Notes under the pieces: model-generated
Seen by the model: the letters and a program-made list of their open reading frames with translations, nothing else
Told to the model about the DNA's origin: nothing
The model's database searches: none
Source of the DNA: Geotalea uraniireducens Rf4
Lineage (GTDB): Bacteria; Desulfobacterota; Desulfuromonadia; Geobacterales; Geobacteraceae
DNA length: 32,000 nt
Assembly: GCF_000016745.1 (NCBI RefSeq)
Contig: NC_009483.1
Span: 3,660,001-3,692,000 of the forward strand
Direction of reading: 5' to 3'
Shown here: positions 1-32,000 of the stretch, piece by piece
Layout of the letters: each line of letters starts with the position of its first letter
Numbering within the stretch: position 1 is the stretch's first letter
Made by a program: the position numbers and the translations under genes

Positions 1-680
1 GTCTTCAGTACGAGCACGCCTGCCCCCTCTCCCAATACGGCTCCGGCAGAGCGCCGATCAAAGAGATGAAAGTGCGGTTCCGGGCTCAAAATGTTTCTTT
101 GCTGAAAGATCCGGTGGTATCCGTCCGTGTTCAGGAGACTCACTCCTCCCACCAAGGCCGAATCTATATCCCCACTGTGCAAGGCCTGAATCCCCATATT
201 CATTGCCAGTAGCGCTGAAGAACAGGCGGTATCTATCACCACGCTGGGGCCCCGGAGATCGAAAAAATGAGAAATGTTGGCTGCCATGAAGTTCTGCCCA
301 ACCAGTGTCGGGTTTCGGGCTTTCTCCAAGACGGCGAGGTCGGGTCGGTGTTGACTTCGGGCGCCCACGTAAACCCCTACCGAGGTTCCTTTTATTTCCC
401 GAGGCGCATATCCGGCGTGGCACCATGCCTTGAGGGTTTCTTCCAATATGGCCAAGGCTTGCGGGTCCATTGCCTTGGCATCTTCTTCGGGGATTAAAAA
501 AAACGACGGGTCGAAACAGGTGATATCGTCGAGCAGTCCCGCATGGAAAGCATTCGAATACCCCCAACGCTCCCGAGGCACCGCCCGTATCGCGGAGCGT
601 CCTTGTGATAGCAAGCTCCAGTATTGATCGAGCGTTTCCGCTCCGGGAAAACGGCAGGACAGTCCGATGACCGCGATATC
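1..680 (-). other. Ketosynthase domain 2 of the PKS (truncated by the window edge)
   Basis: DIAVIGLSCRFPGAETLDQYW ... VVIDTACSSALLAMNMG in the same frame after the ACP and a Pro/Ala-rich linker. Confidence 0.85.
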
Positions 681-3600
681 CTGGGAAACCGTGCCCCTCG
701 TGTGCTCGGACCGTGGTTGTGATTCGTGCGTCGGAGCATGAGTCAATGGCACCAGGGGGGGGGCAGGGGCTGCATCGCGGTTCGTGCGATCGGTGTTTTG
801 TTCAGGCGCCATCCCCAAAGCCGAGGTTAACCTTTCCGAATAGGCGCCCGCGAGCCACACGCCGAGCGCCCCGAGGCTCGAATGCTCGAGGAGTAACGAA
901 GGGTCCAGATTATCTTCCGTCAATCGGTTGATCTGCCTCAAGATCTGGGCCAGTAAAATCGAATCGGCACCGTAGTCCTGAAATGGTGTGTCGAGATCGA
1001 GTTTCGCGGGATCGGCCCTCAATTCTTTAGCGAACAGCTCGATCAGCCATGCCTGGATCGTCTTTATGACGCCTTCACCGGGAGTTGAGCTTTCTGCAGG
1101 GGCCGGAGCTGAGAGGATCTTTTCCTGGACGGTTTTTTGAACGGCCCGTCGCATCAAGGCGGGGGGATTCCATCGGCCGGGATCAACCACTGCAGGCAGA
1201 ATTACCGGACCTTGTTCCCCGGACAGGATAGCGTCCATAAGCCACAATCCCTCTTGGTCCGTATGGGCCAACAGGCCCGTCTGTTGATAGACCCTGCTCC
1301 GGATCTCTCCCATGCCTGACTCTTTCCAGCTCGGCCATTGAATGCTGACGATGGGACAGGCAGCATGCTTTGCTTCAGCGAAATAATCCATGTAGCCGTT
1401 CGCCGTGGCATAATCGCTTTGCCCCGAACCCAAAACAGGAACGATCGCGGATACCGAGGAAAAAAGCATGAAAAACTGCAAAGGCTCATTCCTTAAGTTT
1501 CGATAGAGAATATCGAGCCCGATTATTTTAGGGTCCAAAACATCTTGAATCCCTTCGATGGATTTTCGGATGAACGCCGGATTTTCAAAATCGGCGAACC
1601 CCGCGCAGTGGATAACGCCTCCAACAGGCCCCATGCTGTCCTTGATCTGGCGAAGGTTTTTCTGTACGCAGCGCTCATCGGTCAACGGAAGAGAGATCGC
1701 ACAGACCTGCGCTCCCCGGCGCTCCAGTTCCTGTATGGCTTGAATTTTTTCGGAGATGCCCCCTTGTCGGCCCTTATAGGAGTCCCACTCTTCCCGGGAC
1801 GGCAGTGGCTCCCGCCCGGTCAACACCAGACGTTTGACGCCGTAGTTTTCCAGGAAATGCCGCGCGCATAGATACCCCAGACCGCGCGTCCCTCCCGTAA
1901 TCCACAGGACATGATTCTCGGGGAAAATGATTTTCCTGCCGCCTTGAACCGAATGCTCCACGAGGCCGGCGCGGTATCGATTTCCTTTTCTGTAACAAAT
2001 TTCCGGATCCTCGCAATCCGCAGTCAGCTCGGTAGCGATCTGCTCCGCCAGTGTTCCATCATCCGAGCTCGGATCAGCGTCCAAATGCCTCGACCTGACG
2101 TGACTGTATTCGCTTTGCAGCATCCGGTACAGCCCGGCTCGCGGGGCTCCGCTCAGGTTGATCTCCGCGTTGTCATGCGACTCAAGCCCCTTGGTGACAC
2201 AAAGCAGCATCAGACCATCACGGTGCCCGGAGTCTATCAAGCGTTGCAGCCAGGAAATCCAGGTTGTCGTCTCAACTATCTCCCTGCCGCATCCCGCCAG
2301 ATCCACGCATGCGTCATACCGCCTCCAGTGCCGGTCTGGCTGTTGAAGGTCGGCCTTCAGATCGTGAAGATCCAAAAGCCAGCTCTTTGGGAAATAGTCA
2401 GAAATCCTGTTGGCGAGACATCTCGTCTCTTGCGTCACCAAGATTGCGACCGCTCGATCGGATTGTCTCCCAGCCGGAAGCTGACAAAGCTCCCACTGTT
2501 TTTTCAGAAAGAGCGCGAGGCGTCCCGGGTCTTGCTCTTCAACTGCCTGTTTAATAGGGTTGATCTCATCAATGCCGGGTTGCAGCCAATGGCGCTGTCG
2601 GGCGAAGGGATACGTGGGCAGGTTGATCCGGGGCATTGCAGCGTTATCGGGATAGAGCACCTGCCAATCCAGGTCATAACCCTTTGCATACAATTCGGAC
2701 AGCGTCTGCATTTTGCTTTTGTATTCCTGAACCTTTACCCTTTTAGATTGCGCGAGCTCCTTCAGAATCGCATTCCCTGACTCACCAACGCTGGGCTGCA
2801 ATTCCCCCTTTACTTTACCTTCAGGACCTCCAAGGGACATCTCGCTCAGTCCGGTTTCCACCGCTTCTTGCAGTTTCCCTTGAAGTTCTTGAATGTCGCC
2901 GGCCAGAAATGCCGCTCTCACTCCAAAGTGTTCTCTTCTTAACAGCAAGGTTGCACTGATCTCAGCTAGATTGTTTGTATCCCCTTCTCTATCGAGCCAG
3001 GAAGCCAGGTCCCGCTCTCTTTGCAGCAAGGCTTCTTTGGTTCGAGCCGACAAACAGATCAAATAGCAGGGCCTCTTTTTGGCGAGAGGTCTTGCGACAA
3101 GCGGCGCCTCTTCAAGCACCACGTGCGCATTCGTGCCTCCAAAGCCGAACCCACTGACTCCTGCGCGTCTCGGGAGAGGCTGATTATCTGTCCCTTTGAG
3201 CTGCTTCCATTCCTGGAAACGGTCCACGATATAAAAGGGAGAATCCTCAATCTCTATACGATGGTTTAGCTTTTTAAAACTCTGAAGTCCCGGGAGCTGT
3301 TTATGCTTTAAAGACAACAGGACCTTGATCACGCCTGCGATTCCGGCGGCGGACTCTGAATGTCCGATGTTGCTCTTCAGAGATCCTATACCGCAATATG
3401 TCCTTGCGACCTTTTCACCCGGCTTGCTATCAAGAGATGAAAACGCCCTGACGAGGCCCTTAAATTCCAGGGGGTCTCCCTTTGGCGTCCCAGTGCCGTG
3501 GGCCTCTATATAGCTTATGTTCCCGGGAGCAGTTCCCGCTCGTCTGTGGGCTTCTACAATGACCTCTGCTTGAGCTTCTGGATCGGGATACGTTAAGGTG

Positions 3601-4442
3601 TGGGTTTTCCCGTTATGGTTAACTGCACTTCCCTTTAGGACACCGCAAATAGAGTCACCGTCCTCTAGTGCCTCTTTCAAAGGCTTGAGCAGAACTAGGC
3701 CCGCACCTTCACTGCGCACGTATCCGTCTGCAGCCTCGTCGAACGACTTACAGGAGCCCGTGGGAGACAACATTCCGGTTTTGGCAAAAGAGATATGTCG
3801 TGTCGGAGTCAACAAAAGACTGATTCCGCCAGCCAGAGCCATGCTGCATTCTCCCAGGCTCAAGGATTGAGCTGCTGAATGAATGGCATTAAGAGAACTC
3901 GAACAGGCTGTATCTATGGCGAGACTTGGGCCTTTTAAGTGATAGTAATGCGAAATCCGGTTGGCAATTACCGCAGCAGCGGTACCTGTGGAGTGATAGG
4001 TATCAATGGTGCGAGTAGCTTTTTCCTGCAGTTCCTTGTAGTCAAAATTAAATACGCCCAGATACACGCCAATCTTTTTCTCGGACAACTGACTAGGGCA
4101 AACACCAGCGTCTTCAAAACAAGACCAGGAGAGTTCCAACATGATTCGCTGCTGGGGATCCATGGTCTCAGCTTCTCGTGCGGAAATGCGAAAGAACTCC
4201 GCGTCAAAGGAATCAACATTCTGGAGGAAACCGCCCCATTTGCTGTTGCTTTTGTTTATTTCGGACGGGTCCCCCCAAAAGGATCTCCAATCCCAACGCT
4301 CCAGTGGAATTTCCGTGATGCCTGACCGACCTTGCTTGAGGTTATCCCAGAAGGCTTCATAATTCCCAGCGCCTGGAAACCGGCACGACATGCCGATAAT
4401 CGCTATATCCATCCCTGTGAATTCCATTTCTCCCTGCTCCAT
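1..4442 (-). CDS. Type I polyketide synthase, trans-AT architecture (KS-KR-ACP-KS...). The N-terminus is in the window; the 3' end runs past position 1
   Basis: Manual reverse-strand translation from ATG at 4442 (GAGGG RBS 6 nt upstream) is open to position 1 (~1480 aa). This explains why it is missing from the complete-ORF track. Motifs seen: DIAIIGMSCRFPGA, DTACSSSLNAIH, EAHGTGTPKGDP, NIGHSESAAG (KS), YPFARQRHW linker, ITGGTRGLG...SDYATANGYMD (KR), DYGADSILLAQI (ACP), then DIAVIGLSCRFPGA...DTACSSALLAM (second KS). No GHSxG AT domain between KS and KR. Confidence 0.92.
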   Translation of the reverse strand, partial: MEQGEMEFTGMDIAIIGMSCRFPGAGNYEAFWDNLKQGRSGITEIPLERWDWRSFWGDPSEINKSNSKWGGFLQNVDSFDAEFFRISAREAETMDPQQRIMLELSWSCFEDAGVCPSQLSEKKIGVYLGVFNFDYKELQEKATRTIDTYHSTGTAAAVIANRISHYYHLKGPSLAIDTACSSSLNAIHSAAQSLSLGECSMALAGGISLLLTPTRHISFAKTGMLSPTGSCKSFDEAADGYVRSEGAGLVLLKPLKEALEDGDSICGVLKGSAVNHNGKTHTLTYPDPEAQAEVIVEAHRRAGTAPGNISYIEAHGTGTPKGDPLEFKGLVRAFSSLDSKPGEKVARTYCGIGSLKSNIGHSESAAGIAGVIKVLLSLKHKQLPGLQSFKKLNHRIEIEDSPFYIVDRFQEWKQLKGTDNQPLPRRAGVSGFGFGGTNAHVVLEEAPLVARPLAKKRPCYLICLSARTKEALLQRERDLASWLDREGDTNNLAEISATLLLRREHFGVRAAFLAGDIQELQGKLQEAVETGLSEMSLGGPEGKVKGELQPSVGESGNAILKELAQSKRVKVQEYKSKMQTLSELYAKGYDLDWQVLYPDNAAMPRINLPTYPFARQRHWLQPGIDEINPIKQAVEEQDPGRLALFLKKQWELCQLPAGRQSDRAVAILVTQETRCLANRISDYFPKSWLLDLHDLKADLQQPDRHWRRYDACVDLAGCGREIVETTTWISWLQRLIDSGHRDGLMLLCVTKGLESHDNAEINLSGAPRAGLYRMLQSEYSHVRSRHLDADPSSDDGTLAEQIATELTADCEDPEICYRKGNRYRAGLVEHSVQGGRKIIFPENHVLWITGGTRGLGYLCARHFLENYGVKRLVLTGREPLPSREEWDSYKGRQGGISEKIQAIQELERRGAQVCAISLPLTDERCVQKNLRQIKDSMGPVGGVIHCAGFADFENPAFIRKSIEGIQDVLDPKIIGLDILYRNLRNEPLQFFMLFSSVSAIVPVLGSGQSDYATANGYMDYFAEAKHAACPIVSIQWPSWKESGMGEIRSRVYQQTGLLAHTDQEGLWLMDAILSGEQGPVILPAVVDPGRWNPPALMRRAVQKTVQEKILSAPAPAESSTPGEGVIKTIQAWLIELFAKELRADPAKLDLDTPFQDYGADSILLAQILRQINRLTEDNLDPSLLLEHSSLGALGVWLAGAYSERLTSALGMAPEQNTDRTNRDAAPAPPLVPLTHAPTHESQPRSEHTRGTVSQDIAVIGLSCRFPGAETLDQYWSLLSQGRSAIRAVPRERWGYSNAFHAGLLDDITCFDPSFFLIPEEDAKAMDPQALAILEETLKAWCHAGYAPREIKGTSVGVYVGARSQHRPDLAVLEKARNPTLVGQNFMAANISHFFDLRGPSVVIDTACSSALLAMNMGIQALHSGDIDSALVGGVSLLNTDGYHRIFQQRNILSPEPHFHLFDRRSAGAVLGEGAGVLVLK
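840..1079 (-). other. Acyl carrier protein domain of the PKS
   Basis: LDLDTPFQDYGADSILLAQILRQI. The phosphopantetheine-attachment Ser codon is at 960-962. Confidence 0.8.
1311..1910 (-). other. Ketoreductase catalytic subdomain of the PKS
   Basis: Rossmann motif VLWITGGTRGLGYL and SSVSAIV...GQSDYATAN (catalytic Tyr). An upstream GLYRMLQSEYSHVRSRHLDAD stretch resembles the KR structural subdomain. Confidence 0.8.
3105..4409 (-). other. Ketosynthase domain 1 of the PKS (catalytic Cys-His-His present)
   Basis: DTACSSS, HGTGT and NIGHSE motifs lie in one frame. The domain ends at GGTNAHVVLEE. Boundaries are approximate. Confidence 0.85.
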
Positions 4443-4773
4443 AAAATACCCTCATGTTGGTCCACTTCACCGGGTGATTACTCGGTCAAAATCCTCCAGT
4501 GTTGGCAGAGGATGAGGTTCTGAGTGAGTATTTCCGCTAATAAACAGAACTGAAATCCCTGTCGGGTTTGAGTTATTGACGCCAAAAGATGCTGGATAAA
4601 CAGCTAGCAGACGAGCTGTCAGTCACACCAAGATCAACCGTAGTACTAAATAACTACACTGAGCCGTACTAATTCGTATCTGTGTTGTAGTACTAGCTGA
4701 AATAAGTCACAGAAATCCCTATAATAATTGTAATATTATGTTAGAATTTCAGGTTATATTAAATCAATTTTAT

Positions 4774-4815
4774 AGTCTCGGCGTATGTTGTCATTAATTC
4801 GGCGAATATTGGCAA
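4774..4815. repeat. Copy A of a 42-nt conserved noncoding block, in the AT-rich region upstream of the PKS gene
   Basis: agtctcggcgtatgttgtcattaattcggcgaatattggcaa aligns without gaps to 9716-9757 with 36/42 identities. Flanking AT-rich DNA shares aattgt / aatattat strings. Confidence 0.85.
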
Positions 4816-4982
4816 CCGACCAATTCGTTCGGGCAGACGTCGTCAACTTCCCGAAGCTGCTGTTTCAGGAGCTATACAGAAGCCGCTGTTCAAGTGTTCA
4901 TTCCTCCCCATGCTGCACATTGCAGCAGTGACAGCCAATGACAGCGGTCGGATACGGGTGGGGAAGACTGGCATCGACTGCC

Positions 4983-5017
4983 CAAAAAAACAAAAGGCAG
5001 CCGGGAAGGCTGCCTTT
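4983..5017 (-). terminator. Rho-independent terminator, minus strand
   Basis: 10-bp stem aaaggcagcc/ggctgccttt with a 5-nt loop. On the minus strand it is followed by TTTTGTTTTTTT. Confidence 0.75.
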
Positions 5018-5056
5018 GAGAAGGCTACGCGAGCGTCATAAGCACGGAAGGACACC

Positions 5057-6393
5057 GGCAGAGAGGGTGTAAAAAGGTTTGTGTAAATGGTCATTAGGGG
5101 GTACACCAAGTTACCCTAAGGAGATCACATGACTATTAACACCGACGTAATCGACGATCTACTCAAACATTATAAGACCCCCGAAGAGATTCTAGGGGAA
5201 AACGGGCTGCTGAAGCAGTTGACCAAGGCTGTTCTTCAGCGGGCGCTCCAGGCTGAAATGACACTGCACCTCGGCCACGAGAAGCATGCTTCCGTTTCCG
5301 CCAAAGGTGGCAATGCACGCAATGGCTCGTCGGCAAAGACCATCAAAGGCGATTTTGGCACCATGCCGATTGAGGTCCCTCGTGACCGGGATAGCAGCTT
5401 TGAACCAGTCATCATTCCCAAAGGCCAAACCCGGTTCGCCGAGTTCGATGATAAGATTATCTCCCTGTACTCCCGCGGGCTTACCACTCGTGAGATCCAG
5501 GGACACTTGGAGGAAATCTACGGTGTTGAAGTATCCCCCGCTCTGATTTCAATAGTGACTGAAGCAGTAGCTGAAGAGGTCAAAGCTTGGCAGAACCGCC
5601 CGTTGGATGCGCTTTATCCCATCGTTTACATGGATGCCATCAGGGTCAAAGCCAGAGGCAATGGCCATGTTGTGAACAAGGCTGTCTATCTGGCCATCGG
5701 CATCAACATAGACGGTGCCAAGGAAGTTCTGGGAATGTGGGTCTCCGAAAACGAAGGAGCCAAGTTCTGGTTGCAGGTTGTGACCGAACTTAAGAACCGT
5801 GGTGTCCAAGACATCTTCATTGCCTGCGTTGACGGCCTGAAGGGGTTCCCTGAGGCCATAGAAATAGTTTATCCCAACACTCAAGTCCAACTTTGCATCG
5901 TCCATATGGTACGCAATTCCTTGAAGTTCGTTTCGTGGAAACAACGCAAAGAAGTTGCGACAGATTTGAAGGTTATCTACCAGTCAGCGACCGCTGAGCA
6001 GGCCGAAATGGAACTGACAGCATTTGAGGCAAAATGGGACAAAACACACCCGACGATCAGCCAGTCCTGGCGCCGGAACTGGGCGCAAGTTATACCATTT
6101 TTTGCCTATCCAGCTGATATACGAAAGGTTATTTACACAACCAATGCCATTGAATCACTGAATATGTCACTCAGAAAGGTGACCAAAAACCGGGGCTCGT
6201 TTCCCAATGATGAGGCAATGTTCAAGTTACTATACCTGGCGCTGAGAAACATCGCGAAGAAATGGACCCTGCCGATCAGAGACTGGAAAGCTGCCATGAA
6301 CCGCTTTTCCATTCTTTTTGAAGACAGAATGCCAAGCTATTAAAAACAGGGAACCAAAACCATTTACACAAAACTATTGACAGGCCCCCGGCA
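5057..6393 (+). mobile_element. IS256-family insertion sequence
   Basis: A single mutator-type transposase ORF is flanked by imperfect terminal inverted repeats. The core is gtaaaaaggtttgtgtaaatgg (5069-5090) versus ccatttacacaaaactattgac (6360-6381). Weaker similarity extends ~12 bp further out, so exact ends are uncertain. Confidence 0.8.
5129..6343 (+). CDS. IS256-family (mutator-type) transposase
   Basis: 404-aa ORF with AAGGAG RBS. Typical IS256 strings are present: YPIVYMDAIRVK, FIACVDGLKGFPEAI, QLCIVHMVRNS, IYTTNAIESLN. Confidence 0.95.
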   Translation: MTINTDVIDDLLKHYKTPEEILGENGLLKQLTKAVLQRALQAEMTLHLGHEKHASVSAKGGNARNGSSAKTIKGDFGTMPIEVPRDRDSSFEPVIIPKGQTRFAEFDDKIISLYSRGLTTREIQGHLEEIYGVEVSPALISIVTEAVAEEVKAWQNRPLDALYPIVYMDAIRVKARGNGHVVNKAVYLAIGINIDGAKEVLGMWVSENEGAKFWLQVVTELKNRGVQDIFIACVDGLKGFPEAIEIVYPNTQVQLCIVHMVRNSLKFVSWKQRKEVATDLKVIYQSATAEQAEMELTAFEAKWDKTHPTISQSWRRNWAQVIPFFAYPADIRKVIYTTNAIESLNMSLRKVTKNRGSFPNDEAMFKLLYLALRNIAKKWTLPIRDWKAAMNRFSILFEDRMPSY

Positions 6394-6466
6394 GATGCAC
6401 AAAACTTCGAGAGATCACGTGATTTTTTATGCAGAGGTGCTTTCGCGCCCGAATCAGCAATGGGTG

Positions 6467-6625
6467 TTATTTTTTTACGAAGTCACTTTTAACTGCCTCG
6501 CATTTCGGACATGTCCAGTAATCCGTGATTTGAGTAAAAGAAGTGTTAGGCAAGATACCAGAGTCAGTATCGCCGAGCTGAGGATTGTATAGATAGCCGC
6601 AAACAGTACAGATGTATTCGTCCAT
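6467..6625 (-). CDS. Rubredoxin (52 aa)
   Basis: Not in the ORF track because it is under 60 aa. Manual translation: MDEYICTVCGYLYNPQLGDTDSGILPNTSFTQITDYWTCPKCEAVKSDFVKK. It has both CxxCG/CPxC knuckles, a GGAGG RBS upstream and a TAA stop at 6467-6469. Confidence 0.9.
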   Translation of the reverse strand: MDEYICTVCGYLYNPQLGDTDSGILPNTSFTQITDYWTCPKCEAVKSDFVKK

Positions 6626-6679
6626 AAATAGCGCCTCCATTTATCTTTAATTCAAACGTATCAAAAAATTAACCCTAGG

Positions 6680-7816
6680 TTAGGTAGCAGTGATGGCAGC
6701 AACAGCCTTCACCACCTCATCAATATGTTCTTTTGTATTAAAATACCCGGCGCTGATCCGGACCGAACCATCTTTCCAAGTTCCGACGGTTTGATGTGTC
6801 AGAGGGGCACAGTGTAACCCAGGCCTGGTGATTATTCCGAACTTAGTAATCAGCGTATTTGCCACCTTCATAGGATTTTTATCTTTGACATTGAACGCTA
6901 CGATAGATGTTATCTCAGCAGGGCTCTTGGGACCATAGAGTGTCACTCCTTTAATAGTCGACAATTCCTCGTAAAGCATGCAAGCCAATTCATGCTCATG
7001 CTTTCTTATGTTAGCCACACCTTCACTGGCAACAAATTTCAACCCGGCATTAAGCCCACATATACCCAGTGTATTGGGGGTTCCGCTTTCATACTTATAA
7101 GGCAGGAAATCAGGTTGCGTAATCGGTTCGGACAAATTGCCGGTGCCACCATACTTAATCGGTGTGAGATCTATGCCTTTCTTTATATACAATCCTCCAG
7201 TGCCTGAAGGCCCAAATAAGGACTTATGGCCGGGGAATGCGAGCATATCTATATTCATTTTCTCGACGTCGATATCGGCAAAACCTATACTTTGAGCCGC
7301 GTCCACCAAGTATTTTATGTTATGCTGAGCTGCAATTTTGCCGATTTCTTCGATAGGTATCGTCGTTCCCAATACATTGGTTATGTGGGCAGTTACTATC
7401 AGTTTAGTGTTACTTTTGATCAACGGGACAATGTCATTGGGATCCAATAAACCTTCGGAACTGGCCTGGACAATGCTGAGTTCAATATCCCCATCTTGTT
7501 CCAAGTGCTTAAGAGGCCTTATAACGGAATTATGTTCCAGGCTCGTGGTGATAACATGGTCCCCACGCTTCAAGATACCTTTGATAGCCAAATTCAAGGC
7601 CTCAGTACCATTCATAGTGAATACGATTTGGGTAGGATCACTGGCATTGATCAGCTTTGCTATCAATGCCCTCGTTTCGTTAGGGATAAAATCCAGCTTG
7701 GAGACAAATGAGCTTCTATCCGAACTCATGCCACTTGTCCGAATACACAGTTCAACGGCTTTGTAAACCGCTTCCGGTTTTGGTGAAGAAGTCGAAGCAT
7801 TATTGATATAAAGCAT
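6680..7816 (-). CDS. Class V aminotransferase / cysteine desulfurase family PLP enzyme
   Basis: 378 aa with GGGAGG RBS. N-terminus is YINNASTSSPKPEAV and a PLP-lysine context is seen at AFPGHKSLFGPSGTGGLYI. Confidence 0.85.
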   Translation of the reverse strand: MLYINNASTSSPKPEAVYKAVELCIRTSGMSSDRSSFVSKLDFIPNETRALIAKLINASDPTQIVFTMNGTEALNLAIKGILKRGDHVITTSLEHNSVIRPLKHLEQDGDIELSIVQASSEGLLDPNDIVPLIKSNTKLIVTAHITNVLGTTIPIEEIGKIAAQHNIKYLVDAAQSIGFADIDVEKMNIDMLAFPGHKSLFGPSGTGGLYIKKGIDLTPIKYGGTGNLSEPITQPDFLPYKYESGTPNTLGICGLNAGLKFVASEGVANIRKHEHELACMLYEELSTIKGVTLYGPKSPAEITSIVAFNVKDKNPMKVANTLITKFGIITRPGLHCAPLTHQTVGTWKDGSVRISAGYFNTKEHIDEVVKAVAAITAT

Positions 7817-7924
7817 CTATTAACCTCCCTGAGATATAATATGGTCTCGGCCTAAGGCCTGATTCTGATCGTGCAAATTCGACAGCAGCATTTGGTATCG
7901 GATGCAAGGCTCAACAACATGGAC

Positions 7925-8938
7925 TCAAGATTTAAGCGACGACTCGTATGTCTTACTCAGAAGCTCTATTTTTTTCACTATATCCGGCAGGCGATGCAAG
8001 CATATATTGATACGCTTTTGTTGCGTAGCTTCTGTGGCAGGTGTACCCCAATACATTTTTCGGTCATCCAGGTTAGTTGCAATGCCCGACCTGGCCAAAA
8101 CAATAACATTATTTCCAATAGTTAAATGATTAGCAACGCCGACCTGACCAGCAAGAACACAGTTGTTTCCAATTTTTGAGCTTCCTGCTACTCCTACCTG
8201 GCTGCATAGGATTGTGTTACTACCAATCTTAACATTGTGGGCTATCTGGACGAGATTATCTATCTTTGTCCCTTTTCCGATTGTTGTTTTTACAATAGCT
8301 GCCCTGTCTACCGTTACACATGCCCCTATTTCGACATCGTCTTCGATTTCAATGTTACCTATATGGTGAAATTTGACATGGACACCATGTTTTTCAACAT
8401 AATTAAAACCGTCGCCACCTATGACGCTGTTGTGATGAATTATCACATTATTCCCAACTACAGTCTCGTCGTCAATCTTAACACCGGCTTTGATTATACA
8501 GTTAGTGCCAACCTTCACATTTTTGCCGATGAAAACCTGTGAATAAATTACCGTACCATCCCCAATCGAGGCATTATCCATAATCGAAGTAAACGGCATA
8601 ATCGTCACATCTTTGCCAATCTTGGCGGTGCTTTCGACATAAACATTCTCATACTGTTTGACTGGATATGGTTTATATGGCGAAAAGAGTTCAATTATCT
8701 TCGTGAAAGCAAATTTTGGATCATTCACCAAAATTACAGGCTTTTCTGGCAGTTCAGAATCTTTTTTAATAATCAGCGCTGAAACCTGCGAGTTTTTGAG
8801 AATATCCATTGACTTTTTATTTTCTGCAAATGCTATTGTACCTTCTTCCTGGTGTTCAAGGTCTGAGATTCCTGTTATTTCACAGTCTGTTCCCCTAAGT
8901 TCTCCTTCTGCTATTGATGCTATTAAAGACAATTTCAT
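7925..8938 (-). CDS. LpxD-like UDP-3-O-acylglucosamine N-acyltransferase paralog (hexapeptide-repeat acyltransferase)
   Basis: LpxD-type N-terminal domain (MKLSLIASIAEGELRG...ISDLEHQEEGTIAFAENKK), left-handed beta-helix repeats, and GGDGFNY...IDNLVQIAHNVKIG. The longest ORF starts at 8968. I prefer ATG 8938 because of the AGGAG upstream and a typical LpxD N-terminus. Confidence 0.8.
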   Translation of the reverse strand: MKLSLIASIAEGELRGTDCEITGISDLEHQEEGTIAFAENKKSMDILKNSQVSALIIKKDSELPEKPVILVNDPKFAFTKIIELFSPYKPYPVKQYENVYVESTAKIGKDVTIMPFTSIMDNASIGDGTVIYSQVFIGKNVKVGTNCIIKAGVKIDDETVVGNNVIIHHNSVIGGDGFNYVEKHGVHVKFHHIGNIEIEDDVEIGACVTVDRAAIVKTTIGKGTKIDNLVQIAHNVKIGSNTILCSQVGVAGSSKIGNNCVLAGQVGVANHLTIGNNVIVLARSGIATNLDDRKMYWGTPATEATQQKRINICLHRLPDIVKKIELLSKTYESSLKS

Positions 8939-9014
8939 ATATACACGTTCTCCTGTGAGTACTGGCATTTGTTTCAGCCCATTTGAAAAAAGCTTTTCTA
9001 AAGGCTAAGCATAG

Positions 9015-9551
9015 TTAGCCTGGTGGAGCACGGCGCGTGCCATCGGCGTGGTTTGCTCTCTTTGGCCTTGATTTAGCGCTCGTGGCGAGCCATGAGTCCG
9101 CGCCCTCCCCGTAGATCGCCGAGAGCTTTTTTGAAAGAACCAGGAGCGTCGCCGTTTTGGCAAGTGCTTTCTCCTTGCGCCTCAGCTCGCGCTCAAGCTC
9201 CTATATGCGCCGATGGTCCTGTCGCGTCTGTGAGGGCTGGCCGGCTTCTCCTCGGGCGTCACCAGGGCCTGTACTCGATTTCTCCAACTCGCTTGGATAA
9301 ACACCCTGCTGCCGGCACCATGCGTTTTTTGCCGCTTCATCCATAGCCGATGTTGCGATCACTGCTTCCAAGCGCGCCGCCGCTGTCCAGGTCTTATCAC
9401 TGCTCGACATTGCGAGTGCTTCTGAGCGCCACCGCTCCAACGTGTCCGCCGAGATTCCAATCTCCCGTAATACTACTTCGACCGGAGAACTCTCCTGTGG
9501 CAGCAACCGTGCAACTGCTCGTTTCTTGAACGCTTGTGAGTATCTAGCCAA
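9015..9551 (-). pseudogene. IS3-family orfA remnant with an in-frame TAG; orfB deleted
   Basis: HTH orfA (MARYSQAFKKRAVARLL...ISADTLERWR) stops at TAG 9201-9203. The same frame continues ELERELRRKEKALAKTATLLVLSKKLSAIYGEG. A_AAA_AAG slippery heptamer at 9126-9132. No integrase-core orfB follows. Confidence 0.8.
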
Positions 9552-9715
9552 TTGACCACCTCTCTACCCCTTAGCTTACAGAGCTATCGAGGCGACAACA
9601 ATACTGACACGAGGGGAGCATGGCAGAACAGATAGATGGTATGAGCTTCAAAATAGTGCTTTGAAAGTTTACACGCATCCAATTGTGACTGAATATTATA
9701 TGAAATTAAAATGAC

Positions 9716-9757
9716 AGTCTCGGTTTATGTTGCGATTTATTCGGTGAATATTGGCAA
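9716..9757. repeat. Copy B of the 42-nt conserved noncoding block
   Basis: agtctcggtttatgttgcgatttattcggtgaatattggcaa, 36/42 identical to 4774-4815 in the same orientation. Confidence 0.85.
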
Positions 9758-9962
9758 TGCGGGTAGATGATAACTGGATTGAGCCTGGCAAAGGAGATCT
9801 ATGGCGGTACGGCGTTGCTCAAGTCAACATGTGTCAACAATCAGAGTCAGCCGCCCCTGTGCTGGTTCCCGGGAATCCGAAAGTGGTATCAGATCTAACG
9901 AAATGACAATCAAAAGCTGGATACTACCAGGCCAATCGCCCTGTTATCGGCTTCATGTACCT

Positions 9963-10763
9963 TTAGCTTAATCTAAGGCCATTTTTTACGTTTTTACGGT
10001 ATTTCGATGGAGGATAACCAACAATCTTTTTAAAGGTTTTTCCGAAATGCGTTATATCCTCATACCCCACTTCAAAAGCAACATCAGTAATAGAATAGTT
10101 CGTTTTGAGTAACACCATTGCAGTCTCGATTCGTATGTTGTTTAGGTGGTCCTGGTATGTTATTCCCATTATTTTTTTAAATATCTTGGAAAAATGATAC
10201 ATGGACATTCCGGCATGATCTGCCACAGTGCCAAGTCGTATTTTAGTCCGATAATGATCATCTATAAAGTTAAGTGCTTTTTGCATTTTGTTGCTATAGC
10301 GATTATTTGCTTCAATGTCATCAATCTCTTTTTTAATTCGGCAATTATGATACGCTATCCCATTATTTTTCTCGGCTGCTGCTGTATTCCTGCCAGGAAC
10401 TAAAGCTAGGATAATTCTCCTTAGCTCGGTAAAATCTATGGGCTTATTGACGTAGTCTCCAGCACCGTTCCGAAATGACTGCACTGCAAGTTCCTCACTA
10501 CCGCACGAGGTTGTTAAAATAACTGACACATGCGGCTTAAGCGCCTTTATTTGCCGCAAAACATCCAAGCCGGAAATGTCTGGAAGTTTGTCGTCCAAGA
10601 CAACCAAATCAATATCACCTAGATGCTTTATTGCCTCTACGGCGTCAATACCGCAGTCAACAACTTCGACCTCGAAATCATGGCCCATGATAGCCATGAA
10701 GCAGTTGGCAAATTCATTATCGTCATCAACTAATAACAGTTTATGTTTGATATTTATTTCCAT
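9963..10763 (-). CDS. Response regulator with receiver domain and AraC-type HTH output
   Basis: 266 aa. REC motifs are LLLVDDDNEF and DLVVLDDKLPDISGLDVL...YVNKP. The C-terminal AraC HTH is HFSKIFKKIMGITYQDHLNNIRIE...GYEDITHFGKTFKK. Confidence 0.9.
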   Translation of the reverse strand: MEINIKHKLLLVDDDNEFANCFMAIMGHDFEVEVVDCGIDAVEAIKHLGDIDLVVLDDKLPDISGLDVLRQIKALKPHVSVILTTSCGSEELAVQSFRNGAGDYVNKPIDFTELRRIILALVPGRNTAAAEKNNGIAYHNCRIKKEIDDIEANNRYSNKMQKALNFIDDHYRTKIRLGTVADHAGMSMYHFSKIFKKIMGITYQDHLNNIRIETAMVLLKTNYSITDVAFEVGYEDITHFGKTFKKIVGYPPSKYRKNVKNGLRLS

Positions 10764-10972
10764 CTATGGCCTGCCAGAGTTTTGTTATAACGCATCGTCG
10801 GAGGCTTGGATAGCCGCATAGGGCTGGAAGCCCTTCATCTTGGGTTTTGGCCACCGTTCCGGTCGTTCGAGGATGGGCGCCGGATGGCATCACGGAGCCG
10901 TGGGTGACCCGAAAACGTGTGGCAGCCGCTCCGTGGCAGCCGCTCCGTGGCAGCCGGCTGCGGCAATGCCAC

Positions 10973-13267
10973 TCAGCAGCGAGCCAGCGCCTCGAAACGT
11001 GCGTTCAGAAGATCCGCCGTCTCGATCATCAGTTTTTCGCCGATCTCGTCGACTTTGCGGTTGCGCCAATTCTCCAGTGGGGTCCCTTTCATCCACTGGT
11101 TGAAAGCGCCAAGCGAGGGGCCGCACTGGACCTGGTAATCGACCTCCTGTCCCGGCCTCCCCTCCAGCGCCGCCTCGGTGCTGTGCCTGAAGTACCACTT
11201 GAAGAGGAAAGCGAGTTTCTGCTTAGGGTTACGCTCCAACCTCTCCTTATCCTCGGGAGAGCGGGAGGAGAGCATCTCGCGGTAGACATCCTCGAAGCTC
11301 CGCTTGAAATATTTCTCCTCAAGCATTTTCTTGGTCTTCTGGTCGATGTCGTTTATGGAGTTGTACTGCCGGTACAGCTCGTAAAGCTTGTTGGCACGGG
11401 AAGGGAAGAAGACCCCGCGCTTCATGACCTGAACCTTGGCACCGAGTTCGAACATATCTCCGGCCGGTGCGTAAGCCGTGTCCTGCATGTTCACCCCCTG
11501 GAGCATGTCTTTCACCGCGTCGCTGGTCCTCGCCTCGACAGTGCATTGGTTGATCGAGCCGGTCAGAATGAAATCAGCTCCCATGATGAGAGCCGCAGCA
11601 GCGGCCTCGGGGGTACCGATCCCGCCGGCTGCGCCGACCCGGACCTCCTTCCGGTAACCGTACCTCTGCACCAGTTCATCGCGCAGCTTCCGAATGGTGG
11701 GAAGGAGGGCGTAGGCCACGGCCCCGTCAGTGTGCCCTCCGGAATCGGCCTCGGCGCAGAGGTCGTCTGCTACCGGTATCTCCTTCAACAGCGCCGCCTG
11801 CTCTTGAGTTATGCTCCGCTCCTGGAGCAGCTTCTCTACCACCCGCTCCGGTGCCGGCGAAAGAAACGCCTCAGCTATCTCCGGCCTCGACACCTTGGCG
11901 ATGATCCGGGTAGCACCCGTGACGGTCCCATCTCCGGAGCGCCGCAGCCCCTGAGCCCGATATCTCACGAGCGCAGGGGTAATGATAAGATAGGCAGAGG
12001 CCTCGACGACCTTCACCCCGTACTTCAGCAGGATATCGACCTTCTGATCCTCGCGGCTCGGGTCGTTGGGGCTATGGAGCAGGTTGACGCCGTACGGCTC
12101 TCCTGCGGTGAGTTTTCCCTGTATGTACTGCACCGCGGCTTCGAGTTCCTGCACCTTCGTTCCGCCGGAGCCCCAGAAACCGAGCATTCCCGCTTGGCCC
12201 AGCTTGACCACCATCTCGGGCGATGAGATCCCCCGGTACATGGAACCGGCTACGTAGGCATACCTCAGATTGTAATCCTGCCTAAAGCTCCTGTTTCCCA
12301 AGTTTGTGGCCGTGATGGCTCCCGAAAGCCCTCCCGCCTCCCTTGCTTGACTGACGACGCTGGCAGCTGGCTGCCGCGCTTTCGCCTCCTCCGGCCGGAT
12401 CACCTCCTCCTCAACGACCAGCGGTTGGGGCTGCCTCCGGATCGTCTCCACCAGGGAGCTAAGTACGTTGCCGGGGCCGATTTCCTCGAAAGTGTCTACT
12501 CCTTTCCCCATCAGGTAGCGGATCGACTCGGTCCATTTCACCGACTGGGAGATCTGCTTCACCAGGTTTGCTTTCACGTCCCCCTTGTAAGGGCGGGCCT
12601 CGACGTTCGAAATTACCGGTATCTCCAGCGGCGAGAAGGTGAATTGCTGGAGGAACGCTTCAAACTCCTTTTGCGAAGCCTTCATGTAGCGGGAATGGAA
12701 GGCCCCGCTGACGTTCAGAGGTATGTAGATGGTCCCCGCCGCCTCGAAGATTGGCGCAATGCGCAGGATCTCTTCTTTCGGCCCAGCAACCACGGTTTGC
12801 GACGGGGCGTTGATGTTGGCAATATCTATGGTCTCTATTTTGTTGCGGCGCAGGATATCCTCCACCTGGTCGGCGCTGACCCCCATCACCGCGGCCATCC
12901 CCCCTCCGGTTGCCTGGCTCATCAGTTGGCCCCGCTTTTGAACCAGCTTGAGCCCCGTCTCGAAATCGAAAGCCTTCCCGGCAAAGAGCGCGTTGTACTC
13001 CCCGAGGCTATGACCGGCAAGGTAATCCGGGCGCATTCCCGTCTCCTGCACCTTCTTCAGGTAGCTCAAGGCATTGACCACGAAAAGTGCCGGCTGGGTG
13101 AACTGGGTTTGCACCAACTGTTTGTGCCGGTCTTCAAGGCACAGGGCCTTTAGGGAATAACCGAGTATGGTGTCTGCCTTTGCAACGAGATCTGGAAACT
13201 CATCGAAGAGGGTGCCCCCCATCCCTTTCTGCTGCGAACCCTGCCCCGGAAAGATATGCGTAACCAT
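10973..13267 (-). CDS. Trans-acting acyltransferase fused to an FMN-type enoyl reductase (PksE/BaeE-like AT-ER)
   Basis: N-terminal FabD-like AT has FPGQGSQ, GHSLGEY, Arg at the FabD R117-equivalent position (LVQKRGQLM) and GAFHS. The C-terminal nitropropane-dioxygenase/PfaD-like ER has GGIGTPEAAAAALIMGADFILTGS. The longest ORF starts at 13285. ATG 13267 has an AAGGGGA RBS and gives MVTHIFPGQGSQ. Confidence 0.9.
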   Translation of the reverse strand: MVTHIFPGQGSQQKGMGGTLFDEFPDLVAKADTILGYSLKALCLEDRHKQLVQTQFTQPALFVVNALSYLKKVQETGMRPDYLAGHSLGEYNALFAGKAFDFETGLKLVQKRGQLMSQATGGGMAAVMGVSADQVEDILRRNKIETIDIANINAPSQTVVAGPKEEILRIAPIFEAAGTIYIPLNVSGAFHSRYMKASQKEFEAFLQQFTFSPLEIPVISNVEARPYKGDVKANLVKQISQSVKWTESIRYLMGKGVDTFEEIGPGNVLSSLVETIRRQPQPLVVEEEVIRPEEAKARQPAASVVSQAREAGGLSGAITATNLGNRSFRQDYNLRYAYVAGSMYRGISSPEMVVKLGQAGMLGFWGSGGTKVQELEAAVQYIQGKLTAGEPYGVNLLHSPNDPSREDQKVDILLKYGVKVVEASAYLIITPALVRYRAQGLRRSGDGTVTGATRIIAKVSRPEIAEAFLSPAPERVVEKLLQERSITQEQAALLKEIPVADDLCAEADSGGHTDGAVAYALLPTIRKLRDELVQRYGYRKEVRVGAAGGIGTPEAAAAALIMGADFILTGSINQCTVEARTSDAVKDMLQGVNMQDTAYAPAGDMFELGAKVQVMKRGVFFPSRANKLYELYRQYNSINDIDQKTKKMLEEKYFKRSFEDVYREMLSSRSPEDKERLERNPKQKLAFLFKWYFRHSTEAALEGRPGQEVDYQVQCGPSLGAFNQWMKGTPLENWRNRKVDEIGEKLMIETADLLNARFEALARC

Positions 13268-13284
13268 GTTAGTTCCCCTTCTCA

Positions 13285-14280
13285 TTATCTTAGTTTTTTG
13301 GTGGTAACCGAACCTATCTGCTGAAGAGATTTCATCTCCTGATGGTAGGGAGTTATCACTGCATAGGTCTCAGAGCGCGAATCGAGCGCGAGATTTCTCC
13401 TCACGAAATTGGCGAGTGTCCCTCCCGGGCCGAGGTCGAGATAAATCATAGGTCCGTCCTTTTCCAGTTCCCTGAGCGCTTCGGTAAAGAGGATCCGCTG
13501 TCTGATGACGTCCCAGAAATAATGTCCCGTAAAGTTTTCCGTGACCGTCCCGGTCAGGCAGGACGCAAAAGGGACGCTGGGAGGGAGAAACTTCTTGGCG
13601 TCAAGGTATTCCCGATAAGGCGTGGCGGCAGGATCTATCAGAGAGGAATGAAAGGCATATGATACCGGGAGAGACTGGGAAAGAATCCTCTCTTTGGCGA
13701 GAAACGCGCGGATCTCCTTGATCTTTTCGGGGAAGCCGGAAATTACGAAGTGGGTATCATAATTGATCGAGACTAGCTCCGAGTTTTGGTAAAGGATCGG
13801 CGCCGACTGGTAAAAAGCGGCGTCGTAAAGGATGGCCAGCATGGAGCCGCCACGGCAATGGTTGATCAGAGTCTTGGCCTGCACAAGGACCGCTTCTAGA
13901 AGCTCCTCGACCTCGGCGACGCCCGCCACCGCAGCCGAAGTAAATTCCCCCAAGCTGCAGCCCAAAGTGGCGCAGGGGAGCACACCGTCCTGAATCAACG
14001 CCTGGGCCAGAGCATATTCGACCATGAATATCGCGGGATGGGTATGGAGGATCTGGTTGAACGGTTCGCTGGGATCCCCCCCCGACCGGTAGAGCAGCTT
14101 CGCCAGGGACTCGCCGATGAGACCGGAGGCAACACCATCGAGCTTGTCGAACGTCTGCCGGAACCCCCTGTGCCCCTTGTAAAGCTCTTTGGCCATGCCG
14201 TAATACTGGGAACCCTGACCGGAAAACATATACACGACTGAATTTGTCACTCTACCTATCCTTACATTCTGGTTCTTCAC
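13285..14280 (-). CDS. Free-standing AT-like protein with non-canonical active-site residues (candidate acyl hydrolase or atypical AT)
   Basis: FSGQGSQ and YAFHS motifs. The nucleophile elbow reads GCSLGE rather than GHSxGE, and Gln sits 25 residues after the Ser where FabD has R117. An alternative GTG start at 14250 has an AAGGA RBS. Confidence 0.85.
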   Translation of the reverse strand: MKNQNVRIGRVTNSVVYMFSGQGSQYYGMAKELYKGHRGFRQTFDKLDGVASGLIGESLAKLLYRSGGDPSEPFNQILHTHPAIFMVEYALAQALIQDGVLPCATLGCSLGEFTSAAVAGVAEVEELLEAVLVQAKTLINHCRGGSMLAILYDAAFYQSAPILYQNSELVSINYDTHFVISGFPEKIKEIRAFLAKERILSQSLPVSYAFHSSLIDPAATPYREYLDAKKFLPPSVPFASCLTGTVTENFTGHYFWDVIRQRILFTEALRELEKDGPMIYLDLGPGGTLANFVRRNLALDSRSETYAVITPYHQEMKSLQQIGSVTTKKLR

Positions 14281-14285
14281 TGAGA

Positions 14286-15131
14286 TTACGATACGTCGTC
14301 GGTGAACAGTCCCTTAAAAATCTTTTGAACGTCGATTTCTATTTCCGTTCTTTTGGGGCAGGTTAGAGAAACAAAGAAATCGGCCATCTTAAATGAAATA
14401 GACTTGTATTGAGAAAAGTTTGAGAAAGTGGATTCTATTAAACCGCCACGTGCTGAGACTCTCGATATCTCGAACACGCTGAAAGGCGTCATCAGTCCGG
14501 TTCTGAGCGATTTCGATAGCGATTCTTTAATGGTCCACGCCATAGTCAAAATGGAGTTGTAATCTAATGCTGACCATTCGTTGAGCGTGTCTAACTCCTT
14601 ACGCGTCATCTCTTTTTCGATAACTTTCGCTTTGGTTGCATCCACCCTCTCTATGTCAATCCCCATCTGGTGGGCAGAAGGAAAGACCAGAGCGGCACCG
14701 ATCTCCGATGCATGCGAGATGCTTATTTCCAGCCGTTCCCCTTGTGTCGAACTGTTACTGATTAGGGGATTATTAAATACACCGTAGTGTATTCGGATAT
14801 CTTCTGGTTTTTCGTTGGACACCAAAGACACTGCCTTTTTCGCCGCGTACCTCCCGATGAGAAAACTCTGTTTCCGCTTCTCGGAGCTCACCCCCGCGTA
14901 ATAGGCGAACTCTTCGCTTGTCAACAGGGAGGCAACGAGACGCTCCGAAGGCAACAAAGGGCAGCGGCACAAACATAGGGCCCCCTGGTTCAGACTCTCC
15001 GGACGACGCAGCCACAACCGAGCGCTATAGGCGCGACACCACCCCCTTGGGGAAAAAACCTCGTGTTGTTGAATCAGCCGCTCCAATGGATGCGATGCTT
15101 CGGTGCTTTTGGCAACCACTTTATCTCCCAT
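14286..15131 (-). CDS. Sfp-type 4'-phosphopantetheinyl transferase
   Basis: ISISHASEIGAALVF, MGIDIERV and WTIKESLSKS motifs. The longest ORF (to 15263) overlaps the upstream gene. ATG 15131 lies 17 nt after that gene's stop. The start is uncertain because there is no clear RBS. Confidence 0.8.
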   Translation of the reverse strand: MGDKVVAKSTEASHPLERLIQQHEVFSPRGWCRAYSARLWLRRPESLNQGALCLCRCPLLPSERLVASLLTSEEFAYYAGVSSEKRKQSFLIGRYAAKKAVSLVSNEKPEDIRIHYGVFNNPLISNSSTQGERLEISISHASEIGAALVFPSAHQMGIDIERVDATKAKVIEKEMTRKELDTLNEWSALDYNSILTMAWTIKESLSKSLRTGLMTPFSVFEISRVSARGGLIESTFSNFSQYKSISFKMADFFVSLTCPKRTEIEIDVQKIFKGLFTDDVS

Positions 15132-15148
15132 GGGGGCAGCAAGCTGTG

Positions 15149-15850
15149 TCACTTGAATGCGAAGGAGTTGGTCTGTCCTTTGCGCATCCGAAAATCGACG
15201 AATTGTCTTTTGCTCTCTAGGTGGAAATAGATGTTGTGCTCCATGACCGAAGCGAGGCTGCAACCGGGAGCGCGCCCATAACAGTGACCCGGAAAGACAG
15301 AAACGTGCGGCTCGACCGTCCGCTTTATCCTCTGAATGCTCTCAAACATCCCCGACGCAGATCCCCCCTCTGTGGTACATATGCCGCACCCCTCGACAAA
15401 TACGGTGTCTCCCGTGAACAGGCTGTGCGACAGCAGATAACACATGCTGCCGGTGGTATGGCCCGGGGTCAGGAGACAGTTGATTAACGTCTCTCCCAGC
15501 CGTATCTGATCGAGATGCTCTGCGGCGAAGAGGTTGTCGCAGGAGAACTGGTAGTAATCCCTTTCCTGCCGGGAGAGTATCACCTTCGGGTCGTACTCTC
15601 GGACCAACGGGGCCACCAGATTGACATGGTCGTAATGGGAGTGGGTCAGCAGTATCATCGTTGGTCTCGCGCCCATCTCTTGCAACTTCCCCTGTAACGC
15701 CTCCAGATCCCAGGCCGGATCGACGATCGCCGCCTCGCCGGAAAAACGGTCCAAGATGATGTAGCAGTAGTTGATCATGAACTGATAACAGATCCTGAGA
15801 GGGAATACCTGGTACCCCTGAATATCGGTACGACACCCTGATGAAGTCAT
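15149..15850 (-). CDS. Metallo-beta-lactamase fold hydrolase (glyoxalase II-like, PksB/BaeB-like)
   Basis: 233 aa with AAGGGG RBS. The LLTHSHYDHV (HxHxDH) motif is present, plus TPGHTTGS and later His/Asp ligands. Confidence 0.85.
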   Translation of the reverse strand: MTSSGCRTDIQGYQVFPLRICYQFMINYCYIILDRFSGEAAIVDPAWDLEALQGKLQEMGARPTMILLTHSHYDHVNLVAPLVREYDPKVILSRQERDYYQFSCDNLFAAEHLDQIRLGETLINCLLTPGHTTGSMCYLLSHSLFTGDTVFVEGCGICTTEGGSASGMFESIQRIKRTVEPHVSVFPGHCYGRAPGCSLASVMEHNIYFHLESKRQFVDFRMRKGQTNSFAFK

Positions 15851-15916
15851 AGCCCCTTACGTTGCATCGGCGGGACGGCAATTCGCCGAAGATCTACCGC
15901 CGAGGCGGCACGCCCT

Positions 15917-16174
15917 TTAGATCCTTTTCAGGTGCTCAAGCAAGTAATCATCGTACAGCTCGGGCCTTGGACAATTCTGCAAGGGTCTCGCAACTTTCTG
16001 TCCCTGTTCATTCCGCACCATCACAGTCTTGGCGCCGAGATCACAGCCGGAATCGGAGGTAGCGGCCAAGCAGCCTTCGCAACCGGGCCACATGATCAAC
16101 TCGGCTAGGGCGTTGGTCACACTCTGGCCAGAAGGCGCCGTAAAGCTACCCTTCATTTCTTTTGTCATGGACAC
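15917..16174 (-). CDS. Small hypothetical protein (85 aa) with four Cys; first gene of the trans-acting PKS operon
   Basis: GGAGG RBS 5 nt before the ATG. The gene shares strand with the MBL gene and lies 66 nt upstream of it. Sequence includes WPGCEGCLAATSDSGCDLG...QNCP. I recognise no family. Confidence 0.55.
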   Translation of the reverse strand: MSMTKEMKGSFTAPSGQSVTNALAELIMWPGCEGCLAATSDSGCDLGAKTVMVRNEQGQKVARPLQNCPRPELYDDYLLEHLKRI

Positions 16175-16201
16175 CTCCGCAGAAAATTTAGTTGCCGCAA
16201 C

Positions 16202-16738
16202 TCATAGTTTCAGCGGTGCAAGTTTCTGGTTCTGGCGCCTGTCGAAGCGGCCGTCGCGGCTATAGCCGAACCGACGAAAGTCGTCCTCGACGAGCGAGCG
16301 GTCTCCGTCGAACCAAGTCGAGGTGATGTCGTAAAAGACGAGGTCCCCCTCGGGCCTGTCCCGGTCACGAAACGCCTTGGCGAGCAGAGGCTCCGGCCAG
16401 CTCTCTGCAGAATCCGTCCGATCCCGATGCCGGCTATTGCGGCCACAAGGGGAAGGGATACCAGATACAGTCATGGAGACGTATTCCCCGGACAAGAACC
16501 AGCCGAATCTGATTACGCATGTCAAGGTCGAGGCCGCTCGCGAGAGCGAGGCCCAGGCCATTTTCACGCTACTCCTAATTGCTCCTATCAATGGTGATAG
16601 TGACTGTGCAGCTACCTTTTTTCTTCTCGATATTGGCGCAGTCTCTCGACGAATCCATCCTGTTATCGGCTTTCGGTTTATGAAAGAATCAAGAGCGGCA
16701 CAGTATCCGCCGGAATGAACGTCGAGGCGTGGCCTCAA
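16202..16738 (-). pseudogene. IS1634/IS4-like transposase remnant
   Basis: The C-terminal part of the ORF reads DLVFYDITSTWFDGDRSLVEDDFRRFGYSRDGRFDRRQ. This matches the conserved YDxTSxYFEG...GYSRDxRxDxxQ block near the N-terminus of IS1634-type transposases. The rest is Arg/Ser-rich and looks frameshifted, and no downstream DDE domain is present. Confidence 0.55.
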
Positions 16739-17310
16739 AGGACCAAGTCTCTGTCAAAACCCGATTTACCGCACCCTTCTCCGTTCAAGGTAGTTCATCA
16801 GAGGAGATCTGAGAAGTGGCCGCAGGTTGGCGTGCTTGCCACCTGTAATGCAGAATGTCTGAAGTGTCTGGACATTTTTTACAAAATCTCCCTAATCGTC
16901 GCATAATTAACCCTACTACATTAAACTGGTATTCAAAAAACTGTGTTACTAGTATCTATTTTCGCAAAAGAAATCACCTGTGCTTAAGGACAGGTGATTT
17001 CTTTCAGTGAACGGGGAGCTGTCGAATCCGGCTCTCTTCTGAACATGTTAGCTGCTACGAACGCCGTCAATTCTGGCCACCTGAAGGCGGTTATCTAGAC
17101 CTTCTTCCCTCCATTTCTTATCACTCACTTATTCACTTCAATCGTCCACTTCACAACCTGTTCAAGTAAGCCCGCTGACGCGGCAGTAAAATCATAACCC
17201 GCCGACTTCCCCGCCCCTTTTCCTCGCCGACTGACATAAATCCTTCCGTACCAGCCGTTCAATCACGTATTTCCTCTTTCGTAGCCATCACACTCGAAAG
17301 GAGAAGGGAC

Positions 17311-18183
17311 ATGATGAACGACTGGTACGAAAGATCGATGAAGGCGCTGCAACTCGCTGGGCTAGCGGAGGGCTCGCAGCAATGCTACACCCGTGCTGTG
17401 CGCATGCTTGTGCTGTTCTACGACAAGACCCCCGACCTGATTTCCGAGGAGGAACTTCAGGAATACTTCCTCCACCGCAGAAACGTCGACAAGTGGTCCT
17501 CCGGGACTCTGCGCATCTGCTACTGCGCGATCCGCTTCTTCTTCGAGAAGGTCCTTCGCCGCGACTGGCACATCTTCGGCTACCTCAAGGCCGAGCGCTC
17601 CAAGAAGCTCCCCGCCGTACTCTCCCAGGAGGAGATCGCCCGCATCCTTTCCTGCGTGCGCACTCCCCACAACCGCGCCTACCTGTTCACCGTCTACTCC
17701 TGCGGACTGCGCCTCCAGGAGGGGCTGCATCTGGAAGTGGGGGACATCGACAGCGACCGCATGCTCATCCATGTGCACCGCGGCAAGGGGGCCAAAGACC
17801 GCATGGTGCCCCTGCCGCCCCCGACCCTGGCGGTGCTGCGCGAGCACTGGAAGTCGCACAAGAACCCGCGCCCGATCTTTCCCGCTCTGGGGTGCGGGGA
17901 CAAGCAGGGCGCGACCGCTGAATCTCCCTTGGCCATAACCACCGTCGTTGGCGCCATGAAGGATGCGGTGCGCCAGGCCGGCATCACCAAGCGCTCCGTG
18001 CACATCCATACGCTTAGGCATTATGCCACGCACCTCCTGGAGGAGGGGGTGAACCTGCGGGTGATCCAGCGCTACCTCGGCCATTCGTCGATCGAGACGA
18101 CCATGGTCTATCTCCATCTGACCCGCAAGGGGCATGATGACGCCGTCCAGATCATCAACCGCCTCATGGGGGAGATCCGCTGA
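17311..18183 (+). CDS. Tyrosine recombinase (phage integrase family), translationally coupled to the IS91 transposase
   Basis: 290 aa with AGGAGAAGGG RBS. Catalytic region includes GLRLQEGLHLEVGDID, HTLRHYATHLLEEG and LGHSSIETTMVYLHL. The TGA stop overlaps the next ATG (TGATG). Confidence 0.9.
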   Translation: MMNDWYERSMKALQLAGLAEGSQQCYTRAVRMLVLFYDKTPDLISEEELQEYFLHRRNVDKWSSGTLRICYCAIRFFFEKVLRRDWHIFGYLKAERSKKLPAVLSQEEIARILSCVRTPHNRAYLFTVYSCGLRLQEGLHLEVGDIDSDRMLIHVHRGKGAKDRMVPLPPPTLAVLREHWKSHKNPRPIFPALGCGDKQGATAESPLAITTVVGAMKDAVRQAGITKRSVHIHTLRHYATHLLEEGVNLRVIQRYLGHSSIETTMVYLHLTRKGHDDAVQIINRLMGEIR

Positions 18184-19280
18184 TGGGCGCCATAGCCGAG
18201 ATCTTCCGCGAGTTCGCCCCCGAATACCTGCGCCGCTTCGGCGACGCCATGCCGCCGGAGCACAGGAAGGTGATCGACGCCATCCTTTTGTGCCGCACCG
18301 AGGAGAACGGCAGCGTCGTCTACCGCTGCGAGGAGTGCGGCCTGAACCACATCCTGAACCGCTCCTGCGGCAACCGGCACTGCCCCCAGTGCCAGAGCCA
18401 CAAGACTACGCAGTGGCTGGAGCGGCAGATGGAGCGCATGCTTCCGGGGCACCACTTCATGCTTACCTTCACCGTGCCCGAGGAGTTGTGCGACTTCATC
18501 CGTTCCCACCAGAGGCTCTGCTACGCTGCGCTCTTCGCCGCCTCCTCGGCGGCGATGAAGAAGCTCTGCCTCGACCCCAGGCACGTGGGGGGCGATCTGC
18601 CGGGCTTCTTCGGCGTCCTGCACACCTGGGGCCGGCAGCTCCAGTACCATCCCCACATCCACTACGTGGTCCCCGGCGGAGCGATCTCCACGGCCGACGG
18701 CAGCTGGCGGCGCAGCGGCGAGCATTTCTTCCTGCCGGTCAAGGCCCTCTCCAGTATCTTCCGCGCCAAGTTCCGCGAAAGTATCGAGAAGGCGGGGCTT
18801 CTGGCCGAAGTTCCCAAGGAGGCGTGGCTAAAGCCCTGGAACGTGAACTCACAGGCGGTGGGCGCGAGCGAGGCGAGCATCAAGTACCTGGCGCCCTACG
18901 TCTTCCGGGTGGCCATCTCCGACCACCGCATCGTGAAGGTGGAAGACGGCAGGGTCTTATTCCGGTACCGGAAACAGAAGAGCAACCGGGAGCGCACCAT
19001 GGCGTTGGATGCCATGGAGTTCCTGCGCCGTTTTCTCCAGCATGTGCTCCCCACCGGCTTTATGAAGGTGCGCTACTACGGCTTCCTGAGCCCGAACGCG
19101 GCCGTATCGCTTGAGGAAGTGAGGACGAAGATCGAACTCGCCTACGGCTTCGACGTACCGGAGCACGAGATGGAACCGAAGCCGAAAGCTGCCCTCACCT
19201 GCCGAGGATGCGGCAGCTTGGTGCGGTACCTGTTCGTAAATCTCCCGGCAAAAAGGTGGCCGTCTGGACCGTCGGGATAG
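18183..19280 (+). CDS. IS91-family rolling-circle (Y2/HUH) transposase
   Basis: The zinc-binding N-terminus is CEECGLNHILNRSCGNRHCPQCQ. HUH region is HTWGRQLQYHPHIHYVVPGG. Also present are YLAPYVFRVAISDHRIV and RYYGFLS. Confidence 0.92.
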   Translation: MGAIAEIFREFAPEYLRRFGDAMPPEHRKVIDAILLCRTEENGSVVYRCEECGLNHILNRSCGNRHCPQCQSHKTTQWLERQMERMLPGHHFMLTFTVPEELCDFIRSHQRLCYAALFAASSAAMKKLCLDPRHVGGDLPGFFGVLHTWGRQLQYHPHIHYVVPGGAISTADGSWRRSGEHFFLPVKALSSIFRAKFRESIEKAGLLAEVPKEAWLKPWNVNSQAVGASEASIKYLAPYVFRVAISDHRIVKVEDGRVLFRYRKQKSNRERTMALDAMEFLRRFLQHVLPTGFMKVRYYGFLSPNAAVSLEEVRTKIELAYGFDVPEHEMEPKPKAALTCRGCGSLVRYLFVNLPAKRWPSGPSG

Positions 19281-19570
19281 CGGCCTCCCGGAAGTTCCCA
19301 CTCAATGTGCCAATGATCAGCGCCTCTCTGCAGCGGAGATAGGGGCGTTACCGGTGAAGTGCGTCCTGTGCTCGGCGAAGCCGCCGTGAAAGGAGCTGGT
19401 GACGGCAACAATTGGCGCATCTCGGCATCAAATATCGCCGATCCGGGCTCTATGCAGGATGCCGCGACGGCAAGCTCCCCCCTCAACTCCTCTCCACAGC
19501 AGTAGCCTGTTGAACCATTCCCCATATAGAAAGAACGGTGCCAGCCAGGGCCGGGCTTCTTGAACAATGA

Positions 19571-19599
19571 ATTGAACCGACCTTGCAGGTCGGTTCAAT
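19571..19599. other. Perfect 12-bp stem hairpin downstream of the IS91 transposase; candidate IS91 end structure
   Basis: attgaaccgacc-ttgca-ggtcggttcaat. It contains GTTC and CTTG tetranucleotides. No T-tract follows, so it does not look like a terminator. Confidence 0.4.
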
Positions 19600-19648
19600 C
19601 CTTAATCGTTGGATGGTGAGTACGTAGTATGCAGTAAACAAGAAAGTA

Positions 19649-19668
19649 ACCTGTACTTTTAGCCAGCT
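19649..19668 (+). promoter_or_regulatory. lux-box-like 20-bp dyad upstream of the luxI homolog
   Basis: ACCTGTACTTTTAGCCAGCT. The left arm ACCTGTA equals the left arm of the classical lux box as I recall it, and the CT-N12-AG spacing is satisfied. The centre lies ~62 bp before the ATG, with TATTTT -10 candidates at 19680-19690. Confidence 0.5.
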
Positions 19669-19720
19669 GATATTAATTGTATTTTATTTTACCCTCCAGC
19701 GAACCGTAGGGGGGGTAAGT

Positions 19721-20470
19721 ATGAAAATTTCAAGAGCAAGATTGTTGCCAAGTAGCTGGCAAAAACCGCAATCGTCAATACTTTTCTCGGAGAGCAATTT
19801 CAAGGTCAAATACATTAAGAGTGAAAAAGATAAAGTAATGTCTTATCAATTAAGGCATAGAATTTTTTGTAACGAGTTAAAGTGGGTACCAAGAAGAGAG
19901 GACAGTCAGGAAGTTGATAGTTATGACAAGGATGCAACAAGTATAGGAGTGTATAATGAAGCTGGAAATCTAGTTTCGATGGTAAGAATTATAGTTTCTG
20001 ATAATACCTTCATGCTTGAGAAAGAATTTCCGTTTCTCCTTGAGGACGGTTATAATCTCCGCAAAGAAAGGGACACAGTGGAACTTTCCAGGCTGTGCGT
20101 TGCCCCAGAGGCAAGAAACGCCACTTTTGCAGACAACTTTGGACTTCACGTCATATCGATGCTTCTTTACAAGGGGGTCTATCATTGGTGTCTGGCTAAC
20201 ACTGTGCGCTACATATACATGGTCGTGGAGCAGAGGGTTTACCGGCTGTTATGTGCAAAGGGCTTTCCCTGCAAACTAGTTGGCGCCCCCGTAGTCATGC
20301 CGGACGGAGTGGAAGCTGTTGCAGCGATTCTTGATTGGCGGGAGTTTGAGATGGTAAATATCGTGAGACGGCCGAAACTTTTGGAATGGTTCAGTCGATA
20401 TCAATCAAGCCGACCGACAAAGCTACGGCAACAGCGTGGATCCGACTCACTGCATCAAGCTTTCTCATGA
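19721..20470 (+). CDS. luxI: LuxI-family acyl-homoserine-lactone synthase homolog
   Basis: LRHRIFCNELKWVPRREDSQEVDSYDKDATSIGVYNEAGNLVSMVRII carries the conserved R, F, W, E, D, D and R positions of autoinducer synthases. ELSRLCV is also present. A GGGGGG RBS precedes the ATG. Confidence 0.8.
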   Translation: MKISRARLLPSSWQKPQSSILFSESNFKVKYIKSEKDKVMSYQLRHRIFCNELKWVPRREDSQEVDSYDKDATSIGVYNEAGNLVSMVRIIVSDNTFMLEKEFPFLLEDGYNLRKERDTVELSRLCVAPEARNATFADNFGLHVISMLLYKGVYHWCLANTVRYIYMVVEQRVYRLLCAKGFPCKLVGAPVVMPDGVEAVAAILDWREFEMVNIVRRPKLLEWFSRYQSSRPTKLRQQRGSDSLHQAFS

Positions 20471-21158
20471 CATTATCGACATGGAACTTCACGGTCCGCT
20501 CGCTTATGGCAAGAATAGTAGAGATGTCCCAGGAGCTCTTGCCTTTCTTGATCCAGTTGAGCACCTCTCTTTCACGGATGGTAATGGTGGTTGATATCTT
20601 GCCTTTTTTCTCAACTGATAGGACTTGGCGAAAGGCTTGGTGAAGGTGAGGGGCAAGGAGATTCAGAACCAGTTCGTTGCGTGGCTCCTTCTTGATGGGG
20701 CCTGAAATGGAAAAGATACACCCTTCGGTCCTGAAACTATTGGTGATGCCAATTGCATAACCGTCTACGAGACGAAAGTCTAGAGCTGCTGAAAGGAACT
20801 TCGCCTCTACATCATAGGTATTGAAAGTATCTTTCCAGTACTGCAAGCTGTAATTCTTGAAATTTTCCGTTGTAATCGGATCCAGCAAATGAAAGTTGTT
20901 GGTCCGATAGGCGTCGAGCCATTCAGCGGGGTAGGAGAAATTTAGTGTCTCATAGGCAGTTATGCAGCCGTGGTGGTTCAATTTAGCTAGACCGTAGACT
21001 GCATGGTCGAAACCGATGAGATCTCTGGTTTTATTTGCAATACTCCCTGCTTCTGTTACGTTTGAGCAAGAAACGCACGAGTTGACAATCTCAAGCAGGA
21101 GGAAACAATCCTTTTTGGATAAAATCTCTGCTGCGCTGAACATAACTCCTCCAATCAT
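20391..21158 (-). CDS. luxR: LuxR-family regulator (autoinducer-binding domain plus LuxR HTH)
   Basis: The ligand-domain strings are SYPAEWLDAYRTNNFHLLDPI...YW. The C-terminal HTH is REREVLNWIKKGKSSWDISTILAISERTVKFHVDNVMRKL. An alternative start at 21143 has a GGAGGAG RBS. Confidence 0.88.
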   Translation of the reverse strand: MIGGVMFSAAEILSKKDCFLLLEIVNSCVSCSNVTEAGSIANKTRDLIGFDHAVYGLAKLNHHGCITAYETLNFSYPAEWLDAYRTNNFHLLDPITTENFKNYSLQYWKDTFNTYDVEAKFLSAALDFRLVDGYAIGITNSFRTEGCIFSISGPIKKEPRNELVLNLLAPHLHQAFRQVLSVEKKGKISTTITIREREVLNWIKKGKSSWDISTILAISERTVKFHVDNVMRKLDAVSRIHAVAVALSVGLIDID

Positions 21159-21276
21159 ATCATATTAGATCATGTCATGTACCCGCGGCAAAGCCGGGGG
21201 CTTGAGTTGAGCAAGCCATTTAGATAGAGAAAAACGCCTATATATCACCACGTGATATCGCAAGAGATAATCATGC

Positions 21277-21573
21277 GTGGGAACGACACAGCAAAGAGAA
21301 GCTCTATCCGACGAACACTTCAGCGTAGACGGCACCCTCATCGAGACATGGGCTTCCATCAAGAGTTTTCAACCCAAGGATGGGCCGAAGTGCCTGGCCG
21401 ACCATTTCGGCCACGACCTGGAGGTAAGGTTTCCACATGTCAGTGTGCAGATGAAGCGAAACAATGACGAGCGTTCCCCCGAACCGAATTCCTGGAAGAG
21501 ACCCTTCAATATCTTCCGGGTACGATCTTTACCAACTCAGAGCAGCCTCTTGCAACCGGAATCTACGTGGTAG
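21277..21573 (+). pseudogene. IS5/IS1182-type transposase fragment
   Basis: LSDEHFSVDGTLIETWASIKSFQPKDG is a hallmark internal block of these transposases. Both the N-terminal and DDE C-terminal parts are missing or degenerate. Confidence 0.65.
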
Positions 21574-21808
21574 ACCGGTTCAGGAATTTTTCGCTCTTCT
21601 TTCGCCAGCAGATTTCGTCTGCCGACTGCGGTAAAGTGATTTTTCCCTTCTGCCCAAGGGATTCGTTCCGTTTTATGCCGCAGACTCGTCGCCTAGCGTA
21701 GAGGAAAATACTGCAATGCCCAACAACAAATCAAACATCCGCTTTATTAACACGAGTCATAAATTAACACAAGCTACTTTATCGTTACAAATGTAACTCA
21801 TCAAATCT

Positions 21809-21875
21809 GGGAGGAGGCGGCCGTTAGGCCACCCCCTCCCAACAGAACCGATCGTACCGGCCAGGTAAGCCGCTC
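21809..21875 (-). ncRNA. Possible group II intron domain V / domain VI remnant
   Basis: On the minus strand, ~30 nt after the maturase stop, lies GAGCGGCUUACCUGGCCGGUACGAUCGGUUC. It has the AGC triad, a 2-nt 3'-side bulge and two mismatches. After a 4-nt linker comes a 14-bp hairpin that is fully paired only as minus-strand RNA (two G-U pairs). Confidence 0.35.
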
Positions 21876-21906
21876 TTCGATTAGTGATTGAAGTTGTTTC
21901 ACAAGG

Positions 21907-22299
21907 TTACATCGTGAAGTCATTGAGAAATACCAGCCCTTGCGCCCTGAACCAGTAGAGGCTCATCACAAATCGAACCTCTTTGCGATTCACGGATCGC
22001 CACCTGTTCATCTTGACCCAAATCTTATGAGCGTCTTCGGGTTTGTATCCCGAACGGATCATCATCCGCTGGAACTTATGCGGCTTTTTCCATTTCTTCA
22101 GCTGTGTGGAACGAAGCCGACTTCGAATCCATGAATCAAGGTCTCTGAATATGTTCTTGAACTCCTGGATTCTGAAGTAATTCACCCATCCCCTTAGGTA
22201 CTCGTTCAGGCTCTGGATCAGCTGGTACATCGACAACGGGTTGTTTCTTTTAGTCAGCTCCCGGACTTTTCTCTTGAACTTAGTCCGCGCTTTCCCACT
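21907..22299 (-). pseudogene. Group II intron reverse transcriptase/maturase, C-terminal part (interrupted by IS1595)
   Basis: SGKARTKFKRKVRELTKRNNPLSMYQLIQSLNEYLRGWVNYFRIQEF is a typical domain X/maturase sequence. The frame continues across the IS1595 insertion into 23531-23779. Confidence 0.8.
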
Positions 22300-22394
22300 C
22301 GGACCTATAACCCAAACAAAGGCTGCCTGATGGTAACTACGACATAATCTGTCACGGTACCAGGTTATGATCCCACCTCAAAGGAGGAGGGACC

Positions 22395-23483
22395 ATGACT
22401 GCTGATGAACTTCGAGCGATGCTGCCAAACGAGAAAGCTTGCCGCCGCTTTCTCGAAGAGATGATCTGGAAAAACGGCCGAGTATGCCCCCATTGTGGGT
22501 GCATGGAGTCGTGGGCCATTGAGGGTCCCTCAGCTCGCCCTGGTCTTTACGAGTGTTCAGGGTGCCGGCTCCAATTCACGGTGACCACCAAAACACCGAT
22601 GCACGGCACCAAACTCAAGCTATTACTCCGGCAATTAAACATCACAATCCTGATGTAGGGGCACGGCGCGCCGTGCCCCGATTGGGCGAGGCAAGCCTGG
22701 CCCCTACCGTTCACATGTTTAATTGCCGCAGTAATATGGATCTGGATCCTCGGCATGTACTACATGGTCCATTCCAGCAAAGGAGTTTCCTCCGTCTTCA
22801 TGGGCCGCTGGCTAGGTATCTCACAGAAGACCGCCTGGAAGCTCTGCCACTCAATCCGGGAAATGATGGATACCAGCCACGAGAATTTCCCCGCGGTTGG
22901 CGGTGTCGTCGAGATTGACGAGAAATTCCTTGGTGGCAAGCCCCGCAAAGAGAAGGGTGTGGTCCACAAGCGTGGCAAAGGGACCAGAAAGCAGGGCATT
23001 CTTGTCATGGTCAAACGCCATGGCATCGTCAGAGCTGAACTGATCGATAGCGCCAGTATCGAGGACATCCGACCCCATGTTGAACGACACGTGGACAAGG
23101 ATTCGTACCTTATGACGGATCAGAACCCGGCATACCGATCAATTGCAGCGAAATATGCGGGACACTCGTATGTTAACCATAGCTACGATGAGTTCGCCAG
23201 AGGTGAAGTCCATAACAACACCGCGGAATCCTTTAACGCCCAGCTCGAACGTACAAAGCAGGGGGTGTTTCACTGGCTTAGCAAGGACCACATGAAACGC
23301 TACATCAACGAGATCGCGTTTCGCTGGAATCACCGGTTGCCGGAGAAGAATAGAAAAGGCAAGATCGTGATGAAACCAATGCCTGTATTGACACTGTTGG
23401 AGTCGCTCCTGGGCTGCGCCGTCTGGAGGGGGATCAGAAGGACACCCAACGGCAGTTTCAGAGTTTGCTCCAACTATGTATGA
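22395..23483 (+). pseudogene. IS1595-family transposase, split by a ~100-bp insertion that carries an in-frame TAG
   Basis: The Zn-ribbon part (CPHCGCMESW...YECSGCRLQFTVTTKTPMHGTKLKL) and the DDE part (YYMVHSSKGVSS...VVEIDEKFLGG...) are in the same reading frame. The intervening 22629-22728 has no homology logic and contains TAG at 22656-22658. Confidence 0.85.
22629..22728. repeat. MITE/REP-like palindromic insertion inside the IS1595 transposase gene
   Basis: 14-bp perfect terminal inverted repeats: cggcaattaaacat / atgtttaattgccg. Inner inverted pair: gtaggggc / gcccctac. A 22-bp perfect GC-rich palindrome, ggggcacggcgcgccgtgcccc, lies at 22658-22679. Confidence 0.7.
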
Positions 23484-23530
23484 GTACAACAGAATCTGAT
23501 GAATGAACCTTTGTTTGGGTTATAGGTCCG

Positions 23531-23779
23531 TTCCCACTGACCCGGATTTTACCTCTGAGTATCTGAAAACTGATATGGTTGTCAGTTGTCAAGATGATAA
23601 AAGTACTCCTGTCCACTTTTACAAGCGGTTATGCTGGTACGTATATTCCAGGGTATATGCCGGGGCAGAACCTATTAGCGACGTTTTATCATTCTGATAT
23701 ACGCGGGTTGGTTTTTGCAAGACCTGTCTTCGTCGCGGAGCTGCCTCTGTCTAATTGCGGGAGTTCGGCAAGCCTTATC
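23531..23779 (-). pseudogene. Upstream fragment of the same group II intron RT, degenerate and cut off by the truncated IS110
   Basis: After conceptual removal of IS1595 plus one TSD copy, the frame reads ...ISFQILRGKIRVSGKARTKFK. Further upstream there are stops and only faint RT-like residues. Confidence 0.5.
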
Positions 23780-24577
23780 CTATAGGGAAGGAACAAGGCC
23801 GAGATACGTCATGAGCTTCTTGGGGTGATCGAACCTCGTAAGGTCGCCAATCTCCGCTACTGTAGTTGCTGCCACGATGAGGGAAACTCCCCGGAGCGCT
23901 TGCAGTGCCTTGACAACGGGAGCCATGCGCCAAGTGGGAACCAGCGTCTCAATCTGCTGGGTGAGTCGTTCTACTCGTGCAGTGGCTTCTTTAATGGTGT
24001 TTATATATTCTTGGAACACCACCTGTTGCGCTGGCATAGGCATCTTCTGATCGGCGAGCCAGTTAAAGTGCAGTTTTGTCCAGTTATCCTTTGGATACCT
24101 GAAGCCTAAGCGAAGCAGCATGCCACCTAATTGTTGTTTCGATATACGCTGTGCTTTTTTGGCGTCCTCCCTCGCGCGAGTGAGGTCACGCATGGCCTCG
24201 TCATCCGTACGGGGTACGAACACGTAGGTCAATTCTCCGGCACGGTGAAGGCGAGCAAGCATCATGGCGTCATGACGATCCGTCTTGATCCGGTCAGCAG
24301 GGCTCTTGGGTATATGTGCAGGTGACACCACGGCACAGTCAAAATTTTTGTCTGTCAAGAAGCGAAAAATATCATAACCGCAGGGACCGGCTTCATACAC
24401 GAAACGGAGTTCCTTACTCGTAGAGGCCAGCTTCTTTACCAGACGATCAAGATCGTCAAGTCCTCCACCGATAGTCCTATAATGCCTTACCTCGGCATTG
24501 CGACCGGCATCGGCAAGGGCCACACTAATCGAGTTTTTGTGTACATCGAGACCAACAAATGTGATAAGCTTTTCCAT
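23780..24577 (-). pseudogene. IS110-family transposase, 3'-truncated
   Basis: N-terminal DEDD domain (FVGLDVHKNSISVALAD, YEAGPCGY, VVSPAHIP, KTDRHDA). The start of the C-terminal domain is present (LQALRGVSLIVAATTVAEIGDLTRF...YLGLVPS). The ORF then ends where family members continue by about 70-80 aa. Confidence 0.8.
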
Positions 24578-24982
24578 GACCTGCCTCCTTGGTTGTGGCT
24601 CTGCGCCGTGGTGATTTTAGTTTCCACAGCATAACCCACGTTTGCAAGGATGGCAGGTCTTTTTGTTTCTACGTTTCAACTGACAACCATTATGTCTAGA
24701 AAGTCGAACGTTCCCGGTTTATCACCGGTCTTTGCCAGGTCAGCACGTACGAAACGCCCACAGCGCATAAGCCGCGTCTTTTCCTCCGCCAATTCCAGTC
24801 CGAAAACCATCAGTTTACATTATTGCATTTTTTAAAATGCCAGTGCCGGGGTTCGATCCAGGCATTTTTTGCTCCTGCCATTTTTTCTTCGGATTCGCCC
24901 AAAAGCGCCTTCCCCCCCTCGTGATTATATATGCAGGGGATTCGAATCTCCCTTAATCTGCACCAAAAAGGAGGAGGTATTC

Positions 24983-25864
24983 ATGGACGTGCTGGTTTGT
25001 GATCTAGGCTTTTCATCGGCAACGTGGATCTACGGCGGGCGCAAAGGAAGGATAATTTCCGCCTTCAGCTACAACGGCGAGAATCTGCTGATAGGGGAAG
25101 AGGCGCTGTTGTCATCCGGTTCTTCTTACCTGAAAACGATGGAGGAACTGGGAAGGTATTACCCGGTCTTCATCGAACACTGCCAAAAGGTGGCGGCGAC
25201 CGGGGGAGACTTACTCCTTGCGGTCGGGCTTCCTTATTCCTATTGGCAAGAGCAGAACAAACCCGGCGGAGCGGTTCCCGCACTGGCGAAGTCTTTGACC
25301 TGCGGCGCGATCAAGGAAGTCGCAATATTTCCCCAGGGTCTCGGCGGTATCAGGGACTATCTGGACAAGTTGGATGAGCGTCCAACTGGGAACGTGCTCG
25401 GCATCGACATCGGATTCAACACCATCATCTTCACATTGTTCTCACCACAGCGGAAACAGATCATCTATGGCAAGACCCTCAACAAGCGCGGGGTGCATCA
25501 GATGGCAACGGGTTTCCTTCTCCCACGCATCAAGAGCCTTGCCCCATCAGGAACCTTCACGCCGGTCGAGATAGCGTTCCTGATCGAGAAGGGTTATCTC
25601 CAATATGGCTTCGAGCGGCATGATGTCACCAAAGAGATCCACGAAGCCGGCATCGCTTACATTGAGCATATCATCAGGGATGTTCAGGGGGAATTGCAGG
25701 CACACGTAGGAATGCATGCGGATTTTGATCGAGTGCTGCTGTTTGGTGGTGGCGCCGCCCTGCTCAAGGATGAATTCCCGGCCAAGAATATCGAGGTCGT
25801 TATACTTCCCGAGCCTGAATTTGCCAATGCCAGGGGCTTCCTATCGCTTGCCGGCGGAAAGTGA
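24983..25864 (+). CDS. ParM/StbA-like actin-fold ATPase
   Basis: AAGGAGGAGG RBS before ATG 24983; the longer track ORF start looks spurious. Phosphate-1 is VCDLGFSS, phosphate-2 is GIDIGFNT, and the adenosine motif is VLLFGGGAALL. Confidence 0.75.
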   Translation: MDVLVCDLGFSSATWIYGGRKGRIISAFSYNGENLLIGEEALLSSGSSYLKTMEELGRYYPVFIEHCQKVAATGGDLLLAVGLPYSYWQEQNKPGGAVPALAKSLTCGAIKEVAIFPQGLGGIRDYLDKLDERPTGNVLGIDIGFNTIIFTLFSPQRKQIIYGKTLNKRGVHQMATGFLLPRIKSLAPSGTFTPVEIAFLIEKGYLQYGFERHDVTKEIHEAGIAYIEHIIRDVQGELQAHVGMHADFDRVLLFGGGAALLKDEFPAKNIEVVILPEPEFANARGFLSLAGGK

Positions 25865-25871
25865 GCTTGCC

Positions 25872-26186
25872 ATGCCACAGTACACGATCAAGCTGAACAC
25901 CTATGATCCGGCCATAGTCGAAGCATTCGAGCGGTTACGCAAAAGCCGAAAGCAGGCTGCATTCACCCATGAAGCGCTTAAGTATTTCCTCGCATCGGAG
26001 AAGGGCGTACAGGTGATCGGCCTCATGAGCCGTGACCAGTTGCCCTCGTTGCGTCCCGCTCATGACGTCATTAAGGTTGAATTATCCCAGAATCCCGTTC
26101 CCGCGGCACAGACCGTTTCCACAGCGCCATCCCCTGATTTGTCCAAAGACTACTGTTGTGACGTCATGGAAAAAATCCTGAAATGA
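25872..26186 (+). CDS. Small ParR-like protein (predicted N-terminal ribbon-helix-helix) coupled to the ParM-like gene
   Basis: The ATG lies 7 nt after the parM-like stop. The N-terminus YTIKLNTYDPAIVEAFERLRKSRKQAAFTHEALKYFLASEKG fits a strand-helix-helix pattern, and the tail is low complexity. The fold assignment is by eye only. Confidence 0.5.
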   Translation: MPQYTIKLNTYDPAIVEAFERLRKSRKQAAFTHEALKYFLASEKGVQVIGLMSRDQLPSLRPAHDVIKVELSQNPVPAAQTVSTAPSPDLSKDYCCDVMEKILK

Positions 26187-26587
26187 GGAAGATCATCTCA
26201 GGACAGTAGGTTGACCATAAACCAAGTCCCCTAATTCAAACCGGGTTAGGGGGCCTCGATTATGTTGGGAGTCTATTGACTGAAAAACGGGCGTGGATTT
26301 GAAGTAGGAGAAACTGATGCTCCCCATTTTGCTCCCTAAAAAGGATTTCCAAAACGGACACCGAAACGCATCCGAAAATGTACCAAATCGGAAGCGGAGC
26401 AGCCGTGAATTTCTCTATATACATTTGAGCCTCTTGCAAAAGTCCTGACCAGAAATGCATGAGGCTAGCGAGGAGGTCACCTTGACCTCAGTTTTTGAAA
26501 TAAAGCCAACGCAGGGCAGCTAGTAGCGCCGTTTTTCTAAATCTGGCCGCACTACTCCCTCTGGATGGGTTTTTGGGTCTTTGACAA

Positions 26588-27072
26588 TCAGCAACCAGTT
26601 ACTTTGAGCAGCTGATCCGCAAACAGAGCGAGCATACCGAACATCAGGTGCATCATGACCTTGTGCGGTCCGCGAACCATGACGCTTCGGCCACCGAAGT
26701 CTTCCTTGAGACGGCTATTGCATCGTTCCGAAGCAGTCCGTTCGTTATAACGCTTCGCTTCGTGCGGAGCCATGGGAACGACCTCTTTACGCCGCGGATT
26801 ACGGTCAATAATTGGCACGTGCCCGAGTTCTCTGCTTTGCCACAGCTATCGAGCCAACCTTGTTTCGTGCTATCCTGCACTCTTCTGGACTGTTCTTCTT
26901 CGTCTCCTCGCCCGCGCTGCCACCCGCTCCGCTGCCAAACGTGTATCTCTGGGCTTGTCAACGAGCTGCACGTAAAGCCAGTGCCCCGGCGGGGAAGGTC
27001 GCCGAAGAAGACGGCGGCAGCGGTCTTGAGGTCACCGTGGATGTCTAGCAACCTCTTCATACCCCCCTCCAT
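26588..27072 (-). pseudogene. IS4/IS5-superfamily (DDE_Tnp_1-type) transposase C-terminal remnant with a frameshift
   Basis: HVPIIDRNPRRKEVV...KRYNERTASERCNSRLKEDFGGRSVMVRGPHKVMMHLMFGMLALFADQL is a typical C-terminus. The upstream part (..LDSCGKAENSG) is in another frame, and the N-terminal half is absent. Confidence 0.65.
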
Positions 27073-27204
27073 CCACTGTCAGCAGCTCGCTTTGAGTTGA
27101 TGGATTTTTAGGACCAAGACTCCCGAGGTTTCTCCGGGTCTTTGCATTATTCAATTCGTTGCGTTCAAGAATCCCAAAAAAGAGGCCACGCGAGAGGCCA
27201 CGCG

Positions 27205-27242
27205 TAAAGGAAAAGGGGTTAGCCTTGTATGGCTAACCCCTT
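27205..27242 (-). terminator. Rho-independent terminator downstream of tRNA-Gly
   Basis: 12-bp stem aaggggttagcc/ggctaacccctt with a 6-nt loop. TTTTCCTTT follows on the minus strand. Confidence 0.75.
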
Positions 27243-27250
27243 GAATTTCT

Positions 27251-27325
<75 letters not shown>

Positions 27326-27342
27326 TAAATCGAGTGCTATAT

Positions 27343-28695
27343 TTAGCCTATCGGCGCCTCTTTTGTCAACAGGTTTTTCGTGAGAAAGGCCTCTGCTTCT
27401 GCCTTGGTGCTTGCCATGCCGGTGCTTTCCGCTTCCCGCAAACGTTCCATTGCCTCTCCAACTGCCGGTCCCGGCCCGCAACCGAGGAGGCGCATTACTT
27501 CCGAGCCGGAAAGGAGCAGGTCTGCTCCTTCCGCCACATAACCGCTGAAGTAGTAGGTGATGAGCCTGGCGCAGAGCTCAATTGCAGCCGCCCCGCCGGC
27601 CAGGGCGATAATTATGAGCCCGGGACCGGCCGGTTCGGAATCTCTGAAAAAGCGGTACATGGCCCGGTCGGAGAGCTTTTCCGGGGTCATGGCGGACAGG
27701 GAGGCGCCATCGCTTGCCGAGCTTCGGAGGATGCGGCGCGACCGGTTGCCCAGCCGCAGTTTCCCGGCAACGACCTCTAGCGCCCCTGGAGCAGCCTTGC
27801 TGTCGATCAATGCTGCCAGCTTCACGAGGGACAAGATGCTGATCCCCGCTTCCACCTCACGACGGAGATGCTGCAAGAGCTGTTCATTTCCAGCGGGGAA
27901 ATAATCGGCCGGTTCTGCAATGATCCGCTCTACCCGTCCGGCGACGGCAATGCGGTGTTCAACGGAAGATCGGCGTTCTTCGGCTGTCGGCAGGCTGCCT
28001 GCGCCGAACATGACAAGGGGGACAATCTGCCCCAGCAGGCCGGAGTCTAGCAGCGCGTTCAGCGACGTCTCGATTCCGGGCGCAGCCAGGATCTGGAACA
28101 GTTCGTCCCTGACCCGTTCCCCTGCCACGCGTTCCAGGAGGGCCGATTCCATGGTGATGGTCTGCCGGGATGCTTCGTCGATGGCAAAGCCGAGAGTTGC
28201 CGCAAAGCGAACGGCGCGCAGGAGGCGCAGCGGGTCGTCGCTGAAAGATGCCGGGGAACAGGCGCGGATGATGCCTTTCTGCAGATCGGAAAAGCCGCCG
28301 GTCGGATCAATGAGAGCATACTTGCCTCCCGCAAGAGGCAACGCCAGCGCATTGATGGTAAAATCGCGCTGCGACAGGTCTTCTTCGATGGTTTCCCCCC
28401 GCTGCGGGGCAAAATCGAACGTAAGGACACCGTCCCCGCCTTTTCGCACCACCCTCCCCTGAAGCCTTTCCTCATCCAGCCAGAAAAAACTCCCGCCGAT
28501 GCTTTTGGCAAACCGCCGAGGCAGTTCCGCACATGCTCCGGTCAGGGCAAAATCGAGGTCCTTCAGCCTTCTTCCAAGGAGAAGATCTCGCACCCCTCCT
28601 CCGACCAGGTAAGCCTTTACGGCAAATTCCCCGGCCAATCCGCCGATTATCCGCACGTTTTCATCTGCGGCTATTTTCTCCAGGTCGGTTATCAT
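27343..28695 (-). CDS. tRNA nucleotidyltransferase / poly(A) polymerase family protein (CCA-adding enzyme family)
   Basis: 450 aa. The head-domain motif is YLVGGGVRDLLLGRRLKDLDFAL, followed by RDFTINALA and DPLRLLRAVRFAATLGF. It ends 17 nt before the tRNA gene. Confidence 0.85.
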   Translation of the reverse strand: MITDLEKIAADENVRIIGGLAGEFAVKAYLVGGGVRDLLLGRRLKDLDFALTGACAELPRRFAKSIGGSFFWLDEERLQGRVVRKGGDGVLTFDFAPQRGETIEEDLSQRDFTINALALPLAGGKYALIDPTGGFSDLQKGIIRACSPASFSDDPLRLLRAVRFAATLGFAIDEASRQTITMESALLERVAGERVRDELFQILAAPGIETSLNALLDSGLLGQIVPLVMFGAGSLPTAEERRSSVEHRIAVAGRVERIIAEPADYFPAGNEQLLQHLRREVEAGISILSLVKLAALIDSKAAPGALEVVAGKLRLGNRSRRILRSSASDGASLSAMTPEKLSDRAMYRFFRDSEPAGPGLIIIALAGGAAAIELCARLITYYFSGYVAEGADLLLSGSEVMRLLGCGPGPAVGEAMERLREAESTGMASTKAEAEAFLTKNLLTKEAPIG

Positions 28696-28732
28696 ATTGA
28701 CTCAAGTTTACCGAAGCAGATGCCTCTCGGCA

Positions 28733-28762
28733 ACAAAAAAGCCCGCACATGGCGGGCTTTTT
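28733..28762 (-). terminator. Rho-independent terminator after flgM (bidirectional-looking)
   Basis: The gcccgc-acatg-gcgggc stem is flanked by an A-run and a T-run. The minus-strand transcript ends in TTTTTTGTT. Confidence 0.75.
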
Positions 28763-28791
28763 CAGCGGGATAAAACCGGCAACAACTTAAA

Positions 28792-29109
28792 CTAGCGATC
28801 GTTTTCTTTCGACAGCGCAGCCAGCATCTTTTCAGCCACATCCTTGCTGCTTACCTGGTAGGCGCCTGCCTCGATCTTCGATTTCAGTTCATTAACCTTG
28901 TCGGCACTGAAATCGGAGGCGCCCTTCAGGGTGTTGCTGGTTTTGTTGAAACGCTCTGCACTTTGGGATATGTTCACCTTGTCGACGCTTTTAAGGGACT
29001 TTGACGCGGGTTCGGCACCCTTGGCGTCCCCCTCGACTGCATGTTGCTCTACCCTCTGAAGCCTGGAAAGTTCTACCACCACTGACTGGCTATTATCGTC
29101 TATTTTCAT
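28792..29109 (-). CDS. flgM: Anti-sigma-28 factor FlgM
   Basis: The C-terminal signature is KVNELKSKIEAGAYQVSSKDVAEKML. A GGAGG RBS lies 9 nt before ATG 29109; the longer track ORF start at 29136 lacks an RBS. Confidence 0.8.
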   Translation of the reverse strand: MKIDDNSQSVVVELSRLQRVEQHAVEGDAKGAEPASKSLKSVDKVNISQSAERFNKTSNTLKGASDFSADKVNELKSKIEAGAYQVSSKDVAEKMLAALSKENDR

Positions 29110-29145
29110 TTGGATATACCTCCAACAGGAATACAATCTAATTTC

Positions 29146-29172
29146 ATATCGGCGCCTGCAGAAAAAACTTTA
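29146..29172 (-). promoter_or_regulatory. Sigma-28 (FliA)-type promoter upstream of flgM
   Basis: The minus strand reads TAAA-N15-GCCGATAT against the consensus TAAA-N15-GCCGATAA. It lies ~37 nt upstream of the flgM ATG. Confidence 0.65.
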
Positions 29173-29201
29173 GGAAAAAATCACATCGGAAGAAATTTTT
29201 T

Positions 29202-29846
29202 TCAGATGGGGAGTTCCAGCAACCCGGGAAGCGCATTTATCCGGTAGTCCGCCCCGATAATATCACCCTCATCTCCATAGCCGTAACTGCATCCGACCGT
29301 CGTTACCCCTGCACCTTTGCCGGCGGCGATGTCGTTGATGCTGTCTCCCACCATCAAGGCCTCGTCGGCCGAGATGCTGAAATCGGCCAGCAGCTTCAGA
29401 ACCGGGGCAGGCGACGGTTTGCGAAACGGCAGCGAATCTGCGCCGAGTACGGCTGCGAAATATCCGTCTACACCGAGTACGGCCAGGAGCTTTTGGCAGA
29501 GAGCAACGTTTTTGTTGGAAATGACGGCCAGCAGTTTTCCCCGCTTCTTCAGCTCGTCGAGGGCTTCCTTTACCCCCGGATAGAGCCTGGTTTTATCGGC
29601 AATATGCGTGTTATTATAAGCGAGAAAGATACGCAATCCTTCTTCGATTTCATCCTCTGAAGCCCCCGGCAATGCACGTTCGAGCAGCTTCCGCGCACCC
29701 TCACCAACCAGCTTCCGCACATGCTCCGCAGTTAAATCCGCCATGTTGAAGTGACGGCGCACCTGGTTGGTCGCATCGGTCAGGTCAGCCAGGGAATCGG
29801 AAAGGGTCCCGTCCAGGTCGAAAATGATCAACTTGATTGTCTGCAT
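29202..29846 (-). CDS. gph: HAD-superfamily phosphatase, phosphoglycolate phosphatase-like
   Basis: Motifs IIFDLDGTLSDS, VISNK and GDSINDIAAGKGAG. ATG 29846 is preferred over 29909, which would overlap guaA. Confidence 0.7.
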   Translation of the reverse strand: MQTIKLIIFDLDGTLSDSLADLTDATNQVRRHFNMADLTAEHVRKLVGEGARKLLERALPGASEDEIEEGLRIFLAYNNTHIADKTRLYPGVKEALDELKKRGKLLAVISNKNVALCQKLLAVLGVDGYFAAVLGADSLPFRKPSPAPVLKLLADFSISADEALMVGDSINDIAAGKGAGVTTVGCSYGYGDEGDIIGADYRINALPGLLELPI

Positions 29847-29899
29847 ACAAAACCTTCTGCCTTTCTTATAAAAAAAGGGCGCATGCAGCGCCCCTTCGT

Positions 29900-31450
29900 C
29901 TATTCCCATTCTATGGTCGCGGGCGGTTTCTGGCTGATATCGTAGACGACCCGGTTGACCCCTTTGACCTCGTTGATGATCCGCGAAGAAATGCTTCCCA
30001 ACAACTCGTAAGGCAATTTTACCCAGTCGGCGGTCATGCCGTCAAGGGAATTGACCGCCCTCAGGGCCACGGTGTTTTCGTAGGTTCGGGCATCTCCCAT
30101 GACGCCGACGGTCTTCACCGGCAACAGCACGGCAAAGGATTGCCAGATTTCCCGGTAGAGCCCTGCTTTTCTGATCTCGTCGATAACGATGGCATCCGCC
30201 TCGCGCAGGATATCGAGATTCTCCCTGGAAAGTTCGCCGATACAGCGAATAGCCAACCCCGGGCCTGGAAACGGCTGACGGTAGATGACCTCGTCCGGCA
30301 TCCCCAGTTCCTTCCCCAGGAGGCGAACTTCGTCTTTGAACAGTTCGCGGACCGGCTCCAGGAGTTTCAGATTCATCTTCTCCGGCAGACCGCCCACGTT
30401 GTGATGGCTCTTGATGACCGCTGACGGCCCCTTGGTGGAGACCGATTCGATGACGTCGGGATAGAGAGTCCCTTGGGCCAGGTAGTCGACCTTGCCGATC
30501 TTTTTCGCCTCTTCCTCGAACAGGTAAATGAACTCATTGCCGATGATCTTCCGTTTTGTTTCCGGATCGGAAACGCCGCTCAGTTTTTCCAGGAAACGAT
30601 CGCTGGCGTCCACATAATCGAGGTTGATGCGGAAATGCTTGCTGAACAGGTTGACGACTTTCTCTGCTTCACCTTTGCGGAGCAGGCCGTTGTTGACAAA
30701 GACGCAATGGAGCTGGTCGCCTATCGCCTTGTGAATGAGGACCGCCACGACCGAAGAATCGACGCCGCCGGAAAGTGCGCAGAGAACCCTGCCGGTCCCC
30801 ACCTTGCGGCGGATGGACTCGATCTCTGTTTCGATGAAGTTGGCCATGGTCCAGGTGGGTTCACAACCGCAGATATTGAAGAGGAAGTTGCCGAACATCT
30901 CGTCGCCGCGCGGGGTGTGCACCACCTCCGGGTGGAACTGGACGCCGTAGAAATGCCGCTTCTCGTCCTTCATTGCCGCAACAGGGCAATGCTCGGTATG
31001 GGCGATCACCTGGAAACCGGCCGGCATCTCCTCGATCCGGTCGCCGTGGGACATCCAGACATCCGCAGCTCCGTCGAAACCAGCGAACAGGTCGCTCACA
31101 TCGTCAAGCTGCAAGGAAGAACCGCCGAATTCGCGCTTGTCCGAGCGCTCAACCTTTCCCCCGAGCTGCTGGGTCATCAGCTGCATGCCGTAGCAGATGC
31201 CCAGCACGGGAAGCCCCAGGTCAAACACACCGAGATCGGAGTGGGGCGCATCCTTATCGTAAACGCTGGAAGGACCGCCGGAAAGAATGATCCCCTTCGG
31301 GGCGAACTCCTTGATTTTCTCAAAACTCATGGAGTAAGGATGAATTTCGCAGTATATGCTCTGCTCCCTGACCCGCCGGGCAATCAACTGGGTCACCTGG
31401 GAGCCGAAATCAAGGATGAGAATTTTTTCGGAGTGTATGTCGGTAGTCAT
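29900..31450 (-). CDS. guaA: GMP synthase (glutamine-hydrolysing)
   Basis: The GATase domain is [20 protein letters not shown]...GICYGMQL. The ATP-PPase motif is [10 protein letters not shown]. The conserved C-terminus is [13 protein letters not shown] 31450 has an AGGA RBS. Confidence 0.95.
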
Positions 31451-31542
31451 ATATATCCTTTCAAATTTCAAACGAATTTGTAAAAAGTTCCATATGCAAG
31501 GCTTGCGAGCATAACGCCGCAGATGGACTTTTTTCGAATTCG

Positions 31543-32000
<458 letters not shown>

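Follow-up and report, generated by a model that had tools for sequence, protein, structure and literature searches.

A probable trans-AT polyketide synthase cluster and its accessory enzyme operon in Geotalea uraniireducens Rf4

The 32-kb stretch of DNA analysed here (the window) is best explained, with good confidence, as the upstream end of a trans-AT polyketide synthase (PKS) cluster that encodes several synthase proteins in Geotalea (Geobacter) uraniireducens Rf4, a metal-reducing, Gram-negative anaerobe of the Thermodesulfobacteriota. The cluster is a real but uncharacterized AT-less, antibiotic-type polyketide cluster, an orphan member of a known enzyme class. Ten proteins of the window are identical to Rf4 entries in the range ABQ27263-ABQ27276, and the entries of the locus span ABQ27261-ABQ27276.

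Genome-mining surveys have probably flagged the locus before. One survey mentions a luxR-linked biosynthetic gene cluster in G. uraniireducens Rf4 (PMC5872303), and another a trans-AT PKS in 'Geobacter' (PMC7930024). An earlier note, written from the sequence alone, suggested that the locus may be undescribed; this holds for the product but not for the locus, given the public genome (ABQ272xx) and the two surveys.

Organization of PKS1

The first synthase gene, PKS1 (ABQ27263.1, 1717 aa in full), contributes its 5′ 4.4 kb to the window (1..4442, minus strand). Positions 4442..1 translate as a single open frame of 1480 codons that runs past the window edge, and PKS1 is 100% identical to the protein P0001. 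Pfam places a ketosynthase (KS) at aa 12-387, a KS flanking linker at 393-529, a ketoreductase (KR) at 847-1041 and an ACP at 1132-1193, followed by the N-terminal domain of a second KS. On the minus strand, KS1 occupies nucleotides 3282-4409, the flanking linker 2856-3266, the structural and catalytic parts of the KR 1320-2525, the ACP 864-1049 and the start of the second KS (KS0) 1-677. The order KS-KR-ACP-KS with no in-line acyltransferase (AT), as read earlier from the sequence, was thus recovered, Acyl_transf_1 being absent by Pfam from all 1480 codons. Nor does the interval between aa 445 and 835 conceal an AT or a dehydratase (DH). At E<=5 its sole Pfam match is a CurL/RhiE-type KS linker, and comparison with the PDB matches approximately aa 453-621 (query 9-177) to the flanking subdomain of the trans-AT KS structures PksJ 4na1 and PksL 5e5n, and approximately aa 640-832 (query 196-388) to the N-terminal part of the PksJ KR structure 5ktk (E 3.7e-53).

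KS1 carries the motifs DTACSS, EAHGTGT and SNIGH; those of KS2 are DTACSS, EANGSGT and PNIGH, with Asn in place of His. Judged by its sequence, KS2 is a non-elongating KS0 that, together with the DH-ACP at the start of the next protein, makes up a split dehydrating bimodule. Module 1 (KS-KR-ACP) would extend the chain and reduce it to a β-hydroxyacyl intermediate, its KR having a B-type Asp. The KS0 would then only hand the chain to the DH-ACP of PKS2 for dehydration, an arrangement resembling the PksJ/PksL junction of the bacillaene synthase. A possible D-hydroxyl had been proposed from the FAD motif of the KR. The B-type diagnostic Asp is indeed kept, but since a KS0 and then DH-ACP come next, the D-hydroxyl probably exists only transiently before dehydration.

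PKS1 begins directly with a KS and has no loading module, as had been observed. KS-first synthases also occur in relatives without a nearby insertion sequence (IS) (L019 and Paenibacillus L002), and such a start is therefore not by itself a sign of truncation.

The remaining synthase and its predicted product

Leftward extension shows that the megasynthase is not cut short at the window edge, since PKS1 is complete and PKS2 lies beyond it, starting 3 nt past the PKS1 stop. PKS2 (ABQ27262.1, 4869 aa; the first 887 aa identical to the Rf4 contig, the remainder read from the deposited protein) has the order DH-ACP-KS-DH*-KR-ACP-KS-DH-ACP-KS-KR-ACP-KS0. In its module 3 DH, the sequence NEPVGTGGKVLA stands where the best-matching homologues have DHxxxGxxxLPG, the catalytic His and the conserved Pro being gone. 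PKS3 (ABQ27261.1, 1315 aa), likewise read from the deposited protein, has the order DH-ACP-KS and then breaks off within a DH, of which it includes only about 20 residues; in relatives, 563 nt of non-coding insert follow, and the remainder of this DH then opens a new ORF. PKS4 (at least 2555 aa), read only in the relatives L023 and L024, has the order (DH)-KR-ACP-KS-DH and continues past the available sequence. Neither a loading module nor a discrete starter ACP, and neither a thioesterase nor any other release domain, appears in the window or in the approximately 31 kb read downstream, the far part of which comes from relatives.

The KS domains bear out the analogy to bacillaene that had been drawn earlier. 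KS3 shares 76% identity with the first KS of Bacillus subtilis PksL, KS5 74% with a PksL KS, KS4 68% with the last KS of PksM and KS2 65% with the KS that ends a PksL homologue. Because of the domain order along the assembly line, the product should be a largely unsaturated, bacillaene-like reduced polyketide.

The accessory enzyme operon

Gene order and family matches confirm a separate operon of five same-strand genes (16168..10973, minus strand) with gaps of 17-66 nt; refined gene starts at 13267, 14250, 15119 and 16168 replace the maximal ORF starts. Its first gene encodes a Cys protein of 83 aa (15917..16168, minus strand; WP_041245504.1) with the conserved pattern CEGC...CDLG...CP(R/K)P. 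This protein has no Pfam or NCBIfam match and approximately 10 relatives among 1.8 billion representatives; L022 has a homologue with 64% identity, 133 nt upstream from an MBL gene. The second gene (15149..15850, minus strand; ABQ27273.1) encodes a PksB/SolJ-like MBL-fold hydrolase of 233 aa with a glyoxalase-II-like fold, which scores 179 bits against the NCBIfam SolJ model, under its cutoff of 350, and matches 4ysb and glyoxalase II in the PDB. A GTG-initiated gene (14286..15119, minus strand; ABQ27272.1) follows for an Sfp-type 4′-phosphopantetheinyl transferase (PPTase; 277 aa, ACPS domain), which, by its family, would turn the synthase ACPs into their holo form.

The last two genes encode AT homologues. 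The 321-aa protein described earlier as AT-like (13285..14250, minus strand; ABQ27271.1) matches PksD (PDB 8avz) over its full length with an E value of 3e-91; in this alignment GCSLGE is present and the RG of malonyl-ATs is absent. It is accordingly classed, on its sequence, as a PksD-type putative proofreading acyl hydrolase, a family that would hydrolyse stalled or aberrant acyl-ACPs. The only true AT therefore sits in the PksE/DfnA-like AT-ER fusion (10973..13267, minus strand; ABQ27270.1; 764 aa), which combines Acyl_transf_1, FabD_helical_ins and an NMO/PfaD-type enoyl reductase (ER). Its sequence identifies it as a malonyl-type trans-AT joined to a PfaD/FabK-type trans-acting ER, with the motifs GQGSQ, GHSLGE, RG and GAFHS and scores of 343 bits for TIGR00128 fabD (cutoff 261) and 668 bits for TIGR02814 (cutoff 449). 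In the PDB, the AT half matches PksC (358 bits), PksE (343) and DisD (340), and the ER half DfnA 4cw5 (624 bits), MlnA 4z38 (520) and PfaD (415-429; 6lkc 429). From these families, the AT half would load malonyl units in trans onto the synthase ACPs, and the ER half would reduce selected enoyl intermediates in trans. The equation of the operon with the MBL+AT+AT+AT-ER set of bacillaene fails in its details, as the 321-aa protein is PksD-type, PksC is missing and a PPTase lies within the operon.

The claim that operon and synthase are one locus is upheld by the relatives, in every one of which, among those examined, the closest homologues of the operon lie directly upstream of trans-AT PKS genes. 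The single-locus reading of Rf4 is supported by six Paenibacillus genomes, where homologues of the accessory genes sit just upstream of the PKS; a distance of 0.8-4.5 kb separates the AT-ER gene from the PKS1 homologue downstream of it in a Clostridia MAG and a JGI contig.

The intervening DNA and its surroundings

The 6.5 kb between the helper operon and the synthase genes is due to a foreign block of low GC and to an insertion sequence that arrived later. This spacer (4443-10972, 6530 bp) has a GC content of 0.457, lower than that of the PKS (0.54) and of the operon genes (0.49-0.59). Its description as AT-rich and IS-punctured is correct as to composition, one intact IS256 and one transposase-HTH remnant, but the rest consists of four intact non-IS genes. 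These are, all on the minus strand, a response regulator with AraC-type HTH output (9963..10763; ABQ27269.1; GC 0.39), 210 nt downstream of AT-ER; an lpxD paralogue of UDP-3-O-acylglucosamine N-acyltransferase type (7925..8938; ABQ27267.1; TIGR01853 333 bits, cutoff 242; GC 0.40); a class-V PLP enzyme of the cysteine desulfurase family (csd; 6680..7816; ABQ27266.1; TIGR01977 455 bits, cutoff 377); and a rubredoxin of 52 aa (6467..6625; PF00301, E 4.5e-18). The remnant, an IS3/IS66-type transposase HTH ORF (9201..9551, minus strand), matches PF01527 (E 1.6e-8) and, weakly, IS3/IS66 TnpA; at its position L023 and L025 have a 74-aa ORF with just a faint HTH_Tnp_1 match. The spacer gene order is common to L023, L024 and L025 at 95-97% nucleotide identity, minus IS256.

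The IS256-family element (5063-6387, plus strand; transposase 5129-6343) has imperfect terminal inverted repeats and is flanked by an 8-bp target duplication, CCGGCAGA, at 5055-5062 and 6388-6395. Its transposase scores 426 bits against both Pfam Transposase_mut and NCBIfam IS256 (cutoff 150), and short-read contigs end inside it, at 5092 and 6359. The site is empty in the three relatives, making the insertion specific to Rf4 among these genomes. Between the element and PKS1 lies an AT-rich leader (4443..5054, minus strand; GC 0.45) with promoter-like hexamers at 4794..4767 and 4762..4735, consensus matches only, and a hairpin at 5017..4993, the strongest terminator-like one in the scanned region and likewise a consensus match only; promoter and terminator consensus matches are no commoner than in shuffled sequence. 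With IS256 taken out, the hairpin falls downstream of the rubredoxin gene. The spacer would be a separately acquired low-GC block (response regulator, transposase remnant and lpxD-csd-rubredoxin), into which IS256 later inserted, in Rf4 only, between the rubredoxin gene and the hairpin. As the block ends in its own terminator-like hairpin, the PKS genes are probably transcribed from a promoter of their own within the AT-rich leader.

Directly upstream of the operon lies an IS1634-family transposase gene fragment (16202..16561, minus strand; NF033559, E 1.5e-8, profile positions 111-166 of 483), followed by an IS91-family unit of tyrosine recombinase and Y2 transposase (17311..19280, plus strand; GC 0.63). 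A LuxI-type AHL synthase gene (19721-20470, plus strand; ABQ27276.1) is convergent and overlapping with that of a LuxR-type regulator (21158..20391, minus strand), and in relatives LuxI homologues share contigs with operon genes. A tRNA-Gly(CCC) gene (27251..27325, minus strand) is the probable island boundary: it separates the mobile elements and the PKS locus on the left from the housekeeping genes cca, flgM, a HAD phosphatase, guaA and guaB on the right. Five IS families occur within 20 kb, and the PKS cluster would belong to this mobile-element-rich stretch.

Alternative readings

A fairly unlikely reading is inactivation: a trans-AT PKS acquired horizontally would have lost its loader, and IS activity and insertions would now be eroding what is left. 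The closest PKS1 homologues in other taxa are longer at the N-terminus (AL-ACP in P0008 and the L001 PKS, an extra module in P0002), no loader trace lies upstream of 4442, the module-3 DH motif is destroyed, and the 563-nt insert splits the DH at the PKS3/PKS4 junction, Rf4 PKS3 ending likewise truncated; the five IS families agree with such erosion. However, the 1717-aa and 4869-aa ORFs are intact, and the dN/dS of Rf4 against L023, a relative at 95% nucleotide identity, is 0.20 for PKS1 (1717 codons) and 0.11 for PKS2 (first 885 codons), which argues against decay. The organization, split DH included, is common to Rf4 and three metagenomic relatives; IS-free KS-first PKS1 homologues stand beside alaS (L019) or directly after AT-ER (Paenibacillus); and IS256 is intergenic and breaks no gene.

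The spacer genes could instead be recruited pathway parts, the LpxD-like, acyl-ACP-dependent N-acyltransferase priming or off-loading the chain and the response regulator acting as controller, a proposal that appears distinctly improbable. LpxD-type enzymes use acyl-ACP as donor, the synthase has no visible loader or release domain, and the block is intact, holds its position in four of four close genomes and is under strong purifying selection (dN/dS of Rf4 against L023, 0.05 for lpxD and 0.085 for csd). Yet the strains showing this conservation are all at 95-97% identity, homologues of the spacer genes are absent from the loci of more distant relatives, the GC of these genes is 0.39-0.44 against 0.54-0.59 in the flanks, the LpxD passes the lipid-A equivalog model, and the block has its own terminator-like hairpin.

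Predicted glutarimide PKSs have been reported in Geobacter (Helfrich et al., 2021; PMC7930024), but it is very doubtful that the Rf4 locus is one of them. Glutarimide lines start with a KS (KS-DH-KR-ACP-KS-B-ACP) and include a discrete ACP (PMC10574677), and the Rf4 line is KS-first too, with an enoyl intermediate followed by a KS and a His-less DH-like domain. Against this, an asparagine-synthetase-like amidotransferase and a free-standing ACP are absent from the window and the downstream sequence seen, the KR comes after the His-less domain, the KS before that domain shares 76% identity with the first, non-branching KS of PksL, and the strain is not named in the portion of the PMC7930024 supplements available. 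There is hardly any likelihood that the operon serves another pathway and adjoins the PKS by chance, for example the pfa-like cluster of Type I, for 'secondary lipid' synthesis, listed elsewhere in the Rf4 genome (PMC3098273): the ER half does pass TIGR02814 and match PfaD structures, and 6.5 kb and a terminator-like hairpin separate operon and PKS, but the fatty-acid or PUFA role considered earlier is disfavoured by the higher ER scores against DfnA and MlnA, the fusion to a PksC/PksE/DisD-like AT beside PksD-like and PksB-like genes, the homologous sets adjoining trans-AT PKS genes in Paenibacillus, the Clostridia MAG and the JGI contig, and a PKS that has no AT of its own, with no other AT in view.

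Comparison with known and related systems

The Rf4 trans-AT PKS cluster shares with the PUFA and secondary-lipid synthases (PfaA-D) an ER domain of the PfaD family. Unlike them, it has no PfaA-type KS-MAT-tandem-ACP or PfaC-type FabA-DH proteins, and its ER, part of a fusion protein with a trans-AT, is encoded among PksB- and PksD-like genes. DfnA and MlnA of difficidin and macrolactin biosynthesis are the best matches of the ER half, a comparison that concerns the accessory enzyme only.

The uncharacterized clusters of JGI metagenome contig 3300069939 (L020/L021) and the Clostridia MAG CALGKJ010000008.1 (L001) have an upstream AT-ER and a PKS1 homologue with KS-KR-ACP-KS0. In the JGI contig this protein is 51% identical to Rf4 PKS1, and the PKS2 homologue is of comparable size (4860 aa), its first approximately 900 aa being 60% identical and colinear. 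In both, however, PKS1 has an N-terminal AMP-ligase-ACP loader, and the MBL, PPTase and PksD genes are not in view. The spacer genes of Rf4 are replaced by carbamoyltransferase, chorismate-lyase-like and B12/radical-SAM genes in the JGI contig and by a methyltransferase gene in the MAG.

The orphan trans-AT PKS loci of Paenibacillus tyrfis, elgii, tianmuensis and xylanilyticus (L002-L005, L007, L010) have the accessory set PPTase, MBL, PksD-like AT and AT-ER (34%, 52%, 47% and 60% identical to Rf4, respectively) and a KS-first PKS with a KS-KR-ACP-KS block 54-55% identical to PKS1. In P. tyrfis (L002), PPTase-MBL-(AT-AT-ER) is followed after 24 nt by the KS-first PKS. These loci, likewise uncharacterized, differ in the order PPTase-MBL, as opposed to MBL-PPTase in Rf4, in the fusion of both AT homologues and the ER into a single 1133-aa protein, and in extra modules, amounting to approximately 1700 aa, ahead of the matching PKS block.

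The bacillaene locus (pksB-S/baeB-S of B. subtilis/B. velezensis) differs from that of Rf4 in having a separate PksC. The Rf4 locus has a PPTase and a small Cys protein inside the operon, one degenerate and one split DH, a 6.5-kb foreign block between operon and synthase, and a Gram-negative, anaerobic host (Thermodesulfobacteriota); the part read is without NRPS modules, AL-ACP loader and HMG β-branching cassette. In both, nevertheless, MBL (PksB), acyl hydrolase (PksD) and AT-ER (PksE) genes lie upstream of AT-less megasynthases with split dehydrating bimodules (KS-KR-ACP-KS0/DH-ACP). PKS1 is 48.5% identical end to end to a 1726-aa Bacillus protein named PksJ by its source, the start of PKS2 resembles PksL (58% identity over 930 aa), and the KS identities reach 65-76%.

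Domain organisation of the synthase

The minus-strand gene PKS1, which starts at position 4442 and runs off the left edge of the window, is a single open frame of 1480 codons without interruption; the full protein (1717 aa) is 100% identical to a Geotalea uraniireducens database protein. Pfam models place on it a complete ketosynthase (KS1, aa 12-387), a KS C-terminal extension with a CurL/RhiE-type linker (aa 393-529), a ketoreductase (KR, aa 847-1041), an acyl carrier protein (ACP, aa 1132-1193) and a second ketosynthase (KS2), whose N-terminal half lies in the window. KS1 carries DTACSS, EAHGTGT and SNIGH, the Cys-His-His set of an elongating KS, the ACP contains GADSIL with its phosphopantetheine-attachment Ser, and both KS3 and KS5 of the following protein, PKS2, have the AHGTGT motif. 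The acyltransferase (AT) family Acyl_transf_1 of Pfam has zero matches in PKS1, in PKS2 (searched in ten chunks) and in the PKS3 and PKS4 of a 95%-identical relative.

The regions that follow the KSs resemble the flanking subdomain of trans-AT KSs. Scanned alone at E<=5, aa 445-835 match linker families and neither an AT nor a dehydratase (DH). Against PDB structures, residues 9-177 of this query (~aa 453-621) correspond to the flanking subdomain of solved trans-AT KSs from PksJ, PksL and others, and residues 196-388 (~aa 640-832) to the N-terminal part of the PksJ KR structure 5ktk (E 3.7e-53). The KS-KR-ACP-KS order without an in-line AT, proposed in the earlier note, is confirmed, as the interval holds only linker, KS flanking subdomain and part of the KR. 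Two hallmarks of a trans-AT PKS cluster, a multimodular synthase devoid of ATs and KS and ACP domains with catalytic residues in place, are present in this locus.

At the HGTGT position KS2 reads ANGSGT (EANGSGT in full), and this loss of the His marks it as a non-elongating KS (KS0). PKS2 starts 3 nt past PKS1 and opens with a DH (...NHAAYGRKLLPG..., motif HAAYGRKLLPG) followed by an ACP (aa 312-376). Together the two protein ends have the layout of a classical split dehydrating bimodule, with KS-KR-ACP-KS0 on one side and DH-ACP on the other, a pattern repeated by a KS0 at the end of PKS2 (VNGGGS) and a DH-ACP at the start of PKS3. The FAD motif of the PKS1 KR had been taken as a possible sign of a D-hydroxyl. 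The diagnostic Asp is indeed kept in our reading of the motif, but the hydroxyl would be dehydrated rather than retained because KS0 and then DH-ACP follow.

Rf4 DNA covers the line up to residue 887 of PKS2; the remainder of PKS2 and PKS3 was taken from deposited proteins and PKS4 from relatives. PKS2 (ABQ27262.1, 4869 aa, residues 1-887 identical to the Rf4 contig) has the order DH-ACP-KS3-DH*-KR-ACP-KS4-DH-ACP-KS5-KR-ACP-KS0 when searched with Pfam in overlapping chunks. PKS3 of Rf4 is ABQ27261.1 (1315 aa). Metagenomic relatives with 95-97% nucleotide identity have a PKS3 of DH-ACP-KS and a PKS4 of (DH)-KR-ACP-KS-DH that continues for at least 2555 aa; eight or more KS domains are thereby known along the synthase. 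Since PKS2, PKS3 and the relatives' PKS4 lie downstream, the megasynthase is not truncated at the window edge, and the leftward extension called for earlier bears out a longer assembly line.

Several features of PKS2 deserve separate mention. A short-read contig break within it was considered as a possible IS insertion and rejected, as the break lies within the 'LSAKNEE' linker, which is conserved behind the KS, and no IS end was matched. In the KS3 post-linker (aa ~900-1000), an ACP-like stretch (NEYGVEFLQLELIKDAL) has Glu in place of the attachment Ser and looks like a degenerate carrier-protein-like insertion. In one close metagenomic relative, L025 (JGI 3300029959), PKS2 is 7569 aa long (L025:9617-32326) versus 4869 aa in Rf4; it looks internally tandem-duplicated over roughly its first 2700 aa, which may reflect either a misassembled metagenome or a real polymorphism in module number among strains that are otherwise nearly the same.

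The accessory operon

Five minus-strand genes separated by 17-66 nt (16168 to 10973) encode a Cys-rich protein (83 aa, 15917-16168), an MBL-fold hydrolase (233 aa), an Sfp-type PPTase (277 aa), a PksD-like AT homologue (321 aa) and a fusion of an AT with an enoyl reductase (AT-ER, 764 aa). This content agrees with the first reading, with start codons slightly different from the maximal-ORF starts (AT-ER begins at 13267). Besides PKS1, nine window proteins match entries of the species exactly, most of them ABQ27266-ABQ27276 of strain Rf4, and the Cys-rich protein has WP_041245504.1 of RefSeq as its sole exact match.

FabD-type ATs bind the malonyl carboxylate through an Arg-Gly pair, and PksD-type proteins are acyl hydrolases that proofread trans-AT lines. 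The 321-aa protein matches B. subtilis PksD (PDB 8avz) over query aa 2-313 of 321 with an E of 3e-91, and every true AT falls short of this by sixty orders of magnitude. In this alignment GCSLGE is present and Arg-Gly is absent, as expected of a PksD-type AT homologue and putative acyl hydrolase. The AT half of the fusion passes the fabD model TIGR00128 (343 bits, cutoff 261), scores 340-358 bits against the PDB structures of PksC, PksE (AT 5dz7) and DisD, and carries GQGSQ, GHSLGE, RG and GAFHS. Its ER half scores 624 bits against DfnA (4cw5) and 520 bits against MlnA, above the 415-429 bits reached with PfaD. The locus is thus predicted to encode a free-standing AT in the form of a PksE-type AT-ER fusion.

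A separate PksC-type malonyl-AT was not found in the window, which has just two AT-homologous ORFs; as one of them is PksD-like, there is a single genuine AT. Of the formerly suggested set of MBL, two ATs and AT-ER, the MBL and AT-ER members stand, whereas the full set is a putatively PksB-like hydrolase, a PPTase, and PksD-like and PksE-like proteins without PksC. The MBL protein is glyoxalase-II-like and has a clear MBL fold; its best NCBIfam model, that of the solanimycin hydrolase SolJ, gives 179 bits, under the cutoff of 350. The 83-aa protein belongs to a very rare family (~10 matches among 1.8 billion representatives) whose members share CEGC...CDLG...CP(R/K)P. Its homologue at L022:460-705, with 64% identity, also precedes the gene of an MBL hydrolase, so that the small protein and the hydrolase may be a conserved pair.

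The spacer between operon and synthase

The spacer (4443-10972) measures 6530 bp with a GC content of 0.457. From AT-ER downwards it holds a gene for a response regulator with AraC output (GC 0.39), the remnant of a transposase HTH, a paralogue of lpxD (GC 0.40) scoring above the cutoff of the lipid-A equivalog model, genes for a protein of the cysteine desulfurase family and for a rubredoxin, one intact IS256 element (5063-6387) and the AT-rich 0.6-kb leader of PKS1. The metagenomic relatives L023, L024 and L025 are 95-97% identical to the window over the shared part of the spacer and have the same gene order without IS256. Junctions with their empty site define the element's boundaries and an 8-bp target duplication (CCGGCAGA), in addition to its family transposase and terminal inverted repeats. 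In the short-read assemblies SRR9436595 and SRR9436596, which are 100% identical to the window, contig breaks fall at 5092 and 6359, the ends of a repeated IS. IS256 is the only strain-specific part of the spacer; the low-GC genes form an older block that is intact.

With dN/dS of 0.05-0.085, the low-GC block is under purifying selection. No counterpart of it was found in the distant related clusters compared. IS256 inserted between the end of the rubredoxin gene and the hairpin that looks most like a terminator in the scanned region (5017 to 4993, minus strand). We read the low-GC genes as a putative passenger block ending in a terminator of its own, in which case a promoter in the leader (promoter-like hexamers at 4794 to 4767) would drive the PKS separately; such promoter and terminator calls are consensus matches no commoner than chance. 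The operon and synthase are separated because this block was inserted and IS256 followed recently; a gene cluster interrupted in this way by foreign genes and an IS is nothing unusual. The description of the gap as IS-punctured holds for the intact IS256 and the transposase remnant, but most of it consists of intact low-GC genes shared with relatives. In the PKS1 leader, ~90 nt present in relatives (L023:4248-4340) are missing from Rf4 at 4950-4952, just downstream of the terminator-like hairpin, an indel that could affect the architecture of the PKS promoter.

Working or decaying cluster

One reading that was weighed, and that appears unlikely, is that the locus is a decaying remnant. In its favor is the absence of a loader, whereas the related protein P0008 and the PKS of a Clostridia MAG (L001) have an AMP-ligase-ACP loader (AL-ACP) ahead of the same block; no remnant of a lost AL-ACP was found upstream of 4442. 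On the other side, KS-first PKS1 homologues without a nearby IS exist in L019, where the gene adjoins alaS, and in Paenibacillus.

Degraded or divided DHs also favor decay. In the module-3 DH of PKS2 (aa ~1185-1200), NEPVGTGGKVLA replaces DHxxxGxxxLPG, with the catalytic His changed to Pro and the conserved Pro to Ala, while the motif is kept in PKS2's own second DH and, among the 44 DH segments from other proteins that match best, in ~40. This domain may be either an inactivated DH or one with a changed role. PKS3 stops ~20 residues into a DH (...IHPLLHENISDLAEEFRWSST*), as does the C-terminus of ABQ27261.1 in Rf4, ~20 kb left of the window edge. In the relatives (L023:28440-29220, L024 and L025) the rest of the split DH (MLKFRSCLKGNESFLKDH...) begins PKS4, past a 563-nt non-coding insert. 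The insert is bordered by an imperfect ~35-nt direct repeat, 17 nt of which are exact (GATCTAGCGGAGGAGTT); it has no Rfam match and no second copy in the sequence examined.

Against decay, the ORFs of 1717 and 4869 aa are unbroken, dN/dS relative to a close relative is 0.20 for PKS1 and 0.11 for PKS2, and the organisation is identical in four genomes. Purifying selection and conserved organisation likewise bear on the opposite reading, a working, loader-less KS-first line that would make a bacillaene-like polyene in a metal reducer living strictly without oxygen, be linked to the adjacent LuxI/LuxR quorum-sensing pair, tolerate its split DH and perhaps employ the co-conserved LpxD-like acyl-ACP acyltransferase in priming or release; taken as a whole, this reading is quite improbable. 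Separately, dS between Rf4 and L023 varies about nine-fold, from 0.027 in lpxD and 0.03 in KS1 to 0.24-0.25 across KS0 and the opening part of PKS2, which suggests recombination between strains inside the cluster.

Operon and synthase as a probable single locus

A search of genome contigs with PKS1 recovered relatives at 42-69% identity, whose synteny was compared. Six Paenibacillus genomes carry homologues of the genes for PPTase, MBL, PksD-like AT and AT-ER, with 34-60% identity, a short way upstream of the PKS; that of P. tyrfis (L002) is KS-first and begins 24 nt past AT-ER. In the Clostridia MAG and a JGI contig, the AT-ER gene is 0.8-4.5 kb upstream of the PKS1 homologue. The claim that operon and synthase form one biosynthetic locus is supported because this linkage is conserved and no other AT is available to the AT-less synthase. 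The same two observations, together with the lack of PfaA- or PfaC-type architecture in the window and the downstream PKS genes, argue against the operon instead serving PUFA synthesis encoded elsewhere, for which a pfa-like cluster reported in another part of the Rf4 genome would speak (PMC3098273).

Genomic surroundings

Between the operon and a tRNA-Gly(CCC) gene (27251-27325), the sole Rfam match in the window, mobile-element genes are dense (16202-27325). Left of the tRNA are a ParM-like actin gene, a truncated IS110, IS1595, a group-II-intron maturase fragment (21907-22236), LuxR and LuxI genes, an IS91 unit with a tyrosine recombinase (GC 0.63) and an IS1634 fragment that abuts the operon, and to its right cca, flgM, a HAD phosphatase gene, guaA and guaB. 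This arrangement suggests a tRNA-anchored genomic island.

AHL signalling has, to our knowledge, been little studied in the Geobacteraceae. The genes for a LuxI-type AHL synthase and a LuxR-type regulator (19721-21158) are convergent with an ~80-nt overlap and lie 3.5 kb upstream of the accessory operon, with the IS91 unit and IS1634 fragment between. In relatives, LuxI homologues and operon genes share contigs. A luxR-linked biosynthetic gene cluster is listed for Rf4 in a survey (PMC5872303).

Significance

Members of the Geobacteraceae (Thermodesulfobacteriota) have been studied as metal reducers and as producers of electricity; we know of almost nothing on their secondary metabolites. An orphan trans-AT PKS of Geobacter uraniumreducens was reportedly listed by Nguyen and colleagues in Nature Biotechnology in 2008. 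No paper characterising the Rf4 cluster was found in literature searches, and the available portions of the supplementary material of PMC7930024 and PMC5872303 do not name it. The trans-AT PKS assignment of the earlier note is borne out by the AT-less modules and the free-standing AT. On its predicted domains, the locus is a true trans-AT PKS cluster; it lies in a genome whose sequence is public and is an orphan within a class that is well understood.

Only the product and a few enzymological oddities are new, and the understanding of trans-AT PKSs is unchanged. For PKS enzymology, the KS-first line, the DH with a destroyed active-site motif, the DH split over two proteins and the PKS2 of a close relative, longer by 2700 aa, are natural experiments. 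Because Rf4 comes from a subsurface uranium bioremediation site, a quorum-sensing-linked Geotalea polyene would, if real, be relevant to the chemical ecology of such communities.

Comparison with known systems

Of a PUFA or pfa-like synthase, the Rf4 locus shares just the PfaD-family ER domain; neither PfaA (KS-MAT-tandem ACP-KR) nor PfaC (KS-CLF-FabA DHs) architecture was found in the window or in the PKS genes beyond it. Glutarimide PKSs are recognised by an amidotransferase resembling asparagine synthetase, by a discrete ACP and by a branching module of the form KS-B-ACP (PMC10574677), and predicted glutarimide trans-AT PKSs are mentioned for 'Geobacter' in PMC7930024. Neither an amidotransferase nor a discrete ACP, and no branching module that convinces, was found in the window and the downstream sequence examined; the His-less DH-like domain of PKS2 module 3 stands between a PksL-like KS and a KR.

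An NRPS module, a beta-branching cassette, a loader and a release domain are all absent from the synthase sequence examined, and the accessory set has PksD-type and PksE-type members without the separate PksC of the bacillaene pksB/C/D/E set. PKS1 can be aligned end to end with a Bacillus protein named PksJ by its source, and the start of PKS2 is PksL-like (58% identity over 930 aa). By domain-wise BLAST among the retrieved proteins, the best characterised matches are the first KS of B. subtilis PksL for KS3 (76% identity), a PksL KS for KS5 (74%), the last KS of PksM for KS4 (68%) and the terminal KS of a PksL homologue for KS2, a KS0 (65%). Judged by these matches, the Rf4 line is a mosaic of bacillaene-like modules predicted to form a polyene.

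What the first reader, a model, noticed from the sequence alone, without database searches (positions are those of the whole stretch)
19571..21170. Convergent LuxI/LuxR pair with 80-bp 3' overlap, on an AT-rich islet between IS91 and IS5 debris and 3.5 kb from the PKS tailoring operon
Seen in sequence:
- The 249-aa protein carries the conserved LuxI-family residues, and the 255-aa protein has an autoinducer-binding domain plus a LuxR HTH.
- The two ORFs converge and overlap by 80 nt (20391-20470).
- The islet is visibly lower in GC than its surroundings. It is bounded on the left by the IS91 hairpin and on the right by an IS5 fragment.

Established knowledge: convergent, overlapping luxI/luxR arrangements exist (esaI/esaR-type) and allow antisense or transcriptional-interference control. 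AHL circuits commonly control secondary-metabolite clusters.

Inference: this is a horizontally acquired quorum-sensing module that may gate the neighbouring PKS. AHL signalling would be uncommon in the anaerobic deltaproteobacterial lineage suggested by the backbone genes.
Basis: partly seen in the sequence, partly recalled or inferred. Interest (0 to 1): 0.7.

Follow-up and report, generated by a model that had tools for sequence, protein, structure and literature searches.

The report
CviIR-type quorum-sensing pair in Geotalea uraniireducens
This is a real but already annotated gene pair for an acyl-homoserine-lactone signal synthase and its receptor in Geotalea (Geobacter) uraniireducens; it is built like the well-studied CviI/CviR system of Chromobacterium and probably switches on itself and a neighbouring polyketide-accessory operon.

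Summary
luxI (19721-20470, +) and luxR (20391-21143/21158, -) converge and overlap by exactly 80 nt. Both pass Pfam thresholds. All canonical LuxI residues and AHL-contact residues of the receptor are present. Sequence and fold searches put the synthase with true AHL synthases, not with FeeM or exosortase-type enzymes.

The window is from Geotalea uraniireducens. The pair is annotated and has been listed in two published surveys, one of which links it to a biosynthetic cluster.

The closest known system is CviI/CviR of Chromobacterium, not EsaI/EsaR. CviI/CviR has the same reported 80-bp overlap and the same CTGT-N8-ACAG operator, and CviR is the best structural match (E 1e-32).

New here:
- The 80-nt overlap is kept in 56 of 75 related loci from Nitrospirota, Desulfobacterota and others, and the luxI frame stays open far more often than synonymous resampling predicts.
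- The operator sits upstream of luxI across the clade and covaries with a recognition-helix arginine.
- A perfect copy (16976-16995) lies on the side of the MBL/PPTase/AT/AT-ER operon, and a Geobacteraceae MAG has a similar one.

IS91 and IS1634 insertions have since split this regulon. No ketosynthase gene is in the window. This is a new member of a known kind, of modest interest.

The parts
19721..20470 (+). luxI-type acyl-homoserine-lactone synthase gene (249 aa). The core fold spans residues ~20-230. The last ~18 residues are predicted disordered and lie within the part of the protein (residues 224-249) that is encoded inside the overlap.
   Evidence: (100% identical to the annotated G. 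uraniireducens AHL synthase).
20391..21158 (-). luxR-type AHL receptor and transcription factor gene. The ORF is 255 aa; the likely true start is ATG at 21143 (250 aa).
   Evidence: CviR E 1e-32; Y76, W80, Y84, D93, W108, S150 conserved; Shine-Dalgarno read.
20391..20470 (.). 80-nt convergent 3' overlap that codes on both strands. It encodes the LuxR C-terminal helix and the LuxI tail (residues 224-249).
   Evidence: 80 nt in 56 of 75 loci; luxI frame kept open against the synonymous-codon expectation; literature (80 bp in Chromobacterium).
19649..19668 (.). luxI-proximal lux/CviR-type box ACCTGTACTTTTAGCCAGCT (10 of 12 consensus positions; the right half-site is degenerate). Its centre is 62.5 nt upstream of the luxI ATG.
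   Evidence: same position in most clade loci; covariation with the receptor.
19688..19693 (+). Candidate weak -10 hexamer TTTACC for the LuxR-dependent luxI promoter, 32 nt from the box centre. Inferred only.
   Evidence: Aligned with TCTAAT, TCTAGT and TCTACC in related loci. Not detected by the consensus promoter scan.
16976..16995 (.). Perfect operator ACCTGTGCTTAAGGACAGGT (12 of 12). It is embedded in a 34-nt palindrome (16965-16998) and is the best-scoring site in the window.
   Evidence: PWM 31.1; the PWM was trained without the window; sequence; intact in L030 and L032; also a stable hairpin. About 0.002 exact matches are expected in 32 kb by my own estimate.
16951..16956 (-). Candidate -10 hexamer GATACT on the minus strand, 32 nt from the strong box centre and pointing toward the accessory operon. 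Inferred only.
   Evidence: Read from the sequence. The L003 box has TAAACT 34 nt from its centre, toward MBL (sequence).
15917..16174 (-). Small ORF (83-85 aa) with a strong GGAGGTG Shine-Dalgarno. It is the first gene of the accessory operon and its function is unknown.
   Evidence: called as an 83-aa gene. No family hit and no homolog in the related loci.
10973..15850 (-). Trans-AT PKS accessory operon and putative QS target. It comprises a SolJ-like MBL hydrolase (15149-15850), a PPTase (14286-15263), an AT (13285-14280), and an AT-enoylreductase that is a FabD+PfaD fusion (10973-13285).
   Evidence: MBL, PPTase and AT-ER also lie next to the QS pair in L003.
16202..16738 (-). IS1634-family transposase fragment lying between the strong box and the operon. 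A secondary insertion.
   Evidence: 34 bits, E 1.4e-8. Shared with L032.
17311..19602 (+). Tyrosine recombinase plus IS91-family transposase, with a terminal hairpin (19569-19602). It lies between the strong box and the luxI box; the left end of the element is not defined.
   Evidence: L032 shares it with a partly deleted transposase, and colinearity with the window resumes at 19598.
21277..21573 (+). IS5-family transposase fragment that bounds the module on the right.
   Evidence: 28 bits, E 1.1e-6. Weak support.

Best explanation
This is a CviI/CviR-type acyl-homoserine-lactone quorum-sensing module of Geotalea uraniireducens.

Proposed mechanism:
- LuxI makes an AHL from SAM and an acyl carrier. 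The acyl chain is unknown.
- LuxR binds the AHL through the conserved Tyr/Trp/Asp/Ser pocket and then binds 20-bp palindromes of the form ACCTGT-N8-ACAGGT.
- A degenerate copy 62 nt upstream of luxI gives positive feedback on signal synthesis.
- A perfect copy at 16976-16995 drives, or once drove, leftward transcription of a small ORF followed by MBL, PPTase, AT and AT-ER. These are accessory enzymes of a trans-AT polyketide or PUFA-like pathway.
- The two genes end tail to tail with an 80-nt overlap that is a conserved, selected feature of the whole family. With no terminator between them, convergent transcripts must run into each other, which probably damps co-expression.
- Int/IS91 and IS1634 insertions later separated luxI from the strong box, and the box from its operon.

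Shown: gene identity, conserved residues, overlap conservation, operator conservation and covariation.
Inferred: AHL production, activation rather than repression, control of the operon, and any regulatory role of the overlap.
For: Identity of the two proteins:
- Pfam thresholds are passed.
- The only PDB sequence hits with E below 0.01 are the AHL synthases TofI, RpaI, EsaI, BjaI and LasI.
- The AF2 model (pLDDT 85.9) has all ten best fold matches to AHL synthases, at E 4e-13 to 2e-10. FeeM is at 7.7e-8.
- R45, F49, W55, E64, D66, D69, R89, E121 and R124 are invariant or nearly so in 32 clade members. They sit at a constant offset of about 20 from the LuxI active-site residues listed in the paper read.
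- LuxR matches CviR at E 1e-32 with Y76, W80, Y84, D93, W108 and S150 aligned to the CviR ligand-pocket residues.

Operator:
- CTGT-N8-ACAG lies at a fixed distance upstream of luxI in 16 of 22 loci (15 besides the window) and in 35 of 55 unique loci at 10 or more of 12 consensus positions.
- All seven loci with the variant half-site ACCTAC have lost the Arg of the 'SERT' recognition-helix motif. Every locus with a 6/6-palindromic ACCTGT box keeps it.

Operon link:
- The best site in the window is the 12-of-12 box at 16976-16995 (PWM 31.1; about 0.9 hits at score 8 or more are expected in shuffles).
- The Geobacteraceae MAG L003 has CCTGTCCTTAAGGACAG between luxR and its own MBL, PPTase and AT-ER genes.

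Overlap:
- It is exactly 80 nt in 56 of 75 loci.
- The null probability of keeping 77 nt or more open averages 0.30 per lineage, but 31 of 35 lineages keep it. None of 200,000 simulations reached that count.
- No terminators were found in 19.5-21.5 kb.

Literature:
- Chromobacterium csuI/csuR (cviI/cviR) have an 80-bp convergent overlap and the box CTGTCCGATAGGACAG, and they make C6-HSL.
- G. uraniireducens Rf4 is listed among luxR-linked BGCs.
Against: - No AHL has been reported from G. uraniireducens in the searched library.
- The synthase is divergent: TraI-type NCBIfam models score 78 bits against a cut-off of 292, and the exosortase-type model scores a comparable 61 bits.
- The luxI box in the window is degenerate in its right half-site (10 of 12).
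- The strong box is 1.1 kb from the MBL start, with IS1634 debris in between. It is also a very stable 34-nt hairpin flanked by T-rich runs, so it could act as a terminator.
- Only one independent locus besides the species itself shows the QS-PKS accessory link.
- No KS or ACP gene is in the window, so the 'PKS' may be incomplete.
- The -10 elements are weak and inferred, and the consensus scan found no promoter at either box.
- The stop-avoidance test cannot fully remove shared ancestry.
Confidence: 0.65

Rival explanations
1. The QS pair works, but its link to the polyketide-accessory operon is vestigial. IS1634 and Int/IS91 insertions have uncoupled the promoter and operator from the operon, the pathway lacks its megasynthase, and the strong box is a leftover.
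For: An IS1634 fragment lies between the box and the operon, and Int/IS91 lies between the box and luxI. No KS or ACP gene is in the window, and a low-GC AraC-type regulator directly follows AT-ER. The region is very rich in IS elements. The 99%-identical relative L032 has further decay, with a truncated IS91 transposase.
Against: The accessory genes are intact ORFs and are 95-98% conserved in L032. The box is a perfect 12 of 12 and is identical in L032 and L030. Read-through of 0.5 kb of IS debris is possible. The megasynthase could lie outside the window.
Confidence: 0.2
2. The 34-nt palindrome at 16965-16998 is a bidirectional terminator or an IS-related hairpin rather than a LuxR operator. 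In that case only luxI autoregulation is real.
For: It folds at -26.8 and -22.2 kcal/mol on the two strands (z about -6) and is flanked by T-rich runs. It lies in an IS-rich intergenic region.
Against: Its core matches a matrix trained on other loci's luxI boxes as well as the best training sites do. The homologous operon in L003 has a near-identical core without the long extension. The tool's terminator scan did not call it.
Confidence: 0.1
3. The pair follows EsaI/EsaR-type logic. LuxR would be a repressor that binds DNA without signal and is released by AHL, with the overlap providing antisense control.
For: The topology is convergent and overlapping, as in the R2 class. The direction of regulation cannot be read from sequence.
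Against: The receptor's best solved relative is the activator CviR. The box lies upstream of luxI with about 32 nt to a weak -10, which is activator geometry. No box scoring 8 or more lies in the luxR promoter region of the window. Chromobacterium shares both the 80-bp overlap and the box.
Confidence: 0.08
4. The LuxI-like enzyme is not an AHL synthase but an N-acyl amino acid synthase of the exosortase-associated or FeeM type.
For: TIGR03694 scores 61 bits and FeeM 25.5 bits. Some JGI annotations of clade members use the exosortase-type name.
Against: Both scores are below their cut-offs. FeeM is absent from the sequence hits and ranks 14th by fold. All SAM and active-site residues of LuxI are invariant. 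The partner is an Autoind_bind receptor with an intact AHL pocket. No exosortase or PEP-CTERM genes were seen in the window.
Confidence: 0.04

Closest known systems
CviI/CviR (CsuI/CsuR) of Chromobacterium violaceum and C. subtsugae
   Same: The genes are convergent with a reported 80-bp 3' overlap. A 16-bp CTGT-N8-ACAG palindrome lies upstream of the synthase gene (CTGTCCGATAGGACAG there; CTGTGCTTAAGGACAG and CTGTACTTTTAGCCAG here). The receptor is the best solved-structure match (E 1e-32), with the ligand-pocket residues conserved. In Chromobacterium it controls secondary metabolism.
   Different: The host is an anaerobic metal reducer (Desulfobacterota) rather than a betaproteobacterium. 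The signal is unknown. The putative target is a trans-AT PKS accessory operon. The locus is broken up by IS insertions. I did not have a CviI sequence, so synthase identity to CviI was not measured.
Convergent-overlap 'R2' topology of LuxR/LuxI circuits (Gelencser et al. 2012), including EsaI/EsaR-type pairs
   Same: Convergent luxR and luxI genes with overlapping 3' ends. The class has 53 genomes with overlaps of 2-79 bp, and antisense or interference control has been proposed but not shown.
   Different: The operator position and the receptor's relatives here point to an activator with positive feedback, not an EsaR-like repressor. The overlap sits at the top of the published range and is fixed at 80 nt across phyla.
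luxR-linked biosynthetic gene clusters (Brotherton, Medema and Greenberg 2018)
   Same: G. uraniireducens Rf4 is explicitly listed as one of three deltaproteobacteria with a luxR homolog next to a BGC.
   Different: In the parts I could read, that survey gives no operator, overlap or IS analysis. Its supplementary files held here do not mention the organism.
Quorum-sensing-regulated trans-AT PKS clusters, such as mupirocin MupI/MupR and solanimycin (from general knowledge)
   Same: An AHL pair sits next to trans-AT PKS accessory genes, and the MBL protein is SolJ-like. mupR/mupI regulation of mupirocin is cited.
   Different: No megasynthase is present in the window, and the product is unknown.

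Membership tests
LuxI-family AHL synthase (PF00765) | Profile match above the curated threshold | tested here: met
   Autoind_synth scores 59.6 bits against a cut-off of 24. The NCBIfam TraI equivalog models are below their cut-offs, at 78 against 292, so it is a divergent member.
LuxI-family AHL synthase (PF00765) | Conserved active-site and SAM-binding residues (LuxI R25, F29, W35, E44, D46, D49, R70, E101, R104) | tested here: met
   R45, F49, W55, E64, D66, D69, R89, E121 and R124 are invariant or at least 90% conserved in 32 clade members. They align to TofI, EsaI, BjaI and RpaI. The residue list is cited in the paper read.
LuxI-family AHL synthase (PF00765) | AHL-synthase fold closer than other GNAT or N-acyl amino acid synthase folds | tested here: met
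   Foldseek ranks 1-10 are all AHL synthases (4e-13 to 2e-10). FeeM is at 7.7e-8.
LuxI-family AHL synthase (PF00765) | Produces an acyl-homoserine lactone | not testable with these tools
   Needs expression with LC-MS/MS or biosensors. No report was found for this organism.
LuxR-family AHL receptor | Autoind_bind domain plus C-terminal GerE HTH, with the AHL-contact residues | tested here: met
   Autoind_bind 97.9 bits and GerE 69.2 bits. Y76, W80, Y84, D93, W108 and S150 align with CviR Y80, W84, Y88, D97, W111 and S155. The residue roles are from memory of the CviR structures.
CviI/CviR-type module | Convergent genes with an ~80-bp 3' overlap | tested here: met
   80 nt here and in 56 of 75 relatives. 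80 bp is reported for C. subtsugae and the same arrangement for C. violaceum. An older paper counts 74 bp.
CviI/CviR-type module | CTGNCCNNNNGGNCAG-type palindrome upstream of the synthase gene | tested here: met
   CTGTACTTTTAGCCAG at 19651-19666. The position is conserved across the clade and covaries with the receptor.
CviI/CviR-type module | Receptor most similar to CviR | tested here: met
   CviR scores 116.7 bits (E 1e-32), against RhlR at 72.7 and LasR at 62.7 bits.
CviI/CviR-type module | Synthase orthologous to CviI; signal C6- or C10-HSL | not tested
EsaI/EsaR-type (repressor) circuit | Box overlapping the luxR promoter, with luxI not autoinduced | tested here: not met
   No box scoring 8 or more lies upstream of luxR in the window. 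The box lies upstream of luxI at activator spacing. Repressor behaviour itself is not testable here.
PEP-CTERM/exosortase-associated N-acyl amino acid synthase (TIGR03694) | Profile score above cut-off and an exosortase/EpsA context | tested here: not met
   61.2 bits against a cut-off of 111.95. The EpsA model matches only the HTH half of LuxR, at 80 bits against 170. No exosortase genes were found among the window ORFs.
FeeM-type N-acyl amino acid synthase (PF21926) | Profile score above the gathering threshold, or closest fold | tested here: not met
   25.5 bits against a cut-off of 27. It is not among the PDB sequence hits and ranks 14th by fold.

The most novel reading that the evidence does not exclude
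The fixed 80-nt tail-to-tail overlap may be a selected regulatory device of the whole CviI/CviR-type family, from Chromobacterium to Geobacter and Nitrospirota. Translation or transcription of luxI through the 3' end of luxR, and the reverse, would give built-in negative coupling that tempers the positive feedback loop. The luxI frame is kept open even though most of the tail it encodes is variable and disordered.

A second, less likely reading is that the adjacent PPTase, AT and AT-ER enzymes supply an unusual acyl donor, so that the signal itself is a new kind of AHL.
Probability: 0.3. Interest if true: 0.55.

Novelty: new member of a known kind. Interest (0 to 1): 0.3.

Why it matters
Geobacter and its relatives matter for metal and uranium reduction and for electroactive biofilms. 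AHL signalling has been demonstrated in only a few isolates of this group.

This analysis supplies a defined signal/receptor pair, a predicted operator (ACCTGT-N8-ACAGGT) and a candidate target operon. That makes quorum-sensing control in G. uraniireducens directly testable.

It also shows that one CviIR-like family, with a strictly conserved gene overlap, is spread through anaerobic Nitrospirota and Desulfobacterota. That makes the family a natural system for asking whether convergent gene overlap in LuxI/LuxR circuits is functional, a question raised in 2012 and still unresolved.

None of this changes the basic picture: it is an ordinary AHL circuit next to secondary-metabolite genes.

Tried and rejected
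- **Sequencing error creating the overlap.** Rejected, because the same 80 nt occurs in 56 of 75 loci.
- **Exosortase-type or FeeM-type synthase.** Rejected on profile cut-offs, PDB hits, fold ranking, conserved residues and partner protein.
- **EsaR-type logic.** Considered unlikely.
- **Looking further left in the genome for PKS megasynthases.** The look-up of ORF 1911-2780 found no record. The P0001 look-up only returned contigs that lie inside the window.
- **Brotherton 2018 supplements.** No mention of the organism.
- **The 83-85 aa ORF upstream of MBL.** No family hit and no homolog in any related locus.
- **Intergenic DNA of the window against L003.** Only the MBL coding region aligns, so the insertion point of IS91 could not be mapped to the base. 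Comparison with L001 did not help either.
- **Rfam.** Nothing in or near the module; only a tRNA at 27254-27325.
- **Consensus promoter and terminator scan.** No promoter at either box and no terminator between the genes.
- **Weak matrix hits at 7735-7750 and 8953-8968.** At chance level.
- **LuxR wobble-position entropy.** On its own it was ambiguous: most sites in the overlap are free and only L5, V19, D3 and I4 are constrained. I therefore used the resampling tests.
Full report
**1. Observation.** One runs 19721..20470 (+, 249 aa) and the other 20391..21158 (-, 255 aa). They converge and share 20391-20470, which is 80 nt. Pfam gives Autoind_synth at 59.6 bits (cut-off 24) for the first. For the second it gives Autoind_bind at 97.9 bits and GerE at 69.2 bits. 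The receptor probably starts at the second ATG (21143, 250 aa). That ATG follows a GGAGGA Shine-Dalgarno, and the public annotation and the homologs are 250 aa.

The islet 19603-21250 has GC 0.444, against 0.525 for the window. Housekeeping genes such as guaA run 0.55-0.60, and the IS91 genes are at 0.63.

To the left lies an intact IS91-family transposase (380 bits) preceded by a tyrosine recombinase. The element ends in a stable hairpin at 19569-19602. To the right there is a weak IS5-family fragment (28 bits).

The neighbouring operon encodes a SolJ-like MBL hydrolase, a PPTase, an acyltransferase and a FabD+PfaD (AT-enoylreductase) fusion. These are trans-AT PKS or PUFA accessory enzymes rather than tailoring enzymes. 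The window contains no ketosynthase or megasynthase gene.

**2. Source and prior knowledge.** Both proteins are 100% identical to annotated proteins of Geotalea (Geobacter) uraniireducens, named 'acyl-homoserine-lactone synthase' and 'LuxR family transcriptional regulator'. [quoted passage not shown] 2012. That 2012 paper defines the convergent-overlap 'R2' topology: 53 genomes, overlaps of 2-79 bp, and interference proposed but unproven. Brotherton et al. 2018 list G. uraniireducens Rf4 as one of three deltaproteobacteria with a luxR-linked biosynthetic cluster. I found no experimental test of AHL production by this species. Related organisms do make AHL-like signals: D. soudanensis and G. 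soli. Four of five luxI genes expressed from cold-seep MAGs, drawn from Nitrospirota and Pseudomonadota, made AHLs.

**3. Is the synthase a real AHL synthase?** In the PDB sequence search, the only hits with E below 0.01 are the AHL synthases TofI, RpaI, EsaI, BjaI and LasI, and FeeM is not hit. In an alignment of 32 clade members, R45, F49, W55, E64, D66, D69, R89, E121 and R124 are invariant or nearly so. They sit at a constant offset of about 20 from the classical LuxI residues R25, F29, W35, E44, D46, D49, R70, E101 and R104; the list is cited. An AlphaFold model (pLDDT 85.9) has its ten best PDB fold matches among AHL synthases, at E 4e-13 to 2e-10, while FeeM comes at 7.7e-8. The exosortase-type model TIGR03694 scores 61 bits against a cut-off of 112, and FeeM scores 25.5 against 27. 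The synthase is divergent, since the TraI-type equivalog models are far below their cut-offs. Even so, every testable defining feature of the LuxI family is met.

**4. The receptor.** The best solved relative is CviR of Chromobacterium (E 1e-32, 116.7 bits, nearly full length). RhlR, LasR, QscR, SdiA and TraR follow. Y76, W80, Y84, D93, W108 and S150 align with CviR Y80, W84, Y88, D97, W111 and S155, which form the AHL pocket. The residue roles are from my memory of the CviR structures.

**5. The overlap is a family trait.** I fetched 80 related loci from genome and metagenome collections. The clade occurs mainly in Nitrospirota, Geobacteraceae, Desulfovibrionales and Solidesulfovibrio, Desulfobacterales, Thermodesulfobacteriota and Deferribacteres MAGs. 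These are mostly anaerobes, so this kind of module is not rare there. In every locus where both genes are present, luxI and luxR converge. The stop-to-stop overlap is exactly 80 nt in 56 of 75 loci. The exceptions are mostly the most distant members, at 43% identity or less. This rules out a sequencing error.

The frame relation puts LuxR wobble positions opposite LuxI second codon positions. The luxI stop, T[GA]A, lies antisense to the conserved LuxR dipeptide (V/I)(M/K). Most LuxR wobble sites in the overlap vary freely, so the LuxI tail sequence is not conserved. AlphaFold predicts residues 231-248 as disordered. Wobble choices that would create an earlier luxI stop are avoided, notably at the Leu fifth from the LuxR end and the Val nineteenth from it.

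I then resampled synonymous LuxR codons from each locus's own usage. The luxI frame stayed open as far as it does with a mean probability of 0.24-0.30 per lineage. Yet 31 of 35 core-clade lineages, collapsed at 85% nucleotide identity, keep 77 nt or more. None of 200,000 simulations reached that number. Shared ancestry is not fully removed, but synonymous sites are heavily diverged at 40-55% protein identity. I conclude that the open frame, and hence the overlap, is maintained by selection.

**6. The operator.** A CTGT-N8-ACAG palindrome, extended consensus ACCTGT-N8-ACAGGT, lies at a fixed distance upstream of luxI. It is present in 16 of 22 loci, counting the window, and in 35 of 55 unique loci at 10 or more of 12 consensus positions. 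About 32 nt downstream of its centre there is a weak -10-like hexamer: TCTAAT in L003 and TTTACC in the window. This is the geometry of LuxR-type activator-dependent promoters.

Sub-lineages carry variant half-sites, and these covary with the receptor. All seven loci with ACCTAC...GTAGGT have replaced the Arg of the recognition-helix motif S-E-R-T by Asn or Asp. Every locus with a 6/6-palindromic ACCTGT box keeps the Arg, and ACCTGGCG boxes go with a Lys-to-Arg change two residues later. This covariation is strong evidence that the palindromes are the LuxR binding sites. The window's LuxR has the SERT motif. Its luxI box, at 19649-19668, matches 10 of 12 positions.

**7. Link to the accessory operon.** I trained a weight matrix on the other loci only. 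Its best hit in the whole window is not the luxI box (score 17.9). It is a perfect 12-of-12 site at 16976-16995, ACCTGTGCTTAAGGACAGGT, scoring 31.1. About 0.002 exact matches are expected in 32 kb by my own estimate. The site lies on the operon side of the IS91 element, and a candidate -10 (GATACT) sits 32 nt away, pointing toward the operon.

In the Geobacteraceae MAG L003 (LuxI 53% identical), homologous MBL, PPTase and AT-ER genes lie directly next to luxR with no IS between them. A near-identical box core, CCTGTCCTTAAGGACAG, precedes them. The orientation of the QS pair relative to the operon differs between the two genomes, so the association has survived a rearrangement.

There are several caveats:
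- Only this one independent locus shows the link.
- In the window, 0.5 kb of IS1634 debris and an uncharacterised 83-aa ORF lie between the box and MBL.
- The box sits inside a 34-nt palindrome that is also a very stable hairpin.
- No megasynthase is in view.

**8. History of the locus.** A metagenome contig with a 99%-identical luxI (L032) is colinear with window 9012-18748 and 19598-22299. It shares the Int/IS91 element, with the 3' part of the transposase deleted, and the IS1634 debris. It lacks the IS1595 at about 22300-23530. The closest non-conspecific relative, L001 (71% identity), has a perfect box 72 nt upstream of a weaker luxI-proximal box that is almost identical to the window's. 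The most economical reading is as follows. The ancestral layout was operon, strong box, weak box, luxI. Int/IS91 then landed between the two boxes, with its right end about 47 nt from the luxI box, which left the luxI promoter intact. The IS elements are therefore secondary insertions and not the vehicle that brought the module in. Low GC and the cross-phylum distribution still fit horizontal acquisition at some earlier time: identity to Nitrospirota sequences equals identity to the Geobacteraceae MAG.

**9. Comparison with known systems.** The literature on Chromobacterium reports exactly this design. The csuI/csuR (cviI/cviR) genes are convergent with an '80 bp overlap zone'. A CTGTCCGATAGGACAG palindrome lies upstream of the synthase gene and gives positive feedback. 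The authors suggest that the overlap gives negative coupling. An older paper counts 74 bp and shows C6-HSL production. Together with the CviR structural match, this makes CviI/CviR the closest known system rather than EsaI/EsaR. I could not obtain a CviI sequence, so orthology of the synthase was not tested.

**10. Verdict.** The finding is real and correctly described, but it is an annotated and previously listed LuxI/LuxR pair of a known architectural type. This analysis adds a predicted operator with receptor covariation, a specific candidate target, an account of how IS elements have split the regulon, and evidence that the 80-nt overlap is under selection across phyla. Interest is modest. 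Novelty: a new member of a known kind.

Noticed in passing
window 1-5000: About 5 kb with GC 0.44-0.59 but no ORF longer than 289 aa. The longest ORF has no Pfam or NCBIfam match, and Rfam finds nothing. It may be a heavily degraded gene (perhaps the missing megasynthase) or non-coding DNA.
   Followed up: partly
window 15917-16174 (-): An 83-85 aa ORF with a strong GGAGGTG Shine-Dalgarno lies directly upstream of the MBL gene. It is called as a gene in public assemblies but has no family match and no homolog in any related locus. It could be a precursor peptide or a carrier-like protein.
   Followed up: partly
window 6500-10800: A second low-GC islet (GC 0.38-0.44) carries an AraC-type response regulator (9963-10763), an LpxD-like hexapeptide acyltransferase (7925-8968) and a class V aminotransferase (6680-7816). 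It lies directly downstream of the AT-ER gene. Two chance-level box-like sites are at 7735-7750 and 8953-8968.
   Followed up: partly
window 5129-6343, 16202-16738, 17311-19602, 21277-21573, 21907-22236, 22755-23483, 23780-24577: IS density is very high: Mutator-family, IS1634 fragment, Int+IS91, IS5 fragment, group II intron maturase fragment, IS1595 and IS110. The IS1595 copy is absent from the 99%-identical relative L032, so it arrived recently.
   Followed up: partly
L014, L015, L035, L036, L048, L052, L055 (upstream of luxI): Seven loci use the variant operator ACCTAC-N8-GTAGGT, and their LuxR has Asn or Asp instead of the Arg in the SERT recognition motif. L062, L068 and L075 use ACCTGGCG...CGCCAGGT with an ERTVR motif. 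This is a natural specificity-switch series.
   Followed up: partly
L002 2218-2233; L001 9894-9913 and 11540-11555: Extra operator copies occur in other loci. In L002 one lies upstream of a radical-SAM, NifH-like, nitrogenase-like and methyltransferase cluster. In L001 a perfect box sits 72 nt upstream of the luxI box, and another lies near the luxR start next to a BrnT toxin gene. The regulon differs between hosts.
   Followed up: no
L014 2915-3646 and 4487-5221: This Deferribacteres MAG locus has two LuxR homologs flanking luxI, one upstream and one in the usual convergent position, with an 83-nt overlap.
   Followed up: no
window 27254-27325 (-): A tRNA gene (Rfam 74.6 bits) lies immediately beside a CCA-adding / poly(A) polymerase family gene (27343-28695).
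   Followed up: no
window 24869-25864 (+): An ORF with a weak match, just below threshold, to the archaeal actin-like MreB C-terminal domain (27.2 bits against a cut-off of 27.8). It sits among IS elements.
   Followed up: no
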